Shown in pieces: positions 1-64,000 of a stretch of 64,000 nucleotides of DNA. The notes beneath the pieces are model-generated. The model did no database searches. It saw nothing but the letters and a program-made list of their open reading frames with translations, and was not told where the DNA came from. The position numbers and the translations under genes were made by a program. The DNA is from a virus. Lineage: Duplodnaviria > Caudoviricetes. Where the stretch lies: IMG/VR virus record IMGVR_UViG_3300032116_000166, positions 1,383-65,382 of that record; one strand, 5' to 3'. Every line of letters starts with the position of its first letter. The stretch's first letter is position 1.

Positions 1-1542
1 ACTCTTACAAAAACTTTAAGTACAGTAATACGTACTCCTAGAGTTATAGACAATTTTTTTGATAGAGGTCCACTAAATAGTGAAGGTAGTCCAGAGCAGA
101 TTCCTGAGTTTGCCAGACTAGCTTTAACCTTGCTGAAAGATGCTAGTGGTTTAACTACAAAAATAGAAGCTAGTGATGTTCAAAATTACAAAGAGTGGCA
201 GCTGTACATGAATGAACAGCACATGAAAGGTAATCTAAAGATACCACTAGAACAAGCCTTAGATATTCCGCTTAATTTAGAACAGGCAGAGCCAGGGTTT
301 CCGGAAATTAGTATTGGTGCTTTAAGAAAAGACATTAGTGATTTTGTAAAAAAGCAGCATCGAAGTAATGTATATAAATATAACGCGCTACCAAAAGATT
401 TTGTAAGTACACTCAATAGTTCAGATTTGGAAGTTCGAAAAAAATACTTACCAGCAGTAATACTGGACGATCGTGACGAAGCGATGGCTGTAATGTATTC
501 TACTTTTAATACAACTGCTAATGCTTTGTACGAAAAGTTATTAAATAAAACTATTAAAAAGTATTTAATACAAGCCAACTATGAAAAATCTGGAACAAAG
601 TATAGTCCAGGTTTTGATAGAGGCCATACAATACTTACCGAAAACGGGCAAAAAATAGCAACAACCCCACTATTGGAAAAAATTGATCAAATACTATTTT
701 CAGTAAATGAAAAACTAAAACAACAACAAAGTAGCACAGATAAAACAAAGCTGAAGCTGCTAATAAAAAAAGTAGAAGAACAGAGAGTATCCCTGTTAGA
801 TAAGTCAGTTTTAGGTACTAGAATCAAAGCTAATTTAAATAAAGACTTCAGAAAAACCTTAGCATCATTAAATGCAAATATAGTACTCATACAGGATCGA
901 TTAGAAAATCAGTATGACTATGCCCAAGTAGAGGGAGAGCTATCTAGAAATTTAGCGAAGATAGCAGAACAATTACTAAATGGACAGTTTTCTAGAACTC
1001 TTTTACAGGAAATAGAATACAGAGTTAATAGTATATTTGATGGTAAGTCTTTTCAAACAAATGTATCTGTAAATAAAAAATTGGATTTGAGAGTACCTGG
1101 CAAGTCAAAAGTTAATGTAAAAGTTAATGTTGATCGCATTAAAAGATCTAGTAATAAAAAACCAACAAGTAGACCGAAAATCACTATTCGCGAAACTCAG
1201 AATACGTACAATTTAGTAAATCTACCAATGTTGATGATGCAAATCAATGCCAGTCTGCATGATCAGATAAAGAAAAACATGGGCACCGGTAGTCGACAAG
1301 ATGTTTTAAACTATCGCACCGGTCGTTTTGCACAATCTGCACGAGTAGAGCGTCTCAGTGAAAGTCGTCAAGGCATGATAACTGCTTTTTACAGTTACAT
1401 GAAAAATCCCTACGCAACTTTCAGCCGTGGTGGCCGTCAAGAACGTCCATACACCCGTGACCCTAAACTGCTAATTTCCAAAAGTATCAGAGAACTTGCA
1501 GGAACCCAAGTGGCCAACCGTATGAGGGCAGTATTAGTATGA
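1..1542 (+). CDS. Tail completion protein (T5 p143-like C-terminus) with long N-terminal extension; 5'-truncated by window edge
   Basis: Frame 1 is open from base 1, so the TTG at 130 is not necessarily the start. The C-terminus LNYRTGRFAQS...YSYMKNPYATF...RDPKLLISKSIRELA and the position just before the terminator and tube genes match T5-like p143. DRGH motif at 616-627. Confidence 0.75.
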   Translation, partial: TLTKTLSTVIRTPRVIDNFFDRGPLNSEGSPEQIPEFARLALTLLKDASGLTTKIEASDVQNYKEWQLYMNEQHMKGNLKIPLEQALDIPLNLEQAEPGFPEISIGALRKDISDFVKKQHRSNVYKYNALPKDFVSTLNSSDLEVRKKYLPAVILDDRDEAMAVMYSTFNTTANALYEKLLNKTIKKYLIQANYEKSGTKYSPGFDRGHTILTENGQKIATTPLLEKIDQILFSVNEKLKQQQSSTDKTKLKLLIKKVEEQRVSLLDKSVLGTRIKANLNKDFRKTLASLNANIVLIQDRLENQYDYAQVEGELSRNLAKIAEQLLNGQFSRTLLQEIEYRVNSIFDGKSFQTNVSVNKKLDLRVPGKSKVNVKVNVDRIKRSSNKKPTSRPKITIRETQNTYNLVNLPMLMMQINASLHDQIKKNMGTGSRQDVLNYRTGRFAQSARVERLSESRQGMITAFYSYMKNPYATFSRGGRQERPYTRDPKLLISKSIRELAGTQVANRMRAVLV

Positions 1543-1970
1543 GTAAGCGAACCAGTATTGTAAAAGCCCTGGCAGACAAGTTTAAAGAGATAAATGGTAG
1601 CTCACCCTATTCCATCGACCTATACAACAACAGTTTTAATAAACTGAAGTTTTGGGATGAAGTACAAGATTTTCCTTGTGTTTATGTAACACCAGGAACC
1701 GAAATGAGAGAATACCTTCCAAGTGACTTTAGATGGGGATACTTGGGAGTATGTGTCAAGGTATACTGTAAGGGCGAAGACGCTCAGTCTCAGTTAGAGG
1801 CCTTGCTACAAGACCTGGAGACTTGTATTGATAACAACAGAGTTCTCCAGTATGATGGTTCAAACGAAACCACAGAAATTTTAATAACCAGCATCACAAC
1901 AGATGAGGGATTATTAGACCCCTATGCAATAGGGGAAATAAATCTACAGGTCAGATATCAGGTCATGTAG
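1539..1970 (+). CDS. Tail terminator protein (T5 p142-like)
   Basis: 143 aa; KLKFWDEVQDFPCVYV...E.REYLPS...ITTDEGLL.P signature; ATGA overlap with the upstream gene; directly precedes the tube gene. Confidence 0.85.
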   Translation: MSKRTSIVKALADKFKEINGSSPYSIDLYNNSFNKLKFWDEVQDFPCVYVTPGTEMREYLPSDFRWGYLGVCVKVYCKGEDAQSQLEALLQDLETCIDNNRVLQYDGSNETTEILITSITTDEGLLDPYAIGEINLQVRYQVM

Positions 1971-2047
1971 AACTAATGCTGATTAACCCATCACAGATAA
2001 AGATCTAGTAAGGGTGATTTCAGCACACAGCCTTAAAGGAAAAAATT

Positions 2048-3298
2048 ATGGCAGTTAATTTAATTAGAAATGCGAGAGTATTTTTCACAACCGGACTAGA
2101 CTCAGTCACTGGTAAGATTTTACCAGCAACTGCTCGTACCGCAGCCAATACCTATGAGTTGCAACCACTTGATGGAATGAGTTTTAGTCAAAATACAACT
2201 CTAGAAACTGTAACACTAGCAGAAAGTGGTAGCACTCCAAGCCGTGGTCAGCGCAGTTTTGCAACCAGTCTAGATCCAGTAGATTGGAGCTTCTCTACAT
2301 ATATTCGTCCAAGAATGAGTGATGGTTCCGCCGCAGTTGCTGGACTTGACAGCGGCGACTATGTTCGCTGCGAAGAATCAGTACTGTGGAATGCAATGTT
2401 TTCAGCTGTTGCTGTTGACGTTAGCACTACTACAGCTCTACCAGCAACAACTAACGCAGCCTATAGCGAAACAGCATCTACCGGTACCACAAACGTTCCA
2501 GTATCTACAGTCACTACAGTAAACAGCAACTTAAACCAACTACTACGTTTTGGTTTAATTGTTATGTTTGATGACACAACTATCCTAATTCACAATTGCG
2601 TGGTAGATCAAGCCAGCATCGACTTCGGCCTAGATCAAATTGGTACTATTGCTTGGACAGGCAAAGGTACTGAATTAGAAGTTATGGGTACTGCTGGTAC
2701 TGTGCCAAGCGCCGGTACGTTTGGTGGTGGGCTAAGCGGTGTCTTCACTCCAAAGTCAACAAGTGCCAAGTATATTACAAACAGATTGAGCGCTGTTCAG
2801 CTGGCCTCTACTGCTGGTAAGTATGGTCAGAGTGCTGTTAACTACGTATTCCCAATTACTGGTGGTAATATTACTATTGCTAACAATGTAACATATCTAG
2901 TACCAGCAGCAATGGGCACAGTTAACAAGCCTATTGACTACTACACAGGTACTCGTTCTATTACTGGTAATCTAACAGCTTATCTAAGAACTGGTAGTAC
3001 TGACAGCGTAGGTCTAATGTCTACTCTGTTAACACAGGCCAGCAGCTTCGATCAAAATCAGTTCGCAGTCACACTAGGCCTCGGTGGCAGCATTACAGCA
3101 CCAACATCTACAGCAATGGAAAACAAGCTAATTATTAGCCTACCATCAGCCATGCTACAGATTCCTCAAGTTAATACAGAACAAGTAGTTAGTACTACAA
3201 TTAACTTTACAGCTCAGGGTGCTAACGGCAGCAATAACTATGACATTGATCAGAAGAATGAAATGACAATCTCATACTACGCCGGTCCAGCAGTATAA
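2048..3298 (+). CDS. Major tail tube protein (T5 pb6-like)
   Basis: The N-terminus LIRNARVFF...SFSQNT...ESGSTPSRGQRSF.TSL.PVDWSFSTYIRP resembles T5 pb6. RBS AAGGA upstream. No C-terminal Ig domain evident. Confidence 0.9.
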   Translation: MAVNLIRNARVFFTTGLDSVTGKILPATARTAANTYELQPLDGMSFSQNTTLETVTLAESGSTPSRGQRSFATSLDPVDWSFSTYIRPRMSDGSAAVAGLDSGDYVRCEESVLWNAMFSAVAVDVSTTTALPATTNAAYSETASTGTTNVPVSTVTTVNSNLNQLLRFGLIVMFDDTTILIHNCVVDQASIDFGLDQIGTIAWTGKGTELEVMGTAGTVPSAGTFGGGLSGVFTPKSTSAKYITNRLSAVQLASTAGKYGQSAVNYVFPITGGNITIANNVTYLVPAAMGTVNKPIDYYTGTRSITGNLTAYLRTGSTDSVGLMSTLLTQASSFDQNQFAVTLGLGGSITAPTSTAMENKLIISLPSAMLQIPQVNTEQVVSTTINFTAQGANGSNNYDIDQKNEMTISYYAGPAV

Positions 3299-3309
3299 TT
3301 TAATAACTA

Positions 3310-3342
3310 AATAAGTAGAGCACAACTAGTGCTCTACTTATT
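3310..3342 (+). terminator. 14-bp perfect hairpin after the tube gene (partial terminator or mRNA stabiliser)
   Basis: AATAAGTAGAGCAC-aacta-GTGCTCTACTTATT. Confidence 0.6.
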
Positions 3343-3359
3343 AACAACAAGGATAATTC

Positions 3360-3803
3360 ATGACAGAAAACGCAAGTGGCTCACAAGTAAATTTATCACT
3401 AAAGAGCCTTTTAGTACCTAGTAAAACAGTCGAGGTTGATTTTCCTGGATTTAGTGGTTTTAAAGTTAAGTTGAGCTTCCTCAGCCGCGAGACCCTTGTC
3501 TCGATCCGGAAGAAGGCAACTAAAATGACGTTTAAAAATCGTCAACCAGTTGAAGAATTAAATGACGACCTGTTCCTACAATTATATGTACAGGCTTCTA
3601 TCAAGGGCTGGAGTGGCTTTAAGTTGGCCTATCTAGAACAATTGGCTCCAGTAGACTTGGAAGGCCAAGACCTTGAAAACGAACTAGGCTATTCAGAAGA
3701 CAATGCGCTTTTCTTAATGAAGAACAGTAGTAACTTTGACGCTTGGGTCTCAGAGCAGGTCACTGAACTGGGAAACTTTCAGAGCAGCAACGCCAAGAAG
3801 TAA
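3360..3803 (+). CDS. Tail assembly chaperone (G-like)
   Basis: Lies between the tube and tape measure genes; IKGWSG and NSSNFDAWV...LGNF motifs typical of tail assembly chaperones; ends in a slippery site. Confidence 0.85.
   Translation: MTENASGSQVNLSLKSLLVPSKTVEVDFPGFSGFKVKLSFLSRETLVSIRKKATKMTFKNRQPVEELNDDLFLQLYVQASIKGWSGFKLAYLEQLAPVDLEGQDLENELGYSEDNALFLMKNSSNFDAWVSEQVTELGNFQSSNAKK
3770..3776 (+). other. Programmed -1 ribosomal frameshift site G GGA AAC
   Basis: X XXY YYZ heptamer in the correct phase. The -1 frame is open from 3776 (LSEQQRQEVTNSLESYFENSRHG) into the 3845 ORF. Confidence 0.85.
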
Positions 3804-3844
3804 CCAACAGTCTAGAGTCTTACTTTGAAAATTCCAGACATGGA

Positions 3845-4162
3845 ATGACAAAGGCTCAATATTTTGAAATGTGTGAATTGTTGGGTTCTGAGATTAAAGA
3901 ATCAGAAATACCTGTTGAATTTGATGATCTACTAGTAGAAGTTCAAGAGGCCATGCAGATTTACGGCAATCTACAAGATTGCTGGGATTACATGGGCGGA
4001 AACTATATAGGAAAAAACTTTAATTATATAGAAACAGTATTTAAATTCTACAATATAGAGCCAGATCAATATAAGCAATACTATGACTTATTGATGACTA
4101 TAGATCGTATACGAACCAAACAAATTCAAGACAGTAAGCCCAAAGATACCAAAGCCCGCTAA
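3845..4162 (+). CDS. Tail assembly chaperone C-terminal part (T-like), probably made as a frameshift fusion
   Basis: In the -1 frame relative to the 3360 ORF; WDYMGGNYIGK motif; immediately upstream of the tape measure gene. Confidence 0.8.
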   Translation: MTKAQYFEMCELLGSEIKESEIPVEFDDLLVEVQEAMQIYGNLQDCWDYMGGNYIGKNFNYIETVFKFYNIEPDQYKQYYDLLMTIDRIRTKQIQDSKPKDTKAR

Positions 4163-4180
4163 ACAGCGGGCTTTTTTATT
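4151..4180 (+). terminator. Rho-independent terminator
   Basis: AAAGCCCGCT-aaac-AGCGGGCTTT followed by a T-tract. Confidence 0.85.
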
Positions 4181-4199
4181 GCATACAAAAAATAAGGGC

Positions 4200-4228
4200 T
4201 TGACACCACACCCCCATAGTGGTATAAT
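4200..4228 (+). promoter_or_regulatory. Consensus sigma70 promoter for the tape measure/tail-tip operon
   Basis: TTGACA-17 bp-TATAAT with TGn extended -10 and an A-rich UP element. Confidence 0.9.
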
Positions 4229-4280
4229 TTGTAGGTCAAAGTGTCAACACACTAAATTTTTGTCGTTGCCAGGAGAAAAT

Positions 4281-7200
4281 ATGGCAGATAATACAAGTAC
4301 ATTCGTCCTAAAGGTAAAAACCGAAGGCATGGATCAAGCCCAGAGCCAAAGTCAAGCCATTAGGAACAACCTAGAGGGTGCTCAAAGAGCAGCCTCCGGC
4401 ACAGCAACTGGCCGCGTTGCTAGAAGTGCAGCAGCTCAGCCTACTGGTAGAGCCGGGGCATCTGCTGGCGTTTTTACTGGACCAGAAGTAGAAGACTACA
4501 ACAGAGCATCTGGTGCTGCAGGCAAAGCAGGTGGCACAGCTCGTGACTTTGCAGACCAAGCTCGTGGGCTTGGTGGATTGGTACGCCTGTACGCCACTGT
4601 AGCAGCCAACGCATTTGCTGCCGCTGCAGCGTTTGGTGCGTTAAGCAGAGCTATGGATACCAGCAATATGGTCAAAGGATTGGACCAGCTAGGTGCAGCC
4701 AGTGGTGTAGCTCTTGGCAACCTGAGCAAAAGATTGTTTTTAGCCACAGACGGTGCAGTTAGTCTACGTGAGGCCATGGAAGCCACAGCCAAAGCCAGCG
4801 GTGCAGGCCTTAGTAGTGACCAGATCCTAAAGCTGGGTGATGTAGCAAAGAAAGCCTCTCAGACTCTAGGCGTAAACATGACAGACGCTTTAAGTCGTTT
4901 GAGTCGCGGTATTACAAAGTTAGAACCTGAACTATTAGACGAATTGGGTATTTTCGTAAAGATTGACGATGCCGCATCTAAGTATGCTCTTAGCGTTGGC
5001 AAGAGTACTTCAGCCCTAACAGATTTTGAACGTCGTCAGGCTTTTGCGAACGCGGTGTTGGAGCAAGGCAATAAGAAGTTTGGTGAAGTAAATATAGACA
5101 TCAATCCATACACAAAACTAGCTGCGACCTTTCAAAACCTAACACAAACAATCCTTGAGTTCGTAAATAAGGGATTGGCACCCATAGCAAAGATATTTGC
5201 TGACAACTCTGTCCTACTTGGCGCAGCGTTTGCTTTTATAGCTACCAAAGTACTAAAGATGGCCATTCCTGCTCTTGGTGAGTGGCAGACCCAGTTAGTA
5301 AAAACAGCCGAAACTGCAAAAGAAAAAGCGCAAGCAATAAATACTGCCTTCGGTGAGGCTTGGGTAGATCGTTGGGAAAATCGTTTAAAGTTGCCAGAAT
5401 TAAGAGCAGGCGTAAAAGAAGCCGCATCTGAATTGAAAAAGATGGGTTTAGCTTCTGTTTTTGACAAGACTGCTATTGGTGAAGGATATAATGCTTTAAT
5501 AAAAGGCGAAGCACTATCTGCCAAACAAATTGCTGCTACAAAACTGGCCATTACGTCTAATAAAGAAGAAATAATGGCTCTGAGCAGGGTACAAACCGCT
5601 CAAAGCGCAGCTCGCACAGCGGAACTGCAAAAAGAAATCATCCAACTAGAAGCAATTATTGCACTTGAAGCAAAAAGAGCAACACTTAGCTTAGCCGAAA
5701 CTAACATCGGCACTGCAGCAGAAGAGCAGCCCGGATTTTTTAGCGGAGAGGCTCAAAGAAATAGAAGAGCCAAAGGAGCATCTACTACCGCTATAGCCCT
5801 TGCAGAATTGGCAGCAATACCCGGCCAGACCATGGAAAAGGGTTTTGGCGATGCCATGAAAAACATGAAGGCCAATCTTGAAAAGCAAGGTGTTGGGTTC
5901 GTTAAGCGTTGGTCTACACTAGCAGTAGGTGCTCTTGCCAGTGCCACAACCGCCATAGGAACTTTTATAGCCTCCATTACAGCTTGGATTGGCGTGTTTA
6001 TGGCTGTTGGTTTTGCTATCTATGGAGCACTAAAGTACTTTAGTGCCACCAAGAAAGAAAGCGAATTAACCAGTGAAGCAATAACCCGACTAGATGACGC
6101 ATCAAAGAGCGCACAACTTACCCTAGAAAAGTTGTCAATGTCTAAAGACCCACTGGAGTCTTTGAGCGTTCAGACAATACAAGCCAAAGCAAACGCCCTA
6201 AAAGAACTAGGCGACAGCGGAGCACTGGCTGTTAAGAGAGCCTTTGATGAAATATCAAAGATGAATGCCGGAGACCAGTTCTTAAACTGGGTATCAAAAC
6301 TTTGGGGCGGAGACGTACAAACCAAGCTTTCCGAGGGCCTGGCCGACAGCATTAAAAACTCATTCAAACTTGCAGAAGATACAAAACTTACTCAAGAAGC
6401 CAAAAAATCAATAGAAGGTATACTTGGTACATCTATTCAAAGTGCTAACTTGGAACAGGTTATTAAAAAGGTCGCCGCTAGTGGTGATGACGGAAAACTA
6501 AAACAAATAGTAAAAATTATTGAAAGCATGGGCAATGCAGCAGCTATAAGTGCTGCAAAGGGTACCGAGCTAAAAGAAAGTATAGCAAAAGTTACCACAG
6601 GCATTCAGGAATTTAATAGAAGCATAGTTCCAACCGACAGTCTATCAAAGATAGCACAGGATAGTGCTGTAGCAGCTCAAAAGTTGGGCATGGCATTAGC
6701 AGATCCTGTGCAGGCTTTAACAGCAATGAGAGACGTTTCTGGCAGTGTGGACATGTTGAGCATATTCCCTGCAGATGTTGCTAAAAACTTAATGAGCTAC
6801 AATGACGAGCTTAATGCTGTAGCCAACAGTGTGGTTGCAGCAAAAAATGCTACGGCTTCTTATGATAAAGAAATCGAAAATCTAAATAAAGAAATCAAAA
6901 AACTGGGTACGTCAGGCGCTGGTGTTAATACAAAAGCATTGGTTGACCAGTACAAGCAACAAATAGAAGCTATTGAAGCTAAAAAACTAGAATTAAAAGC
7001 CGAAATTGATGCTGATACTGGAAGAATTAAGGGTGTATTTGATCAGGCAGTAAGATCTAGTTTAATCCTATCTGCCGAACAAATGGCCGCCAGACTGGCT
7101 GTTGAGATGAACAAAGCCCAGTCCGTAGTAAAAGGTGCAATGGCCGGCTTATTGGGAGATACCGTAGGCGGTATCAGAATGAGAGCAGAATTAGAAAAGC

Positions 7201-10200
7201 GCTCTATAGATGCCAATATGGAAGCCACAAAGCAGAGCTTTGCCCTAGCCAGTAAAATGGAAGAATTAAAGATTGAAATGGAGCGTAAGAGACTCCAAGA
7301 TGAAAAATTTAATTTACAGTTAATAAAGAAAGAAGTAGAGCAAAGAGGTGGCAGCCTAACTACAGATCAAAGCAATAGACTGACAACTATATCCACAAGA
7401 GAAGCAGAATTGGACAAGATGCAAGCCGGCCTTAGAGGCAGGGGCATGGGTCAGAGTTCTGTGAGTCTTGCAAATGCCGGAGCAAGTGCAGACGTTGTAG
7501 CACTACAGCAAAGATTCGAACAGTTGCGAGTTACTTTAGCTAGTGGGGCCGCGAGCCAAGAAGCAGTAAAAATAAAGGCTAAATTTGAAGAAGATAGAAA
7601 GTCTTTCGAACTAGAACAAAAAAGATTTCAGTTAAGTATAGACACTGCTAATAGTGAAAAAGAAAGAGCAGGAGTACTTTCAACTATATATGGCATAGAA
7701 AATCAAAGTGCCACACTTGCAAAAATAGCCGCAGATGTTAGAGCACAAGACTTAGCAGATGAAAAAGCAAGAAATGCTCTTGTATTTGATACAGATAAAA
7801 AAGCCGAACTCTATCTCAAACTGTTAAATGAACAAACGAAGTCTAAGAAAGCACTAACAGCAGAACAGGAAAAAGAATTAGAAAATTTTAGATTGGCCTT
7901 AGTAGAAAGTGGTGCAGAAGTAGATCGTTTTGACGAAGCCTTAAAAATACGTACTAGAATGCGCGATATTAACAATGAAATATTGCGTATCAGCAGTCAA
8001 ACCGCTGCAGAACAGAAAAAACAAGAATTCGAAAAACAAAGACTTGACACGCAATATGAATTGCAAGAAATAACGTCTAACTCGTTAAAACAAGAATTAG
8101 ATAGTCTTGTTTCACTTGGTAGAGTTGATCAGACGTACGCCGCTAATAGAATTGCTTCTTTATCGTTAGAAGCACAACAAATACAGTACAATAAACAGTT
8201 ATCAGATATTGCAAGTCAAAAAAGAATTCAAGACTTACAGGCTGAAGATCAATATAGAAAAGCCATAGCTGCTGGTGGTAATGAAATCGATGCCATGATT
8301 GAATGGGGAGCACAGACGGCAAAGAACAATGCCCTAACGCAGGATCGTATCGATAAATTAAATGCATCAAATACCCTAGCAGTAAGATCAATAGAGCTTA
8401 CAAGGCAAGGCAGCTTAGAAACAGCAAAACAAAACGAAGAAATCAAACGTCAAGCAGAACTGTTAGGACTATTCACAGGAATAGCAAACACTTTATCAGA
8501 AGCTTTTGGAAAAACCGGAGAGGTATTGAGTAAATTTGTTACCACTTTGGGAGATATTTCTGCAGGTCAAGAAAAGTATAATACTGAACGAGCAAAACAG
8601 GCAAAAATAATTAGTGATATAGCTGCTAAAGAACGTGAATCTATAACAGCCGAAGACGTCGCCCAAGAAACAGAAGCCAAGAAAAAATTAGGTGATCTTG
8701 ATCGTAAGCGTGCAAAAGACGAAATCTCAGACAATGCCAAGTTGATGGGCAGTGTCAAAAATTTATTTAAAGAGAAAACAACCGCGTACAAAGTATTTGG
8801 TGCACTAGAAAAAGCCTTACACATTGCACGACTAGCCATGGATGTAAAAGAGTTGGTTAGCAAGATAACAACTGAAACTGGTAGAACTGCAGCAGCTGTT
8901 ACAGCAGAGGGTACCCAAACAGCTACCGCTGGAGCAGGCTTCCTAGCCAGAGCAGGGCTGTATGTAACAGAAATATTTGCCAAAGTAAGCAGTCAATTGG
9001 GTATATTTGGTCCTCCTATTGCAGCAGCTATAGTTGCAGCAATTGGACTGAGTGCTTTTGGTGGAGGCAAAAAATCAGCCCCCGGTGGTTTTACTGCCGA
9101 AGAGCAACAAAAAGTAGAGGGCACTGGTCGTACCTATGTCGACGGAAAGTTGGTTGACAGAGAAGGCGGCGATCCTGGTGACCGCGAAGCACTTGCAGAC
9201 AGTTTGAGCAAAGCACTAGAAACAGTAAATCAAAATACATTTGAAAATAAAATCTACACAAACAAGACTCTTCCAATCCTGCAGATGATTGAAAGAAATA
9301 CCAGAGACACTGCATATGCTGTTTATAACCGTCTTGGGCCAAATGCTGAAGGTAGCTTAACTAGTACCATTCCTACTGGTAAGACTCGCGAAAACTATCT
9401 TGGCAGTACTGGATCCACCTTGGCAGGGGCAGGATTGGGCGTAGCTGGAGGTATGGCAGTCAGTTCTATGTTTGCTGGTGTAGGCGGAGTGGCTTTAATG
9501 AGCGGCACTATTGGAGCTATTGGAGCTGCAGCAGCAACTGCACTGGGTGGATTATTGCTCCCCGGCCTAGGACTATTATTGGCCAAACCAATAGGTAAGC
9601 TGGTTGGCAAGATAATTGGTGGCGAAACAACTCAGACTATAGAAGACTTTGGTTTATTAGTCACGGGAACATTCGATCAAATAACTGAAGGTGCCAAAGG
9701 TGCTGTACAAGAATTTGCAAATGTAAGAACAGAAATAGATGGCGGTTGGTTTGGCAAAGATCGCGTTAGATATTCAATGCCAACACAAGAAGCCCCAGAA
9801 CTAATAAAAGAGTACATAGGCAATATATTCGAAGGATTCAGAGATATAATTAAATCAACTGGAACCAGTCTGCAAAAAGACGTCAGCGGATTTTTATCTA
9901 CCTTTAAGTTTCCAGAAATAAAGGTTAGTTCAGAAGGCAAAACAGCAGAAGAGTTTGCAAGAGCTTTAAATGCAGAACTGAGCGTTGCATTCAACACAGC
10001 CGCAAAAGCAGCATTCCCAGAATTAGCACAGTTCAAAAAGAGTGGCGAAGAGTTTGGCGAAACTATCATAAGAGTAGTCAACAATCTAGAAACTGCCAAC
10101 TATGCTATGAGGCTGATGGGTAGGGATACCATTACTCAACAAGTATTCAAGAAGTTGGAAGGTGCCACTGTCACTAATTATAAAACTATACCGTCAACTC

Positions 10201-12074
10201 CAGAACGTAGAACTGCCTTAAATGCAAGAGGTGCAGACTACAGCACATATATAGACGATAGCTTTGGCGAAGTCATATTTGAGCGTGTTGTGCGGCCTCT
10301 AACAGACGCGGAAAAGACAATTGAAGCTGTCAGAATTACTGAAGCTTTAGTTGACGGTGCCGGCGGTTTAGATAAGTTTGTAAGTCAAACACAATTCTTT
10401 GCTGATAACTTCTTAACAGAAGCTGAAAGATTAGCTCCTGTACAAGAAGACTTAATAACAAGAATGGACGAACTGGGCCTAAGTTCTATAGACACAATGG
10501 CAGAGTTCAAGAATCTTGTAAATTCTGTAGACTTGACCACAAAAGAAGGGCGTACTCTATATCAAAACTTAATGGATGTACAGTATGCATTTGCAGCAGT
10601 TCACGGAGAGGCAGAAGAGCTATTACGTTCAAAAGTACTGTCTCAACAAATAGAAGGATTAAAGCTGCTTGGAAGAGACCAAGAAGCACTAACCCTTCAA
10701 AGAAACGAAGAACTTGCAGAGTTGGCAAAGTTCCCACCCGCTCACGCAAAGATATTGATAGCAAATCAAAAGTATTTATACGCACTAGAAGATGAAAAAA
10801 CAATCAAAGAAGAAATAGCCAGAGAACAAGAAAAATTAAATACATTTTTAAACAGAACCAAAGACCAACAGTCAACAATTTTTGGATTGTTGGAGGATAC
10901 AAAAAGTGCTACAGATCTAAAGAGATCAAGAGAACTGCAGGATATTATCAAGAATTTCCCTGCTGATCAAGCAACAATAATAACAGCAAATCAAAACTAT
11001 ATCTATGCTCTAGAAGATGAGCAGGACTTAAAGAAAAAACTGATTGCACAAAGGGACAAAGAAAAAACTGCAATTAAGTCAACTATTGACAGTTTGAAAA
11101 CATCAATAACTACATTAAAAGACTATCGCACAAGTCTGCTTACTGGAAACCTAAGTACACTTACTCCAGAAGAAAGGTACGGACAGACCAGAGCAGAGTT
11201 TATGAGGCTACAAGCAATAGCTCTTGGCCCTGCAGGTACTGAAGCCGAAAAAGCAGCACAGTTAGAAGCAGTAAATAAGTTACCACAAGCAGCAAATAGC
11301 TTCTTAGAAGCCTCTAGAACAATGTTTGCAAGTGGTGCTAACTACACAAGTGACTTTAATTTAGTAACTAGTATAGTAGATAAAGTAACTTCTGGATTGG
11401 AAAATCAAAAAACTAATGCTGAATTACAATTAGACGAGTTAGAAAGGTCTACTAGTTTCTTGGATTCTATAGACACTAATACTGCTACTACTGCTGATTT
11501 GTTAACACAATATTTTGCAGCACAAGGTATTTCTGCAAGATTGGCAACTCCAAATAACGCTGGAGAAGATCTGTACTCAGCTGGAATGGATGCATTAGCA
11601 GCCAGAGGTGCAGCAGCAACGGCTAAGAGTAACGCACTAGCTCAGGGTATAACATTGGTAGAAAATCTACCTTCTGTTACACAAGCTGCTGTTACAGGCA
11701 CTGCTCAGGTAGCCCAATCCGCGGTTACAGGTACTGCGGGAGTAGCCCAGGCTGCTGTTACAGGTACTGCAGAGGTAGCGAATGCGGCAATAAATGGTAT
11801 GTTAAGTGAGGGTCCACAACAGGTAACTGTAACAGATCCAATAACTATAAATGATAACAACATAGTTACCGAACTAAGAACTGCAAATACTAATCTAAAT
11901 AGAGCAGTCACAGAACTAGAAAACTTACGAAGAGATCAACAGCAACAAACTGGAGCAATTATTACAAGCAACGCGCAAGTAGTAAATGCAAATGCTCAAA
12001 CAGTTAGCAATGCTGTAAACGATACGCAGGACTATCAGTATTGGTATAGCAGACAGGTAGTAGGTATGCCTTGA
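4281..12074 (+). CDS. Tail tape measure protein (~2597 aa)
   Basis: The start is the ATG at 4281 after AGGAG; the track start at 4179 lies upstream of the promoter. T5 pb2-like N-terminus (GLGGLVRLYATVAANAFA...ITKLEPELLDELGI); Ala/Gln/Glu/Lys-rich coiled coil with hydrophobic segments. Confidence 0.92.
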   Translation: MADNTSTFVLKVKTEGMDQAQSQSQAIRNNLEGAQRAASGTATGRVARSAAAQPTGRAGASAGVFTGPEVEDYNRASGAAGKAGGTARDFADQARGLGGLVRLYATVAANAFAAAAAFGALSRAMDTSNMVKGLDQLGAASGVALGNLSKRLFLATDGAVSLREAMEATAKASGAGLSSDQILKLGDVAKKASQTLGVNMTDALSRLSRGITKLEPELLDELGIFVKIDDAASKYALSVGKSTSALTDFERRQAFANAVLEQGNKKFGEVNIDINPYTKLAATFQNLTQTILEFVNKGLAPIAKIFADNSVLLGAAFAFIATKVLKMAIPALGEWQTQLVKTAETAKEKAQAINTAFGEAWVDRWENRLKLPELRAGVKEAASELKKMGLASVFDKTAIGEGYNALIKGEALSAKQIAATKLAITSNKEEIMALSRVQTAQSAARTAELQKEIIQLEAIIALEAKRATLSLAETNIGTAAEEQPGFFSGEAQRNRRAKGASTTAIALAELAAIPGQTMEKGFGDAMKNMKANLEKQGVGFVKRWSTLAVGALASATTAIGTFIASITAWIGVFMAVGFAIYGALKYFSATKKESELTSEAITRLDDASKSAQLTLEKLSMSKDPLESLSVQTIQAKANALKELGDSGALAVKRAFDEISKMNAGDQFLNWVSKLWGGDVQTKLSEGLADSIKNSFKLAEDTKLTQEAKKSIEGILGTSIQSANLEQVIKKVAASGDDGKLKQIVKIIESMGNAAAISAAKGTELKESIAKVTTGIQEFNRSIVPTDSLSKIAQDSAVAAQKLGMALADPVQALTAMRDVSGSVDMLSIFPADVAKNLMSYNDELNAVANSVVAAKNATASYDKEIENLNKEIKKLGTSGAGVNTKALVDQYKQQIEAIEAKKLELKAEIDADTGRIKGVFDQAVRSSLILSAEQMAARLAVEMNKAQSVVKGAMAGLLGDTVGGIRMRAELEKRSIDANMEATKQSFALASKMEELKIEMERKRLQDEKFNLQLIKKEVEQRGGSLTTDQSNRLTTISTREAELDKMQAGLRGRGMGQSSVSLANAGASADVVALQQRFEQLRVTLASGAASQEAVKIKAKFEEDRKSFELEQKRFQLSIDTANSEKERAGVLSTIYGIENQSATLAKIAADVRAQDLADEKARNALVFDTDKKAELYLKLLNEQTKSKKALTAEQEKELENFRLALVESGAEVDRFDEALKIRTRMRDINNEILRISSQTAAEQKKQEFEKQRLDTQYELQEITSNSLKQELDSLVSLGRVDQTYAANRIASLSLEAQQIQYNKQLSDIASQKRIQDLQAEDQYRKAIAAGGNEIDAMIEWGAQTAKNNALTQDRIDKLNASNTLAVRSIELTRQGSLETAKQNEEIKRQAELLGLFTGIANTLSEAFGKTGEVLSKFVTTLGDISAGQEKYNTERAKQAKIISDIAAKERESITAEDVAQETEAKKKLGDLDRKRAKDEISDNAKLMGSVKNLFKEKTTAYKVFGALEKALHIARLAMDVKELVSKITTETGRTAAAVTAEGTQTATAGAGFLARAGLYVTEIFAKVSSQLGIFGPPIAAAIVAAIGLSAFGGGKKSAPGGFTAEEQQKVEGTGRTYVDGKLVDREGGDPGDREALADSLSKALETVNQNTFENKIYTNKTLPILQMIERNTRDTAYAVYNRLGPNAEGSLTSTIPTGKTRENYLGSTGSTLAGAGLGVAGGMAVSSMFAGVGGVALMSGTIGAIGAAAATALGGLLLPGLGLLLAKPIGKLVGKIIGGETTQTIEDFGLLVTGTFDQITEGAKGAVQEFANVRTEIDGGWFGKDRVRYSMPTQEAPELIKEYIGNIFEGFRDIIKSTGTSLQKDVSGFLSTFKFPEIKVSSEGKTAEEFARALNAELSVAFNTAAKAAFPELAQFKKSGEEFGETIIRVVNNLETANYAMRLMGRDTITQQVFKKLEGATVTNYKTIPSTPERRTALNARGADYSTYIDDSFGEVIFERVVRPLTDAEKTIEAVRITEALVDGAGGLDKFVSQTQFFADNFLTEAERLAPVQEDLITRMDELGLSSIDTMAEFKNLVNSVDLTTKEGRTLYQNLMDVQYAFAAVHGEAEELLRSKVLSQQIEGLKLLGRDQEALTLQRNEELAELAKFPPAHAKILIANQKYLYALEDEKTIKEEIAREQEKLNTFLNRTKDQQSTIFGLLEDTKSATDLKRSRELQDIIKNFPADQATIITANQNYIYALEDEQDLKKKLIAQRDKEKTAIKSTIDSLKTSITTLKDYRTSLLTGNLSTLTPEERYGQTRAEFMRLQAIALGPAGTEAEKAAQLEAVNKLPQAANSFLEASRTMFASGANYTSDFNLVTSIVDKVTSGLENQKTNAELQLDELERSTSFLDSIDTNTATTADLLTQYFAAQGISARLATPNNAGEDLYSAGMDALAARGAAATAKSNALAQGITLVENLPSVTQAAVTGTAQVAQSAVTGTAGVAQAAVTGTAEVANAAINGMLSEGPQQVTVTDPITINDNNIVTELRTANTNLNRAVTELENLRRDQQQQTGAIITSNAQVVNANAQTVSNAVNDTQDYQYWYSRQVVGMP

Positions 12075-12080
12075 TAGAGT

Positions 12081-12110
12081 AAGCAGCCGGATAACTCCGG
12101 CTGCTTTTTA
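12081..12110 (+). terminator. Rho-independent terminator/attenuator after the tape measure gene
   Basis: AAGCAGCCGGA-taac-TCCGGCTGCTT TTT. Confidence 0.8.
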
Positions 12111-12121
12111 TAGGAGAAATT

Positions 12122-13717
12122 ATGTCTTATAGTCAAACATGGTTAGAAGATCCTTCAGCAATAAGAATGCTGTTGGTAGACGCAACAGCGTACAATGTTG
12201 TAACAAGTCAAGAAGTAAAGTTCTACTTCTCAACAACTGGCTATATGACTAGTGATCGTACATCTTTTCTTCCCGTGATAGTTGGAAGTATGGGGTTTAC
12301 CGAATCTATTTCTGCTGACGATTCAACTTCTATTAGTTTTGGTGACATTGAACTACACAATCTCAACGGTGAATTAGACGACCTACTGGACAGCACAAAG
12401 TATATTTGGAGCAATCGTCCTATAAAAGTATATTATGGAGATCCAGGCTGGAGTTATACACTTGCTCAGATTCCCACAACATTTTTAACGGTGTTTGATG
12501 GCACCATAGACGATATTGATACCAGAACTACACGTACTATTAATTTTAGAGTACGTGATAAACTGGAACGACTTAACGCGCCTATAACAGAAAATAAAAT
12601 TGGCACTTATGGAACTTGGGAAGCCGGTCAGCAAAACAAGGATGCCACTCGACCTCTTGTATTTGGTGAAGTCTTCAACATCTCACCAGTATTAATAGAC
12701 CCCAGTACTCTAGAGTATTGCTTTAGTTCTAGCAATCCTGACAGCACCACAGGATTTGCAAATAATGGAGAAAGTGAAAAACTTTTAGAGATTAGAGATA
12801 ATGGAGTACCTATATTTATTCCTGGAAATGCTAACTATGATGGAGCAACAGTAAATTTAGCAAATAGTACTTTTAAGCTTACAAAAAGCTCTGCTGGCGC
12901 CATAACGTGCTCTGTTCAAGGTGTAAAAAAATCAATACAATTAAGCGGATCAACTGGAACTCTAAGTAATACCTATACAAATAATATACCAAACACTATT
13001 GCTGTAATAGCCACACAGTTTGGCAAAGCCAATAGCCGATTATTAACATCTGAAATAGACTACCCAACTTTTTCTACTTTTAATTCGACAGCAGAAATTG
13101 GCTTATTGGTGTCCGGTACAGAAAATGTACTAACTGTATGCCAAGAACTGGCATCCAGTATTGGTGGTCAATTGATAATGAGCAGAACCGGGCAATTGAG
13201 ACTGATCCAGTTTGGTACTCCTATTTCTGGAGTTGCCAGTGTAAATATAACAGTAGATGATATACTGTTCGACAGTTTGAGTGTTTCTGACAGGCCCGGT
13301 GTAAAAGCAGCTATAAAGTTAGGTTATGCAAGAAACTATACTGTACAAGAGAATTTATTGAGTGCAATACCAAATGAACACAAAGCTCTGTTTGAAGAAG
13401 AGTGGTTTACAACAACTTCAAAAAATGGTCCTGTAGGTGTTACCTACAAACTTGATACAGATCCAGAACAAAAAGATACAGCTTTAATTTCTACTGCAGA
13501 TGCAGAAGCTGAAGCAACAAGATTAATGGGTTATTTTGATGAGCAAAGAGTAGTTTACAAATTTACAGGCAAAAGCAGGTTGCTGAGCCTTGTATTAGGT
13601 CAAAGCGTAGTACTGTATCACCACAGATTTGGGTTAAGCAGTGGAAAAGCAGGACAAGTTATTAGTCTGTCTCCTAACTGGTTGAAAGAACAAGTAGAAG
13701 TTGAGGTAATAGTATAA
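12122..13717 (+). CDS. Tail tip / baseplate hub-like protein
   Basis: 531 aa directly after the tape measure gene; SFGDIELHNLNGELD, VRDKLERLN.P and RPLVFGEVFNISP.LID motifs recalled from siphophage tail-tip proteins; AGGAG RBS. Confidence 0.65.
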   Translation: MSYSQTWLEDPSAIRMLLVDATAYNVVTSQEVKFYFSTTGYMTSDRTSFLPVIVGSMGFTESISADDSTSISFGDIELHNLNGELDDLLDSTKYIWSNRPIKVYYGDPGWSYTLAQIPTTFLTVFDGTIDDIDTRTTRTINFRVRDKLERLNAPITENKIGTYGTWEAGQQNKDATRPLVFGEVFNISPVLIDPSTLEYCFSSSNPDSTTGFANNGESEKLLEIRDNGVPIFIPGNANYDGATVNLANSTFKLTKSSAGAITCSVQGVKKSIQLSGSTGTLSNTYTNNIPNTIAVIATQFGKANSRLLTSEIDYPTFSTFNSTAEIGLLVSGTENVLTVCQELASSIGGQLIMSRTGQLRLIQFGTPISGVASVNITVDDILFDSLSVSDRPGVKAAIKLGYARNYTVQENLLSAIPNEHKALFEEEWFTTTSKNGPVGVTYKLDTDPEQKDTALISTADAEAEATRLMGYFDEQRVVYKFTGKSRLLSLVLGQSVVLYHHRFGLSSGKAGQVISLSPNWLKEQVEVEVIV

Positions 13718-16700
13718 TGGCAACTACAATGCATGCGCGCCAGCTACAGTTAGATGGCAGCTCAGTCAGAATTAATGTGATCTCTGTTTCTCTATCAGCA
13801 AGTATAGCAGGCACAGAGGTACCAAAGAATAAACCGGTAGAATTTTATAAACAATTAGACAACACAACACTACCAGCCTCAATACTATTAACAGCAACAG
13901 CAACCGGCACAGCACAAACTATTAATTACAGCTGGTCTTACGCCACAGATCTTGCGCCTGGTATTTGGATACCAATACCCGGTCAGACAACTAGTACTCT
14001 GTCTGTTACAAACACTAACTTTACAAGCTATTTAGGAACCGCCACAGGTGTTATATTTAAAGTAGAAGCTACTAGATTAGGGTTTATTTCTGGTGTAAGT
14101 TATCTTACAATATATAATAATACTGAACTAACCGAAGTAGTACAGATTTTATTAAGTAATCCAAACGTATTAGTAGGTACTGATGAGTCCAATGTTGCTG
14201 TTACATACGACAACACAGACTGTCAAATAAAAGTTCTAGTAAATGGAAAAGAAATAAACTATGGACTAAGTGGTAATAATACCTTTAGTGTAGGAACTCC
14301 AGTAATATCACCAGCAAATTCTATTGTATTGGGAGCAGCCACTGCTGGGACTAAAACTTATTCTTTTGCTGATATTACCAATATGACTGGAGATATTGTA
14401 ACAGTGGACTTTCCTGTTACAATAAGAAATAATTATGGGAATCCAAGACCTGTAGTAAACGTAACACAAAAGTTTGTAAAAGTAAAGCCTGGCGAAGGTA
14501 ACATATTTGTACTATTAACAAACGATACCCATGCCATACCTTCAAAAGAAGACGGTACAGATCCAACCTTACTGTTCAGCGGCACAGAGATTTCTTTGTA
14601 CCAAGGTGGCACTTTACTAAAGTATGACGGTGTAGGTACTGCAGCGGGTAGATGGAAAATACTGTCAAAAGTAGATACAAATCTAACTAGCGGAGCTGTA
14701 GCCTCAGTAGTAAATGCTGTGGCTGGAGATGATGAGGCAGTTGTTGCAGACCTTCAAAGTTTTTCATTAGTTCAAAACACAGGAAAAATAACATTTACCA
14801 TAGTTGGTAAAACACTAGCCAATGAATCCTTTAGCATAACCAAGACTCAAACCTTTTCAAAGCTAAGGAATGGTGTAACTGCAGTAATATACAAAGTATT
14901 TTCAAGTACAAAAGCAGTTTATAAAAACAGTGCCAGTTTTCAAACAAACGGAGCATTTAATGAAATAGTTGGTGGTGGTAGAAAGTATACTGGAAATACT
15001 GTTATAAACTTTGGTTGGTTGGGAATTACTCCCTATACACGCAATGCTCAAAATCAATTAGTAGCAGGCACTGAATCCAGAGAATTTGTAGGCGGAGGTG
15101 ACGGAGTAGTTTTTAGCCCTGACCCTTCTGATACAACTGAAAAATTTATTGTACGACTGTATGAAACACAAACCAGTACAACAGTACTGGACACAGAAGA
15201 AATACCAGTAATACTTAAAGGTGATATAGGGCTAAGTACTGCACTAGTTTATGCCTACAAGCGCAGTGCTACGGCAGTTACAGATAAACCAGGATCGTTT
15301 ACTTATAATTTTGTAAGCAAAACCATAAGTGTACCCGCAAGTTTAGCCAATGGTTGGCAAAAAACTATCCCCAGCGGTACAGATCCACTCTATGTCACAG
15401 TAGCTAGCGCATCTTCTAACACCGGCACGGACGACGTAGATAATACTGAGTGGAGTGAGCCAGTTATACAAACTCAGACCGGTATTAATACAGCTACTAT
15501 TTATTTGTATGCTAGAAACAACGATACTGTAACTGCTCCCGCATTCACACGACCAGCAGGTGACCTCGCCACTAAAAGTGTATACACTTTTAGTACAGGG
15601 GTAATTTCGGGATTTCCAGTAGGTGTAAATCCCAACTACTGGAGTGATGCTATACCTAGTGAAACATTGGGTAAGGTATTGTGGGTAAGACACGCAACAG
15701 CTGCCAATTCTGGACCAACTGACGATATTTTTGATAGCAATGGCTGGAGCGCCCCACAGATACTTAGCTCTAGTGTTAAATCTCTTATTTTAACAGCTGA
15801 TAAGTACATATTTAATAGAGACAAAAATAATTTAATAATAGCTGGTCAAGTAATAAAATTAACTGCACTCAAACAAAATACATCAAATGGCGTTACTTGG
15901 ACAACTTCTCCAACAACACCACTATTCCTTGCTACTACTGGTGGTACAGCAATTACACAAGGTACTACTACAAGCGATATTGTATACATAAGAGCTGCTG
16001 ACTTTTCTACAAATGCTACTGTAAATATTACTGCGTCTATATCAACAGACAGTTTGTCTGATACCACTATTATAGGCAGTGTTAGAGATGGCGGAAGTGG
16101 TATAACTGTTGAACTTAATAATCCAGTTCATCAGCTACCAACTACAAATACTGGTACTGTTACCTATACCGGCTCTGGTACAACTATAAGAGTACTTGAA
16201 GGTGACGCCTATAGAACTATAACAGCCGTGGTTCCAACCGGCAATAGTATAACAGCAGGCAGTGTAGTTTCAGGACTTAACACTACTACTGTAACAATAG
16301 GTGTTCACAGTAATGCTGCATCCACAACTCCTACTGTAGATTATTCTATTACATTTACAAAGGGAGACGGAACTGCTGGTACCGTAAAAGCCACCCAGAC
16401 CTTAGCTAAAAATATAGAAGGTCCCAGCGCAATAGCTGTCAGGCTTACTAACGACACCCACGTATTTCCAGCAAAAAATGACGGTGAAGTACTAACCTAT
16501 ACTGGAGCAAATACAACTGCTAAAGTATACGTTGGCGGCACAGAAGATACTGGCTGGACTTTTACTAAAGCGGACTCCGCAGGAGTTACTTCTAGTATAA
16601 GTGGTGCCACAGTTACTGTTAGTGCCTTAGCTACTGCTAACGATACGGGCTCTGTAACTATAACTGCTAGTAAGACCGGATTCAGCAGCCAAACAGCAGT

Positions 16701-18810
16701 TTTTAGTTTGGCTAAAAGTAAAACAGGTCTTGCAGGTGTAACACTAAACCTAACCAACGACAGCCATGTATTAAGTGCCAATAATGCAGGTGTTGTTACT
16801 GCAGGAGAATACGCTACTGCTGTTACTACTGCAAAAATATTTTTGGGTGGCACAGAAGATACTGGATGGACTTTTACTAAAGCAGACTCCACAGGTGTCA
16901 CCTCTAGCATAACTGCTGGCACGGTCACCGTTACTGATATGAGTGTCGATACTGGCTTTGTGGACATAACAGCTAGTAAAGCAGGCTATACCAGCCAAGT
17001 AGCTAGATTTAGCGTTAGCAAGAGTAGAACAGGCGGTACAGGTGGTACTGGACCGGCAGCAGTAGCTATTACACTCACTAACGACACACACGTATTTCCA
17101 GCAAAAAATGACGGTGAAGTACTAACCTATACTGGAGCAAATACAACTGCTAAGGTATATGTTGGTGGCACAGAAGACACTGGTTGGACTTTTACTAAAG
17201 CGGACTCCACAGGAGTTACTTCTAGTATAAGTGGTGCCACAGTTACTGTTAGTGCCTTAGCTACTGCTAATGATACGGGTTACGTAAATATTACTGCTAG
17301 CAAATCTGGCTATAGCAATCAAATAGCTACATTTAGCTTGAGTAAGAGTAAAACAGGTCTCGCAGGTATAACACTAAACCTAACAAATGACAGCCATGTG
17401 TTAAGTGCCAACAATTTAGGTGTTGTTACTGCAGGAGAATATGCCACTGCTGTTACTACTGCAAAAGTATTTTTGGGCGGCACAGAAGATACTGGTTGGA
17501 CTTTTACTAAAGCAGACTCCACAGGAGTTACTTCTAGTATAAGTGGTGGCACGGTTACAGTTAGTAATATGAGTGTTGATACGGGTTATGTAGACATAAC
17601 AGCCAGTAAATCTGGTTATACTAACCAAGTAGCAAGATTTAGCGTTAGCAAGAGCAGGACCGGAGGCACTGGCGGTAGCGGTGGTAGTGGTGGTACTGGC
17701 GGTAGTGGCGGTACTGGAGGCACAGGTCCGGCAGCAGTAGCTATAACACTAACTAATGATACACATGTTCTTCCCGCACGTAATAATGGTGAAGTATTGA
17801 CATATGTTGGAGCAAGTACAACTGCTAAAGTATTTGTAGGCCCTACAGAAGATGCCGGCTGGACTTTTACTAAAGCAGATTCTGCAGGCGTCACTTCCAG
17901 TATTAGTGGTGCTACAGTTACTGTAAGTGCTCTAGCAACTGCTAATGATACTGGTTATGTAGATATTACTGCCAGCAAGGCAGGATATAGTAATCAAATA
18001 GCTACATTTAGTCTGGCCAAAAGTAAAACAGGCCTTGCGGGTGTAACATTAAATCTAACAAATGATAGTCATGTATTAAGTGCTGACAGTGTTGGTACTG
18101 TTACTGCCGCAGTGTACGCAACCGCCGTAACCACGGCTCAAGTACTTTTAGGTGGTACAGAGGATACTGGCTGGACGTTTACTAAGGCAGATTCCGCCGG
18201 TGTTACTTCTACAATAAGTGGTGGCACCGTTACCGTTAGTGCAATGAGTGTTGATACTGGTTTTGTAGACATAACAGCCAGTAAAGCAGGCTACACTAAT
18301 CAAATAGCCAGATTTACTATAAGTAAAAGTAGAACTGGTGGTACAGGCGGCAGCGGTGGTACAGGCGGCAGCGGTGGTACAGGCGGCAGCGGTGGTACAG
18401 GCGGCAGCGGTGGTACAGGCGGCAGCGGTGGTACAGGAGGAAATGGAATATCTTCAGTAACCGCGTATAGAATACTAAGTTCTACAAGTTTGCCCGCGGC
18501 TCCGTCTATCGGAATAAACACAGTACCAACTGCAGGGGCACCTACAGATTATACTAATTGGTTTTTGTCTCCAAAAACCGTCTTGGGTACTAATGAGTGG
18601 ATGTTTCAGGTTGTAGGAACATTTAATGGTACTACATATACTTGGACTACAAGTAGTTTTTTAAGTACATTTAGAGTAGGCAAGTTAAGTGCACTAACTG
18701 CAGAAATAGGTGCTTTTGGAAATACAAGTGGCGACAGTGTAAGAATTACAGACACACAAATCATAATTTATGCCAACGGAGTCCCAAGAGTAAAGCTCGG
18801 AGCATTATAA
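13717..18810 (+). CDS. Central tail fibre / J-like tip protein with tandem Ig-like repeats
   Basis: 1697 aa; ~100-aa beta-rich repeats (LTNDTH...GWTFTK); Gly-rich linkers; gpJ-type C-terminus IIIYANGVPRVKLGAL; TAATG coupling. Confidence 0.75.
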   Translation: MATTMHARQLQLDGSSVRINVISVSLSASIAGTEVPKNKPVEFYKQLDNTTLPASILLTATATGTAQTINYSWSYATDLAPGIWIPIPGQTTSTLSVTNTNFTSYLGTATGVIFKVEATRLGFISGVSYLTIYNNTELTEVVQILLSNPNVLVGTDESNVAVTYDNTDCQIKVLVNGKEINYGLSGNNTFSVGTPVISPANSIVLGAATAGTKTYSFADITNMTGDIVTVDFPVTIRNNYGNPRPVVNVTQKFVKVKPGEGNIFVLLTNDTHAIPSKEDGTDPTLLFSGTEISLYQGGTLLKYDGVGTAAGRWKILSKVDTNLTSGAVASVVNAVAGDDEAVVADLQSFSLVQNTGKITFTIVGKTLANESFSITKTQTFSKLRNGVTAVIYKVFSSTKAVYKNSASFQTNGAFNEIVGGGRKYTGNTVINFGWLGITPYTRNAQNQLVAGTESREFVGGGDGVVFSPDPSDTTEKFIVRLYETQTSTTVLDTEEIPVILKGDIGLSTALVYAYKRSATAVTDKPGSFTYNFVSKTISVPASLANGWQKTIPSGTDPLYVTVASASSNTGTDDVDNTEWSEPVIQTQTGINTATIYLYARNNDTVTAPAFTRPAGDLATKSVYTFSTGVISGFPVGVNPNYWSDAIPSETLGKVLWVRHATAANSGPTDDIFDSNGWSAPQILSSSVKSLILTADKYIFNRDKNNLIIAGQVIKLTALKQNTSNGVTWTTSPTTPLFLATTGGTAITQGTTTSDIVYIRAADFSTNATVNITASISTDSLSDTTIIGSVRDGGSGITVELNNPVHQLPTTNTGTVTYTGSGTTIRVLEGDAYRTITAVVPTGNSITAGSVVSGLNTTTVTIGVHSNAASTTPTVDYSITFTKGDGTAGTVKATQTLAKNIEGPSAIAVRLTNDTHVFPAKNDGEVLTYTGANTTAKVYVGGTEDTGWTFTKADSAGVTSSISGATVTVSALATANDTGSVTITASKTGFSSQTAVFSLAKSKTGLAGVTLNLTNDSHVLSANNAGVVTAGEYATAVTTAKIFLGGTEDTGWTFTKADSTGVTSSITAGTVTVTDMSVDTGFVDITASKAGYTSQVARFSVSKSRTGGTGGTGPAAVAITLTNDTHVFPAKNDGEVLTYTGANTTAKVYVGGTEDTGWTFTKADSTGVTSSISGATVTVSALATANDTGYVNITASKSGYSNQIATFSLSKSKTGLAGITLNLTNDSHVLSANNLGVVTAGEYATAVTTAKVFLGGTEDTGWTFTKADSTGVTSSISGGTVTVSNMSVDTGYVDITASKSGYTNQVARFSVSKSRTGGTGGSGGSGGTGGSGGTGGTGPAAVAITLTNDTHVLPARNNGEVLTYVGASTTAKVFVGPTEDAGWTFTKADSAGVTSSISGATVTVSALATANDTGYVDITASKAGYSNQIATFSLAKSKTGLAGVTLNLTNDSHVLSADSVGTVTAAVYATAVTTAQVLLGGTEDTGWTFTKADSAGVTSTISGGTVTVSAMSVDTGFVDITASKAGYTNQIARFTISKSRTGGTGGSGGTGGSGGTGGSGGTGGSGGTGGSGGTGGNGISSVTAYRILSSTSLPAAPSIGINTVPTAGAPTDYTNWFLSPKTVLGTNEWMFQVVGTFNGTTYTWTTSSFLSTFRVGKLSALTAEIGAFGNTSGDSVRITDTQIIIYANGVPRVKLGAL
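18338..18436 (+). repeat. Perfect 18-bp tandem repeat (GGTGGTACAGGCGGCAGC)x5.5 encoding (GGTGGS)n
   Basis: Directly visible; in-frame inside the 1697-aa gene. Confidence 0.95.
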
Positions 18811-18825
18811 TATAGGAGTAATTAA

Positions 18826-19095
18826 ATGCCTTATGGATTTCAGACACTGCACACAGATGGCACAACAGTGTTATTAGAGATAAGTGACAGAACAATCAGA
18901 TTGAAATCTGTGACAAATATAACAGTACCAACTTCTGGTACTACAACTGTTTCAGTATCAAGTACTTCTAATACAGGAAATGCTATAGCTGTAACAGAAA
19001 ATGGAGCAGTTGCACAGGTTACTTCAACTGGTGTAGTTACTGTGTACGGCGGCGGAGTGTCTGGAAACACAAACCTAAGAGTTTACGAGTACTAA
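18826..19095 (+). CDS. Small tail-tip accessory protein (MPYG-type)
   Basis: 89 aa with an MPYGFQ...DG N-terminus typical of small genes following J-like tip proteins; AGGAG RBS. Confidence 0.6.
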   Translation: MPYGFQTLHTDGTTVLLEISDRTIRLKSVTNITVPTSGTTTVSVSSTSNTGNAIAVTENGAVAQVTSTGVVTVYGGGVSGNTNLRVYEY

Positions 19096-19096
19096 T

Positions 19097-22000
19097 ATGC
19101 CATATGGTTTTGAAGTTTATAACGAGAATGGCATACTGTTGGCCAACGACACTGATTTTAACTATGGATTGTTAACGTCCGGTATAAGAGGTATAGGGCG
19201 AATCGGATCTCTTACTGCTGTAGTAACTAATACTATAAGATTTGATTCGCAAGTAACAACTACGGATGCTAAACCCTTAATATTTGTTAAATTTACCGAT
19301 CCTAATTATTATGTATCTATATTAAGTTTTTCAAACACATCTGCCTCATTCATATTTGCCAGTGGACCGGGAGGTGTTACTAGTAGCGTCCCCGCCACTA
19401 CAGTATTAAACTTAGAGTACAAAGTATTTGTTCCATTTAATAAGCTACCCGCGTACAACGGAACTGATAGTTATGGATTACATGTGTTCGATTCTGCTAG
19501 CAATAAAACATTTGATTCCAGATACGAATTACCTACAGTAGTTGGTAGCGCGACATGTGCAGCAAATAATACATCTCCAGTAAATGAAACTAGTTCTGCA
19601 CTTCCAAGTGGATACGGTATAAATAATACTTGGGTATGCTTAAATTCTATCGCAGAAGGACGTATAGGAAGTATTGCTATAGGCGGCACTTTACATTCAG
19701 TATATCAAGCCGTAAGAATATCAGGTAATTTTATTTACATGAGTCATATCTATAAACCAGAAGATAGCGCATATTCTGGTAGTTATTATTATGCAAATAT
19801 ACCTAGAACATTTTTGTTGGCGGATCAACCTATTATTGGATATCCACTAAAGCTTTCTTTGTACACCAATCCCTTTTGGACTACTACATCTTGCCAAATA
19901 AATTATGCACTGCAAAACAACGACAGCAGCTGTGTTACATATTTTAAGTATGAAGCCGATGTTTCAGGTGGTAATGGCAATCCTATTTCATACTCTTGGG
20001 CACTGTCTAACAATACTGCCGGATACACGATTAGTAATCCCACAGATAGTTATGTATATGTAACACTACAAAAACCAGCTGGCTCTTATAGCTGTACTTT
20101 GACGTGTACAGTTTCACAGGCCGGCAGTGTGACACAGGTAGTTTCAGTTACACTATCAAGTACACATACAACAAATTTATTAGCTACTGCTACGTTATCA
20201 ATAGATGGAAAAACAAGTCCTTATACTGTCACTGAGGGCGAAACTGTAACTTTTAGAGCTACTACAACGGGTATTCCAAACGGTGATTATATATACTGGG
20301 GATTTGATACCGCAGGTATATCAAATCCAGTAAATTTTGAAGATTTTAACCCAAACACTATGTACGCTCTTGCCAGTGTAAACAATAATCAAGCAACAAT
20401 AACTAAGTATATAACTGCTGGTGCTGTAGAGTCAACAGAACAATTTAATTTTAAAGTTTGGAGAAATGTTAGCGGCGAGCTTCCTCCTACTGGAGTTGGT
20501 CTTATGGCCCAAACATTGGTAAGCGTTGCAAACGCAGTCGTCTCTACTAACTATTCAGTAACATCAGATACAACTTCTGTAAATGAAAGCACCTCTCAGT
20601 ATGTTACTTTTACACTAACATCGACAGGTTTGGCTAATCTCACGCAAGTGTGGTGGAGAATAGAAACTGTTACAGGAACTATTAACTCCAATGACTTTGT
20701 TGACAGTTCAGGAATGAGTGGCAGCGCATACATAGGTCCAGTATGGAACAGTGAAACATTTACATATGATAATCAAACTGCAGCGGTACCAAAGACTATT
20801 AGAGCAGATACTATTACAGAGGGTTCCGAATCTTTTACCGTAAGATTATATTCCGATAGCAGTTTTGTTAATTTATTAGCAACAGGGCCCACAGTAACAA
20901 TAGGCGACACTAGTATAACGCCCACAAGTTATAATCTAACATCTTCAGCAAATAATGTTAACGAAGGTGGTAGTGTAACATTTACAATAGGTGGAACCAG
21001 TATTCCTAATGGTACATACTACTGGGATTTGTCCAATACTACGGATTTTGTTACCAGTAACGGATCTGTCGTCTATCCTACGCCAGGTTCGTTCAGCGTA
21101 ACACCTACCTCTGACTCAACCACAGAAGGTTCAGAATTCTTTACTGCTAGACTTTATAGTAATGCAGCTCGCACTATTCTGCTAGCAACCAGTGCATCAG
21201 TAACTATAAACGATACCAGTGGAACCGCAGTACCTGTAGCGAGCTTTACAAAAACTGCCGCGTCTGGAACAGCGCCGCTTTATGTAAGTTTTACAGACAC
21301 TTCTAGTAATTCCCCAACAAGCTGGTCTTGGAATTTTGGTAACAGTTCAACAAGTACACTGCAAAACCCCAGCAATATACTCTATAATGCAGCAGGTACA
21401 TATACAGTTTCATTAACTGCTTCTAATGCAGGAGGTAGCAGTGCACCAACAACACAGACAATAACTGTTTCGTCCGCTAGTACTAGTATATCTACAACTG
21501 GCGACAGTAACGGAACTGTCGGTACAAGTTATGCAAAACAGTTTTTCTATAACCTAAACGGAAGTACTGTACTTGGTTTATTTTCCTATAGCGGGCCGAG
21601 TATACCAGGACTTAGTTTTGCCGTATTTGGTGGCCCAGGACCTGGTAGTGGGGGTAGTGTTGGCGCTTCACTATCTGGGACTCCTACAACAGCAGGTACA
21701 TATACCTTTACTGTAACCGGATCTGGGCAGGGGTACAGCGCAAGTCAGCAATATACTATAACGATTGTAAACCCTGCTGCACCACTACCAACGGCTAATT
21801 TTACCGCAAGCCCAACTACAGTAACAGTGGGTCAAATTGTGTATTTTACAGATGCCTCTACCAATGCTGTTAGTTGGGAATGGGATTTTAATAACTTTGA
21901 TGGATATGTCAGTACGGTTCAAAACCCTACTAGGATATATACGGCAGCAGGAATATATAGTGTTAAATTGCGAGTAGCAAACAGCGATGGTGTAACCAAT

Positions 22001-22378
22001 ACACTTATAAGAAGTAATTATATTACGGTAAACGCAGCACCTGCCTACAATGAGGTTGTTTACATTGATAATCAAATATCTCAAACCACAGGAACTACTA
22101 CAATCGCAACTGTTTCTACCGCTGTTATATTTAGTATAATAATTTCAGGTGGGCAACCTAATACCAATGCAACATTCTCTGGTGCAAGTGCAGGTACAGT
22201 TACACTGGATGCAAATGGTTCTTTTGTTTTTGGAAATAATCAGCTTCTAGCTCAACAGTACAACTGGACTATTACATTCGCAGGCTCTGGAAATACTCGT
22301 TATCTTCAAATCACTGGTATTACTCCAAGCGGTGGCGGTGGCGGTGGCGGTGGCGGTGGCGGTGGAATTGAACAATAA
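19097..22378 (+). CDS. Tail-tip adhesin with MPYG N-domain, Calx-beta/Ig-like and two PKD domains
   Basis: VNEG..VTFT...D..TEG.E.F..RLY (Calx-like) repeats; PKD signatures FTDTSSNSPTSWSWNFG...STLQNP and FTDASTNAVSWEWDF...STVQNP; poly-Gly C-terminus. Confidence 0.75.
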   Translation: MPYGFEVYNENGILLANDTDFNYGLLTSGIRGIGRIGSLTAVVTNTIRFDSQVTTTDAKPLIFVKFTDPNYYVSILSFSNTSASFIFASGPGGVTSSVPATTVLNLEYKVFVPFNKLPAYNGTDSYGLHVFDSASNKTFDSRYELPTVVGSATCAANNTSPVNETSSALPSGYGINNTWVCLNSIAEGRIGSIAIGGTLHSVYQAVRISGNFIYMSHIYKPEDSAYSGSYYYANIPRTFLLADQPIIGYPLKLSLYTNPFWTTTSCQINYALQNNDSSCVTYFKYEADVSGGNGNPISYSWALSNNTAGYTISNPTDSYVYVTLQKPAGSYSCTLTCTVSQAGSVTQVVSVTLSSTHTTNLLATATLSIDGKTSPYTVTEGETVTFRATTTGIPNGDYIYWGFDTAGISNPVNFEDFNPNTMYALASVNNNQATITKYITAGAVESTEQFNFKVWRNVSGELPPTGVGLMAQTLVSVANAVVSTNYSVTSDTTSVNESTSQYVTFTLTSTGLANLTQVWWRIETVTGTINSNDFVDSSGMSGSAYIGPVWNSETFTYDNQTAAVPKTIRADTITEGSESFTVRLYSDSSFVNLLATGPTVTIGDTSITPTSYNLTSSANNVNEGGSVTFTIGGTSIPNGTYYWDLSNTTDFVTSNGSVVYPTPGSFSVTPTSDSTTEGSEFFTARLYSNAARTILLATSASVTINDTSGTAVPVASFTKTAASGTAPLYVSFTDTSSNSPTSWSWNFGNSSTSTLQNPSNILYNAAGTYTVSLTASNAGGSSAPTTQTITVSSASTSISTTGDSNGTVGTSYAKQFFYNLNGSTVLGLFSYSGPSIPGLSFAVFGGPGPGSGGSVGASLSGTPTTAGTYTFTVTGSGQGYSASQQYTITIVNPAAPLPTANFTASPTTVTVGQIVYFTDASTNAVSWEWDFNNFDGYVSTVQNPTRIYTAAGIYSVKLRVANSDGVTNTLIRSNYITVNAAPAYNEVVYIDNQISQTTGTTTIATVSTAVIFSIIISGGQPNTNATFSGASAGTVTLDANGSFVFGNNQLLAQQYNWTITFAGSGNTRYLQITGITPSGGGGGGGGGGGGIEQ

Positions 22379-22396
22379 TAAATAGAAAGTAGTGAT

Positions 22397-22762
22397 ATGG
22401 CACTGACAAAAGATTATGAAATACCACAAGGTATTATAGGAGAATATCACAGGCTTCAGAAGGTAGAAATTCTACCTTCTGAAGGTAGGGTTGATATTTT
22501 GTTTGCAATATATGTAAACAAGGCCGCTAAGGAAGCGGCAAAACTTCCTCTTTATTACCAGTCTGTAAGTATACCTCTTGATCACTTTACAGAAGACCCT
22601 AGAACTGTATTCTATACAGCGGCAAGAACGCATAAAAACAGTTATCTTGCTACATCATCTAACACAGTAGATCCAGACCAGTCTACTAATATAAGTAATA
22701 CTGTGGCACTAAGACCAGAATATGTTGCAACTGTGTCACTTATTAATGGCACAATTAGTTGA
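22397..22762 (+). CDS. Hypothetical protein, probable tail fibre assembly factor
   Basis: 121 aa; MAL.K....QG....YHR N-terminus; located within the tail operon. Confidence 0.45.
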   Translation: MALTKDYEIPQGIIGEYHRLQKVEILPSEGRVDILFAIYVNKAAKEAAKLPLYYQSVSIPLDHFTEDPRTVFYTAARTHKNSYLATSSNTVDPDQSTNISNTVALRPEYVATVSLINGTIS

Positions 22763-22771
22763 GGAATAGCT

Positions 22772-23668
22772 ATGCCGTCTCCAAACAAACTCCGAATAAT
22801 CTATCAAAATCAGGTAGATTTATCATCCACTACTATTACTAGTACCACTCCTGCTAGTGGTACTAGTACTGCCAACTTAAAAATCGACACAAAGAGCCTT
22901 GTTTGGAGATCTAGCACTAGTACTACAGCCAGTATTATTTTAGATCTTGGGTCACAAAAAACAATAGGTGGAGTAGTACTGGCCTTTACCAATCTACCCT
23001 CTAGCACTGCAACTATCAGAGTAGTTGGCCACAACACTGCAATGAGTATTTCGGGTGGCAACTTAGTAATACCAATAGGTGCTGCATATAATACAGGACT
23101 TGTAAGTTGTTGCCCTTGGAATACTCTAGCACTACCCAGTTGGGGTACAAACCCAGTCGGATCTTCTAACTACAGCTATGGCGGAGGAACCTACGCCAGG
23201 GTTTGGTTAAATTCCACCCAAGCATCGACTCCTGTTAGATACGTCGGTATTGAAATAACCGACAATGCTGCCAGTTTTATAGAAGTCTCACGACTAATTG
23301 TAGGAAATTACTGGAGTCCAACGCACAATGCAGGTTATGGTATCAGTGCAGGTATAAAAGACTTAAGCGAGCATGTCAGAACGGAGGGTGGTGACCTATT
23401 AACTCGCAGAGGTCCACGATTCAAAACATTGAATTTTGACCTACAGTGGTTGGCTAGCAGTGATCGCAAAGAAATGACCAGATTATTACTTGGTAATGGC
23501 ATGCCAAAACCTCTATTTGTTAGTCTGTTTCCCGACAGCACTGGTGCGGACGAAGATTTTCAACGAGAGGGAATACACCAGATATATGGAAAAATGGTTG
23601 AAATACCAGGAGTTAGTTATACCACTCTGGATATTTACAGCACAAGTTTAGAAATAGAAGAAGTATAG
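22772..23668 (+). CDS. Minor tail protein, Dit-like with carbohydrate-binding-like N-domain
   Basis: WRS...IILDLG (discoidin-like) N-part; RTEGG...RGPRFKTLNFDLQWL and a terminal LEIEEV typical of distal-tail-type proteins; GAGG RBS. Confidence 0.55.
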   Translation: MPSPNKLRIIYQNQVDLSSTTITSTTPASGTSTANLKIDTKSLVWRSSTSTTASIILDLGSQKTIGGVVLAFTNLPSSTATIRVVGHNTAMSISGGNLVIPIGAAYNTGLVSCCPWNTLALPSWGTNPVGSSNYSYGGGTYARVWLNSTQASTPVRYVGIEITDNAASFIEVSRLIVGNYWSPTHNAGYGISAGIKDLSEHVRTEGGDLLTRRGPRFKTLNFDLQWLASSDRKEMTRLLLGNGMPKPLFVSLFPDSTGADEDFQREGIHQIYGKMVEIPGVSYTTLDIYSTSLEIEEV

Positions 23669-23690
23669 TGTTGGCATAAATTTTTTATAC

Positions 23691-23719
23691 TTGACTGCTT
23701 CATGCCATTATGATATAAT
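23691..23719 (+). promoter_or_regulatory. sigma70 promoter, fibre cassette 1
   Basis: TTGACT-17 bp-TATAAT, TGn extension, AT-rich upstream. Confidence 0.85.
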
Positions 23720-23777
23720 AGTACCAAATTAGAAAGCACCAAAATAAAATGTTGGTGTAACCCAACAAGGAGTCCAA

Positions 23778-24185
23778 ATGGCAACAACACTTTATTTTGT
23801 ACAGTCTGATACACTGCCTCAAATAAAACTGACTCTTACAAACGAAGATACTGGAGCAGCCAAAAACCTAACAAATAAAATTGTTAGTCTTCACGGCAAA
23901 CCCGCAACTGGTACTGGTGTAAGATTTACCAGAGAAGCCATATTTCCTGCTGGTGCAGCCGACAGAACCGCAGGTATATGCTATATACAATGGTTGGACG
24001 GCGATTTAAATCGGCCCGCCGGTGATTACAATGCAGAAATAGAGATCTATGATACTTCTACTGCCAGCAGAGAGACCATTTATGACTTAATTAAGTTGGT
24101 CATACGTGAAGACATTGCGGACATTACACCACTACCAGCACCAGCGCCCACAGCTCCTAGCCCTGGCGCCCCTGATCCAACATGA
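23778..24185 (+). CDS. Collar / BppU-N-like fibre adaptor
   Basis: YFVQSDTLPQIKLTL...GIC.IQW..GDL...GDY.AEIEI...ETIYD.IKL.IRED pattern of BppU/p132-like adaptors; Pro-rich tail. Confidence 0.65.
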   Translation: MATTLYFVQSDTLPQIKLTLTNEDTGAAKNLTNKIVSLHGKPATGTGVRFTREAIFPAGAADRTAGICYIQWLDGDLNRPAGDYNAEIEIYDTSTASRETIYDLIKLVIREDIADITPLPAPAPTAPSPGAPDPT

Positions 24186-26611
24186 CAGGCCTACTAGCGG
24201 AAGTAGTCTCTAAAGCTAAGGCCGCTATAGAGGCTGTATCCAAAGCCAAGGCCGACGTGGTACACCTCAGCCGCGCCAAACTCGAGTCGGTTACCTACAG
24301 TGCGAAAACGGTCGCAGAAATAGTTACAGGTGTATTTTTTGCTGTATTTGTTAGAAATTTTTCGGAGGGTGTCAATCTCAGCGAACTGGTACGTAGTGTA
24401 TTTGGCAAAAATGTAACAGATACTGCCAGTTTTAGTGATAGCAACACCAAGGGTGTTGGAAAGAATGTAACGGACCAAACCAATATAGGCGATCCACTGT
24501 CTGTTGTGTTTACCAAGTCGGCAACAGATAGTGCAAGTGTAAGTGATTCTGCAACCAGTGTGTTCACTAAAGTGGTTAGCGACGCCACTAACATAGGTGA
24601 CAGTTTTGACAGAACCTTGCAGTGGTCTAGAAGTTTTACAGAAACTTCTAACTTCAGCGACTCGGCTCTAAGTATCTTTACTAAAGTGGTTAGTGATACC
24701 ACTAATATAAGCGACTCTGCAAACACAACATTTACCAAATCGCTAACAGACTCTAGCAATATAAGTGACTCTGCATTGTCTGTATTTACTAAAGCAGTAA
24801 GTGACAGTATAAACATTACAGACGACGTAAACGGTGCAGCAGTTGATGATGATCAGAATGTGTCGTTTATAAAGGTGTCTACTGATACCACCAACATAAG
24901 TGATATATTTGATCGTACACTTCAGTGGTCAAGAGACTTTAGTGATGGATCAACAGTAACTGACGCCACCACTTCAACCTTTAATAAAAATGTAAGTGAT
25001 ACCTCTAACATAAGTGACTCTGCGTCTAGTGTGTTTACCAAAGTGTCAAGTGACACCACCAACATAAGTGATACATTTGATCGTACAATTCAGTGGTCTA
25101 GAGATTTTACTGATGGTACAAACATAAGCGACGCAGCCGTAAGCGTAGTAGTCAAAGTAGTCAATGACACAAGCAACTTTAGTGACTCTGCTAACTTTGC
25201 ATTTACAAAAGTATTAACTGACTCCAGCAACATAAGCGATACAACAGCTGTAGTATTTACGAAATCACTAGAAGATGCTACAAATATTACAGACTCGTCT
25301 ACAGTTACTTTTGTTAAGGTAGCCAACGATACCACCAATATAAGTGATTCTACACAATCCGTCTTTACTAAATCACTAACAGACTCTAGCAATATAAGTG
25401 ACTCTGCATTGTCTGTATTTACTAAAGCAGTAAGTGACAGTATAAACATTACAGACGACGTAAACGGTGCAGCAGTTGATGATGATCAGAATGTGTCGTT
25501 TATCAAAGTGTCAAGTGATACTACTAATATCGGTGATACATTTGATCGCACACTTCAGTGGTCAAGAGACTTTAGTGATGGTTCTACATTAACAGATTCT
25601 GCAATTGCTGTTTTTGGTAAAAATGAAGCCGACATCTTTAACGTAAGCGACTCTGCGTCTAGTGTGTTTACCAAAGTGTCAAGTGACACCACTAATATCA
25701 GTGATATATTTGATCGTACAATTCAGTGGTCTAGAAGCTTTAGTGACAGTACAAACATTAGTGATTCTACTACAAGTGTTTTTGTCAAAACAACAGGCGA
25801 TGCCACAAATATAAGTGACAGCTTCGATCGTACTGTACAATGGTTTAGAGATTTTACTGATGGTTCAAATATAGGCGATACAAGTTTAACAGTATTTACT
25901 AAAGTTGTTCCAGATACCACAAATATAAGTGATTCTGCTACATACACATTCACCAAAGTAGAACAGGATACTGTAAACTTTGGTGAAATACAGAATACAG
26001 CCTTTACTAAAAATACGACCGAAACAACAAATATAAGTGACATTTTTGATCGTATAGTTCAATGGTCAAGAGATTTCACTGATGGTTCTACGTTATCCGA
26101 TTCTACAGCTTCTGTTTTTACAAAAAATCTCACTGACAGTTTAAATATATCAGATATTACAACTATTGGATTTACTTACTTAAGAGAGCCTATTGATGGT
26201 GTAAATCTTACAGATGACGTCAATGGTGCAGCAATTGATGATGATCAAAGTGTAGTATTTGTTAAAGTTTCTACTGACACTGCAAATATAAGCGATACAT
26301 TTGATCGCACAGTTCAGTGGTCTCGAGATTTTAACGACACCAACAATATAAGTGATAGTTTCAGTCGTACACTACAATGGTCTCGTGATTTCACAGATCA
26401 AAGCAATATTGGCGAAGTTGTACAAAATATACTAACAAAAGTTGCCTCAGACACTACCAATGTTTCTGATAGTTCAACTAGTGTAGTAGGTAAGAATCCG
26501 CAAGACTCCTTTAACTTGGATGACAGTGGAACAATATTAAATCAAGATTATATAGCCGGAGCCGACTACTTCTTACAAGACTATGTAGGGGTTTCCACAA
26601 CATTCAATTGA
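24182..26611 (+). CDS. Repetitive Ser/Thr/Asp-rich virion fibre/stalk protein (~18-aa repeats)
   Basis: About 40 copies of VFTK...D.TNISD, with DRTLQWSRDF variants and three DDVNGAA.DDDQ inserts. Confidence 0.7.
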   Translation: MTGLLAEVVSKAKAAIEAVSKAKADVVHLSRAKLESVTYSAKTVAEIVTGVFFAVFVRNFSEGVNLSELVRSVFGKNVTDTASFSDSNTKGVGKNVTDQTNIGDPLSVVFTKSATDSASVSDSATSVFTKVVSDATNIGDSFDRTLQWSRSFTETSNFSDSALSIFTKVVSDTTNISDSANTTFTKSLTDSSNISDSALSVFTKAVSDSINITDDVNGAAVDDDQNVSFIKVSTDTTNISDIFDRTLQWSRDFSDGSTVTDATTSTFNKNVSDTSNISDSASSVFTKVSSDTTNISDTFDRTIQWSRDFTDGTNISDAAVSVVVKVVNDTSNFSDSANFAFTKVLTDSSNISDTTAVVFTKSLEDATNITDSSTVTFVKVANDTTNISDSTQSVFTKSLTDSSNISDSALSVFTKAVSDSINITDDVNGAAVDDDQNVSFIKVSSDTTNIGDTFDRTLQWSRDFSDGSTLTDSAIAVFGKNEADIFNVSDSASSVFTKVSSDTTNISDIFDRTIQWSRSFSDSTNISDSTTSVFVKTTGDATNISDSFDRTVQWFRDFTDGSNIGDTSLTVFTKVVPDTTNISDSATYTFTKVEQDTVNFGEIQNTAFTKNTTETTNISDIFDRIVQWSRDFTDGSTLSDSTASVFTKNLTDSLNISDITTIGFTYLREPIDGVNLTDDVNGAAIDDDQSVVFVKVSTDTANISDTFDRTVQWSRDFNDTNNISDSFSRTLQWSRDFTDQSNIGEVVQNILTKVASDTTNVSDSSTSVVGKNPQDSFNLDDSGTILNQDYIAGADYFLQDYVGVSTTFN
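24743..25503 (+). repeat. 128-bp identical direct repeat (24743-24870 and 25376-25503)
   Basis: Identical from CTAACAGACTCTAGC to GTGTCGTTTAT; offset 633 bp (211 codons). Confidence 0.85.
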
Positions 26612-26623
26612 AGAAAGGTTTCT

Positions 26624-27088
26624 ATGAATTCCCTAGAAAATCTAAAGTTAACCGGTAGAGTGCATTTTGTAATCACCGGCGAAGACGGAGTAGTAAAAGA
26701 AGAGCGAGTTGAAGACAACTTGGTCGTTACATCCGGATTGACATACATCAGAGACAGAGTAAGCTCTGCAAGCCCTCCTGGTCTAATCACACACATGGAA
26801 CTTGGAACAGGTGCCGTTGCCCCCGTAGCAGGCAACACCACCTTGGGTACCGCACTAGGTACTCGTGGCAGTGTTACAATCACAACACCAACTGCAACAA
26901 GCATTCAGTACAGCTCTAGCTTTATTGCTGGCGCACCTGCTGCTGGTACAAACGCCATTACAGAAGCTGGTCTATTTACCGCAAGCACTGCTGGTACAAT
27001 GCTTTGCCGTGTTACATTTAGTGCTATTAACAAGGCACCAAACGACACAATGACAGTTAACTGGACTATTACACTAGCCGCAGTTTGA
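26624..27088 (+). CDS. Tail-collar fibre (DUF3751-like) structural protein
   Basis: NLVVTSG...MELGTG...ITEAGLF...ML.R.TF..INK...DT.TV.WTIT pattern. Confidence 0.65.
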   Translation: MNSLENLKLTGRVHFVITGEDGVVKEERVEDNLVVTSGLTYIRDRVSSASPPGLITHMELGTGAVAPVAGNTTLGTALGTRGSVTITTPTATSIQYSSSFIAGAPAAGTNAITEAGLFTASTAGTMLCRVTFSAINKAPNDTMTVNWTITLAAV

Positions 27089-27096
27089 TGTTACCC

Positions 27097-27128
27097 AATA
27101 ATGGCGAGAACACTCGCCATTATTTTTA
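27097..27128 (+). terminator. Rho-independent terminator, followed by a second hairpin (27123-27151)
   Basis: AATAATGGCGAG-aaca-CTCGCCATTATT TTT; then TTTTTATGGGGC-tgttt-GCTCCATAAAAA. Confidence 0.7.
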
Positions 27129-27173
27129 TGGGGCTGTTTGCTCCATAAAAATAATGAGCAATCAGGAGCAAAA

Positions 27174-29435
27174 ATGGCAGCTATTACCACAAGACAAACA
27201 GCAGGTACAGGAGCTACCGTTAAGAATGCTCCGTTAACCAATGCAGAAATAGACAATAACTTTATTAATTTAAATACTGATCTTAGTAACGCAGTTTATT
27301 TAAGTGGTACGCAAAGTATCGGTGGAGCCAAAACATTTACTAACAATGTAAATATTAATGGTACATCTAGTGGGGCCATACTAGCTGTAACAAACAGCGG
27401 CACCGGTGTTGGATTGACCGTAGATGATGTTGTAATTTCAGCTAATTCAACAACAGACGCTTTAAGAATTACGCAAATTGGCACCGGAAATGCAATACTT
27501 GTAGAAGACGAAGCCAACCCTGACTCTACTCCGTTTTTAGTAAACGCAACAGGACAGGTCGGAGCTGGAGCAACTCCAGCTACATGGGCCAAACTTACTG
27601 TTGGTGGAATGTATCCGTCCGGCAATAACTTTGCTATTGGTAACTATACAATAGGAACTGTGCCTGCTGCGGCAACCCAAGAAGGCGTAGGATTTTGGTC
27701 AGAACTTTCTACTCAAGCAACAACATTCTCTACTACTCTATCTCACTTTGTTGCTAACCAGGGTGGTTTTGGGGCCGGATCAACAGTAGCTAATCAACAC
27801 GGTTTTAGAGTTTCATCAACTCTTATTGGTGCTACTAACAATTACGGTTTTCATAGTAATATACCAAGTGGTACTGGTCGCTGGAACTTCTATGCGTCCG
27901 GAACTGCCGATAATTACTTTGCTGGCAAAGTAGGTATTGGAGCAGTACCTGCAGCAACTTCTAATGTACGTGTTAGCGGAACTGTAACAGGAAATGTCAA
28001 TCAATACGGTGTCCTATCAGAGCTAACCGCCGCTTCAGACGTCACAAGTATACTAGCCGGGTTTACAAGTTCATTAAATACAGCAGCTTCAGTATTTACT
28101 TTAACAAATTTAAGGCACTTCTTAGCAGGATTTAACGCTATAGGTGCAGGATCAACAGTTACAAATCAGTTCGGTTTTTTTGCTGGGTCCAATCTTACTG
28201 GAGCCACAAATAACTATGGATTTTATAGTGATTTAGCTAGCGGCACAGGTCGTTGGAATTTCTTCGCCAACGGGACTGCAGACAACTATTTTGGCGGCCC
28301 ACTCAAGGTAGGCCAGACGTACTATTCAAATACAGCTTTAGGTATCTTTTGGGCACCTGCTGCCACTAGTGCTACAGGAATATATCAAGATAGTACTATC
28401 AATAGTGCTACAACTACCAGTTACGTATTAAATAGCACGTTTCCTACTACTGCTGCAGCAAGTTTTACACTGCCTACACTAGTACACTATCAAGCTGCTC
28501 AAAATACATTTGGAGCAGGCTCAACAGTAACCAATCAGTTTGGTTTTCGTGTTAATAGTAATCTTATTGGAGCCACAAATAATTACGCATTTTATAGCGA
28601 TATAGCTAGTGGTACTGGTCGTTGGAACTTTTATGCAAATGGCACCGCTCCCAACTACTTTGCTGGAAATGTTACAGTAGCTGCAACAACAACCTCAACC
28701 TCAGCCACAACAGGTGCTTTGGTTGTAAGTGGCGGTGTTGGTGTTGGAGAAAACGTATACATATCCAAATCTTTGATAGTAGGAACTACGCTATCAACAG
28801 GTACTGGCATTGATTTAAATAATAATAATATTGTCGGAGTCAATGCGATTACTTTTGCAGATCCAGGTCCTGGAGAAGGCATTAGTTTTAGTGGTAATTT
28901 TAATATTTATGAAAGTCCAGACGATCTTACTACTAACAGTGCTGGAAACTTACAGTTTGTAAGTGGCGGAGCCAGAAGACTAACAGTCAAAACTTCGGGT
29001 CAAGTAGAGGTAACAGCAACAACAGCATCTACTTCAACCACAACAGGTGCCTTAGTTGTAGGTGGTGGTGTAGGTATTGCTGGTGCACTAAACGCGACAA
29101 CTAAATCATTTATTATCGACCACCCAACAAAACCGAATACCCTATTGAAACACGGTAGTCTAGAGGGCCCAGAGTTTGGTGTGTATGTTCGTGGTAGAAC
29201 ATCGTCAAAGATCATTGAGTTGCCGGAGTATTGGACAAAGCTGGTTGACCCTGCAACAATTACAGTCAACTTAACTCCCATTGGCAATTACCAAAAGTTG
29301 TATGTAGAAAAAATAGAATCCAATTGTGTCTACATTAACGGCGACGATCTATTATCTAATTCTGTTGACTGTTTCTACACCGTTTTTGCTGAACGTTGTG
29401 ACGTTGAAAAACTACAAGTCGAGGTTTCACAATGA
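27174..29435 (+). CDS. Tail fibre protein with three ~125-aa repeats and a C-terminal chaperone-like domain
   Basis: ATG at 27174 after AGGAG. N-terminus ITTR...K.APLTNAEIDNNF.NL; three copies of GATNNY.F.S...SGTGRWNF.A.GTA.NYF; C-terminus KSFIIDHP...LEGPE.GVYVRG...LP.YW...AER.D. Confidence 0.75.
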   Translation: MAAITTRQTAGTGATVKNAPLTNAEIDNNFINLNTDLSNAVYLSGTQSIGGAKTFTNNVNINGTSSGAILAVTNSGTGVGLTVDDVVISANSTTDALRITQIGTGNAILVEDEANPDSTPFLVNATGQVGAGATPATWAKLTVGGMYPSGNNFAIGNYTIGTVPAAATQEGVGFWSELSTQATTFSTTLSHFVANQGGFGAGSTVANQHGFRVSSTLIGATNNYGFHSNIPSGTGRWNFYASGTADNYFAGKVGIGAVPAATSNVRVSGTVTGNVNQYGVLSELTAASDVTSILAGFTSSLNTAASVFTLTNLRHFLAGFNAIGAGSTVTNQFGFFAGSNLTGATNNYGFYSDLASGTGRWNFFANGTADNYFGGPLKVGQTYYSNTALGIFWAPAATSATGIYQDSTINSATTTSYVLNSTFPTTAAASFTLPTLVHYQAAQNTFGAGSTVTNQFGFRVNSNLIGATNNYAFYSDIASGTGRWNFYANGTAPNYFAGNVTVAATTTSTSATTGALVVSGGVGVGENVYISKSLIVGTTLSTGTGIDLNNNNIVGVNAITFADPGPGEGISFSGNFNIYESPDDLTTNSAGNLQFVSGGARRLTVKTSGQVEVTATTASTSTTTGALVVGGGVGIAGALNATTKSFIIDHPTKPNTLLKHGSLEGPEFGVYVRGRTSSKIIELPEYWTKLVDPATITVNLTPIGNYQKLYVEKIESNCVYINGDDLLSNSVDCFYTVFAERCDVEKLQVEVSQ

Positions 29436-29611
29436 TAGTTAAAGCAGTTATTGACCTAAACACTCTACAGTGTGAAACAAGTTCGGCAGTAAATGAGTTA
29501 AAAGTTGTTGATGGAAAACTCTATATAGAATTATCAGAGCCAGACCCAGAATATTTTCAAGGTCTTGGTAAACCTCAGGAAGTAGCATACAATGGCAACA
29601 ATAACCTCTAG
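29432..29611 (+). CDS. 59-aa hypothetical protein missing from the ORF track
   Basis: ATGA overlap with the upstream stop; MIVKAVIDLNTLQCETSS...VAYNGNNNL*; fills the gap to the next gene. Confidence 0.6.
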   Translation: MIVKAVIDLNTLQCETSSAVNELKVVDGKLYIELSEPDPEYFQGLGKPQEVAYNGNNNL

Positions 29612-32066
29612 TCAATCTGGTAATTTTAGTGCAACTACTACTTGGGTAGGAGGAGTCGTTCCAGTAGATGGGGACTCCTTTGTAGTTGCTACTGGACACA
29701 CTGTTACCTACGATGTGGTCACCCCTGTGACAACTGGGTTTCAGGATAGCAACATCAGTGGAATTTTGCAAACCCTGAGTGGTAGCCCTACAACACTCAG
29801 AATGAATGGCCGGTTAAATATTCTAACCAACGGCACCTATCACGCTCGTAGTGGCCACAAACTTCAATTTCGTGGAACAGCTGCTGAGTCGCATATATTG
29901 TATTTACAAGAAGTCAGTGGAAGCAAACTGATCATGGAAGGCAGCGATGGTATGCCTACCACTACGCTTAGTGCTGCTGCCAATGAAAATAGTACAAGTT
30001 TTAGTTTTACTAGTGCCGCCAACTTTGTAGCAGGCGAGTGGTTTTGCGTTTACAACAACACTACTGCCCAGTCTGGTAATGCCGGCAATACTACTTTGCG
30101 AGACGAAGGATTTTGGGTACATGATGTTGTAGGTAACACTGTGTACTTCCGTGAGTTTGTAGGCCCACAAAGTAACATCACTGCTTACAGCGGAAGCACA
30201 ATTACTGTTCAAAACAGCAAAGTATTCCGAGCCGGCCAAAGGATTGTGTTTGGTACCACTGCAGCCGGAAACTTAAACGTAAAAACAATTAGTTCAATAA
30301 ATTATGCCACCCACGTAATCACATGTGATAGTGCCATCACAGGTAACCCAACAGGTGTTACAGTGTATGAGACTGCCAGCAATAAAATCCATGCGGCCGG
30401 TGACAAAGTACGAAAAGTTGCTACTATCACCACGACCAGTAGTACCAGCACTGCAACTACCATTACTGTGGCAAACAGCAATCAGTTTGTGGCAAACGAC
30501 GAGATCTGGATAGAAGCTCGTAGCGAATGCGGCGGTACTACAGATCGTGCGTGGAATGCCTATGGTACCGACAGTGGCCCTCGATATCGCCATGTGGTGA
30601 CCAGTGTGGTGGGCAATGTGATCACTCTCAGCGCTCAAATAGGCTACAATGTAGTACAGGGTGCGTTAGTAACACGATTGACACGAGATGTGGTAGTAGA
30701 GCCTGTTACACCAAATGTGGACTACTATGGTGTATGGTGCGGATTGTATCAAACAGACTATACCAGAAAATTAATCTTAAAAGATGTACAATTTAGATAT
30801 GTAGGCAGCGCCCAAGGACAGCCAGAAGGCGGAGTGTCAATAAGAGGATTCTTTAGTACCAACACACCAGGAGTAACACTCAATAGCACGGTTCCAAGCT
30901 ATAGCCAACAACCTTGGGTAGAGGGACTAACTTTGACCAGCTCCAACCTTACTCGTGACTGGGGAGGTTTGTGGAGTTATGGTACTCGTTATGGCCAACT
31001 ACGTTGTTGTACTGCAATAGGGATATTTAATGCAGGTATAGGTTTATGGTATGAAGCCGGGCAAGCCGCCTATAATTGTATTGTTGCCGGAAGTAATGCC
31101 TGGGGTATGAGACTCGAGGGGTATGTAGAGTGGGGCGAAGTAGCCTACAACTACAATTCTAGAAGTTACTATGCTAACCGAATAGCTATGTATGATAACA
31201 ATTGTGGCACTCACAGAATGATATGTGATGCCATAACAGATAATGTCAGCTTAGCTAGTACAAATATACCAATGTATCGTTGGAGTGTTACTGGTCTATT
31301 ATATACGGCTCCGCAAGCAGAAAGAGTTCATGCACAGTTTGTATACTCTCGTATGGTCAGCGCCAGTGGATATGCAAATATTAAAAGCAATCCTCCAGCT
31401 ACATATGCACGTGGATATTACCATGGTCAGGGCGACCGCGGTAATGCTTCACAGAACTTAACCACCATATTAGAAGACGACTTTGAGTATGACAGAGTAC
31501 GTCAGATTACTTACGGCACAGAACGAGTATGGGATAATGTGGAGAATGCTTGGAGAGTTGTTGTAGGTGTTGACTTTGGCGATGCTTGGAGAGGCTGGTA
31601 TCAGGCCCTCTATATTCCAGCAAATACAACAGTTATAGTGAGTTGTGCGGTAAAGTTGGCTCTTAACTTTTCAGGAACTTATCCATATTTAGCAGTTATT
31701 GACCTACAATCGGGAATTGGATCAAACCAACTTGGTAATGCTGGCGGTAACTGGAGTAGTTGTTTGAGTGGTGGTAACACGACAGCCAACTATACAGCTC
31801 AAGCCACTAGCAGTTACGAAACTGTACAAATTACCATAGCTCCAGTAAGCTGGCAGCGAGTCTTAAATGTAGGGGTAGCCAATACCAGTCAAGACGCATC
31901 TGAAGGTTGGTGGATGAAGCCCATACAGGTTGTCATGAACTCAAATTATGCAACACCAGCTCTAGAAGTGACCAATTTTGGTCCAGGTATGCCACTTGAG
32001 AGAATGGCTGTTGGCAACAGTGCTGTACAAAACGTAATTCGCGTAGGCGGAACAAGGTTGAATTGA
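29592..32066 (+). CDS. G8-like / beta-helix virion protein (possible tailspike or depolymerase)
   Basis: N-terminus ITS.QSGN.SATTTWVGGVVP..GD...V..GHTVTYD (G8-like); central stacked beta repeats; C-terminal CBM-like segment. Confidence 0.55.
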   Translation: MATITSSQSGNFSATTTWVGGVVPVDGDSFVVATGHTVTYDVVTPVTTGFQDSNISGILQTLSGSPTTLRMNGRLNILTNGTYHARSGHKLQFRGTAAESHILYLQEVSGSKLIMEGSDGMPTTTLSAAANENSTSFSFTSAANFVAGEWFCVYNNTTAQSGNAGNTTLRDEGFWVHDVVGNTVYFREFVGPQSNITAYSGSTITVQNSKVFRAGQRIVFGTTAAGNLNVKTISSINYATHVITCDSAITGNPTGVTVYETASNKIHAAGDKVRKVATITTTSSTSTATTITVANSNQFVANDEIWIEARSECGGTTDRAWNAYGTDSGPRYRHVVTSVVGNVITLSAQIGYNVVQGALVTRLTRDVVVEPVTPNVDYYGVWCGLYQTDYTRKLILKDVQFRYVGSAQGQPEGGVSIRGFFSTNTPGVTLNSTVPSYSQQPWVEGLTLTSSNLTRDWGGLWSYGTRYGQLRCCTAIGIFNAGIGLWYEAGQAAYNCIVAGSNAWGMRLEGYVEWGEVAYNYNSRSYYANRIAMYDNNCGTHRMICDAITDNVSLASTNIPMYRWSVTGLLYTAPQAERVHAQFVYSRMVSASGYANIKSNPPATYARGYYHGQGDRGNASQNLTTILEDDFEYDRVRQITYGTERVWDNVENAWRVVVGVDFGDAWRGWYQALYIPANTTVIVSCAVKLALNFSGTYPYLAVIDLQSGIGSNQLGNAGGNWSSCLSGGNTTANYTAQATSSYETVQITIAPVSWQRVLNVGVANTSQDASEGWWMKPIQVVMNSNYATPALEVTNFGPGMPLERMAVGNSAVQNVIRVGGTRLN

Positions 32067-32067
32067 T

Positions 32068-35000
32068 ATGCCAAAAAATGTTGTTATTACACCACTGAGT
32101 GGATTGGTTGATTTTTATGATGCAGCCAGTAACCTAGACGCCAAAATTCAAATCGATGATGCTGGCAGTTTGAATATCTCAAACAGTGGCGGAACCTTGG
32201 TTTTGGGTAACGCCGCCGCCAACGTTTATATCGGTGATGGTACCAACTCCGTTGACGTTATCTTTGAACAGAACGGGGCTATCAGAGCACTTACTGGTAA
32301 GACTCTTACTTTAGGTAACAGTGCTAGTAATATTGCTGTTCAGTCGCCACTAACAATTAATTCGCAAATATTAAATACTACCACAACTGGTTATTTCGAA
32401 GTTCGTCAAACAGTTAGTAGTTGGGGCAATAGTACTAGCCACCCAATCATCAAATGGGATTATAATGCTACATACGATGATCACTTGTACTTAGCAAGTG
32501 GTGGTAATGCCAGTGGCACTACACAGACTGCACTTGTTGTTACTGAAAACGCAGGTGTAGTAATCGGAGCAGGACCAAGTTCCCCCAACAGTAGTAGTAT
32601 TGTATCAACTGAGTGGTTTCGATTTGACAATAGTAGATTTACTATTTCAAGAAATGCAACTCAGTACCTAACCTTTGAAAATAGCGATACAACAACAAAT
32701 CCAATCATTATTTCCTACACCGCAACAAATAATGCAAAACCAATAATATTTGACAGTAAGACCGATGCTGTCAATACAGCACCCACTGCTGGAACACTTG
32801 GATACGAGTTCAGAGTAAATGGTACAAGTGCCCTAACGGTAAACACAGACAGGACTATTACTACCAACACAAATTTGAGTGTTGGTGGCACCCTCAGTGT
32901 TACTGGCAACTTAACTGTGAACGGCACAACTACTACAGTTAATAGTACCACAGTAACTGTGGACGATCCCATCTTTACTCTAGGTGGTGATACCGCACCA
33001 ACTGTAGACGACAACAAAGACCGCGGAGTTGAGTTTCGCTGGCACAATGGTACTGCCGCCAAAGTGGGTTTCTTTGGATTTGATGACAGTACTGGCTACC
33101 TAACATTTATACCTGATGCCACAAATACCAGTGAAGTTTTTAGTGGTACAATGGGCGACATACAGGCTACCAACTTCCGAGGTGCCCTGATTGGTAATGC
33201 TAGTACTGCAACCAATGTGGCTTGGTCAGGAATTACCAGCAAACCTACTACACTTAGTGGTTTTGGAATAACAGACGCATTCTCCTCTAGTGGTGGTACC
33301 ACAACTGGTAATATAACGATTTCAACGGTTCAACCTGTACTAATTCTTAGAGACACGGACAATTCTGGAACAGGTGTAGGCCAAACAGGCTGGATAAGTT
33401 TTCAAGACAGTGCTGGTACAGAGCGCGCATGGATTGGTTATGGATCCTCTGGGTCTACAGACTTCAACATTAGCAACAGTCGTGGACAAATTACAGCTGG
33501 CGGCAATATAATACTAACTGCTGGTAACTATAATAGTTACAGCCCAACCCTAACAGGTACTGGGGCGACTGGTAGCTGGGCTATCTCAGTTACTAGTGCA
33601 GCTAACCAGTCTTCATCAGATGATAGAATAAAAGCACCTGCTGATGACTTTGCTGCAAACAAGAGATTTGGTTTTACTAGCTGGAACAACAACAATACAG
33701 CCCCATACGCAGATTACTTACACTTAAGAAGCTATACAGATAGTAGTGGCGGAAACGATAATTTGGTAATGTTCCGCAAAGACGCATTAGGAATGAGAAT
33801 ATGGCAGCAAACTTATGGTTCTGCTACTGCTTATTCTACATTCAAAGATGTTGCTTGGACTGATGGTACAAACTCAACTGGTACTTGGGGTATCTCAGTT
33901 ACTGGCAGCGCAGGTTCCGTAGCATGGACTAACGTCAGTGGTAGACCAACAACAGTATCTAGCTTTACCAATGATAGTGGATACATTACAAGTGCTTTCT
34001 CAGGCTTTATGCTCAGAAGTACTTCAGTACAAGCTAACCCCAACACTAATTTTGTAAGCAGCGCATATCGTTTTGATCCCAACGCCAATAACCCTACAAA
34101 TGAACACTACGCAATTGTTACCTACGGTAATGAAAGCAACGTTGTAGGTCAACTTGCAACACACTTCACATCTGGTCAAACTTTTACAAGAGCATACAAT
34201 TCTGCATGGTCTTCTTGGAGAACCTTGTTAGATAGTACCAACTATAACAGCTATTCACCAACCTTAACCGGTACTGGAGCTAGTGGTACTTGGAGTATAA
34301 ACGTTACAGGCAGTGCAGGTAGCGCAGGAAGTGTAGCTTGGACAAATGTTAGTGGTCGTCCATCAACTATTGCAGGACTGCTTGGTACAGATTCAGTAAG
34401 TGCCAACCCCAATGTTAGACTTGGTAGCGGCTACTATCAAAACGATGCTGCTAGTTCTGCAAATAATTGGCCTGTTGGATCTTCAAGTTGGTGGCATCTG
34501 CACAGTGTTACACACAGTAATACTGCAAATTACTATTCTATGCAATTTGCAGCAGATTTTTATGCTAATAATTTATACTATCGTTCCACTAACGGAAGTG
34601 CCGCTACCAGCTGGTCTAGAGTATTACTTGATACAAACTACAATAGTTACAGTCCGACCTTAACAGGTACTGGTGCTAGCGGTACTTGGGGTATCTCAAT
34701 CACTGGTAGCGCGTCATCAAATGTACTAAAATCTGGCGACACAATGAGTGGGGACCTATCCTTCTCAAACGGTAGAAAAGGCCTTGTAGGAGTTTACAAC
34801 GCTTCTCAAACTCAGGCTGTTTTTGCCATGGGATCGTCATACCGATTAACCGACGGTGGAGCAAGTAATGTATATGGTGACTTCTATGGTATGGCTTGGT
34901 CTTATGATCCAGACTACGGTGGTGCTGGAAACAATCCACAATCTAAGGCAGGATTAGCACATCAATTATTGATAATGAATGCTGGTGTGACCAGAACCGC

Positions 35001-36396
35001 CATAGGTAATGGTATATGGACCAGTGGTGCAATTAGTCAGAACGGTAATCAAGTCTTACATGCTGGCAATTATACTAGCTACAGTCCAAGCCTAACAGGT
35101 AGTGGGGCCAGTGGTACTTGGGGTATAAATGTTACAGGCAACTCAGCTACAACGTCTCAAAGAACATTCTCCAATGTTCGTACCGACGGTATTAATAGAG
35201 GTTCTTACGGAGCTATATCAATCGCAGGATCTAGTGGTAGTTATTCAGGTATTGATTTTACTGATGCTTCTGTTACTTTTATGGTCAGAACAAGTGACCA
35301 ACTAACTGGCGTATACAAAAATAACAGTGCTTGGTTGTGGTATTTTGATGGTTCCGGCGTACTACAGGCCGGTTCTATTCCACAAAATAACATAAGCGGT
35401 GGTAACTTAGTCTCAGTACTGCAACCAACTCACGGTGATAGCGGAAGATTAATACAGTCACTCAATGCCAGTGCCGGTAATGCCGTACAGTTTTATATAG
35501 AACATAACTTAGCCAATGTAGCCATAGGCAATTCACGCGGCAATATCAATATAGCTGCTGGATCATTACTACACGGTGGCAACCAAGTCTTACATGCAGG
35601 CAACTATACTAGTTACAGCCCTAGTCTTACTGGTAGCGGTGCTAGCGGTACTTGGGGTATTAGTATTACAGGTAATGCTGCTACAGCAACAACTGCTTCT
35701 AATACTACTGCTGTTGCCGGATATGATATTAGCTGGGGATACGTTGCTGGAGCTCCTTATTATATCTGGGGAACAGCAAGCGGTACAGGTACAACCAGAG
35801 TATATGCTGCTAGTGAAGTAAGTGTTGGAACCGCTACGTATTCCACATATGTAGGAAGCTCCAGCCTATGGACAACAGGCGGCCAAGATCTATACGGTCG
35901 TTCAAAGCGAGTAGCAGTAGCCTCTGTCGGTAACGTAGTATACAACTACGGTGGCGACTTTACTAATGCAGAAATTCAGAGTTCTTTATTAGTTACTGGA
36001 AACGTTACAGCCTATTCTTCGGATCGTAGATTAAAAACCAATGTCAAGCCTATCGACAATGCTTTGACAAAGATCTCCAAATTGTCTGGATTTACTTTTA
36101 ACTGGAACGATACTGCTAAAACTTTGGCTAAGTATGACACAGAAAAAGTAGAAGTAGGCGTTTTTGCACAAGATGTTTTAGAAGTACAGCCAGAAGCAGT
36201 CAAATCGGCACCTTTCGATGTACACTATGAAACAGGACAGTCTATATCAGGCGAACACTATTTAACGGTACAGTACGACAGACTTGTTCCGCTTTTAATA
36301 GAAGCAATAAAAGAGTGTTCAAACTATCTGGATAAACAAGAGGCCAGAATCAATAAACTAGAAGACATGTTAATGTCTTTATCAACAAAGGAATAA
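32068..36396 (+). CDS. Long tail fibre with peptidase S74 intramolecular chaperone
   Basis: VTAYSSDRRLKTNV..I.NAL.KI.KL.G.TF.WN...G.FAQDV..V.PEAV...LVPLLIEAIKE; knob-like domains separated by repeated linkers. Confidence 0.88.
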   Translation: MPKNVVITPLSGLVDFYDAASNLDAKIQIDDAGSLNISNSGGTLVLGNAAANVYIGDGTNSVDVIFEQNGAIRALTGKTLTLGNSASNIAVQSPLTINSQILNTTTTGYFEVRQTVSSWGNSTSHPIIKWDYNATYDDHLYLASGGNASGTTQTALVVTENAGVVIGAGPSSPNSSSIVSTEWFRFDNSRFTISRNATQYLTFENSDTTTNPIIISYTATNNAKPIIFDSKTDAVNTAPTAGTLGYEFRVNGTSALTVNTDRTITTNTNLSVGGTLSVTGNLTVNGTTTTVNSTTVTVDDPIFTLGGDTAPTVDDNKDRGVEFRWHNGTAAKVGFFGFDDSTGYLTFIPDATNTSEVFSGTMGDIQATNFRGALIGNASTATNVAWSGITSKPTTLSGFGITDAFSSSGGTTTGNITISTVQPVLILRDTDNSGTGVGQTGWISFQDSAGTERAWIGYGSSGSTDFNISNSRGQITAGGNIILTAGNYNSYSPTLTGTGATGSWAISVTSAANQSSSDDRIKAPADDFAANKRFGFTSWNNNNTAPYADYLHLRSYTDSSGGNDNLVMFRKDALGMRIWQQTYGSATAYSTFKDVAWTDGTNSTGTWGISVTGSAGSVAWTNVSGRPTTVSSFTNDSGYITSAFSGFMLRSTSVQANPNTNFVSSAYRFDPNANNPTNEHYAIVTYGNESNVVGQLATHFTSGQTFTRAYNSAWSSWRTLLDSTNYNSYSPTLTGTGASGTWSINVTGSAGSAGSVAWTNVSGRPSTIAGLLGTDSVSANPNVRLGSGYYQNDAASSANNWPVGSSSWWHLHSVTHSNTANYYSMQFAADFYANNLYYRSTNGSAATSWSRVLLDTNYNSYSPTLTGTGASGTWGISITGSASSNVLKSGDTMSGDLSFSNGRKGLVGVYNASQTQAVFAMGSSYRLTDGGASNVYGDFYGMAWSYDPDYGGAGNNPQSKAGLAHQLLIMNAGVTRTAIGNGIWTSGAISQNGNQVLHAGNYTSYSPSLTGSGASGTWGINVTGNSATTSQRTFSNVRTDGINRGSYGAISIAGSSGSYSGIDFTDASVTFMVRTSDQLTGVYKNNSAWLWYFDGSGVLQAGSIPQNNISGGNLVSVLQPTHGDSGRLIQSLNASAGNAVQFYIEHNLANVAIGNSRGNINIAAGSLLHGGNQVLHAGNYTSYSPSLTGSGASGTWGISITGNAATATTASNTTAVAGYDISWGYVAGAPYYIWGTASGTGTTRVYAASEVSVGTATYSTYVGSSSLWTTGGQDLYGRSKRVAVASVGNVVYNYGGDFTNAEIQSSLLVTGNVTAYSSDRRLKTNVKPIDNALTKISKLSGFTFNWNDTAKTLAKYDTEKVEVGVFAQDVLEVQPEAVKSAPFDVHYETGQSISGEHYLTVQYDRLVPLLIEAIKECSNYLDKQEARINKLEDMLMSLSTKE

Positions 36397-36397
36397 T

Positions 36398-36745
36398 ATG
36401 ATTTCTTATAGTTATAAGGTAGACAGTGTTAGAACTGCCACAGTTGGTGGTTTACAGAACGTTGTTAAACAAGTAAACTACACTGCTACTGGTACTGATA
36501 GTGGCCAAAGTTTTTCACTGCCAGGAAAGGTAGTATTGGACGATCCAGATCCTCAAAGCTTTATTAGCTTTCAAAATTTAACAGAGCCACAGGTAATTGC
36601 TTGGATTGAACAAAGTCCTGAAAACTTGGGCGTTAAAAACCACATTCAACTTGTGGTTGATAAAATGATCCAAGAAGCAACCTATCAAGAAACAGATATG
36701 CCTTGGGCTCCTCCTCCAGCACCCACCCCACCACCAGCACAATAA
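36398..36745 (+). CDS. Fibre-associated hypothetical protein
   Basis: 115 aa; GLQNVV..V.Y...G.D...PD...FI.F.NLTE.QVI.WI pattern often found beside S74 fibres; Pro-rich end. Confidence 0.5.
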   Translation: MISYSYKVDSVRTATVGGLQNVVKQVNYTATGTDSGQSFSLPGKVVLDDPDPQSFISFQNLTEPQVIAWIEQSPENLGVKNHIQLVVDKMIQEATYQETDMPWAPPPAPTPPPAQ

Positions 36746-36755
36746 ATATAGCCAA

Positions 36756-36791
36756 AAGTAATTGATACAGTAACTACTGTATCAATTACTT
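36756..36791 (+). terminator. 16-bp perfect hairpin
   Basis: AAGTAATTGATACAGT-aact-ACTGTATCAATTACTT. Confidence 0.6.
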
Positions 36792-36841
36792 ATTTATATC
36801 CTGACCTAGTATCAGGGCTTAAATTATAAGGATTAGTAATT

Positions 36842-37807
36842 ATGGCGTTACAAAGCTCTGGTGCTATTTCAATGTCAAATATAAATGTGGAACTTGGATA
36901 CAGTGCCACAGCAACCATTAGTTTAAATGATGGCCCTGTACGAGCACTACTACAAAGAAGTAGTGGAAACGTGTCTATGAGTGATGCACATGGAAAGAGC
37001 GCATGTGCCGCGTACGGAACATTTATAACTTCTTATTGTAGCGGTTATAGTTTATATTATAGATATGCGAATGGAAGTTGTGGAACCTATGATACATTAA
37101 TTGAAAATAATTCTACTAGTTGTGGATATTGTCCTCCTTCTGGTACATACGACAGCCAGTACTGTAGCGGATACAATTTATATTATAGGTATGCAAATGG
37201 AAGTTGTGGAACCTATGACTCATTAGTTGAAAGTAATTCTACTACTTGTGGATATTGTCCTCCTTCTGGTACCTACTTAAGTCAATACTGTAGCGGTACT
37301 ACGTTATACTATAGATACGCAAACGGAAGTTGTGGGTACTACGACTCTATTTATGCGTATAACAGTACAACTTGTGGATGGTGTCAAACATATGGAGTAC
37401 AAGTCGGTACTGAATGCCAAGGATACAATCTATATGACGTATACGCAGATGGAAACTGTGGTACTTATCTAGTATTTATAACTGGTAATGCAAATCAATG
37501 TGGTTACACTAGTGGAATATGTAGTGGATGTTCTGGTGCTAGCCAAGGCCTTGGCGGAGGCGATACTATGTACTACTATGTAGCTAGTGCTACAACTGGC
37601 TTTTGTGGTTGGGGATGTAATGGTGTATTTACTAGTGATTCTAATTGGGATTGTATTGCTACTGTTCAGGGAACTTATCCGCCCGGCGGGTCTGGTTATG
37701 TATATCTACAAAGAACAGGTTGCAGCAGTAACTTTTGTAGTGCAAGTTACAATGGGGCTTATACAAATGCGTGGACTTCAGCCTGGTGTGCTGTTACCTG
37801 TTGTTAA
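36842..37807 (+). CDS. Fibre-tip adhesin: gp38-like anchor, four 42-aa Cys repeats, LCCL-like C-domain
   Basis: MALQSSGAISMS.IN.ELG...ISLND..VR.L...SG..SMSD..GKS anchor; 126-bp DNA periodicity; WG.NGVFTSDS...G...GG.G.V...G....F..S.NG..T..W..W C-terminus. Confidence 0.65.
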   Translation: MALQSSGAISMSNINVELGYSATATISLNDGPVRALLQRSSGNVSMSDAHGKSACAAYGTFITSYCSGYSLYYRYANGSCGTYDTLIENNSTSCGYCPPSGTYDSQYCSGYNLYYRYANGSCGTYDSLVESNSTTCGYCPPSGTYLSQYCSGTTLYYRYANGSCGYYDSIYAYNSTTCGWCQTYGVQVGTECQGYNLYDVYADGNCGTYLVFITGNANQCGYTSGICSGCSGASQGLGGGDTMYYYVASATTGFCGWGCNGVFTSDSNWDCIATVQGTYPPGGSGYVYLQRTGCSSNFCSASYNGAYTNAWTSAWCAVTCC

Positions 37808-37818
37808 TAGGAGATAAC

Positions 37819-38262
37819 ATGAAATCTTATATAAAGATAGAGAATAATAAACCTACCGGCAGCATCTATGGACAAGACTATATGGAAAAATTGTTCCCTG
37901 AACATAATTTTTCTAGTGGTCCTCCTGCTAATTATGCAGAAATAATTTTAACTCCAAGACCGCCAGTACCCAGATTTCACAAGATAATTGTAAAAGATTA
38001 TACTTGGGCGGGAGGTAAGTTGTATGATACTATTGAAGTAGTTCCAATGACTCTTGCAGAAAAAGAAACAGAAGTAGAGCGTGCAAAACTTAATTTTTAT
38101 CGTAATACTGGATATAATTCTTGGACATATAATACACAGTTAAATGTTTTTGAACCACCATTTCAACCAACAAACCCTGTCCAAGGGGGTAGGTATGAGT
38201 GGAATGAACAAAACCAAAACTGGACACTAATAGGAGTTGAGGAGCCACCTAGTGCAACCTGA
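37819..38262 (+). CDS. Hypothetical fibre-associated protein
   Basis: ATG at 37819 after AGGAG; C-terminal YNSWTYN.....FEPP..P.....Y.WNE..QNW motif resembling tail fibre assembly-type proteins. Confidence 0.55.
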   Translation: MKSYIKIENNKPTGSIYGQDYMEKLFPEHNFSSGPPANYAEIILTPRPPVPRFHKIIVKDYTWAGGKLYDTIEVVPMTLAEKETEVERAKLNFYRNTGYNSWTYNTQLNVFEPPFQPTNPVQGGRYEWNEQNQNWTLIGVEEPPSAT

Positions 38263-38872
38263 TAAACCATTTGAAGAAATAATTGCAGAAACACCTATAG
38301 GTACTATTGTTGCTGTATATGTAAAAAAGTTTGTTTGTGATAGTCCAATTTCTTTTGAGGTAACTATTAAAGAAAAGATGGCCAAGCATCACAAACCTTT
38401 TGACTACTATACTATCTGTTATCCAATAGGTAAAGTGCCTTGGCCAGAACCTCATGTTAACAGGATATACTTCTTTACTCCACCAAATCCAGTATATGTT
38501 CTATCAGCAGATGCTGCACACCTTATTGAAGATTTTGACAGAGTTATTGCAACTATAGGTATAACACCGGAAGAAGCATCAAAACTGTACGCTGATCAGA
38601 ACCAGAAAGTAAAAGAATTTTTTAGCAAAAACTCTTCAGAAATGCCAAGCACTATGAGTATGGCTAAAAATTTGTTAAAACAAGGCTGGGATACTACTAG
38701 AGGACTATTAGAAGGTAAACCTATATTTGTTAATGATGAAACCCAACAAAAACGATTAAATATCTGTAAGACCTGTGATCAATTTATAGATGGCAGATGT
38801 AAAAGTTGTGGTTGTTTTATGGAACAAAAAACAAAACTTGAAGCAGCCACTTGCCCTATAAGTAAGTGGTAA
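38237..38872 (+). CDS. Hypothetical protein with C-terminal 6-Cys domain (DUF6171-like)
   Basis: RL.ICKTC......RCKSCGCFM..KT.L..A.CP..KW. Confidence 0.6.
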   Translation: MRSHLVQPDKPFEEIIAETPIGTIVAVYVKKFVCDSPISFEVTIKEKMAKHHKPFDYYTICYPIGKVPWPEPHVNRIYFFTPPNPVYVLSADAAHLIEDFDRVIATIGITPEEASKLYADQNQKVKEFFSKNSSEMPSTMSMAKNLLKQGWDTTRGLLEGKPIFVNDETQQKRLNICKTCDQFIDGRCKSCGCFMEQKTKLEAATCPISKW

Positions 38873-38876
38873 TATT

Positions 38877-38910
38877 AAAAAATACCCAGCCCTAAAGCTG
38901 GGTATTTTTT
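38877..38910. terminator. Bidirectional-type intrinsic terminator
   Basis: AAAAAATACCCAGC-cctaaa-GCTGGGTATTTTTT. Confidence 0.85.
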
Positions 38911-38913
38911 CGC

Positions 38914-38942
38914 TTGACCATTCTTGCCCATTGTGCTATAAT
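38914..38942 (+). promoter_or_regulatory. sigma70 promoter, fibre cassette 2 and lysis genes
   Basis: TTGACC-17 bp-TATAAT, TGn extension. Confidence 0.85.
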
Positions 38943-39000
38943 AGTACCAAAATATCAGAAGACCAAATTTTTGTGCTTCTAACAAATCAAGGAGCGCCCT

Positions 39001-39591
39001 ATGGCAAGTCCAACAAAACTGAACCTAAAAGTTTATCAGGGCAGTACCTTTCGTGAAACATTGCGTTGGGAAAGTGCTCTAAAAGTCTACTCACCTATCA
39101 CAAACATTTCAAAGAGCGCCCCAATGATAGTCACTGCCGCAGGACATGGAATCCCGGTGGGTTGGCGAGCAAAAATTAATGGTGCCTTAGGAATGAAAGA
39201 AGCCAATACTGGTGATACTTACCTAACTACCAGCGAGGTTACCACTAACTCAGTAACTTTCAATGCCATCAATGCACTAAACTATACAACATATACTGGT
39301 GGTGGGGTCTTGGAGTACAATCAACCAGTAGATTTAGCCGGATACACTGCCAGAATGCAGATCAGGGCTAAGTTAGACGACACAGCCGTGATTAAAGAAT
39401 TAACCACTACAAATGGTGGAATTATTATTGACAACACAGCAAAAACTATTCAAATGTATATTTCAGCCACCGACACAGCAGCCCTTTCTTTCCAGAATGC
39501 AGTGTATAGCCTAGAACTAGTAGGTAGTGGTGGAGAGGTTACTCAATTGGTAAATGGAACCTTAACCCTAGTTCGTGAGGTAACCAGATGA
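39001..39591 (+). CDS. Collar / LtfC(p132)/BppU-like adaptor with internal inserted domain
   Basis: YQGSTF...W / PVDLAGYTARMQIR...LTT.NGGI...ISA.DT..L....VY.LEL...G.VT.L..G......EVT. Confidence 0.7.
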   Translation: MASPTKLNLKVYQGSTFRETLRWESALKVYSPITNISKSAPMIVTAAGHGIPVGWRAKINGALGMKEANTGDTYLTTSEVTTNSVTFNAINALNYTTYTGGGVLEYNQPVDLAGYTARMQIRAKLDDTAVIKELTTTNGGIIIDNTAKTIQMYISATDTAALSFQNAVYSLELVGSGGEVTQLVNGTLTLVREVTR

Positions 39592-40085
39592 GTGACAGTT
39601 ACATAGCAGTAGAAGTAGAAAAGAATCAAACCGTTATTGCAACCCAGTCAGAAAACTTGGTTGTACCTACTGCCACTGTTGAAACTGTTGTAGCCAGTGG
39701 TGGTTTTCAGGGACCCCAAGGTATTCAAGGCCAAACTGGTCCTCAGGGCATTCAAGGTATACAGGGTATACAAGGTATACAGGGTGTACAGGGTATTCAA
39801 GGTGAAGCTGCTACTGTCGAAGTAGGTACAGTTGCTACCAGTAGTCCTGGTGGGGCTGCAGCTGTAACAAATTCTGGCACAAACAACGACGCTGTTTTAA
39901 ATTTTACAATACCACAAGGCATTCAAGGCCCTCAGGGTATTCAGGGTATTCAAGGTATCCCTGGTGAAAGCAACCTTGGTGGATACACAATTTCAATAAC
40001 CAGCCCACAACAGGGCGATCTGATTCAATTCGGTATGACTAACCAGTGGATCAACAGTAATCTTACCGATGGAGGTAATTTTTAA
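39588..40085 (+). CDS. Collagen-like fibre stalk protein
   Basis: Two (G-X-Q)n tracts flanking ...NSGT...AVLNFTIP.G; ends DGGNF. Confidence 0.85.
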   Translation: MSDSYIAVEVEKNQTVIATQSENLVVPTATVETVVASGGFQGPQGIQGQTGPQGIQGIQGIQGIQGVQGIQGEAATVEVGTVATSSPGGAAAVTNSGTNNDAVLNFTIPQGIQGPQGIQGIQGIPGESNLGGYTISITSPQQGDLIQFGMTNQWINSNLTDGGNF

Positions 40086-41857
40086 TGGCTAATACAATCC
40101 GAATCAAGAGACGGGCCGCTGGTGGAGCTGCTGGAGCACCAGGTAGTCTATTTAATGCCGAATTGGCATTCAACGAACAAGATAACACCCTGTACTATGG
40201 TTATGGTGTTAGTAGTGGTAGTACAGCAGCTAGCGTAGTACCTATTGCTGGTAAGGGTGCTTTTGCTGACCTTACAACAAATCAGACCATTGGTGGTATT
40301 AAAACTTTTAGTAGTACTATTAGCGCTAGTATTGATGGTAACGCTGCTACTGCTACAAAGTGGGCAAGTGGCATCAACATAGCAGTAAGTGGTGATATTA
40401 GCGGTACTACTTCTACCTTTGATGGTAGTGGCAATGGTACATTGAGTTTAACGCTTGCCACAGTTAATAGTAGTCCAGTAACAGGCCTATTACAGAAGAT
40501 TACCACTAATGCTAAGGGCCTAGTAACTGCAACAAGTAACGCAGTCTTAAACGACATTGGAGCTCCTACTAGCAGTTTTAGCTTTAACAGCCAAAACTTG
40601 ACTGGATTGGCAGATCCTGTTAACGCACAAGACGCAGCCACAAAGAATTATGTTGACAATGTAGCTCAGGGCCTAGACCCTAAGGGCTCAGTAAAAGCTG
40701 CAACCACTGCCAACATCACACTGAGTGGTCTACAAAACATTGACGGTATCAGCGTTGCCGCTAACGATCGCGTGTTGGTTAAAAACCAGAGTGCGGCCAG
40801 CCAAAACGGTATCTACGTAGCAAGCGCAAGTGCTTGGACCAGAGCAACTGACATGAGCAGTTGGGCAGAAGTTCCCAATGCTTTCGTATTCGTTGAAGAA
40901 GGTAGTACACAGGCTGATAGTGGTTGGGTTGTAACCAGCAATCAGGGCGGCACATTAGATACAACAGCTATCAACTGGGTACAGTTCAGCGGAGCTGGTA
41001 GCTATACCGCTGGTAATGGTCTAGAGCTTACAGGTAATGCGTTTTCTGTCAAGGCTGATGGTAATACAATCACTGTGGCTGCTGCAGGTATCAAGGTCAG
41101 TGACACCTATGCTGGTAATACTAGCCTAACAACTTTGGGTACAGTTGGCACTGGTACATGGCAGGCCTCAGTCATTGGCGCCACCTACGGCGGTACTGGT
41201 GTTAATAATGGCAGTAACACTATCACACTTGGTGGTAATGTTGTTACTGCAGGTGCTTTCTCAACAAGTGGTGCTAACGCTCTTACACTTACTACCACTG
41301 GTGCAACCAACGTAACCTTACCAACAACTGGTACGTTGGTCAACACAGCAGTTACTACATTGAGTAGCTTGGCTAGTATTGGTACTGTTACAACTGGTAC
41401 TTGGAATGCAGGCGTAATCGCTGGTCAGTATGGTGGTACTGGTGTAGCCAACACTGGCAAAACAATTACACTTGGTGGTAATATTACCACAGGTGGAGAC
41501 TTTACACTAAGTGGTGCATTTACTACCGCCATTACAGTAACTGGCAACACAAGTGTTACACTACCAACAACTGGTACATTGGTCAACACAGCCGTTACTA
41601 CATTGAGTAGCTTGGCTAGTATTGGTACTATCACAACCGGTGTGTGGAATGGTAGTACAATAGGTGTTGCCTATGGTGGTACAGGTGCCACAACATTTAC
41701 CACAAACGCTGTACTATACGGTAACGCACAAGGTGCTATCGGTGCAACAAGCACAGCAGGCACTTGGGACAGTGCAAACTCAGTAGGTCAATTACTGAGT
41801 GTAGATTCCAGCGGTACACCAACTTGGACCAATCTGGTCGACGGCGGAACATTCTAA
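40085..41857 (+). CDS. Tail fibre protein (Mtd-N-like N-terminus)
   Basis: MANTIRIKRR...AP.SL..AELAFNE....LYYG; DAATKNYVD; DRVLVKNQ...QNGIY; YGGTG repeats; ends DGGTF. Confidence 0.8.
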   Translation: MANTIRIKRRAAGGAAGAPGSLFNAELAFNEQDNTLYYGYGVSSGSTAASVVPIAGKGAFADLTTNQTIGGIKTFSSTISASIDGNAATATKWASGINIAVSGDISGTTSTFDGSGNGTLSLTLATVNSSPVTGLLQKITTNAKGLVTATSNAVLNDIGAPTSSFSFNSQNLTGLADPVNAQDAATKNYVDNVAQGLDPKGSVKAATTANITLSGLQNIDGISVAANDRVLVKNQSAASQNGIYVASASAWTRATDMSSWAEVPNAFVFVEEGSTQADSGWVVTSNQGGTLDTTAINWVQFSGAGSYTAGNGLELTGNAFSVKADGNTITVAAAGIKVSDTYAGNTSLTTLGTVGTGTWQASVIGATYGGTGVNNGSNTITLGGNVVTAGAFSTSGANALTLTTTGATNVTLPTTGTLVNTAVTTLSSLASIGTVTTGTWNAGVIAGQYGGTGVANTGKTITLGGNITTGGDFTLSGAFTTAITVTGNTSVTLPTTGTLVNTAVTTLSSLASIGTITTGVWNGSTIGVAYGGTGATTFTTNAVLYGNAQGAIGATSTAGTWDSANSVGQLLSVDSSGTPTWTNLVDGGTF

Positions 41858-41898
41858 CTTTTTAACAACCCTCCTATATAGGACAACAAGGGAGCCAT

Positions 41899-44800
41899 AT
41901 GGCAAACGTAATAAAACCAAAGCGTTCAAACACAGCAGCTGCTGTACCCACCACCGGCCAATTGGCTGGTGGTGAGATTGCAGTAAACATGGCAGATCGA
42001 AAGATCTGGATCAATAATGGTACTGCAGTAGTACAAGTAGGTGCAGGCAATTTGAGCGCACTGGGTGACGTAGTGATCACATCTCCATCAAATGGTGATG
42101 TAATACAATACAACAGCTCTAGCTCTACTTGGATAAATGGTGGTGTTGTTGCATCTACTGCTTCAAATATAAGCGGTGGTGCAACAAATCAGATAGTATA
42201 TCAAACAGGTACAAATACTACCAATTTTATTACGGCTCCCACAACTGGTGACACATATTTAAAGTGGACAGGTAGTGCTTTTAGCTGGGCCAGTGTGTCT
42301 GGCACTGGTGACATGGCCAAAGCCACTTATGACACCAACAACAACGGCAAAGTAGACTCGGCAGAAACTGCTGATGCAGTACCTTGGACTGGAATTACCG
42401 GCAAACCTACTTTTGCCGCTGTGGCTACTAGCGGACTATACAGCGACTTAAGTGGCACTCCTGTAATTGGTACAAATATCCAAGCCTGGAGTTCTAACCT
42501 TGATAGCTGGAGTGCGATTAGTACTACCAGCAAACAAGACACACTGACGAGTGGTACAAATATCAAGAGTATAGACGGCACTTCGTTGTTAGGTAGTGGT
42601 GACTATACCGTACTACCCACAGTGGGCCAAGCAACCGGCGACATACACGGTGTTGTAACACGCTCAGCGAGTACCCTGAGCTTTAATGAGGGTACTAGAA
42701 CTTTTACTATTGCTCCTGTTAGTGGTAGTTGGACTTTCTACAATAAAGGTACATTGTACACAATTAGTACCTCTAAGTCACTACAGATTGCAGACGTCAG
42801 TGGCACCACATTTATACGTTTCAACATTAATACTCTGGAACTGGAACAGTATGGACCAATTCCTGATTTTACAAATGACGTAATAGTTGCCTATATCTAC
42901 TGGAATGCCACAACCCAAAAATGTATTATTTTGGGTGACGAACGTCATGGCAGCAAGCGAGATACCACTTGGCACAGCAATCAACACCTGAACGTTGGTA
43001 CAGTCTGGAGAAGTGGTGGCGGTTTAACCTATACTCTCAACAATGCCAGCAGTGTACAGTTGGGTGTAGGTACGCCACTTGTATTGGCAGACGAAGACTT
43101 GGCACATACTATCAACCATAGTGCCACACCAACAGCAGACTATGAGCAAGTCCTAAATACTGCAGCCAGTTTAGAGGTATTATATCTAAACGGCACATCA
43201 TACACAGCCACAACGCAAAGCACTACTCCTTGGATAGCAGGTACTAGTTTGGCTCGTTATAATTTTGTAACTGGCGGAAGTGGTAGTTTGGTAGATGCTG
43301 CTGAAGGCAAGTATATTACTTACTGGCTATTGGGCACAAACGATACACGTAGACCTGTAAAATTGGTATTAGGCAGAGCAGAACACAGTTCTATAGATGC
43401 CGCATATGCAGAAGAATTTACTGAGTATGGATTGAGTTTTGCAGAACAGGTGTTTATGTACCAGATTGTGGTACAGACCAGTGCCAGTTATACTGCCAAC
43501 GCTGCAAAAATTGTAGTAGCAGGTGTTCGTAAAGTATTAAGTAAAGTCTCTACAAGTGCCAGTACCGTAAGTGCAACACAGCACAACGTACTGACCGGCC
43601 GCGAAAGTGCAGATGCTCACCCTATTGCAAGTATAACCAACCTACAGACTGCATTAGACGGTAAGCAGGCTACGTTGGTAAGTAACACAAATATTAAAAC
43701 TGTCAATAACAACAGCTTGTTAGGCAGTGGTAACATAGCAGTACAAGAAGTACTGGTAAGTAACACAAATATTAAAACTGTCAATAGCAATAGCTTGTTA
43801 GGCAGTGGCGACATAGCAGTACAAGAAGTATTAACAAGTGGCACAAATATTAAGAGTATCAATGGTAACAGCCTATTAGGCAGTGGCGACTTAACAATTG
43901 CTGGATCATCACAATCAGTTAGTGCAACAATAACTGCTGGTACCAATACTCAGGGTCAAGGTGCCCTCACCAGCGATTACAATATCGTCACTAGTACTCC
44001 TAACAATCCTAGCGCGGTAACCCTACCAACAGCAACTGCTGGCCGAACTATTAAAATTGTAAACAAGGGTACAAATGCTGTAAATATTTACCCTGCTACA
44101 GGTGCACAAATTGATGCTTTAGGGACTAACGCCTTCTATGACCTGCCAGTAAATGCAATCATTGAGGTTAATGCAAGTAGTACAACACAGTGGTACAGTA
44201 CTGGCAATACAGACATTACTCGTCTTGGAAGTATCTTTATTAACGAGTTTACGACTACAGTAACCAGCGGTACCACTGTAACACTGACTAATGATAGTAG
44301 TTATTACCAAGAATTTACTGGTACAACTGCCCAGACTGTTTTACTGCCCAATGCAACTACATCAACTGCTGGACTGGTATTTGAAATAATTAATAACAGT
44401 ACTGCCACACTAACGGTACAGACTTCTACTGCTGCTACTATAGCAACTGTACCACCAAGCTTAGCTGCTAAATTGGTTTTGAGTACTACGGCTTTTAATA
44501 CAACAGCTTCATGGGAGTTTGAGTACTCGGGGTTTGCCACTATTACTGGCACTGGCAATAACGTATTGTCTGTTGCTCCAACACTATCAAGCCTGTCTTT
44601 AGCTGCAGGTACAGCTACAGCAGGTACAGCTCCACTAAAGCTAACAAGTGGTGTTAACCTAACGGCTGCAGAAGCTGGTGCTATAGAGTTTGATGGGGCC
44701 ACCCTATACGGTACAGCCAACACCACTAATGGTCGCGGCTTTATACCACTCACATACTACTATCGCTTAGCAGCAAACGGTGCTAACATTGGTGCTGCTA

Positions 44801-45234
44801 TTGCTGACTTTTTTGGAGCCAACAGTTCTATTCCCTTAGTAGCCAACGGTATTTATGAAATAGATATAGAGGTTTACTACACTAAAAATACTGCTGGTAC
44901 AGTTGTATGGACTTTAACCAATTCTACTACTGTAACCAATATGGCTGTCAATGTTCAACACACTGCAGTAGCTGGTTATACGGCGGTACCCACAGCTACT
45001 GCGTTTACTGTTGCAGCCTTGGTGAACCAAACAGCAGCAGCCGTAGCATTTAGTGCCACAGCCTCGTTAACTAACAACACTAACCATATAGCAAAATTTA
45101 GAATAATTCTTGAAAATGGCAGCAGTACGTCCCTAAGACTTCGTGCCACAAGTAGTGCTGGTACAATAACACCACTTAGAAATAGTCGGTGGAAAGCCAC
45201 ACGTGTAGCTAATGCAAGCGCCTTAGCAGCATAA
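41899..45234 (+). CDS. Tail fibre protein (Mtd-N-like N-terminus, 26-aa repeats)
   Basis: MANVIKPKRS...P...L..GEIAVNMADRKIW; GDM.KA.YD.N.NG.VD; TNIK..N.NSLLGSG.I repeats; AHPIASITNL. Confidence 0.8.
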   Translation: MANVIKPKRSNTAAAVPTTGQLAGGEIAVNMADRKIWINNGTAVVQVGAGNLSALGDVVITSPSNGDVIQYNSSSSTWINGGVVASTASNISGGATNQIVYQTGTNTTNFITAPTTGDTYLKWTGSAFSWASVSGTGDMAKATYDTNNNGKVDSAETADAVPWTGITGKPTFAAVATSGLYSDLSGTPVIGTNIQAWSSNLDSWSAISTTSKQDTLTSGTNIKSIDGTSLLGSGDYTVLPTVGQATGDIHGVVTRSASTLSFNEGTRTFTIAPVSGSWTFYNKGTLYTISTSKSLQIADVSGTTFIRFNINTLELEQYGPIPDFTNDVIVAYIYWNATTQKCIILGDERHGSKRDTTWHSNQHLNVGTVWRSGGGLTYTLNNASSVQLGVGTPLVLADEDLAHTINHSATPTADYEQVLNTAASLEVLYLNGTSYTATTQSTTPWIAGTSLARYNFVTGGSGSLVDAAEGKYITYWLLGTNDTRRPVKLVLGRAEHSSIDAAYAEEFTEYGLSFAEQVFMYQIVVQTSASYTANAAKIVVAGVRKVLSKVSTSASTVSATQHNVLTGRESADAHPIASITNLQTALDGKQATLVSNTNIKTVNNNSLLGSGNIAVQEVLVSNTNIKTVNSNSLLGSGDIAVQEVLTSGTNIKSINGNSLLGSGDLTIAGSSQSVSATITAGTNTQGQGALTSDYNIVTSTPNNPSAVTLPTATAGRTIKIVNKGTNAVNIYPATGAQIDALGTNAFYDLPVNAIIEVNASSTTQWYSTGNTDITRLGSIFINEFTTTVTSGTTVTLTNDSSYYQEFTGTTAQTVLLPNATTSTAGLVFEIINNSTATLTVQTSTAATIATVPPSLAAKLVLSTTAFNTTASWEFEYSGFATITGTGNNVLSVAPTLSSLSLAAGTATAGTAPLKLTSGVNLTAAEAGAIEFDGATLYGTANTTNGRGFIPLTYYYRLAANGANIGAAIADFFGANSSIPLVANGIYEIDIEVYYTKNTAGTVVWTLTNSTTVTNMAVNVQHTAVAGYTAVPTATAFTVAALVNQTAAAVAFSATASLTNNTNHIAKFRIILENGSSTSLRLRATSSAGTITPLRNSRWKATRVANASALAA

Positions 45235-45245
45235 AGGAAATCACT

Positions 45246-45656
45246 ATGTTTAAAAAAGACAAAGATATCGAACTACTACACGCTCAGAGTGAAGTAGAAC
45301 AAAAGAAACACGATGCTCAAAGTACTGCACGTGAGGTTGCCAGTAAGTACATTGGCAAAACAGCAGTACCTTGGATCGTATTATTAGTTGTAGTAGGAGT
45401 AGTAGCTAGCGCTTTTTTAGACTCAAACACCTTGCCCGCAGTTGTGGGCTTGGTTTCCACTGCTGTAATGGCCCTAATCGCCATGGTAACTGGAATCACA
45501 GGAACCAAGGAAAAGGAAGAAAAGCCAGAGTTCAAGGTTATCCACGAACTGTTGTCTCGCCTAGACAAAGCACCTGAAACCATGAAGGTACAGGTCGAAG
45601 ATGACAAAGTAGTGGTTACCAAGGGCGGTGATACCATCGAAACCAAGAGGGTCTAA
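45246..45656 (+). CDS. Two-TM membrane protein (possible lysis accessory)
   Basis: Two hydrophobic helices, charged termini; first gene of the lysis cluster. Confidence 0.55.
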   Translation: MFKKDKDIELLHAQSEVEQKKHDAQSTAREVASKYIGKTAVPWIVLLVVVGVVASAFLDSNTLPAVVGLVSTAVMALIAMVTGITGTKEKEEKPEFKVIHELLSRLDKAPETMKVQVEDDKVVVTKGGDTIETKRV

Positions 45657-45658
45657 TT

Positions 45659-46144
45659 ATGTTAGAATTTGCAGCAAGTGGTATTTTAGGCTCGATCTTT
45701 GGTGGATTGTTCAGATTGGCACCAGAGGTCCTAAAGTTCTGGGACCGCAAAGACGATCGCAAACACGAATTAGCAATGTACAATCTTCAGATTGACCTAG
45801 AAAAGACTAAAGGTCAGGTCAAGCTAGAAGAAAAGTACATGGACTACAATATTGCCCAAACTCAGGCTATTCAAACAGCTTTTGAAAGCCAAGCAAAAGA
45901 GGCTTCTGCTAGCTACAAGTGGGTAGCCGCACTGAGTGCTCTAGTTCGACCAATGGTAACCTATGTCTTATTTGGTATGTATGTGGCCTTCAAGATTGCC
46001 ATAATCGTACACGCCATAAACAGCGGTGCTAATTGGGTTGATCTTGCAAAAACTCACTGGACACCAGACGACTTTGCAATGTTAAACATGATCCTAACAT
46101 TCTGGTTCTTGGGCCGTTCAATTGAAAAGCGTAGCAACTCATGA
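45659..46144 (+). CDS. Holin (3-TM GTA-type holin family-like)
   Basis: LGS..GG..RLAPEVLK..D.K..R.HELAM...WV..LSALVRP.VTY...IL.FWF.GR; directly upstream of the endolysin with ATGA overlap. Confidence 0.7.
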   Translation: MLEFAASGILGSIFGGLFRLAPEVLKFWDRKDDRKHELAMYNLQIDLEKTKGQVKLEEKYMDYNIAQTQAIQTAFESQAKEASASYKWVAALSALVRPMVTYVLFGMYVAFKIAIIVHAINSGANWVDLAKTHWTPDDFAMLNMILTFWFLGRSIEKRSNS

Positions 46145-46677
46145 CCAAGGAAGCCGTCAAACTTTGTACAGATGCCCTTTTACATCCATTTGAGGGCTAT
46201 CACAAAAAGTTGCCAAATGGTGACTGTCAAAGCTATCCAGATCCCGCGAGCCCCCTAGGTCGCGGACTCATTTCAAAAGCTCAAGCAGCTCAAATGAGCC
46301 CTGCCGAATTACTTAAAGCAGGACACCCTTGGACAATAGGCTGGGGCACAACGGGTCCAGATATTGTGCCTGGCTTGGTGTGGACCCGTCAACAAGCAGA
46401 CGAACGTTTTGAGAGTACGCTCACCAAGTTTGTTGCTGGAGCACTGGGTCTTAGTCCAAGTTTAGCAAATGAACCGCCCAGAAGGTTGGCGGCAATCATT
46501 AGTTTTTGTTACAATTGCGGTCTTGGCAATTATCGTGTCAGTACTTTGCGTAAGCGAGTCAATGAACGTGACTGGGATGGTGCCTATCACGAGATACAAA
46601 AGTGGAACAAAGCTCAAGGCATTGTGTTAGCAGGATTGACACGCCGCCGCTTAGCAGAAGGCAACTTCTTGAGGTAA
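46141..46677 (+). CDS. Endolysin, GH24 lysozyme
   Basis: FEG...YPDP...WTIGWG.T; AI.SF.YN.G.G....STL; W.KA.G..L.GL.RRR.AE. Confidence 0.92.
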   Translation: MTKEAVKLCTDALLHPFEGYHKKLPNGDCQSYPDPASPLGRGLISKAQAAQMSPAELLKAGHPWTIGWGTTGPDIVPGLVWTRQQADERFESTLTKFVAGALGLSPSLANEPPRRLAAIISFCYNCGLGNYRVSTLRKRVNERDWDGAYHEIQKWNKAQGIVLAGLTRRRLAEGNFLR

Positions 46678-46679
46678 TT

Positions 46680-46997
46680 ATGGTAGAGATATTAGTGTTA
46701 ATTATAGTTGTATTACAACTATTAGACATATATACAACAGATGCCATACTAGATCTTGGTGGCAAGGAGTTAAACCCAGTACTTGACAAATTTTTCAAAA
46801 TAGTAGGTGTACTACCAGGATTATTAATATCAAAGACCATTTTTGTAGGTGTATTGTTTTACTACTATATAACCAACAGAAACCTGTTAGTATCCACAGA
46901 AGGAATACTGACTTTAATTGCTATATCTGCAATATATAGTTATATTGTGCGTAATAACTTTAAAGTTTTAAATTCCTTAAAGTCCTCCTCAAACTGA
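46680..46997 (+). CDS. Membrane protein (DUF5658-like)
   Basis: ATG at 46680 after GAGG; LQLLDIYTT...L..GG.ELNP motif; three hydrophobic segments. Confidence 0.6.
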   Translation: MVEILVLIIVVLQLLDIYTTDAILDLGGKELNPVLDKFFKIVGVLPGLLISKTIFVGVLFYYYITNRNLLVSTEGILTLIAISAIYSYIVRNNFKVLNSLKSSSN

Positions 46998-47023
46998 GGC
47001 CGATTAATAAATCTTCAAAATCT

Positions 47024-47719
47024 ATGGCAAACAACAGTGGCAAGAAAGCTCGCAGAGCAGCAAGTCAGAGTCCTGATAACAGTTTTTTAACTAAAACAGA
47101 GTTCAGGGAAGTAAAACCACTAAATTATATACAAGAAACGTATCTTAATGCTATAAAAACCAATGAAATAATCTTTGGTATTGGTAGTGCAGGCACAGGC
47201 AAAACCTATGTGGCTGCAAGTTATGCTGCAAGTGAATTGTTCCACAGACGAGTGGACAAAATCATTTTAACTAGACCAAATGTAGAAACTGGCCGTGGAT
47301 TGGGCTTTCTGCCCGGTACCTTGGAAGAAAAATACGAACCATATCTGGATCCTTTTGATCAAGTGTTTAGTAGATCACTGGGCAAAGGCTTTTACGAGTA
47401 TGCACTTAAGTCAAAGGCCATAGAGCCCAGACCCTTGGGCTTTATGAGAGGTGCTACGTTTGATAATGCTATTGTGCTCGTAGACGAAGCACAGAACGCC
47501 ACCAAAATGGAATTGAAGATGTTGTTGAGTCGTATTGGTCGCAACACAAAAATGATTATCTCAGGCGATGATGATCAGAGTGACATTCCAGATAGTGGAT
47601 TGATGGATGCCGTCAACCGACTAGAGGGCATTGGCGGTATCGAGGTGGTTCGCTTCTTGGAGACTGATATTGTCCGATCGAAGATGTGTAAACAAATTAT
47701 TTTAGCTTATAAGAATTGA
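47024..47719 (+). CDS. phoH: PhoH-family ATPase
   Basis: GSAGTGKT Walker A, LTRP.VE, LGFLPG, FMRG.TF, DEAQN, SRIG, GD..QSD. Confidence 0.95.
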   Translation: MANNSGKKARRAASQSPDNSFLTKTEFREVKPLNYIQETYLNAIKTNEIIFGIGSAGTGKTYVAASYAASELFHRRVDKIILTRPNVETGRGLGFLPGTLEEKYEPYLDPFDQVFSRSLGKGFYEYALKSKAIEPRPLGFMRGATFDNAIVLVDEAQNATKMELKMLLSRIGRNTKMIISGDDDQSDIPDSGLMDAVNRLEGIGGIEVVRFLETDIVRSKMCKQIILAYKN

Positions 47720-47726
47720 GAGTGAG

Positions 47727-48506
47727 ATGGCAAAAGAACTGTGTCCAGTGGGTACAATGTATCCAGATATTAATTTGAGCAACCACTTGGCAGCGGTTCA
47801 GTACGCCAACTACGGACCTGCCGAAGCTCGTGATAGCAACCCTGAATTTTGGGAAGCCAAACAAGAAGTGTGGGGTGTCAGTGAGGGTCAGGCCCGTATG
47901 AGGGTATGCGCCAGCTGTCATCATCATGATCGTGAACCAGAAACTTTGGACTGCATTATCGAAGGTCCAGCAGGTGAGTGGAGCGAAAGTCAACTTCCAG
48001 TCACTCCCAAATTTACTGACATTGATGGTATGCCTGTGTGGTACTGCAAGCGTTGGAATATGACCGTTTCACCAATCAGAGTGTGCGATCAGTGGGAAAC
48101 AGAAGAAGAGTATGAAGACGAAGAGCCCGATGTACCCGAAGGTGAGCCTGAAAAAGGTTATTACGAAAAGGCAGCAACTACATACAAGCCCACAACTGGC
48201 ATGGCTTCAGCAGCTCGCCGTGCCCTCAAGTGGAAAAAAGAAGGCAAAGCTGGTGGAACCCGAGTAGGCTTGGCCAGAGCAAATCAGCTTGTTAACCGTG
48301 AAAACTTGACAGCTAGTACAGTAATGAGAATGCACTCATTCTTTAGTCGTCACGAAGTAGACAAAAAAGCAACAGGATTCAACAGTGGAGAAGAAGGCTT
48401 TCCAAGTGCCGGCAGGGTGGCTTGGGATTTGTGGGGCGGAGACGGTGGCCAGTCTTGGGCCAGAGCTAAGCGAGATCAGATAGTAAGGACTCGCGAAAAC
48501 AACTAA
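47727..48506 (+). CDS. Two-domain hypothetical protein (Cys-rich N-domain + basic helical C-domain)
   Basis: CP..T....NL.N......NYGP...FW...CxxC...C...C..W; acidic linker; PT.GM...A.RAL.W...GGT.VG.ARA.QL...RM.SFF.RH...AW.LWGG. Confidence 0.6.
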   Translation: MAKELCPVGTMYPDINLSNHLAAVQYANYGPAEARDSNPEFWEAKQEVWGVSEGQARMRVCASCHHHDREPETLDCIIEGPAGEWSESQLPVTPKFTDIDGMPVWYCKRWNMTVSPIRVCDQWETEEEYEDEEPDVPEGEPEKGYYEKAATTYKPTTGMASAARRALKWKKEGKAGGTRVGLARANQLVNRENLTASTVMRMHSFFSRHEVDKKATGFNSGEEGFPSAGRVAWDLWGGDGGQSWARAKRDQIVRTRENN

Positions 48507-48516
48507 GAGGTGACCT

Positions 48517-48846
48517 ATGGCAGATCCTACAGGGTATTTGACTGCAAAGGTGGCTTCTATGATAGGGGGTCTGTTTGGGGGCTTTGCAATTCTCACATTT
48601 ATCAGACCAAAAACTATCAGTGAAGCATTTATGAGGGGCGGCGTTTCTGTAGGAAGTGCCATGGTTTTTACTTATCCACTATTAGAAATGATGGGTTTGT
48701 CCAATAACTGGGAAACCCAGCTCATGGGTGGATTCTGTGTAGGATTTTTAGCGTATACTGTGTTAGGTATGGTTGCTAACTTCTTACAAAAGAATCAAGA
48801 CAAAGACATAGTACAAGTAGTCAAAGAGGTAAAGAAAAATGATTAA
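48517..48846 (+). CDS. Three-TM membrane protein, holin-like
   Basis: 109 aa, three Gly-rich TM helices, charged C-terminus; GAGGTG RBS. Confidence 0.55.
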   Translation: MADPTGYLTAKVASMIGGLFGGFAILTFIRPKTISEAFMRGGVSVGSAMVFTYPLLEMMGLSNNWETQLMGGFCVGFLAYTVLGMVANFLQKNQDKDIVQVVKEVKKND

Positions 48847-49177
48847 CACAGTCGTTGGGTTCTTTAACTCTTGGACCCTATTAATCAATTTTGTATGCCA
48901 TAGCCTCATATTTATAAGTATATTCTATGTTGCAGTTCATAATCGTGAACTAAAACCTTGGATTATTACTCCCCTATGGTGGTTGGCGTTGACGAGTGGG
49001 TTTACTGCTAGTACAGTGGTTGTACAATGGGCAATAGGTCCAGAACACCCCATGAGCTACTGGACCCTAGGAACTTTGGGAGAAATAACCTCTGGTATAA
49101 TCTTGGCCTCAATAAGTTTTACAATGTTTTTACAAACACTCAAACACGACTTGAACTGTCGCAAAGATCGCAGATGA
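48839..49177 (+). CDS. Three-TM membrane protein
   Basis: Three hydrophobic segments, basic C-terminus; overlaps the upstream gene. Confidence 0.55.
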   Translation: MINTVVGFFNSWTLLINFVCHSLIFISIFYVAVHNRELKPWIITPLWWLALTSGFTASTVVVQWAIGPEHPMSYWTLGTLGEITSGIILASISFTMFLQTLKHDLNCRKDRR

Positions 49178-49217
49178 AAAAAGCCCCTCAACTTTTAGGT
49201 TGAGGGGCTTTTTCTTT
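49177..49217. terminator. Bidirectional terminator at the junction of late and replication arms
   Basis: AAAAAAGCCCCTCAAC-tttta g-GTTGAGGGGCTTTTT. Confidence 0.9.
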
Positions 49218-49362
49218 ATTCAGCAGGCTGCTGAGGCATCTGCTCTTGTGCTTGTTCTTGCAGTTTTCGGGTCAAGGGGTTGGCCACCTTAGCAGGTAGT
49301 TCCTGTAGACCGGCAATAATCATGTTTGCTTCTTGTTCTGTGACCTTAAATGTAAATTCCAT
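49216..49362 (-). CDS. 48-aa hypothetical protein missing from the ORF track
   Basis: GAGG RBS; MEFTFKVTEQEANMIIAGLQELPAKVANPLTRKLQEQAQEQMPQQPAE*; ends at the terminator. Confidence 0.7.
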   Translation of the reverse strand: MEFTFKVTEQEANMIIAGLQELPAKVANPLTRKLQEQAQEQMPQQPAE

Positions 49363-49371
49363 ATTTTCCTC

Positions 49372-51336
49372 TTATTTAATTGGACAAGCGCCTGTAGCGC
49401 AACCTTCTTCCACAATCTCATCAAAACTGTTAGCTGTATTGATATCTACAGGCAACAAGTTCTGAGTATACTCGTGATATGTTTGTTCATCTACTACTTC
49501 TTGCGGTAAGTAGAGATAACCCAAGTCTTTAGCTGTTTTTGTAGGGTCGCTGCGGAATAGGAAACTTACTCCTACATAGCAGTCCCAGTTGTTTAACAGC
49601 CAATCTTTAATGTCTTCAACTTCGCTGGGATCATAACTGATAGTCACTGATGTATTCTGCTGAGTCCAGCTGGTCTGAATCATCTTGTAACGCTCTAGCT
49701 GATCAATAGCACTCTCCAAGTTGACTTCTTTGCCATCAACCTTGTCAAAAGGTACATCGTCCCACTTGACAGGGAATGTAACTAATACACCACTAGGGTC
49801 GGTTGGGTGATTAATTACCTTGTAGTTAGCTGCTCGTAGTTTATCTACGACTGGATCAAATTTGGAGAACTGTACATTGTTGAAAATATACTTGCCTAGT
49901 GGCTTGTGTACACCCTCTGTGGTATCCATGATTTTGGATAGAGTGCCGCTTGGCTTGATACAGGTAATGTTCTTAGGACGTGGTAGCCCAAGTTCATCTG
50001 CCATTCCAACTGCTGCAGCCGTTGCTGTACGCTTGAGGTATTCATAATCGTAACCTGTCATGTCAGGACGTTTTACGATACCTGTCAAGCCAACTCCGCA
50101 CAACCGTAGGAAGTAGTTGTTCAAATGCCAACTTTCTTGTAGAATACCGTCCTTCAAGTCTACGCAAGTCTGGCGATAGTTTGCACGAGCTGCAAGACGA
50201 ATAGCTTCGTGCATTCCTGCATTATTGCCCTTGAACTTGCCAATGTCGGTTTCTGTTAAATTACAGAAGCTCTTGTTACCCAATAAGATCTCTACACAAG
50301 GATTGCAGCCTGCAAACCAAGGAGCACGGCGAGTGGCTTCCACAGCATTAATAAAACCAGGTTCGCTACCACCAGCATCCAACATTAGGTCAAAGATCTG
50401 ACTGATTTCTTCGTAGGTAGGCTTCTTGCGGAAAACTAGACTGTTATTGCTCTGTTGGCGCTGACTGTTTCCATGCAACCACCAATCCTTTTTGGCTAAT
50501 GCAAATTCTTTCCATTCAGGTTGGTCGTATTCAAAAAGAGCAATTTCAGCACTTCTACGACTAGAGAGTATAGTCCCAAGCCAATTAACAATGTCGAGAA
50601 TATCCATCCTAGTAAGAAGGCTATCGGCACGACCATTAAGAATACGGGCAATAGCAGTATAAGCCACACTGATTGCTTCATCACCACTACTAATCCAGCC
50701 ATAACCCTTTAACCTTTCACCAGCAGGTCGCAACTGACTAAAATCAAGCACAAGAGTGTCAGCAGGATACTTACCGGCCAGTAGTTTTCCAATACTCTTT
50801 GCCCATGCCTCGGCACTGTCGCCAACACGGATAGTCCATGTTTTAGTGTCTGGATCCCAAAATTCTGCATTGTGCTCACTACCACCCTTTTCAGTCCGTG
50901 TACTCCGAACAGTCTTAATGTTCTTGATTGGCTTAGAGAAGCCGTTCAGGGTGCCTACAATAGGCTTGAATCCCACACCGCAACCCTGTAACAACAGCCA
51001 TAGTACGTCTACTACGTCGTATACTGTTTCTACGCAGGTAAAACTGCAATTGAATTGTGATGCTTCACGGGTCTTAGCAACGTCTGTGCCACCCAGCCAC
51101 AATGAGCGACCACTCATTAGGACCTTGCGATCCAACATCAATTGTTCTAGATCATATAGTTCTGCGTATTCATCATCATCTAGTTCGCGTCCTACTGCAC
51201 GTTCCCATAGCCATGCTTGGTGATCGATAACTCGCCCAACAGTTTCCTGCCAAGTTTCAAAGTTCAATCCAGTGTCATCTGTGGGACGGTTGTATGTTCG
51301 TCGTGTAATTACTTGTGCTCTTGTACTTACTGCCAT
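49372..51336 (-). CDS. nrdJ: Class II (adenosylcobalamin-dependent) ribonucleotide reductase, monomeric type
   Basis: RRTY.R; FNCS; GCGVGF; RRSAEI; GCNPCVEI; CNLTE; KPSGT; C-terminal CATGACPIK; ATG at 51336; no nrdB in the window. Confidence 0.9.
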   Translation of the reverse strand: MAVSTRAQVITRRTYNRPTDDTGLNFETWQETVGRVIDHQAWLWERAVGRELDDDEYAELYDLEQLMLDRKVLMSGRSLWLGGTDVAKTREASQFNCSFTCVETVYDVVDVLWLLLQGCGVGFKPIVGTLNGFSKPIKNIKTVRSTRTEKGGSEHNAEFWDPDTKTWTIRVGDSAEAWAKSIGKLLAGKYPADTLVLDFSQLRPAGERLKGYGWISSGDEAISVAYTAIARILNGRADSLLTRMDILDIVNWLGTILSSRRSAEIALFEYDQPEWKEFALAKKDWWLHGNSQRQQSNNSLVFRKKPTYEEISQIFDLMLDAGGSEPGFINAVEATRRAPWFAGCNPCVEILLGNKSFCNLTETDIGKFKGNNAGMHEAIRLAARANYRQTCVDLKDGILQESWHLNNYFLRLCGVGLTGIVKRPDMTGYDYEYLKRTATAAAVGMADELGLPRPKNITCIKPSGTLSKIMDTTEGVHKPLGKYIFNNVQFSKFDPVVDKLRAANYKVINHPTDPSGVLVTFPVKWDDVPFDKVDGKEVNLESAIDQLERYKMIQTSWTQQNTSVTISYDPSEVEDIKDWLLNNWDCYVGVSFLFRSDPTKTAKDLGYLYLPQEVVDEQTYHEYTQNLLPVDINTANSFDEIVEEGCATGACPIK

Positions 51337-51337
51337 A

Positions 51338-51781
51338 TTATGCCTTTCCGGTACTGCCGAATCCGCCAGTACCGCGTTGTGTATCATTCCATTCGTCGTC
51401 TGACCAATTACCTACTTCTAGTTCTGGAAGTAGAATTGGAACTACTACCAGCTGCACGATTCGCTCGCCTGCTGGTAGATCTGTTTCGCTAAGATTTCCT
51501 GGGACCCCATTAAACATGAGTGAAGCCATGATTTCGCCACGATAATCACTGTCAATTACACCAACCGAATTGGTCATTGTAATGCCCTGCTTGCTCAATG
51601 AGCTACGTGGAAACAGCAAGCCCACGTGATTTACAGGAATTTTTACTGAAACACCGGTAGGTACCAGTGTTCTTTTGCCCATTTGCAGGGTGATCGTTTG
51701 TTTGCATCGTAGGTCTAGTCCAGCATCTGTTGGATTGCTGCGAGTAGGCATGCATGCGGGATGTTCTAGTTTAATTAGCAT
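51338..51781 (-). CDS. dut: dUTPase (trimeric)
   Basis: AGLDL, PRSS, GVIDSDYRGE, RIVQL, RGTGGFGSTG. Confidence 0.97.
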   Translation of the reverse strand: MLIKLEHPACMPTRSNPTDAGLDLRCKQTITLQMGKRTLVPTGVSVKIPVNHVGLLFPRSSLSKQGITMTNSVGVIDSDYRGEIMASLMFNGVPGNLSETDLPAGERIVQLVVVPILLPELEVGNWSDDEWNDTQRGTGGFGSTGKA

Positions 51782-52622
51782 AATTTAGAAGTGTGGTGTT
51801 AATAGTTTCACAATTTTCTGGACCCAGTGCTTCGTCGCAGAACTCTAGCAAATCCATCAATCGATAGTTTAGCATCAAGGCATCAGCCCCGAACTCGTTA
51901 AGAGATTGAATATATTTATACTTACTAGAAATTGGCAAATTACCAATGATATCCCAGGTACTGCCATACTGAGATACCAGAGTTTGCGCCTTTTTCGGAC
52001 CAATTCCGGCGACACCAGGAATGTTATCACCGGAATCGCCAGTAAGGCACTTGATACTAATGTGATCAGCAGGATTGTACTCATAGTGTTCGTTCCAATT
52101 TTCCCATGTAATTTCTTTGCGTGTAACGTAACTGAACCGCATTACGTCTTCACTCACCAATAGATCCCAGTCTCGGTCACTAGAGATCAGGACAACTTTG
52201 TCAAAGCCCAACTTTTTACGGTATTTGACAATGTAAGCAGCAATATCGTCAGCCTCGCACTTCTCAAATCGGAACAGTGGGTGCTTTGAAGAATTCTTGT
52301 AATGATCCATTACACGGTTAAACTCTGTAAAGAATCGTTCAAATGCCAGCTGTTCTTCTTGAGTTTGTTGATCAAACTTGTCTTTGCGGTTTTGCTTGTA
52401 GTCAGGATAAATAGCCTTACGATAGCTACTACTGCCACTGTCGCAGGTCAAGATAACCCTACCGGCTTTATAGCTTTTACGTAGACTATCTACTGTTCTA
52501 ACATAGCTGTCAAGAAAGTCTGTGTCGCCGCTGTGCTTCCAGCGAAAACCCAAGTTTAGACAGTCCACTACCAGTGCAGTGTTAGGTTCCAGCTCTTGTA
52601 CTTTGTTGAATTCAATACTCAT
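51771..52622 (-). CDS. D15: 5'-3' flap exonuclease (T5 D15-like)
   Basis: VD.LNLGFRW, YR..IYP.YK.NR, EADD, SSDRDW, GD.GDNIPGV.GIG.K.A. Confidence 0.93.
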   Translation of the reverse strand: MSIEFNKVQELEPNTALVVDCLNLGFRWKHSGDTDFLDSYVRTVDSLRKSYKAGRVILTCDSGSSSYRKAIYPDYKQNRKDKFDQQTQEEQLAFERFFTEFNRVMDHYKNSSKHPLFRFEKCEADDIAAYIVKYRKKLGFDKVVLISSDRDWDLLVSEDVMRFSYVTRKEITWENWNEHYEYNPADHISIKCLTGDSGDNIPGVAGIGPKKAQTLVSQYGSTWDIIGNLPISSKYKYIQSLNEFGADALMLNYRLMDLLEFCDEALGPENCETINTTLLNYAN

Positions 52623-52645
52623 GTTGATTGTTTAGTTAATCTACT

Positions 52646-52674
52646 ATTATATAACATTGAACGGCAACATTCAA
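52646..52674 (-). promoter_or_regulatory. sigma70 promoter for D15-dut-nrdJ
   Basis: Minus strand TTGAAT-17 bp-TATAAT-AGT. Confidence 0.75.
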
Positions 52675-53123
52675 CATATAAATTGCGGACGTTCCATCTT
52701 GATCCAGTCTTCTAAGACTGCTACATAAAACTCAAAACCGTTGCGGCTTACGTACATAAACGGCAAGTGTGAATTAGGCATCAATTCAAAAGCACAGAAC
52801 AGCTTGCTGCGGTCAAACTTAAAGATCAGCAGCGGTTCTCGGTTAACCTGGTCTGCTTGACGTTTGCATTGTTCCCACCAGTGGAATAACTGCGGAACTT
52901 TGTCTGTTAGAATCTTGCTGGTAAGGTGGTCGTCTTGGTAGTGCTTTACTTCTACACAAAACACGTTGCCAACACCCGGAAGATAAAGGTCGCCCTTCAT
53001 CAGGTGTTTGGCATCGAGTGCACCACTGCCAGGAGTACGTTGCCAGTCTAGCCCTGTAAGATCCTTTAAGGTCTTTTTTACAGCAGTTTCTGCTCTACTG
53101 CCCTTATCTCTGCTATCAACCAT
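52671..53123 (-). CDS. D14: D14-like PD-(D/E)xK nuclease / putative Holliday junction resolvase
   Basis: DSR.KG.RAE...W.RTPGSGA...KGD...VEVKHY...WW.Q. Confidence 0.85.
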   Translation of the reverse strand: MVDSRDKGSRAETAVKKTLKDLTGLDWQRTPGSGALDAKHLMKGDLYLPGVGNVFCVEVKHYQDDHLTSKILTDKVPQLFHWWEQCKRQADQVNREPLLIFKFDRSKLFCAFELMPNSHLPFMYVSRNGFEFYVAVLEDWIKMERPQFIC

Positions 53124-54915
53124 TATCTATCCTAGAAATGTTGTTTTGTTTCACCACTGTAATCTTTTCTAGGAGAGGATGTTGAAATCCGTGGCTAATA
53201 ACAAATGTGTTTAAGTACTCTTCTCTGAGCAATACTTCTACCAATCTTTCCTTACCTTCAAGATCTAAGTTTTCGATGGTTTCGTCTAAGATGAGTAGAT
53301 TTATACGTGTATTGCTTAAACTCTGCATCAGCTTGCGAATACCCAACAGGGCTGCTGCGTTTACTCTGGCTCTTTCGCCCCCACTCAATGCCAAGATTTC
53401 AATATCTTTGCCGTGGTCTGTGATAACTACGTTCAGTTTATCACTGCCTGCAATTCTAAATCCTAACTGAAAGCGACCATCACTCAATTCGCCCAAGTAT
53501 TCGTTTGTGGTAGACTCCAGATCCTTGACTAAGCACTCGATCTTGTAAGCCACCAAACCTGTAGGACTAAATGTCTTCACTAATACTTGCAGGGTAGCTA
53601 ATCTGGCACTAGCTTCTTCAAGTTCACCTCTGTGTACAACTAGACTAGCTTCCATTTCTTCAAGCTGACTTAAAATAACGTCTACTTTTGCATTATGAGC
53701 GATAGCCTTGCTGTTACTATCGGTGATCTTTTTGATCGTGTCTTTGACTTGCTGTATAGAAGCCTCTGTAGACTTAATGGTTTGTTCCAAAGTCTTTTTA
53801 TCTAGTAACTCAGTAGTAATATTGGGATCATACAGAGCATGGTATTCTTCGTAGAGCTCTTTGGTCTCGTTTAGCTTTTCCCACTCTTTGACTTCCAGTT
53901 CCAAGTTACGAATCAAGGCTTCAAGTTCTTGAACTCGTGTAGCTGCATAACTCTTGGAAGACCTCTGCTCTTCTAACAAATCATCTATTTTGTGTTTGTC
54001 AATATCTTGTAGACAAGTAGGACATACACTACCCAGTTTGCCCATCTTGGAAATAAAGCTATCACAGTCCTTGACAGTTTTAGCCAATTCAATCTTTTCA
54101 CGAGTATACTCTGGTATTTGACTACCTGGCCTAGTACCGACTGGCCTAACTACTAAACTTTCTAACAATTCTTTGTACTTATTATTTTGTACAATAGTAC
54201 GATTTTTGCTTTCAATATCTCGCAAACTGTCACGAACAGCCTGACAACTATCTTCTAAGTCTTTTGGTTGGTCTGGTACTGGTTGTACCTCTTGCTTGGT
54301 CAGGTCTGAGGCTCGGTACTTCTTTAGCCAGTCATCGCAGCTTGCTATCTTTGCATTGGCTGCTGTAACGGCACTGTCAACACCTTTAGCTAAATCCTTG
54401 AACACGTCTCCCAACTCTACATACTTTGTTAGGTTGAGTAAGTCAATCAAAAACTTTTTACGATTGCCATCAGTTGCTGTTAGGAACTCTAAGCTAGCAC
54501 TACTGCTTTGATACACAATCTGACAAAACGTTTTGTGGTCGTAACCAATAAGCTCTTCTATAGTCTTATAGGTAGCAGTAGAAGTATGACTACTAATATC
54601 TTCGCCGTTACAAGTTAATTTAACAGTTTGTGTAGTTCCACGTACTGTTTTTATAACATAGTTACTACCGCCCTTATTAAACTCTAATTCAACAGAGTAG
54701 CTCTTGGCTTTTACATTGCGGTTTAAGATGTCGGCTTTTTTGATGCCCTTAGAGTTTTTGTTGTATAACACTTCTTCTAAGATCAGTGCTATACTGCTTT
54801 TTCCGTGACCGTTTCTACCCACAATCTGTGTTAGTGGAGAAGTGGAAAAATCTAATTCGTTATTTTCTCCATAACTGAATAGATTACTCCATCTCATCTT
54901 TTTCAGTACAATCAT
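53116..54915 (-). CDS. D13: SbcC/Rad50-like recombination ATPase (T5 D13-like)
   Basis: GRNGHGKSS Walker A, CPTC zinc hook, LSGGE signature, LILDE, ISH. Confidence 0.93.
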   Translation of the reverse strand: MIVLKKMRWSNLFSYGENNELDFSTSPLTQIVGRNGHGKSSIALILEEVLYNKNSKGIKKADILNRNVKAKSYSVELEFNKGGSNYVIKTVRGTTQTVKLTCNGEDISSHTSTATYKTIEELIGYDHKTFCQIVYQSSSASLEFLTATDGNRKKFLIDLLNLTKYVELGDVFKDLAKGVDSAVTAANAKIASCDDWLKKYRASDLTKQEVQPVPDQPKDLEDSCQAVRDSLRDIESKNRTIVQNNKYKELLESLVVRPVGTRPGSQIPEYTREKIELAKTVKDCDSFISKMGKLGSVCPTCLQDIDKHKIDDLLEEQRSSKSYAATRVQELEALIRNLELEVKEWEKLNETKELYEEYHALYDPNITTELLDKKTLEQTIKSTEASIQQVKDTIKKITDSNSKAIAHNAKVDVILSQLEEMEASLVVHRGELEEASARLATLQVLVKTFSPTGLVAYKIECLVKDLESTTNEYLGELSDGRFQLGFRIAGSDKLNVVITDHGKDIEILALSGGERARVNAAALLGIRKLMQSLSNTRINLLILDETIENLDLEGKERLVEVLLREEYLNTFVISHGFQHPLLEKITVVKQNNISRIDNG

Positions 54916-55160
54916 TGGCTCTCCAAAAATTGTTTTAACTGTGGCAGTCCACCAACATAATACTCACCTACAAAAATTTGAGGAACGCTGCGAGCATCTG
55001 GTACTAATTCTAGCAAATCTTTTTTAGTCCAAGTACTGCCATCACCAATCTTTCGAACTTCTACGTTATAACCTTTTCGCGTCAGTAGTGAGACAGCACT
55101 ATTGCAGGCTACACAGTTTTCTTGGCTAAATACGATGGCGTTAGTTGAGTTTGTGTTCAT
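54912..55160 (-). CDS. Glutaredoxin
   Basis: CVAC active site, RSVPQIF...YVGG. Confidence 0.9.
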   Translation of the reverse strand: MNTNSTNAIVFSQENCVACNSAVSLLTRKGYNVEVRKIGDGSTWTKKDLLELVPDARSVPQIFVGEYYVGGLPQLKQFLESQ

Positions 55161-56106
55161 TATCTCTTAATTCCTTTAGTGCTTTTTCTATTGCGTCTTC
55201 ATTTAGATTTAATACATAACGCAAGTACTCGCTCACTTCTTCACTCAGTGACAATTCTGGGGTCAAGATAAGTGCTGTGTCTGTTTCTCGTTTGACAATC
55301 TTTTTGTCAATCAATTCATTATCTTCTACACCACTCAGTTCACTCATGTCACCTTCGACCTCATACACTGTGTGATGATAGTCTGTGGCAATCATCGGCT
55401 CGCCGGCTTTGACTGTTTTACGGATAAGTTGGGGAACTTGTAGTTTTACCCAAGTATGCTCCAGAGTATCAGTATCCACAACAATAACGCCGGTATCGAC
55501 AAGATTACGATGAAAACTAGTGGTAACGGGACTACCAGGATAAAGAATATTACGCTGGCAATTGTCGTAACTGTGAAGGTCACCGGCCAGAACCAAACTC
55601 CAGCGGTCAAACAATTCCAGAGGTACTTCGGGTTTAACATGTGGCGGTATCTCTCCTCTTACATGAGTGCAAAGTATTCTGTTGTGAAGGCTATAAAAAG
55701 TATTGTCAGGATCTTTTTCCCATTCCTTCAACCTGTTATAAGGAATAATATCAATACCTGGCAGTTTGTGCCAATAATCATCTACTATTGATACCTGACT
55801 ATTGATCCTAGTTGTGGCACTTTTTAGATTTGTCAAAAAAGTAGTATTCTTCTTGACTGCCTCGTGGTTGCCACTGTAGATATAGGTAGGAATTTTGCAA
55901 CTGGCTACAAAATCAAAGTAGATTTCGAGCTCTTCCATATTGGGTAGCTTGTCGAACAAGTCTCCACCAACAATCATAACGTCACAACGCTCTTGGATCT
56001 CCCACAACTGATCCATCAAGATCTCATATCGATTTTTAGCCCAATCGACAGGAACATTCTTCTGACCTAGTTTTATATGTATGTCAGCAGTAAATAATAA
56101 TTTCAT
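55141..56106 (-). CDS. D12: SbcD/Mre11-like metallophosphoesterase nuclease (T5 D12-like)
   Basis: AD.H, GGDLFD, GNHE, THVRGEIPPHV, GDLH, YPGSP. Confidence 0.93.
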   Translation of the reverse strand: MKLLFTADIHIKLGQKNVPVDWAKNRYEILMDQLWEIQERCDVMIVGGDLFDKLPNMEELEIYFDFVASCKIPTYIYSGNHEAVKKNTTFLTNLKSATTRINSQVSIVDDYWHKLPGIDIIPYNRLKEWEKDPDNTFYSLHNRILCTHVRGEIPPHVKPEVPLELFDRWSLVLAGDLHSYDNCQRNILYPGSPVTTSFHRNLVDTGVIVVDTDTLEHTWVKLQVPQLIRKTVKAGEPMIATDYHHTVYEVEGDMSELSGVEDNELIDKKIVKRETDTALILTPELSLSEEVSEYLRYVLNLNEDAIEKALKELRDNEHKLN

Positions 56107-56120
56107 AGTTCCTCAGTGAG

Positions 56121-56158
56121 AAAAGCCCCTAAGAGTTCGCGATCTTAGGGGCTTTTTA
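56121..56158 (-). terminator. Intrinsic terminator downstream of D11
   Basis: AAAAGCCCCTAAGA-gttcgcga-TCTTAGGGGCTTTT. Confidence 0.8.
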
Positions 56159-56791
56159 TTAACCTAGTTCTTTGATAGATTCGGGATCTACACTCTCGTC
56201 TTCAGCAGCACCGGCTACTAGCTTTTCTAGTGCAGCCTTTACTTCATCTGGAGTAGGACGAGGAAACTTTGAATCAATGTCTTCTGCCCCATCTGCCAAG
56301 GCCCTCTCATCTGAAGACAGTGCACGACGCTTGCACTTCAGTACGGACAGATTGTACTCTACATTGAAGGGCAGAGGACCAGTCTTGGTACGCTTGAACA
56401 CAACATCCCAACCCTCATCGTAGTCCGTTGGATCACCTAGGTCTTCAGCCGCACTAAGAATCTGCTCAAATAGCTTCTTCTTCAAGTTGAGAGCCTTGAC
56501 CTTACCGTCCTTGGGGTCGATACAGTTGATTGAGTATGCCCAGCTGCACTTCTTATCAGAGAAGTAAGCTGGAACATGGTCCATCTCGGTGTTTGTGAAC
56601 TTCTCTTTTTCACGGTCAAAAGCTAGGCACTCGATAGGAATGTCCTTGTTGTTGGTGCCCTTTAGCCAGTACACATATCGTGGTAGGACCCCACCGATTA
56701 GACGGACACTATTCTCGCCGTCTTTGTACTCATAAGCCTCAACTGACTTCTTAACTGCCTTGCCTTTGGTTTCGCCAAACTTTAGAGCCAT
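56159..56791 (-). CDS. D11: Single-stranded DNA-binding protein (T5 D11-like)
   Basis: VRL.GGVLPRYVYW...P.ECL.F.R..E.F; LKK..FEQI; GDPTD...GWD..F.R.KTGP..NVEY; acidic C-terminus. Confidence 0.85.
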   Translation of the reverse strand: MALKFGETKGKAVKKSVEAYEYKDGENSVRLIGGVLPRYVYWLKGTNNKDIPIECLAFDREKEKFTNTEMDHVPAYFSDKKCSWAYSINCIDPKDGKVKALNLKKKLFEQILSAAEDLGDPTDYDEGWDVVFKRTKTGPLPFNVEYNLSVLKCKRRALSSDERALADGAEDIDSKFPRPTPDEVKAALEKLVAGAAEDESVDPESIKELG

Positions 56792-57176
56792 TGTAAATTT
56801 CCTCGTATTTAAATTTGATTAGATTGGTTTCAATAATTAATAATGGATTTCTTTTCAATTTCTCCGTTAGAAGATCTGGAAAGAATGATCTGTCTAGTGT
56901 TATTACGCCGTGGGTTTTATAGAGGAACCAGTCACGCCTTCCTGCCAGTCTTATGTATTGCGTTCTGTAACCAGGGTCTATGTTTTCTAGGTTCAATACA
57001 GGATCAGGATTCAGTATGTAACTGGTACCTTTAAGCGATGATTTACTAGGTTTATATTTAGATGTAGATCTAGAGGGGATGCTGCCACGGTGATGATAGG
57101 TAAGCAGTGCTAGGAATTTATCGGGGTCACCCGCAGCTTCCCTCTCTAAAATCTCCAAATTAAAAAATAAAGCCAT
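56751..57176 (-). CDS. Conserved T5-like hypothetical protein (between D10 and D11)
   Basis: ATG at 57176; LFF...L.G.S.ILN...Y..LA.RR....Y...LD...NPLL......I.F.YE; syntenic position. Confidence 0.65.
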   Translation of the reverse strand: MALFFNLEILEREAAGDPDKFLALLTYHHRGSIPSRSTSKYKPSKSSLKGTSYILNPDPVLNLENIDPGYRTQYIRLAGRRDWFLYKTHGVITLDRSFFPDLLTEKLKRNPLLIIETNLIKFKYEEIYNGSKVWRNQRQGS

Positions 57177-57196
57177 TATTTGCCTTAAGAACAACT

Positions 57197-57225
57197 ATTA
57201 TAGCATTTGTGATTTGTCTACGCAA
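57197..57225 (-). promoter_or_regulatory. sigma70 promoter for the D11 operon
   Basis: Minus strand TTGCGT-17 bp-TATAAT-AGT, TGn extension, AT-rich upstream. Confidence 0.75.
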
Positions 57226-57243
57226 GTCAAAATTTATTTTGCC

Positions 57244-58554
57244 TTACAGTTTCTCTACTGTCCAGCCCTTGTCCATATAGAAACCCAGTCTGAGTGCTGC
57301 CTGACGGCGTTCTGGTCCACTGGCAAATGCTATATCTAATACCACTGGATCGGGTTTATCTGGGTGTAGTCTCATGATTCGTCCAATTATCTGTTCTAAG
57401 CTAATTGGATTTGAGGTTGGCACTGCCAGGATAACGCATGATAGTCTGTTGACAGAGATTCCTTCGGAAAAGATCTGTCTGGATCCAGCAACGCACACCT
57501 TTTTGCCACTTTCAAGCTCTTCGATGATGTCCTTGCGTTGTTCGTATGTTGTGGACCCTGTAACAAGCGCGCAATTTTCTCCAACTTTGTCCTTTACTTT
57601 CTCTAAAAACTCGGTTCGGTCTGCTACTACCAACACACTGTGCCCATGACTGATCTGTATCTTAGCCATGGACGCAATAAAGTTTTGATAGTCTTCGTCG
57701 TATAACAGATGATTGATCTTTTCTACCCAAGTGCCATCATTTTTTAGGTGCATTCCTGTGTTGACAATCTTTACCACTGGGTTCAGTGTATGAGCCTGTG
57801 GTGGTCTGTACACCTTGTCGCCAAAGTAATCACGAAACACTATGTGTTTGCCATCAGTACGCTCCATTGTACCGCTCAACGCAATACGGTAGCGGCTGTA
57901 CATTCCATCTATCAAGCTACTAAACGTATCAGCAGGTACATGGTGTGCTTCGTCTAGGATGATTGTACCAAATTCTTTGCTTAAAGTGGCCATGTGTTTG
58001 GTAACAGTTTGAATGTTACCGATTACCACAAAGTGGTCTTCAATATCAAACTCACCACTACCAATCACACCAGGTGTCAAACCATATAGACTTTCCACTT
58101 CGCCCACCCACTGGTCTCGCAGGAAAGTGTTGTGTGTGATTACCAAGGTCTTTTGACCCAGCTTGCGGGCCAGGTGCAGGGCTGTAAAAGTCTTACCCCA
58201 GCCTACTAATGCGTTAATGAAGCAGGTGTCTTGGATCTGGTCGTATACTGGCTGTTGACTGTCTCGAAGTGGAAACCGCGGATTGGGAAACGGAACTTCG
58301 TGAGTTATACGCTTGTCTACTACCTCATACCCTTCTGGAACTAGGTCCCAACGACCCTGCGGCACACTAACAATGTCTTTGGGTAATACCTTGTAGTTCT
58401 TGATAGTCTCAATCTTTTTAGTCTTCCCCTTCTTACCACTCTTCATTTCGATACGATAGGTCAAGGCCTCCATTATCTCTTTTAAGTGGGCTTGATCTCG
58501 GGGCTTGAAATATATTCGATTACTTACTATTGCTTTGGGTTTTTCGGCTGTCAT
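57244..58554 (-). CDS. D10: SF2 DNA helicase (T5 D10 / UvsW-like)
   Basis: LR..Q, GWGKT, DEAHH, LSGT.ERTDG, EGIS, QIIGRIMR. Confidence 0.92.
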   Translation of the reverse strand: MTAEKPKAIVSNRIYFKPRDQAHLKEIMEALTYRIEMKSGKKGKTKKIETIKNYKVLPKDIVSVPQGRWDLVPEGYEVVDKRITHEVPFPNPRFPLRDSQQPVYDQIQDTCFINALVGWGKTFTALHLARKLGQKTLVITHNTFLRDQWVGEVESLYGLTPGVIGSGEFDIEDHFVVIGNIQTVTKHMATLSKEFGTIILDEAHHVPADTFSSLIDGMYSRYRIALSGTMERTDGKHIVFRDYFGDKVYRPPQAHTLNPVVKIVNTGMHLKNDGTWVEKINHLLYDEDYQNFIASMAKIQISHGHSVLVVADRTEFLEKVKDKVGENCALVTGSTTYEQRKDIIEELESGKKVCVAGSRQIFSEGISVNRLSCVILAVPTSNPISLEQIIGRIMRLHPDKPDPVVLDIAFASGPERRQAALRLGFYMDKGWTVEKL

Positions 58555-59087
58555 ATCATTCTTACCGTGTCTTCTAGCTTATCTTCATACAGTCCGTATA
58601 ACAGATAGCCCGTACCCACCAGCAACAATCCAGCATACTTTGTGTTCTGGTTTGGCGCGTGCAAAACTTTAAATCTGGTTCCAATGCCCTGAACTTCCAC
58701 AATCGCACCGCCCGTCTTGATCGGTAAGACCTGACTGATGGGTTTAAATACTAACGGGACTCGTTTAGTCTTGCGATACTCAAACACTGTGCCTTCGCTG
58801 TCGATAAACCAAGTACCACCTTTGCTCAACTTGATCATGTCACCCAAGAAAAATACGGCGTGCTTGAGTTTTGCGAGTGCCACCCCATTGTTCTTCAACT
58901 GCAGCCGCCTCATGGCTAGAGAGCCACCATTTACGGAAGTGTCGTCAAGTACTACAATTTTAGGGTCAATCTCACCGTCTTTGTGGTGTACTTCGTAGTG
59001 ATAGTACCAACGAGTACCTTCCTTAGTAGGCTTGTCTTGACCCAAGTGGTAGATTGGAAACTGTATTCGATTAAGCATTTTTAACAA
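58551..59087 (-). CDS. Conserved T5-like hypothetical protein (between polymerase and D10)
   Basis: FP.Y...LDD....G..L..RRL...FIDS.G..F.Y.K...L.Y; syntenic position. Confidence 0.65.
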   Translation of the reverse strand: MLKMLNRIQFPIYHLGQDKPTKEGTRWYYHYEVHHKDGEIDPKIVVLDDTSVNGGSLAMRRLQLKNNGVALAKLKHAVFFLGDMIKLSKGGTWFIDSEGTVFEYRKTKRVPLVFKPISQVLPIKTGGAIVEVQGIGTRFKVLHAPNQNTKYAGLLLVGTGYLLYGLYEDKLEDTVRMI

Positions 59088-61362
59088 GAATTCCGTTTTC
59101 TAGGCTGTAGTAGTCATCAAATTTGTCAAAGCTGTAGTCTTGGCCAATGTCTTGGTCAACTCCAATAGGGCTGCCTGGAATACCACAACCACGGTCTTTT
59201 TGAGTCATTGTCTTTAGGATCTCGCAGTAGTTTTCAACCTCGCTGTCAGGCACCAATCCCACAATTGAGTCATGTACTAACATAAAGATTTTACTCTTCA
59301 TCTTTAGACGTTTCAACTCATCGTGAGTGTCCATCGCCCCCAATAGATTTACGTCTGAGGCTAGGCTTTGTACTTCCGCGTTAATTCCCGAACGTACTTC
59401 ATGCGCTGCAATTCCTTTGTCCGCTGAGAATACGTTTGGTAGACGCCTTTTACGGCCAAAGAAACTATAGGTATACCCATTAGTCTCAATGAATGTCTTT
59501 CGCTGATCCAGCCAATTCTTGAGCTTCTTAAACCTAGTAAAGTATTGCTCAATGTCGTCTTTTGCTTGACTAATAGGGTAGGATTCCCCAGTAGCTTTCG
59601 TAACCGACTGGCTAACCTTTGCTGGGCCCGAACCGTATAATATTCCGAAACTGATTGCTTTTGCACTCTGTCTAAGCGAGCCATATTGTTTCTTAACATC
59701 TTCTACTCCGCACGGTAAGTTGAATACCATTTTAGCAATACTACTGTGAAAGTCTCCACCACTGGAGAACACACTTTGTAGGTTCTTGTCACCACTCAAC
59801 ACAGCAGCATAATACATCTCTGCTGTTGTCAAATCCTGACTTACAATCTTGTAACCGTCGGGGGCTCGTATGCATCCCTTAATGATTGGATCATCTCGCG
59901 GAATTTGCTGAGCATTAAACTTACCACTGCTAGATAAACGGCCACTAGTGGTAAAGATAAGATTAAAATTGGTACGAATTCGGCTATCACGATCTAACTC
60001 CGGTAAAATTTTTGCAACATAGCTGGATTGAATCTTGGCCAATTGACGTACAGTGAGGATCTGGGCAGGGAGTGGATGTTCTTCACTAAGTTCCTCAAGT
60101 ACTTCGGCATCGGTTGATAGTGCTCCAGTTTTTGTGAGCTTCCCTGTTGGTGTAAGTCCCACATAGTCAAACAAAACTGTTCGAAGCTGCTGCACTGATC
60201 CTGGATTGAAGATTTTTCCACTATCCTTTTCAAACGCTTTAACTTCCTCAAAACTATAAACCTTTTCCTTAGCTTCTAGAATCCACTTGTCAAGATAAGT
60301 ACCAGCCGCTTCCATGCGCTCACGACTGATGGGGATGCCTACTTCTTCCATGTCCATTAGGAATAGTGTTCCACGGATAAGTAGATTTTGATATACCCAC
60401 AGCAACTTAGGATTCTTTTGAACTAACGGCCAGAACTTTTCGTACAGTTCTAGGGTCACAGCAGTGTCGATGCTCGCATACTTAGAGATCACATCAAACG
60501 GGATGAGATCATAAGTAAAGTCCTCTTCTAGCAATCCCTGCTGTTTACAGTAAGATTTCTTGAAGTCGTCTAGTTCACTGTCATAATCGCCATAGTCGGT
60601 GTACTTTAGGGCTAGTTGTTTCAAGCCATGGCTGTCAGTTTCGTCGAGTACATAGTGCATAACCATTGTGTCATGTACCTTAGCCCGATTAAAGTCAATT
60701 CCTAGATGATAGTTAATCATCTTGTAGTCAAACTTCATGTTGTGAAACACGATATCGTACTTGTCGATGATTTTATTGATCAATTCTAGGTGACGGTCAT
60801 CCAATACATCCGTCAAGATGTATCGGCCTTGCTTTTTCTTGTAACTCAAGCTAAGACCCAGTACATGGCCATCTCGTGGGTACAGAGCCGTTGTTTCCGT
60901 ATCTACTGCTACTACATCGACTGCATTGTCGAGTACTTCTTGTAGGTAGGCCAAGGCTTCTTCAGAGTCATTGACTCCCTTAAAATCGCCGGTCTGGCTA
61001 CTGTTTTTAGTATTGCCAGCTACATACTGCTTTATCTTGTCTACAGCACGCTCAAAGTCTGGTTTACCTTCAGGCTTGAATACCAACATAGCAGGATTAC
61101 TAATGCACACCCACTTATCGTCAATTAACAGACCAGCATAGTTGGTAACACTGCTGACCTTGGCATACTCTTTCGCTGCTTCAGCGCCTACCAAGATTAC
61201 CAAGTCAAAAGGCTCTAGTAGTGTGCGGTCCAGATCTACATCCTTCTTCAACAACTTTTGAATAGGAACTGAACTCATGTGGAATGTCTCAAACTCAAAG
61301 TCAAAGTACTTTGAGTAGTCATTTCTGCTAGGTGCTTTATCAACTATTGCGATCTTTTTCAC
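59071..61362 (-). CDS. pol: DNA polymerase, family A (T5-like) with 3'-5' exonuclease
   Basis: ExoI DTET, ExoII HNMKFD, ExoIII YASID; TSGRLSS; motif A DLTTAE; motif B RQSAKAISFGILYG; motif C VHDS. Confidence 0.97.
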   Translation of the reverse strand: MKKIAIVDKAPSRNDYSKYFDFEFETFHMSSVPIQKLLKKDVDLDRTLLEPFDLVILVGAEAAKEYAKVSSVTNYAGLLIDDKWVCISNPAMLVFKPEGKPDFERAVDKIKQYVAGNTKNSSQTGDFKGVNDSEEALAYLQEVLDNAVDVVAVDTETTALYPRDGHVLGLSLSYKKKQGRYILTDVLDDRHLELINKIIDKYDIVFHNMKFDYKMINYHLGIDFNRAKVHDTMVMHYVLDETDSHGLKQLALKYTDYGDYDSELDDFKKSYCKQQGLLEEDFTYDLIPFDVISKYASIDTAVTLELYEKFWPLVQKNPKLLWVYQNLLIRGTLFLMDMEEVGIPISRERMEAAGTYLDKWILEAKEKVYSFEEVKAFEKDSGKIFNPGSVQQLRTVLFDYVGLTPTGKLTKTGALSTDAEVLEELSEEHPLPAQILTVRQLAKIQSSYVAKILPELDRDSRIRTNFNLIFTTSGRLSSSGKFNAQQIPRDDPIIKGCIRAPDGYKIVSQDLTTAEMYYAAVLSGDKNLQSVFSSGGDFHSSIAKMVFNLPCGVEDVKKQYGSLRQSAKAISFGILYGSGPAKVSQSVTKATGESYPISQAKDDIEQYFTRFKKLKNWLDQRKTFIETNGYTYSFFGRKRRLPNVFSADKGIAAHEVRSGINAEVQSLASDVNLLGAMDTHDELKRLKMKSKIFMLVHDSIVGLVPDSEVENYCEILKTMTQKDRGCGIPGSPIGVDQDIGQDYSFDKFDDYYSLENGILVKNA

Positions 61363-62209
61363 TTATGTATTCCTTTATGCTATCTACGTATTCTTGCGAC
61401 AGTTCACCAGGATCTGAGTCTTCTTCTAACACGATCTTTTCTGTTAGATAACCACATTCCTGCAATACAGGCTCCAATTTATTCATTGCATCTTGGCCCG
61501 CCTGGTCACCGTCATACATTAGATATATTTTTAATATGCCCTGAGTTTTCAAACTCAATAGCTTTAGGTCTGGTTCTTTGAATAGTGTGTTAGTTCCAAA
61601 AGTGCAACATACGTTTTGTAGTCCCTTGTCGTAGAGGTTTAACATATCAAATATGCCTTCTACTAACACTGCACTTGTGTATTTATCCTGAAAAACCTCT
61701 GGATAGATTGGCATCGTTACTCCACGAGGATAGTTTAAGTATCGTGGATTACCGTCGCTCATCATGTGGCGGCCAACATAGACCATATTCTTGCCACGAA
61801 TGTCACGAATAGGAAACCAAATTCGGTCACTCAGTTCACTGCCGCTGTTGACATAAAATGACCCAAACTCTTTTAGAGTTTTAGTACTGATACCGCGAAA
61901 CGGTTTAGTAACTGGAATAAATTGTTCCGGAAACTCAACACCGTTAAAGTTGATAGCAAGGTCTTTCAATTTCTCTTTTAGTTTTGCCACTTTGATGCTA
62001 GTAAAGTTTCCTACTACCCCAAAGTGCTTGAATATGTTTGTTTTAAACCCACAGCTAAAGCAGTGACTAACTCCAGTGATGCGGTCAACGCGAAAGCTCG
62101 GATTGCCGTCGTCATGGTCTGGATTTAGACAGCGGATAAGATAGTCCCTGCCACTAACTGTGAAACTAATATTTTGTTTATTTAGTAGGTCGAGTACGTG
62201 GTCTGACAT
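61340..62209 (-). CDS. DNA primase (Zn-binding + TOPRIM)
   Basis: CLNPDH.D.NPS...CFSCG; VEGIFD; YDGD.AG; DPG; ATG at 62209 coupled to the helicase stop (TAATG). Confidence 0.92.
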   Translation of the reverse strand: MSDHVLDLLNKQNISFTVSGRDYLIRCLNPDHDDGNPSFRVDRITGVSHCFSCGFKTNIFKHFGVVGNFTSIKVAKLKEKLKDLAINFNGVEFPEQFIPVTKPFRGISTKTLKEFGSFYVNSGSELSDRIWFPIRDIRGKNMVYVGRHMMSDGNPRYLNYPRGVTMPIYPEVFQDKYTSAVLVEGIFDMLNLYDKGLQNVCCTFGTNTLFKEPDLKLLSLKTQGILKIYLMYDGDQAGQDAMNKLEPVLQECGYLTEKIVLEEDSDPGELSQEYVDSIKEYISEKDRNS

Positions 62210-63594
62210 TATATGTTCCAAGGAATATCACTGTCACTGTCATCTTGCTTCTCGGCTGTTTTCTTTTTACCGCTTCGCTTGATTGTTTCTTTCTTTTCAG
62301 GAGCCTCAATGTCATGAGGACTGATGCGAAGGCTGTCCCAGTTGATGGGCGACGTAAATGTCATCTCACGTCCGCCACGAATCTTTGTGGTAGAGAAGGT
62401 CAGTGCGCCTTTCTCTTTTTCATGTGCTTCCATTACTAAGGCAATGTCAGCAGCGTCAAGAATACCCTTAGCAAACCGTGCTTCACCTGTAGCATCAATC
62501 TGATACGGTGAAATCATAACAATATCATACTTTCGAGCCAACTCTTTCAGTTTCTTAGAAATCACAATCTGTGGCTGCCAATCAAACTGGCTAGCACCTT
62601 CGACTACAATTTGATTTAGGTAGTCTACTACTGCCACCGTAAACTTATCACCAAACTTGGCCTTCAATTTACCTAAGTGTAAGTCTAGGCTGGTCAGTGT
62701 TAGTGCGCGATCATCAATGATAATCATCTGATTGTCAGTCTTCAACCGCTTTTCGCGTACCAAGCTCTGCTCAAATTTGATCTTGTCGCGGTGTGTTTTG
62801 AAAGCCTCTACCAAGTCGTCACTGTTTTCAAACATGCCTGCTCTGGCTTTGACGACTCGAAGTAGCTCTTCTTCTGTTAATCTGTTCTGTTTTAGGTTCT
62901 GGTGGCTCACATTAGCCAAGATACTCAAGTTACGCTCAAGTACCTCATGTGCAATCATCTCAATACTGAATATAACACTTGTATTTCCAGACTCATACTG
63001 GCTGATAGCAATATTGCTACTGCAAATAGACTTGCCGCTACCTCTCTTGCCGCCAATGAGAATGAGCTCCTGCCTTGCAACACCAGCGAGGGTAGCATCA
63101 AAAGTATTATTAAATCCCAGATGGATACGATCACGAGCCAGTTCCTCTGCGTTCTTGAACAACATAATATCTGCCATGTTGTAGACGCCCTCTGTCGTCA
63201 GAGTCTTGTCATCTAGTGTCAACACCATTGCAGCCAGGTTTTCTTTGATCTCCTGACTGTCATAGACTGGCAGTTTGTCTATAAATTTATCTAGTAATTT
63301 GATTGTTTCGTTTTGTGTATATTGGTCTATTAGGGCATTTAAGGCTACTTCAGAACTAATGTCTGGGTTGTCGGCTAACTTGAGTGTCGCCAACGTCCTT
63401 AAAGCAGGACCTTCTCTTAAGGTGAGCTCTAGCTCGTCGAAAGATGGAATCGCACTATAGTTGTCGTAGTACTTCTTAACTGCGCTATATAGACTTGAAA
63501 AAGCTGGATCCAGAAAGACGAGCTTTAACCTGGACCAGATATCCAAGCTCCTTTCTGTCAACAACTTATTTAAGACAATAGCACTACAATCCAT
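62209..63594 (-). CDS. Replicative DnaB-like helicase (T5 D6-like)
   Basis: GGKRGSGKS Walker A, SIEM, VVDYLNQ, PYQIDA.GEARFAKGILD.AD. Confidence 0.9.
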   Translation of the reverse strand: MDCSAIVLNKLLTERSLDIWSRLKLVFLDPAFSSLYSAVKKYYDNYSAIPSFDELELTLREGPALRTLATLKLADNPDISSEVALNALIDQYTQNETIKLLDKFIDKLPVYDSQEIKENLAAMVLTLDDKTLTTEGVYNMADIMLFKNAEELARDRIHLGFNNTFDATLAGVARQELILIGGKRGSGKSICSSNIAISQYESGNTSVIFSIEMIAHEVLERNLSILANVSHQNLKQNRLTEEELLRVVKARAGMFENSDDLVEAFKTHRDKIKFEQSLVREKRLKTDNQMIIIDDRALTLTSLDLHLGKLKAKFGDKFTVAVVDYLNQIVVEGASQFDWQPQIVISKKLKELARKYDIVMISPYQIDATGEARFAKGILDAADIALVMEAHEKEKGALTFSTTKIRGGREMTFTSPINWDSLRISPHDIEAPEKKETIKRSGKKKTAEKQDDSDSDIPWNI

Positions 63595-63893
63595 CAGACT
63601 ACCTTAGATTCGTTATCTATAATTACTTGATCAATTATTTCTTCTATTTTGTAGATTACATCGCTGCGGAGCTTTTTAATATCTTGCTGATAACTACCGC
63701 CACTGTCATAGAACAGGCTGAGCTGCTCATGAGTTAACAACTGCTGTAGTCCAAAATAAATAAGATCGTACGCAATCGTGCTTTCTGGCATTACTTCTAC
63801 TTTGCAAGTTTTGCCATAATTATGTGCTGCTTGGCGCACAACCTCTTCAACAGTTAGACTTTCGTTATCATGGTATGTAATTGTTACTTTCAT
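63594..63893 (-). CDS. Hypothetical protein
   Basis: ATG at 63893 after GGAG; stop coupled to the helicase start. Confidence 0.7.
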   Translation of the reverse strand: MKVTITYHDNESLTVEEVVRQAAHNYGKTCKVEVMPESTIAYDLIYFGLQQLLTHEQLSLFYDSGGSYQQDIKKLRSDVIYKIEEIIDQVIIDNESKVV

Positions 63894-63906
63894 GATTCTC
63901 CAGTGC

Positions 63907-63940
63907 AAAAAGGGATAGAGGTTTTTAGTCTCTATCCCTT
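63907..63940 (-). terminator. Intrinsic terminator on the minus strand
   Basis: AAAAAGGGATAGAG-gtttttagt-CTCTATCCCTT; gives a T-tract on the minus strand. Confidence 0.7.
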
Positions 63941-63960
63941 GTGTCTAAAATCGACTTAGA

Positions 63961-64000
63961 TCAGGCAGTCGCCGCCTTGGCTTCAGCCTTGGCCTTCTTT
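63961..64000 (-). CDS. 3' end of a gene, probably D5-like DNA-binding protein (truncated by window edge)
   Basis: ...KKAKAEAKAATA*; Lys/Ala-rich tail and a position upstream of the helicase as in T5. Confidence 0.45.
   Translation of the reverse strand, partial: KKAKAEAKAATA

Follow-up and report, generated by a model that had tools for sequence, protein, structure and literature searches.

The gene at the start of the window, the 64 kb stretch of phage DNA analyzed here, represents a new and widespread long form of the T5 p143 tail protein that contains a conserved, possibly His-Me-like site. In our preferred reading, to which we give a probability of about 0.35, the N-terminal module of this protein holds a His-Me-type, metal-dependent phosphodiesterase site on a new scaffold that is carried on the tail, with cleavage itself being putative. 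The reading frame is already open where the window starts, and the original prediction that it exceeds 513 residues is borne out by the parent record, in which upstream recovery gives a protein of 553 aa that begins 120 nt before the window. Its ATG start codon lies one base after the stop codon of the head-completion gene. Residues are numbered here along the full-length protein, so that window residue n becomes n+40. The features of the gene are as follows, with nucleotide positions given in the window.

1..1542, + strand: gene for a long p143-family tail protein, recognized by its homologues; 553 aa in total, of which the first 40 codons (L001:1263-1382) lie upstream of the window.
28..435, + strand: lineage-specific insertion, aa ~50-185, confined in alignment A1 to the query and the three or four relatives nearest to it; modeled with lower confidence (pLDDT 59-88).
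610..627, + strand: GFDRGH, aa 244-249, a predicted beta strand with His249 at its end; the family consensus is GFD[VIL]GH.
667..867, + strand: helical segment between the motifs, aa 263-329, with four helices, two of which are long helices of the bundle (from DSSP of the models and from matches to four-helix bundles).
877..933, + strand: strand NIVLIQ, with Gln338 as its last residue, followed directly by a long helix with Asn343, Tyr347 and Glu351.
988..996, + strand: F-S-R with Ser371, the fourth near-invariant residue of the module (82/84; 117/119).
1066..1215, + strand: variable, strongly basic linker, aa ~396-445, predicted to be disordered; the family median is 41 aa, with a K+R fraction of 0.23 and a D+E fraction of 0.04.
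1195..1539, + strand: C-terminal domain shared with T5 p143, aa 439-553, from Pfam and profile matches.
1539..1970, + strand: tail terminator gene (PF23818), whose start overlaps the stop of the p143-like gene.

The relationship to T5 p143 (PF25747; PHROG 3725, 'tail completion or Neck1 protein') is one of genomic position and of the C-terminal domain. The order head completion, p143-like gene, tail terminator is found in the window together with its parent record, in 11 of 11 viral loci examined and at locus L025, and T5 p143 occupies this same slot between the head completion and tail terminator genes. As originally predicted, the similarity is confined to the C-terminal ~110 aa, and Pfam and hhalign agree on this. 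PF25747 matches aa 475-515 of the query (27.6 bits against a cut-off of 27, E 2.7e-6, profile positions 161-207 of 255) as well as all 84 of the homologues in our alignment, the best of them at E 1.1e-14. With hhalign, aa 439-548 align with residues 127-247 of the T5-type protein at a probability of 96.3, and the rest of the 255-aa T5 protein, including its N-terminal domain, has no aligned counterpart. The T5-type proteins, at 255-260 aa, differ from the long form in having none of its N-terminal module. When the whole records of two cultured T5-like phages were searched with the family profile, only the C-terminal domain was matched (model positions 319/337-448).

The original prediction placed the protein at the head-tail junction, an assignment drawn from gene order, whereas the published site of T5 p143 is the tail tip and not the neck. 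As described in PMC11784142 and PMC10038345, T5 p143 is a monomer on the side of the baseplate hub that is released on receptor binding, a placement that applies to T5 only and comes from a 6-10 Å map fitted with an AlphaFold model. The tail completion proteins gpZ of lambda and gp16.1 of SPP1 share the genomic slot and the PHROG label, and SPP1 gp16.1 is reported to be needed to route DNA into the cell (PMC11099176). By the account in PMC11784142, the predicted structures of the gpZ/gp16.1 type share a fold, and T5 p143 stands apart from them.

In metagenomes the long form is frequent: with E≤0.001 as the limit, an exhaustive search returned 2,100 cluster representatives, of which 445 reached E≤1e-30. 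The collections searched contained no named or cultured example. Among 50,697 phage records, 111 were matched by tblastn, none over at least 80% of the query, and the best 15 of the 111 cover only aa 476-549. A scan of genome contigs found six loci, all of them on short phage-like contigs inside metagenome bins that offer no clue to the host. In searches limited by their word index, the middle domain (aa 186-400) was not seen alone or in a different fusion among shorter proteins, and among proteins of similar length it appeared only in four close relatives. NCBIfam gave no match, and when the A1 profile was searched against PDB sequences, chance adaptin rows at E about 1 were all that came up.

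Both motifs that drew attention to this gene are present as first described. A script run on the window located GFDRGH at nt 610-627 (aa 204-209 of the window frame) and NIVLIQDRLENQYDYAQVE at nt 877-933, the latter containing Q-x4-N-x3-Y-x3-E; the codons for His, Asn and Glu are at 625, 907 and 931. Across the six frames of the window, DRGH is found a single time, as is the composite pattern. From the composition of the protein itself, the chance of the pair is ~1.3e-6 per 553-aa protein, which makes it improbable in this one case. The motif alone nevertheless proves little, because a few such pairs would be expected over a scan as large as this one.

The original prediction would have fallen if the named His and Asn had varied among the homologues, and they do not: among the 84 sequences of alignment A2, which are 26-68% identical to the query, G248 is kept in 82, H249 in 81, Q338 in 78, N343 in 80 and E351 in 78, or 93-98%. 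With S371 (82 of 84) included, they make up six of the ten positions upstream of residue 440 whose conservation reaches 90% or more. In alignment A3, with 119 sequences, the corresponding counts are 118 for G248, 117 for H249, 116 for N343, 117 for S371, 101 for Q338 and 88 for E351, so that GH and N343 reach 97-99%. A wider set of 139 rows (the query plus 138 further homologues outside A2) retains GH in 137 and both N343 and S371 in 135; conservation is weaker there for Q338 (94/139), Asp246 (54/139) and Glu351 (48/139). Ser371 has no counterpart in the nuclease motif and is left unexplained by a nuclease reading.

Two details of the original prediction do not extend to the family. The DRGH signature, described as complete, is not a family trait, since Arg occupies position 247 in only 4 of 84 sequences (8 of 119 in A3) and V, I or L in 72 of 84, giving the consensus D[VIL]GH. 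The spacing said to be identical to that of the nucleases is particular to the lineage of the query. The Gln-Asn spacing is fixed at 5 throughout A2, but the distance from Asn to Glu is 9 in 45, 8 in 25 and 7 in 6 of the 84. His and Asn are separated by 72-118 residues in A2 and by 73-124 in the wider set.

The two motifs also appear to vary together. In a covariation run on a MAFFT alignment of 119 sequences (33,019 pairs), D246-R340 ranked 2, G244-R340 11, D246-Q344 23 and K240-V350 36, and pairs between the two motif segments make up 1.1% of all pairs. In A2, R or K is found at position 340 in 52 of 69 sequences with D246 and in 0 of 15 with another residue. At the level of sequence, the D246-R340 covariation thus links the two motifs, although the association is absent in the wider set (p 0.42) and the statistic takes no account of phylogeny. 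Couplings such as H249-N343, H249-S371 and even M1-G248 were set aside as artefacts of near-invariant columns and are not counted here.

AlphaFold2 predicts a four-helix bundle and a small sheet both for the query (pLDDT 85.2) and for a homologue with 38% identity to it (pLDDT 90.1). The elements follow the same order in the two models: a strand at 245-249 that ends in His, a strand at 333-339 that ends next to Gln, and a helix at 340-366 with Asn in its first turn. The blocks holding the motif strands and helix have a pLDDT of 95-97, and the strand at 151-155 in the model of the homologue ends at His. As modeled, this local arrangement does fit a His-Me site: one strand terminates at His, another at Gln, and Asn lies within the opening turn of the helix that comes next. 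In the model of the query, His249 is followed by a hairpin and then by helix 263-281, which holds no conserved Asn, and therefore the site is not a contiguous beta-beta-alpha unit. The His-Asn distance in solved His-Me nucleases is roughly 20-30 residues. Here four helices intervene. The original prediction regarded this stretch as a helical insertion, but it spans at least 72 residues in every sequence and contributes to the four-helix bundle, so that it is not a dispensable insert.

We propose the following mechanism for the preferred reading. The gene product would be a virion tail protein of an uncultured T5-like siphophage and would consist of two parts. The C-terminal ~110 aa presumably anchor it to the tail, at a site that in T5 is the side of the baseplate hub, from which the protein is lost after receptor binding. 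The N-terminal ~400 aa form a module absent from T5, predicted to be a four-helix bundle packed on a small beta sheet. The predicted junction of sheet and bundle would hold the only near-invariant polar residues of the module, His249, Gln338, Asn343, Glu351 and Ser371, with Asn343 and Glu351 predicted on one face of the helix that follows the Gln338 strand. His249 would act as the general base and Asn343 as a ligand of Mg2+ or Mn2+, while Gln338 and Glu351 would order the water shell of the metal. The basic linker next to the site may contribute to holding nucleic acid. Riding on the tail, the enzyme would act upon adsorption or later, its substrate being nucleic acid outside the cell or that of the host. 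The data show directly the gene structure, the limits of the domains, the conservation, the likeness to Endonuclease_NS at the level of motifs and the predicted secondary structure; that the conserved residues form one site, that this site binds metal and cuts nucleic acid, and where the protein sits in the virion are what we infer from them. A point that counts against the proposal is that a non-specific nuclease produced late in infection, close to replicating phage DNA, would have to be kept inactive, and no inhibitor was identified.

The original prediction looked to AlphaFold with Foldseek and to profile searches for a nuclease fold or family, and none was detected among the matches listed. 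Against the PDB, Foldseek found nothing at E≤0.001, with best values of E 0.16 for the query model and 0.046 for the model of the homologue. Across five PDB searches with the two whole models, two by Foldseek and three by VIA-align (wide with both models, and a second look with that of the homologue), nucleases and members of Endonuclease_NS (PF01223) were absent among the matches listed, and helical bundles fill the best 50. BFVD listed no nuclease among its matches either, and at E≤0.001 only uncharacterized homologues appear there. The ESM Atlas returned only the family itself by features and reached TM≤0.32 by structure, its own model having a pLDDT of 0.42. It is possible, though in our view somewhat doubtful, that the His/Gln/Asn/Glu/Ser cluster is non-catalytic and serves as a buried hydrogen-bond or structural metal site holding sheet and bundle together. 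The module would then be structural, adhesive or membrane-active, and its likeness to DRGH nucleases coincidental.

Alternatively, the cluster could be the active site of some other enzyme, such as a hydrolase or lyase of the cell envelope or capsule at the tail tip, that uses His249 with Ser371, Asn343 or both. Ser371 matches His and Asn in conservation (82/84, 135/139 and 117/119), conservation of Glu351 and Gln338 falls off in the wider family, and the tail tip, where T5 p143 is placed according to PMC11784142, is where envelope-acting enzymes are usual. However, no hydrolase or lyase family was found in Pfam, NCBIfam or PHROGs, no such fold is among the structural matches listed, and Ser371 is not surrounded by a typical nucleophile motif such as GxSxG. 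We consider this explanation unlikely.

Comparison with Endonuclease_NS, the family of Serratia nuclease, NucA, EndoG, EndA and Spd1, supports the preferred reading of a His-Me-type site at the level of motifs. Our reference was a set of 25 genuine PF01223 domains with the consensus GyDRGH ... sPQ.p..NrgiW..lE and RGH in 24 of 25, in agreement with the nuclease motif as originally described. For DRGH nucleases, PMC3258162 gives the roles of His, Asn and Glu, an NRGH variant and a variable Asn-Glu spacing, and the residue numbers in that paper are part of the basis for the 20-30 residue distance noted above. When the family profile was aligned to PF01223 with hhalign, the top two matches were the two motifs, in co-linear order: aa 242-251 against GyDRGH (score 27.8-27.9, P 0.0013-0.005) and aa 335-356 against sPQ..N..W..E (score 19.5-19.8, P 0.03-0.08), with low hhalign probabilities of 2-31%. 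The same two matches, though weaker (20.4 and 9.6), were obtained from the 138 homologues outside A2 with the query excluded.

Controls for this comparison gave lower scores. Shuffling the match columns 100 times gave top scores with a mean of 12.0 and a maximum of 18.7, and never a second match; this scheme was used in place of a shuffle that keeps gap-rich columns, which gave four outliers in 150, up to a score of 131. The reversed profile scored 13.3, and 14 unrelated profiles gave top scores of 8.4-18.4, with a second match listed in none. In both families G-aromatic-D-x-G-H stands at a strand end, Q-x4-N-x3-aromatic-x3-E, here in the query and its subfamily, runs from a strand end into a helix, and the residues conserved in A2 are those conserved in the nucleases. 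The GH-context His at the end of a beta strand is found in 81/84, 137/139 and 117/119 sequences and in both models.

The long p143 protein is nevertheless not a member of Endonuclease_NS. Pfam nuclease models gave no match to the query by hmmscan at E≤10, and Endonuclease_NS gave none at the same threshold when the whole record was translated in six frames, whereas control genomes did match. When the 84 members were scanned singly, none of the 25 families listed was a nuclease, with 66 further single-member families standing outside that listing. One Endonuclease_NS match near a p143 homologue was rejected, as the two lie on different contigs. Endonuclease_NS has a central sheet, in contrast to the predicted four-helix bundle and small sheet seen here, and its motifs are ~25-30 residues apart, compared with 72-124. 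The long p143 family also lacks the conserved Arg of (D/N)RGH, which is absent in 80/84, and does not keep the Glu outside the subfamily (48/139).

These differences make it very improbable that the module is a true, highly diverged Endonuclease_NS homologue with a helical insertion in the beta hairpin. The likeness to the nuclease motif does cover GFDxGH and Q-x4-N-x3-aromatic-x3-E in the query and its subfamily. But beyond the missing HMM match and the missing Arg, no Endonuclease_NS structure is among the matches listed for the folds of the two confident models, the region separating the motifs always spans at least 72 residues and belongs to the bundle core, and hhalign aligned nothing upstream of the GH motif with the sheet of the nuclease. 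Pure chance in one sequence, with no meaning for the family, is a negligible explanation: the few pairs expected over a very large scan would allow it, but the near-invariance of the same residues in 84, 119 and 139 homologues contradicts it.

The original prediction was aware of no such fusion in the literature, but nuclease fusions in phage-tail-like particles precede it. PMC11126660 describes Pne1 of MACs and, in the Streptomyces davawensis CIS, Tme, a tape-measure-related protein whose DRGH nuclease domain is EndA-like. As proposed here, these systems couple a DRGH-type nuclease to part of a tail or tail-like machine, which delivers it. Unlike the module described here, Tme and Pne1 are reported to have recognizable EndA-like folds and demonstrated Mg2+-dependent activity, and they reside in the tube lumen of bacterial contractile systems. 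The carrier here is a p143-type protein of a siphophage, with a predicted fold and a putative activity. The literature searched on virion- or tail-borne nucleases offered CIS examples only.

A broader picture, which we offer tentatively, is that of a large uncultured T5-like branch with a tail-borne, metal-dependent nuclease of a new structural type. His-Me-like residues would be set on a four-helix bundle, tethered by the basic linker to the p143 anchor, and the enzyme would be released at the cell surface on receptor binding, to cleave nucleic acid of the host or outside the cell in the course of infection. What T5 p143 does, and what tail completion proteins do in general, is unsettled, and recent cryo-EM papers call T5 p143 "mysterious" and find it, unexpectedly, at the tail tip. 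With its few invariant polar residues, the 400-residue module is thus a direct handle on function. If the module is not a nuclease, the same residues still mark the place to mutate. If it is one, a siphophage would carry in its virion an enzyme of a new fold class, this would hint at a p143-type role after leaving the tail, and the enigmatic p143 family would gain its first function.

The query belongs to the p143 family through its C-terminal domain alone. Its resemblance to T5 p143 is confined to the C-terminus: the Pfam family T5_p143 (PF25747) matches aa 475-515, barely above the cut-off, and hhalign against a 255-aa T5-type p143 pairs query aa 439-548 with T5 residues 127-247 at a probability of 96.3. 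The ORF crosses the left edge of the window, beginning 120 nt upstream at an ATG one base after the previous gene's stop codon, and encodes 553 aa; full-length residue numbers, used throughout, equal window-frame numbers plus 40. The viral record is linear, with 65,382 bases and an estimated completeness of 62%, and the window covers its bases 1383-65382. The head and tail genes lie in this order:

Major capsid protein, C-terminus
Head completion protein (PF24163)
Long p143-type gene (the query)
Tail terminator (PF23818, E 6e-39)
Major tail protein
Two tail assembly chaperones
Window 4179-12074, + strand: tape measure protein, 2,631 aa

Elsewhere in the window are a minus-strand replication module (DNA polymerase, primase, helicases, SbcCD, exonuclease and ribonucleotide reductase) and tail fibre genes, with two further long ORFs:

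Window 19097-22378, + strand: 1,093-aa ORF with PKD domains (E 2.5e-26) and a weak Calx-beta match
Window 32068-36396, + strand: 1,442-aa fibre with a terminal Peptidase_S74 intramolecular chaperone domain (E 6.7e-17)

The source of the window is a T5-like siphophage. Clusters of tRNA genes are usual in cultured T5-like phages; window 1-64000, itself part of an incomplete record, yielded no tRNA gene and no Rfam family at gathering score. The tape measure protein has no Pfam match at E<=1e-4. A table in the DT57C report (PMC10713586) assigns residues 1192-1227 of that phage's tape measure protein to its C-terminal coiled coil, and the tail of the window phage may therefore be about twice as long.

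A word-indexed search returned 190 homologues of 304-968 aa, and PF25747 is present in all of the best 120. Searched exhaustively, 1.84 billion cluster representatives yielded 2,100 matches at E<=0.001, of which 967 pass E<=1e-10 and 445 pass E<=1e-30; many are 430-650 aa long, and all eight clusters looked up among those with NCBI or JGI records are unnamed or hypothetical proteins. By tblastn, 111 of 50,697 phage records matched, none over at least 80% of the query, and the 15 rows listed span only aa 476-549. Searched with the profile, the whole records of two cultured T5-like phages yielded the C-terminal domain only, in ORFs of 258 and 263 aa. The long gene lies between head completion (~190-200 aa) and terminator (~143 aa) genes in all 11 viral contigs examined, and likewise in one metagenome-bin contig. 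We conclude that the long form is a widespread, uncultured variant of p143. Six short contigs (L021-L026) with the window phage's head-tail gene order occur in metagenome bins assigned to Bacteroidetes, Saccharibacteria, Verrucomicrobia and Parcubacteria. They have the look of phage DNA that was placed in bacterial bins, and the bins give no reliable host. In relatives whose loci reach further upstream (L006-L019, e.g. L006:274-2262), the head completion gene is directly preceded by an ORF of 599-662 aa. By position this ORF is the counterpart of the capsid gene, compared with 1,392 bases (~463 aa) for the annotated major head protein gene of a cultured Vibrio phage, and it may encode a capsid protein that is fused or extended.

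The linker joining the N-terminal module to the p143 domain (window 1066-1215, + strand) varies in sequence and length, is basic family-wide (median length 41 aa, K+R 0.23, D+E 0.04) and is predicted to be disordered in the AlphaFold2 model. An insertion of ~135 aa (aa 50-185; window 28-435, + strand), present in the query and its closest relatives only, has no family match and is modelled at pLDDT 59-88.

The original prediction placed a complete DRGH endonuclease signature in the N-terminal module, and a script run on the window confirmed both motifs:

Window 610-627, + strand: GFDRGH
Window 877-933, + strand: NIVLIQDRLENQYDYAQVE

The codons for His, Asn and Glu begin at 625, 907 and 931, and DRGH occurs once across the six frames of the window. 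Composition alone would produce the motif pair in ~1e-6 of proteins this long. The nuclease motif as predicted agrees with the consensus of 25 genuine PF01223 domains from 61 genomes (GyDRGH, ~17 residues, sPQ.p..NrgiW..lE). In the parts of PMC3258162 that treat such nucleases, His is the catalytic base, Asn a direct metal ligand and Glu the residue that positions metal-bound waters; an NRGH variant exists, and Spd1 and EndA have a longer Asn-Glu distance.

Conservation of residues (in 84 homologues that share 26-68% identity with the query; in a wider set, 139 rows made up of the query and 138 further homologues no shorter than 430 aa; and in a combined 119-sequence alignment)
G248: 82/84; 137/139 (as GH); 118/119
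H249: 81/84; 137/139 (as GH); 117/119
Q338: 78/84; 94/139; 101/119
N343: 80/84; 135/139; 116/119
E351: 78/84; 48/139; 88/119
S371: 82/84; 135/139; 117/119
D246: 54/139 in the wider set

The predicted His, Asn and Glu are thus conserved among the 84 homologues, in which four further positions before residue 440 reach at least 90%; in the wider set GH, Asn343 and Ser371 are strong and Gln338, Glu351 and Asp246 weaker. The Arg of DRGH is found in only 4/84, with V, I or L at position 247 in 72/84; the family motif is therefore GFD[VIL]GH, and the signature is not complete at the family level. The Asn-Glu spacing identical to that of nucleases is a trait of the query's lineage: of the 84 homologues, 45 have a spacing of 9, 25 have 8 and 6 have 7. 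From His to Asn, these homologues have 72-118 residues and the wider set 73-124, and the distance is short in none.

Ser371 (window 988-996, + strand) is as invariant as His and Asn, and is unaccounted for by any explanation offered.

Pfam nuclease models did not match the query at E<=10, nuclease models found nothing in six frames of the viral record, and the 84 members scanned singly showed no nuclease among the 25 families listed. When the family profile was aligned by hhalign with the 25-domain nuclease profile, the two best local alignments were the two motifs in the correct order: aa 242-251 on GyDRGH (score 27.8-27.9, P 0.0013-0.005, probability 7-31%) and aa 335-356 on sPQ..N..W..E (score 19.5-19.8, P 0.03-0.08, probability 1-3%). 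Among controls, the top score averaged 12.0 +/- 2.3 over 100 match-column shuffles, reached 18.7 at most and was not once accompanied by a second match; the reversed profile scored 13.3. Seven unrelated phage-protein profiles scored 8.8-15.1 against the nuclease profile and 8.4-18.4 against the family's middle region, with no second match listed in any of the 14 comparisons. The 138 homologues outside the first alignment, query excluded, repeated both alignments more weakly (20.4 and 9.6). Since the controls score lower and these other homologues repeat the result, the motif-level likeness, judged by sequence profiles, is real and a property of the family; it is far from proving homology.

Mean-field covariation in a MAFFT alignment (119 sequences, 33,019 pairs) ranked D246-R340 2nd, G244-R340 11th, D246-Q344 23rd and K240-V350 36th, while pairs joining the His-motif and Asn-motif segments make up 1.1% of all pairs. 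In the 84 homologues, R or K occupies position 340 in 52/69 sequences with Asp246 and 0/15 without it, by statistics that take no account of relatedness. Together, the D246-R340 covariation and this association suggest contact between the His strand and the beginning of the Asn helix. The wider set shows no such association (p 0.42), and couplings that the covariation run gave between invariant columns were rejected as artefacts.

AlphaFold2 models of the query (with 84 sequences; mean pLDDT 85.2, pTM 0.65) and of a homologue of 436 aa, 38% identical (with 119 sequences; 90.1, 0.67), have the same order of elements, which in the query are:

192-195 and 201-206: strands
209-221: helix
245-249: strand, His249 at its end
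252-254 and 257-260: short hairpin
263-281, 285-308, 310-316 and 321-329: helices
333-339: strand, Gln338 one residue before its end
340-366: helix abutting strand 333-339; its first turn bears Asn343, and Glu351 lies on the same face two turns later
374-386: helix
C-terminal end: disordered basic linker, then an alpha/beta domain

The motif-bearing blocks have pLDDT 95-97, and as modelled each motif residue has the local setting that a His-Me site requires. The predicted arrangement lacks a contiguous beta-beta-alpha unit: helix 263-281, after the His hairpin, carries no conserved Asn, and Asn lies on a long helix that is part of a four-helix bundle. The nuclease fold originally proposed is not among the fold matches listed for the two whole models; helical bundles fill the 50 rows of these lists, and a small local likeness to a nuclease may exist. 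Foldseek against the PDB returned nothing at E<=0.001 for either model, and with helical models the weaker values fall within the noise. BFVD gave uncharacterised homologues only at that threshold, and the weaker matches listed include T5-type tail completion proteins and no nuclease.

We assign a probability of about 35% to a functional His-Me-like, or nuclease-like, site in the N-terminal module. It is favoured by the invariant polar residues, by a motif match stronger than in the controls, by local structure of the right kind and by the covariation. It is disfavoured because Arg is missing, the spacer is long and structurally integral, Ser371 is unexplained, Glu and Gln are weakly conserved outside the subfamily and no nuclease fold is detected with two confident models; a late-expressed non-specific nuclease would also endanger phage DNA. 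It is also possible that the conserved cluster is structural or metal-binding, and unlikely that it is the site of another enzyme. True homology to Endonuclease_NS is very improbable, and the query should not be placed under that family. Pure chance is scarcely credible.

The head-tail junction location originally proposed has gene order as its sole basis; T5 p143 has been seen at the tail tip. In the sections of PMC11784142 and PMC10038345 on p143, cryo-EM of the T5 proximal tail leaves no density for the protein, and an unsymmetrised map shows a single copy, at the base of one of the baseplate hub monomers, with an AlphaFold model fitted at 6-10 Å. That density is gone after FhuA receptor binding, and the authors suggest that p143 detaches and may act in infection. 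The DT57C neck protein TCP, as described in the corresponding part of PMC10713586, is a 155-residue terminator homologue, not p143. Should the C-terminal domain anchor the long form as in T5, the N-terminal module would sit on the tail tip and be shed at adsorption. Precedents for a nuclease carried by a tail-like machine, from the portion of PMC11126660 concerned, are Tme, a CIS effector related to tape measure proteins that has Mg2+-dependent activity and carries an EndA-like DRGH domain, and a second example, Pne1.

Foldseek with the homologue model (m243cf8fafb2f) gave weak matches to RbfA and Era (E 0.05-0.07, probability up to 0.95, ~110 columns, TM by target 0.21-0.46). The C-terminal KH domain of Era has a fold common to RbfA, and if this match corresponds to the p143 C-terminal domain (window 1195-1539, + strand), a KH-like nucleic-acid-binding fold there would be of interest.

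Follow-up and report, generated by a model that had tools for sequence, protein, structure and literature searches.

A C-terminal DGGxF tail and the N-terminal domain of the next gene in viral tail-fibre modules: a putative fibre joint of the T4 gp36-gp37 kind

Two consecutive fibre genes in a 64-kb stretch of viral DNA (64,000 nucleotides, here called the window) code for proteins that end in nearly the same few residues, and each is followed by a gene whose product starts with the same type of domain. The question raised by this locus is whether such tails and domains are the two halves of a physical joint between separately made fibre trimers, as a sequence-only reading of the window had proposed, or whether the arrangement has another cause. 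The window belongs to a siphovirus whose tape measure is 2631 aa long; the features of the fibre module (39001-45234) are as follows.

39001..39591, + strand: 196-aa protein matching phrog_1084 (E 1.2e-28), first gene of the fibre module
39588..40085, + strand: 165-aa collagen-like adaptor, putative first link of the chain (Pfam Collagen match; translation)
40059..40082, + strand: tag 1, NLTDGGNF-COOH, adaptor residues 158-165 (translation; modelled interface)
40085..41857, + strand: 590-aa middle fibre, in which a type-A N-domain is followed by a shaft and the C-terminus is formed by a hairpin with the tag (matches to PHROG families for tail fiber and structural proteins)
40085..40222, + strand: putative type-A N-terminal docking domain, middle-fibre residues 1-46, MANTIRIKRR...AELAFNEQDNTLYYGYG (HMM from alignment A3, 93.3 bits)
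41831..41854, + strand: tag 2, NLVDGGTF-COOH, middle-fibre residues 583-590 (translation; DNA pattern)
41899..45234, + strand: 1111-aa distal fibre with type-B N-domain and without C-terminal tag (translation; phrog_29752 over residues 1-120)
41899..42036, + strand: putative type-B N-terminal docking domain, distal-fibre residues 1-46 (homologous to the T4 gp37 N-terminus)

All strings quoted in the sequence-only reading are present in the window, and its description of the module was borne out. The adaptor, whose Collagen match (PF01391, 30.7 bits) lies above the Pfam gathering cut-off of 27.2, ends in ...WINSNLTDGGNF, and its stop codon shares one base with the start of the middle fibre (TAATG). 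The middle fibre begins with MANTIRIKRRAAGGAAGAPGSLFNAELAFN and ends in ...PTWTNLVDGGTF, while the gene at 41899 begins with MANVIKPKRSNTAAAVPTTGQLAGGEIAVN and its product, the last fibre, ends in ...ANASALAA, with no tag. Adaptor and middle fibre are otherwise unrelated, since the best segment between them in BLASTP is the 9-residue tail (E 0.39) and nothing else is in common, but the type-A and type-B domains that follow them, each of about 45 residues, are homologous (hhalign probability 98%, E 1.9e-13), and AF2 pLDDT is 88-95 across residues 1-50 of the distal fibre. At the DNA level the window has two occurrences of the D-G-G-x-F-stop pattern, where 100 shuffles give an expectation of 0.00, and among window ORFs of at least 60 aa a strict or loose tag is carried by the adaptor and the middle fibre only. 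A hairpin, G-x-V-L-x-Y...W-x-N, precedes the tag and is also found inside the third fibre at residues ~63-82. The 196-aa protein is presumed to anchor the chain and the 1111-aa fibre to be its receptor-binding end.

The succession of tag and domain is real and general. A tag-based scan of viral contigs gave at least 119 matches, 113 of which end an ORF, 102 of these with at least 150 nt downstream; among the matches listed, 100 of the 102 tag-ended ORFs have the N-domain motif after them (95 within 100 nt), and the 6 matches outside real ORF ends all lack it. As an empirical null, the strict tag ends 0 of 2157 opposite-strand ORFs against 223 of 1870 fibre-strand ORFs (at least 60 aa). This strong enrichment is the opposite of one of the two findings that the sequence-only reading had named as refuting it. 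Scans that started from the N-domains, each limited to the 80 nearest among more than 570 relatives, gave the same picture from the other side: all 80 type-A loci are tagged upstream, 69 strictly and 11 with a variant (NGG or DGA), and among 79 type-B loci the strict tag stands upstream in 63 and is missing in 11, while 5 have no sequence upstream. D, G, G and N of tag 1 are invariant or nearly so in 108 relatives. The type-B family is N-terminal in all of the best 150 of 22,110 library representatives, and 149 of these 150 terminal type-B proteins have no C-terminal tag. The loci are not independent, as some contigs came up in more than one scan and many pairs have common ancestry (single linkage of 258 pairs put 214, then 223, into one cluster), so these counts are inflated by synteny.

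The gene order anchor, collagen, fibre, fibre recurs as well. We found 83 three-gene chains, with type A before type B in every one, and of 23 loci with a relative of the 196-aa protein, 21 have a tagged ORF as the next one. The three-gene chain is also present in cultured phages of differing kinds: Ralstonia phage PY059YO380, Synechococcus siphophage S-CBS2 and a Zobellviridae Vibrio phage. Exceptions exist on both sides of the junction. Among the closest of the more than 570 relatives, a strict tag at the very end of the upstream protein is missing for 11 of 74 type-B genes; for 4 of these the upstream tag carries 21 further residues and for 1 a single extra residue, 3 come after S74-chaperone fibres with putative mature ends (...TAYAS, ...VAYSS) that are not tags, and 3 are other cases. 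The upstream end in S-CAM9 is likewise of S74 type. Conversely, a tagged ORF is followed by a gene without the domain, of MLYNGD... type, in four loci (L043, L048, L242, L247), and by other such genes in three more (L164, L189, L218).

T4 gp36 and gp37 bind each other end to end. According to excerpts of two reviews, gp36 attaches by its C-terminal end to the N-terminal end of gp37 (PMC9603124), whose N-terminal region is the binding site of gp36 (PMC3004832); the former excerpt adds that no atomic structure exists of the whole long tail fibre (PMC9603124). Against residues 1-100 of gp37, the distal fibre of the window shows 42% identity over 36 residues in BLASTP (E 3e-8), the middle fibre reaches E 2e-4, and gp37 scores 57.2 bits with our family profile A6; the homologous type-B domain starts at residue 1 in both gp37 and the distal fibre. 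T4 gp36 in turn ends in ...SVQDFGYY, a variant of the window tails NLTDGGNF and NLVDGGTF, with gp37 beginning 8 nt later, and further variants are found in other phages (DFGTY in PG7, DYGTY in Ac42, DFGAY in phiR1-RT) and in two viral loci (DFGTF in L168 and L177). Because gp37 starts with a type-B domain, gp36 ends in DFGYY and their binding is known, the window joint belongs to a known kind: it is a further case, and a generalisation at the level of motifs, of the T4 gp36-gp37 joint. There are differences. The upstream tagged protein of T4 belongs to the gp36 family, whereas those of the window are not gp36 homologues (no match to PF03903 at E <=0.01, against 178.1 bits for T4 gp36), and no gp34- or gp35-named family of Pfam or PHROGs matched among the 14 proteins scanned. 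The window has two successive joints, A and B, with a collagen-like first link, in a siphovirus. In the excerpts of the T4 fibre reviews, tag and domain are not described as motifs (PMC9603124, PMC3004832).

We consider it likely that the module builds an end-to-end fibre from separate trimers, whose tails clip onto the N-domain of the next trimer in a joint homologous to that of T4. The order in the fibre would be the small anchor protein, the collagen-like adaptor, the 590-aa middle fibre and the 1111-aa distal fibre. Adaptor and middle fibre would each present a beta-hairpin and then the tail h-D-G-G-x-F-COOH, and the three tails of one trimer would line up, as added beta-strands, with the N-domain's first strand in the next trimer (residues ~3-9, TIRIKRR or VIKPKRS), so that strand addition to the ~45-residue N-domain clips the two trimers together. 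The first joint would combine an x = N tail with a type-A domain and the second an x = T or S tail with a type-B, gp37-like domain; the last fibre would need no tail.

The other refuting finding, a lack of contact between tag and domain, did not turn up either: a complex was modelled for joint 1 with three copies of middle-fibre residues 1-100 and three of the last 66 adaptor residues, using custom alignments. The ipSAE, which is the model's own confidence, was 0.85 in all 3 runs against 0.02 for the best of 3 controls. In the calibration, 116 of 157 solved complexes got to 0.85, as did 2 of 215 mismatched pairs; with custom alignments and a 3+3 assembly that differs from the calibration cases, these counts are only a rough guide here. 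The runs share at least 98% of contacts, with partner pLDDT of at least 79. In this 3+3-chain model the tag is placed alongside the first N-domain strand, and the interface consists of N-domain residues 1-11, 19-20, 25 and 28 and partner residues 59-66, which are the tag, plus 42-44 and 46. From the adjacency enrichment and this controlled model we infer that the DGGxF tail pairs with the N-domain of the next gene, as the sequence-only reading had suggested.

Two other explanations, both improbable in our judgement, deserve weighing. Tag and N-domain might be module boundaries, that is, recombination joints kept by synteny for the swapping of fibre genes, with no contact between them. Variable fibre bodies with conserved ends are what such boundaries would produce, the tag is the sole feature common to many upstream C-terminal contexts, and many of the pairs are clearly homologous gene pairs. 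What is conserved, though, is the amino acids, with free choice of codons; the two tags of the window differ in their codons, and its two junctions have no DNA repeat in common. Judging by these codons, selection at the tag is on the protein rather than on the DNA. Moreover, the tag is exactly C-terminal and missing in terminal fibres, it sits on the domain in a model with clean controls, and gp36-gp37 binding is established in T4. The module-boundary and joint explanations are compatible, because a conserved physical joint would itself permit module swaps.

Equally unlikely is that the tail works for the protein that bears it, as a C-terminal nucleus of folding or trimerisation or as a handle for a chaperone, while the next domain attaches elsewhere. 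Many fibres do fold from the C-terminus, and the conserved hairpin before the tag recurs inside the third fibre, but terminal fibres manage without the tail, the tag letter co-varies with the domain type of the next gene, and in the model the tag touches the first strand of the partner. Far less probable still, and largely refuted by spaced junctions, is the proposal that the DGG codons (GAU GGA GG) are constrained as nucleotides, being the Shine-Dalgarno site of a coupled next gene: among unique junctions, 81 are tight (gap of at most 12 nt), and of these 47 have GGAG in the tag codons and 47 have GGA as the first Gly codon, and the first junction of the window reads GGAGGTAATTTTTAATG, but in 91 junctions spaced by at least 25 nt each of these is seen in 7 while DGG is kept with codons that are mostly GGC or GGT, tag 2 of the window is spelled GAC GGC GGA and a separate ribosome site lies 41 nt further along, and the T4 tail is DFGYY. 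As the DGG peptide is kept in spaced junctions, any role as ribosome site would be a secondary dual use and not the cause of its conservation.

Within the preferred explanation, a joint between tail and N-domain, the variable letter of the tag follows the domain type. The 258 unique pairs comprise 159 of type A, 131 of them with x = N, and 99 of type B, where x is mostly T (76) or S (15) and N occurs once; exceptions include that one type-B gene, whose upstream tail is DGGNF, and 2 type-A genes preceded by x = T. Within a three-gene chain the first and second tag nearly always carry different letters (82 of 83). The sequence-only reading had called the pairs orthogonal: the association of letter and domain type stands, and discrimination between partners is what we infer from it. 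The two sub-types probably keep the order of the joints, x = N with type A and T or S with type B. More tentatively, tail and N-domain sub-type could form a small addressing code across tailed phages (myo-, sipho- and podoviruses, T4 included), in which, with the same reserve, DGGN-F would go with type A and DGG(T/S)-(F/Y) with the gp37-like type B. Additional letters may be DFGxY and NGGxF, and additional domain variants a short GQIAID type and an RRG...GEP type. It is conceivable, if somewhat doubtful, that under such a code the tag codons of tight junctions also provide the ribosome-binding site for the gene that follows. If true, the code would fix the joining order of separately made trimers, fibre architecture could be read from the genome and modules could be exchanged at will.

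Other known systems resemble this one in part. Mtd_N (PF18454) matches 14 of 61 type-B relatives (best 6.7e-6) and 3 of 108 type-A relatives (best 6.9e-7) at E <=1, and the window's own two N-domains had no match to it in Pfam at that threshold. With the modelled N-domain, Foldseek ranked chains of BPP-1 Mtd and streptococcal HylP at the top, all at E >=0.58 and with Mtd 1yu1 first (E 0.58, TM 0.33 normalised to the query); hhalign against a single Mtd sequence found nothing. Mtd of Bordetella phage BPP-1 is located at the fibre ends and encoded downstream of the putative tail-fibre gene bbp9, whose product ends in ADLGGIA, a tag only by loose likeness; judged from their titles, the crystal structures of Mtd and HylP do not contain the partner. 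In the neck fibre of Nostoc/Anabaena myophage A-1(L), gp82-gp81-gp80, trimers from neighbouring genes are joined head to tail as proposed for the window, and N-terminal hairpins of one trimer hold the previous one, according to an excerpt of its description (PMC10966104); unlike the window proteins, none of the three has a DGGxF tail or the N-domain, and the long tail fibre of A-1(L) starts with a different 'shoulder' domain. Conserved N-terminal anchors are described more generally as linking variable fibres either with the tail or with a further fibre and as allowing module exchange, and the T7-like adaptor, gp12 N-terminal repeats and Orf210 N-terminal domain are named as such; the excerpts of these sources say nothing of a tag at the upstream partner's C-terminus (PMC12143355, bioRxiv 10.64898/2026.05.12.724579).

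Upstream of the module, in cassette 1 and the S74 region, the sequence-only reading had proposed two further pairings, which concern the following genes.

24182..26611, + strand: 809-aa repeat 'stalk' with Tyr/Asp-rich tail ...NQDYIAGADYFLQDYVGVSTTFN (translation; tail kept in 9 syntenic loci)
27174..29435, + strand: ITTR fibre, MAAITTRQTAG...PLTNAEIDNNFINLN (765-aa ORF; relatives with varied upstream neighbours)
32068..36396, + strand: 1442-aa fibre with C-terminal Peptidase_S74 (PF13884) chaperone domain (Pfam)
36398-36745: DUF7936 gene, between the S74 fibre and the 321-aa protein
36842-37807: Cys-rich 321-aa protein (two PHROGs of unknown function, residues 1-56)

Neither pairing was supported. 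The Tyr/Asp-tailed stalk, thought to be matched to the ITTR fibre, is found two genes upstream in 9 of 34 ITTR loci with upstream sequence, and the ITTR...PLTNAEIDNNF domain is preceded by at least 3 different upstream contexts; the co-occurrence is no more than synteny of close relatives. The 321-aa protein, taken for a 'gp38-like' anchor preceded by the S74 fibre, does not adjoin that fibre because the DUF7936 gene intervenes, and it matched no gp38 family in Pfam or PHROGs. The Peptidase_S74 domain itself scores 62 bits against a Pfam cut-off of 22, over residues 1318-1379 of the 1442-aa fibre. In the ORF list the ITTR fibre starts at a TTG (27138), and the ATG at 27174 is its likely start.

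The bacteria that a phage can find are set by multi-part fibres, whose genes mostly carry the annotation 'hypothetical', and to our knowledge the ordering of separate fibre proteins is known in detail for only a few model phages. The source virus record studied here has 65,382 bases and an estimated completeness of 62%. PHROG matches place a siphovirus tail module in the window (tail terminator, major tail protein, two assembly chaperones, tape measure and large distal tail proteins), with fibre genes, an endolysin, PhoH and replication genes downstream of it. The 2631-aa tape measure protein implies an unusually long non-contractile tail. The fibre genes form two cassettes, each opened by a small protein, and the features discussed here have the following window coordinates:

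4179-12074: tape measure protein, 2631 aa
23778-24185: 135-aa small protein that opens cassette 1
24182-37807: cassette 1 of fibre genes
24182-26611: 809-aa protein with ~20-residue repeats nearly throughout
36842-37807: 321-aa protein with four Cys/Tyr/Gly-rich units (YCSGY.LYYRYANGSCGTYD...NST.CGYCPPSGTY) and a Cys-rich tail
39001-45234: cassette 2 of fibre genes
39001-39591: 196-aa small protein that opens cassette 2
39588-40085: 165-aa collagen-like protein (Pfam Collagen, 30.7 bits, cut-off 27.2), C-terminus WINSNLTDGGNF
40085-41857: 590-aa fibre, C-terminus PTWTNLVDGGTF
42085-42145: internal hairpin copy of the 1111-aa fibre, residues about 63-82, just past its N-domain

In cassette 2, the 165-aa protein (the adaptor) ends in NLTDGGNF and the 590-aa fibre (the middle fibre) in NLVDGGTF, a D-G-G-x-F tag with a variable letter x. 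The gene after the adaptor starts with MANTIRIKRR...AELAFN and the gene after the middle fibre, which codes for the 1111-aa distal fibre, with MANVIKPKRS...GEIAVN; these start domains of ~45 residues are referred to as type-A and type-B N-domains, and the two tail-domain pairs as joint 1 and joint 2. A sequence-only reading had proposed that each tail is paired with the N-domain of the next gene. All the strings it quoted were found in the window, and the last fibre, the 1111-aa protein, ends without a DGGxF-type tail as it had noted. When the adaptor and the middle fibre were compared by BLASTP, the tail was the sole common part (E 0.39). The D-G-G-x-F-stop pattern occurs twice in the DNA of the window against 0.00 expected from 100 shuffles, and the tag, in its strict or loose pattern, is absent from all other window ORFs of at least 60 aa. 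Homologues of the 196-aa protein (phrog_1084) lie directly upstream of the tagged ORF (adaptor) in 21 of 23 loci. Both tags are preceded by a hairpin (G-D-x-I-Q-[FY]...W-I-N), which recurs untagged within the distal fibre, SNGDVIQYNSSSSTWINGG, and looks like a small reusable module.

Our results show that the adjacency of tag and N-domain is enriched across viral contigs. When these were scanned for N-L-x-D-G-G-x-F-TAA, at least 119 matches were found and, among those listed, the tag coincided with an ORF end in 113 of 119; 102 of these 113 had at least 150 nt of downstream sequence, and in 100 of the 102 the next gene carried the N-terminal motif. Among the same listed matches, the distance between tag and N-motif gene was at most 100 nt in 95 of the 100, with a gap of exactly 2 nt in 54, and the motif lay 135-231 nt downstream in 5, a group counted without one-by-one inspection. 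The two listed misses, with x = W or E, appear to be chance matches, and none of the six listed matches whose tag lies elsewhere than at the end of a real ORF has the N-motif downstream. The search was also led by the N-domain, with small alignments (A2 for type B, A3 for type A) that yielded the closest 80 of 586 and the closest 80 of 575 relatives, respectively. Upstream of type B (79 loci) the strict tag was found at 63, no tag at 11 and no upstream sequence at 5, and upstream of type A (80 loci) the strict tag was found at 69 and a variant, such as INGGNF or VDGANF, at 11. At these loci, which are not independent of one another, as each scan kept the closest relatives and some contigs entered more than one scan, the strict tag ended 223 of 1870 ORFs of at least 60 aa on the fibre strand versus 0 of 2157 on the opposite strand, the empirical null. 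Single-linkage BLAST clustering of the upstream proteins put 214, then 223, of 258 pairs in one cluster because of low-complexity fibre sequence; the C-terminal contexts upstream nevertheless vary visibly, and the carriers span different morphotypes.

The type-A and type-B domains are homologous (hhalign probability 98%, E 1.9e-13, 41 columns), and the letter x of the tag follows the domain type across 258 unique tag/domain pairs, being N in 131 of 159 type-A pairs, and T in 76, S in 15 and N in 1 of the 99 type-B pairs. Gene order is fixed: every one of 83 three-gene chains reads X -> A -> B, links from A to A or from B to A number 0 and those from B to B number 2, and the letters of the two tags are unlike in 82 of the 83. 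At E <=0.001, a library of 1.84 billion proteins contains 22,110 representatives of type B. Among the best 150 of these the match begins at residue 1-5 in all 150 and the C-terminal tag is missing in 149, which fits type B as the presumptive last link of the chain. DGGTF-tailed fibres are often followed by a gene with a shortened start, x-x-P-x-I-x-x-G-Q-I-A-I-D-P-x-x-G-x-F-F-Y (viral-contig loci L213, L215, L226, L228, L239, L251 and others). This start resembles the N-domain's second half minus the basic first strand, and may be a third docking sub-type. Shortened or more divergent N-domain versions, of the GQIAIDP... type and the IRLRRG...GEPAWD type, follow some tagged fibres and suggest further sub-types.

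Joint 1 was modelled as a complex of residues 1-100 of the middle fibre with the C-terminal 66 residues of the adaptor, three copies each, with a 108-row alignment per chain and rows in matching order. The tag sits on the N-domain in this model, with an ipSAE of 0.85 in 3 of 3 runs versus 0.02 for the best of three controls. In a benchmark, 116 of 157 solved complexes and 2 of 215 mismatched pairs scored at least that high, counts that are only rough for joint 1, which used its own alignments and a 3+3 job unlike the calibration set. Contacts were at least 98% alike between runs and partner pLDDT was at least 79. The modelled interface joins N-domain residues 1-11, 19-20, 25 and 28 to partner residues 59-66, which are exactly NLTDGGNF, and to hairpin residues 42-44 and 46; every tag contacts two N-domain chains, and the lowest-error residue pairs (N-domain/partner) are 4/60, 6/62 and 8/64. 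In the model, the tag reads as a strand that runs alongside, and parallel to, the domain's first strand. No PDB chain with the N-domain turned up in sequence searches with the profiles for type B (A2) and type A (A5); the top E-values (0.36 and 0.13, respectively) belong to unrelated stretches or the shaft motif of TP901-1 BPP. Since no solved structure has the domain, by sequence, it is improbable that the high model score merely reproduces a solved complex.

The tag could also be read at the nucleotide level. In tight junctions its Gly-Gly codons spell GGAG(G) ~9-12 nt ahead of the next start (window 40068-40087 and sampled loci), and GGAG lies within the Gly codons of 47 of 81 unique junctions with a gap of at most 12 nt, so that there the tag doubles as the Shine-Dalgarno site of the next gene. 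In spaced junctions (at least 25 nt), GGAG is found in only 7 of 91 and GGC and GGT predominate among the Gly codons, yet the peptide is still DGG; therefore, the constraint acts on the protein. Tag codons vary freely among loci and differ between the two tags of the window.

The closest known counterpart is the long tail fibre of T4. Searched by tblastn with a representative type-B domain, cultured phages gave 164 matching records, among them many from cyanomyophages and the 'long tail fiber distal subunit' of T4-like phages. T4 gp37 scores 57.2 bits against the type-B profile, and the 1111-aa fibre aligns directly with it at 42% identity over 36 residues (E 3e-8). T4 gp36 ends in ...KDSVQDFGYY, with gp37 starting 8 bases on, and the tails ahead of equivalent gp37 starts are DFGTY in PG7, DYGTY in Ac42 and DFGAY in phiR1-RT. 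According to two reviews, the N-terminal region of gp37 is bound by trimeric gp36 (PMC3004832), the contact is between the C-terminal end of gp36 and the N-terminal end of gp37, and the whole long tail fibre is described as having no atomic structure (PMC9603124). Thus, the joint of the window corresponds to the gp36-gp37 joint of T4 in another setting, where, unlike in T4, the upstream tagged proteins are not gp36 homologues. A three-gene chain whose last member is untagged occurs in several cultured phages: Ralstonia phage PY059YO380 (89-aa collagen-like protein ending ...LTDGGNF, 466-aa fibre ending ...TIDGGTF and 226-aa fibre), Synechococcus siphophage S-CBS2 (gp050-052) and a Zobellviridae Vibrio phage. 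At the DNA level, comparison with cultured phages gave short patches only.

Pfam Mtd_N was reached by 14 of the 61 type-B relatives and 3 of the 108 type-A relatives, and by neither N-domain of the window; a Foldseek search with the modelled N-domain put Mtd and HylP chains on top, weakly, with no row at E <=0.001, and hhalign of the type-B profile A6 against a single Mtd sequence gave a probability of 0.1%. In BPP-1, Bbp9, encoded before Mtd, ends in ADLGGIA. The fibres of A-1(L), prompted by Foldseek row 8kec, were rejected as kin, as its neck-fibre chain and long tail fibre have neither tag nor domain.

Conserved N-terminal anchors, and C-termini that possibly join other fibre proteins, are known ideas in the available text of PMC3004832, bioRxiv 10.64898/2026.05.12.724579, PMC12143355 and PMC9603124, and that text holds neither the tag nor its pairing. 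Among the full-text matches listed for the tag strings in the accessible literature there was no phage paper, and the same literature on the gp36-gp37 junction, head-to-tail fibres and Mtd attachment gave no tag description. The central idea of the sequence-only reading is right and general, and the chain of the window, with its predicted binding, adds to the known T4-type head-to-tail joint and generalises it at motif level. With the pair of tail and start domain, fibre gene chains and their proximal, middle and distal roles become readable from sequence. The pair also offers a concrete molecular picture for the gp36-gp37 joint, so far described, in the sources as available, as a C-terminal end that binds an N-terminal end. 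If the sub-types discriminate partners, they would be natural orthogonal connectors to build or swap fibre modules in phage-host pairs of the laboratory.

Eleven type-B genes have no terminal strict tag upstream. In four related cases (L143, L167, L169, L170), TIDGGTF is followed by an in-frame hydrophobic extension of 21 residues (LWIVGITSLVLNAVL...VSC), as if a stop codon had been lost, and in one (L178) a single residue is added (TIDGGTFS). The upstream fibre ends in an S74 chaperone in three, and the other three are other cases. The mature end of the S74 fibres was rejected as a tag, the residues ahead of the putative cleavage site not being tags. The gene after some tagged fibres is missing the N-domain. 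No fused 'Rosetta stone' form, with tag and domain in frame, was found among the loci or the best 150 of 22,110 library proteins, and the tag precedes none of the four domains that have over 25 residues of in-frame sequence ahead of them. One of the four is at L218 (4175-6122), where a gene that comes after a DIDGGTF-tailed protein has its N-domain internal, behind an extra domain of 106 residues and a Thr-Pro linker.

Cassette 1 gave no support to the earlier proposals. The Tyr/Asp tail of the 809-aa stalk, conserved in syntenic relatives, had been paired with the fibre two genes on that starts with ITTR...PLTNAEIDNNF, and no link between them was found. Relatives of this start domain were found in 40 loci, of which 35 were examined (L286-L320), 34 with upstream sequence. 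The window-like order (stalk ending ...NQDY..G.DYF..DYVG, 150-190-aa protein, fibre) is present in 9 of the 34, a ~900-aa protein with an 81-aa coiled-coil protein in about 10, an S74 fibre in 7 and other genes in the remainder. Judged by these relatives, the ITTR domain is a second widespread predicted N-terminal anchor, and the gene sets upstream of it are of at least three kinds; if the Tyr/Asp tail docks, the adjoining 154-aa protein is a likelier candidate partner than the ITTR fibre. The 321-aa Cys-rich protein, taken for a gp38-like anchor behind the S74 fibre, matches no gp38 family in Pfam or PHROGs, and a DUF7936 gene stands between the two; its PHROG matches, of unknown function, cover the first 56 residues only. 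PHROGs of unknown function are also the sole matches of the 809-aa protein, whose repeat units are S-D-S-x-x-S-V-F-T-K-x-x-S-D-T-T-N-I-S-D and F-D-R-T-L-Q-W-S-R-D-F-T-D.
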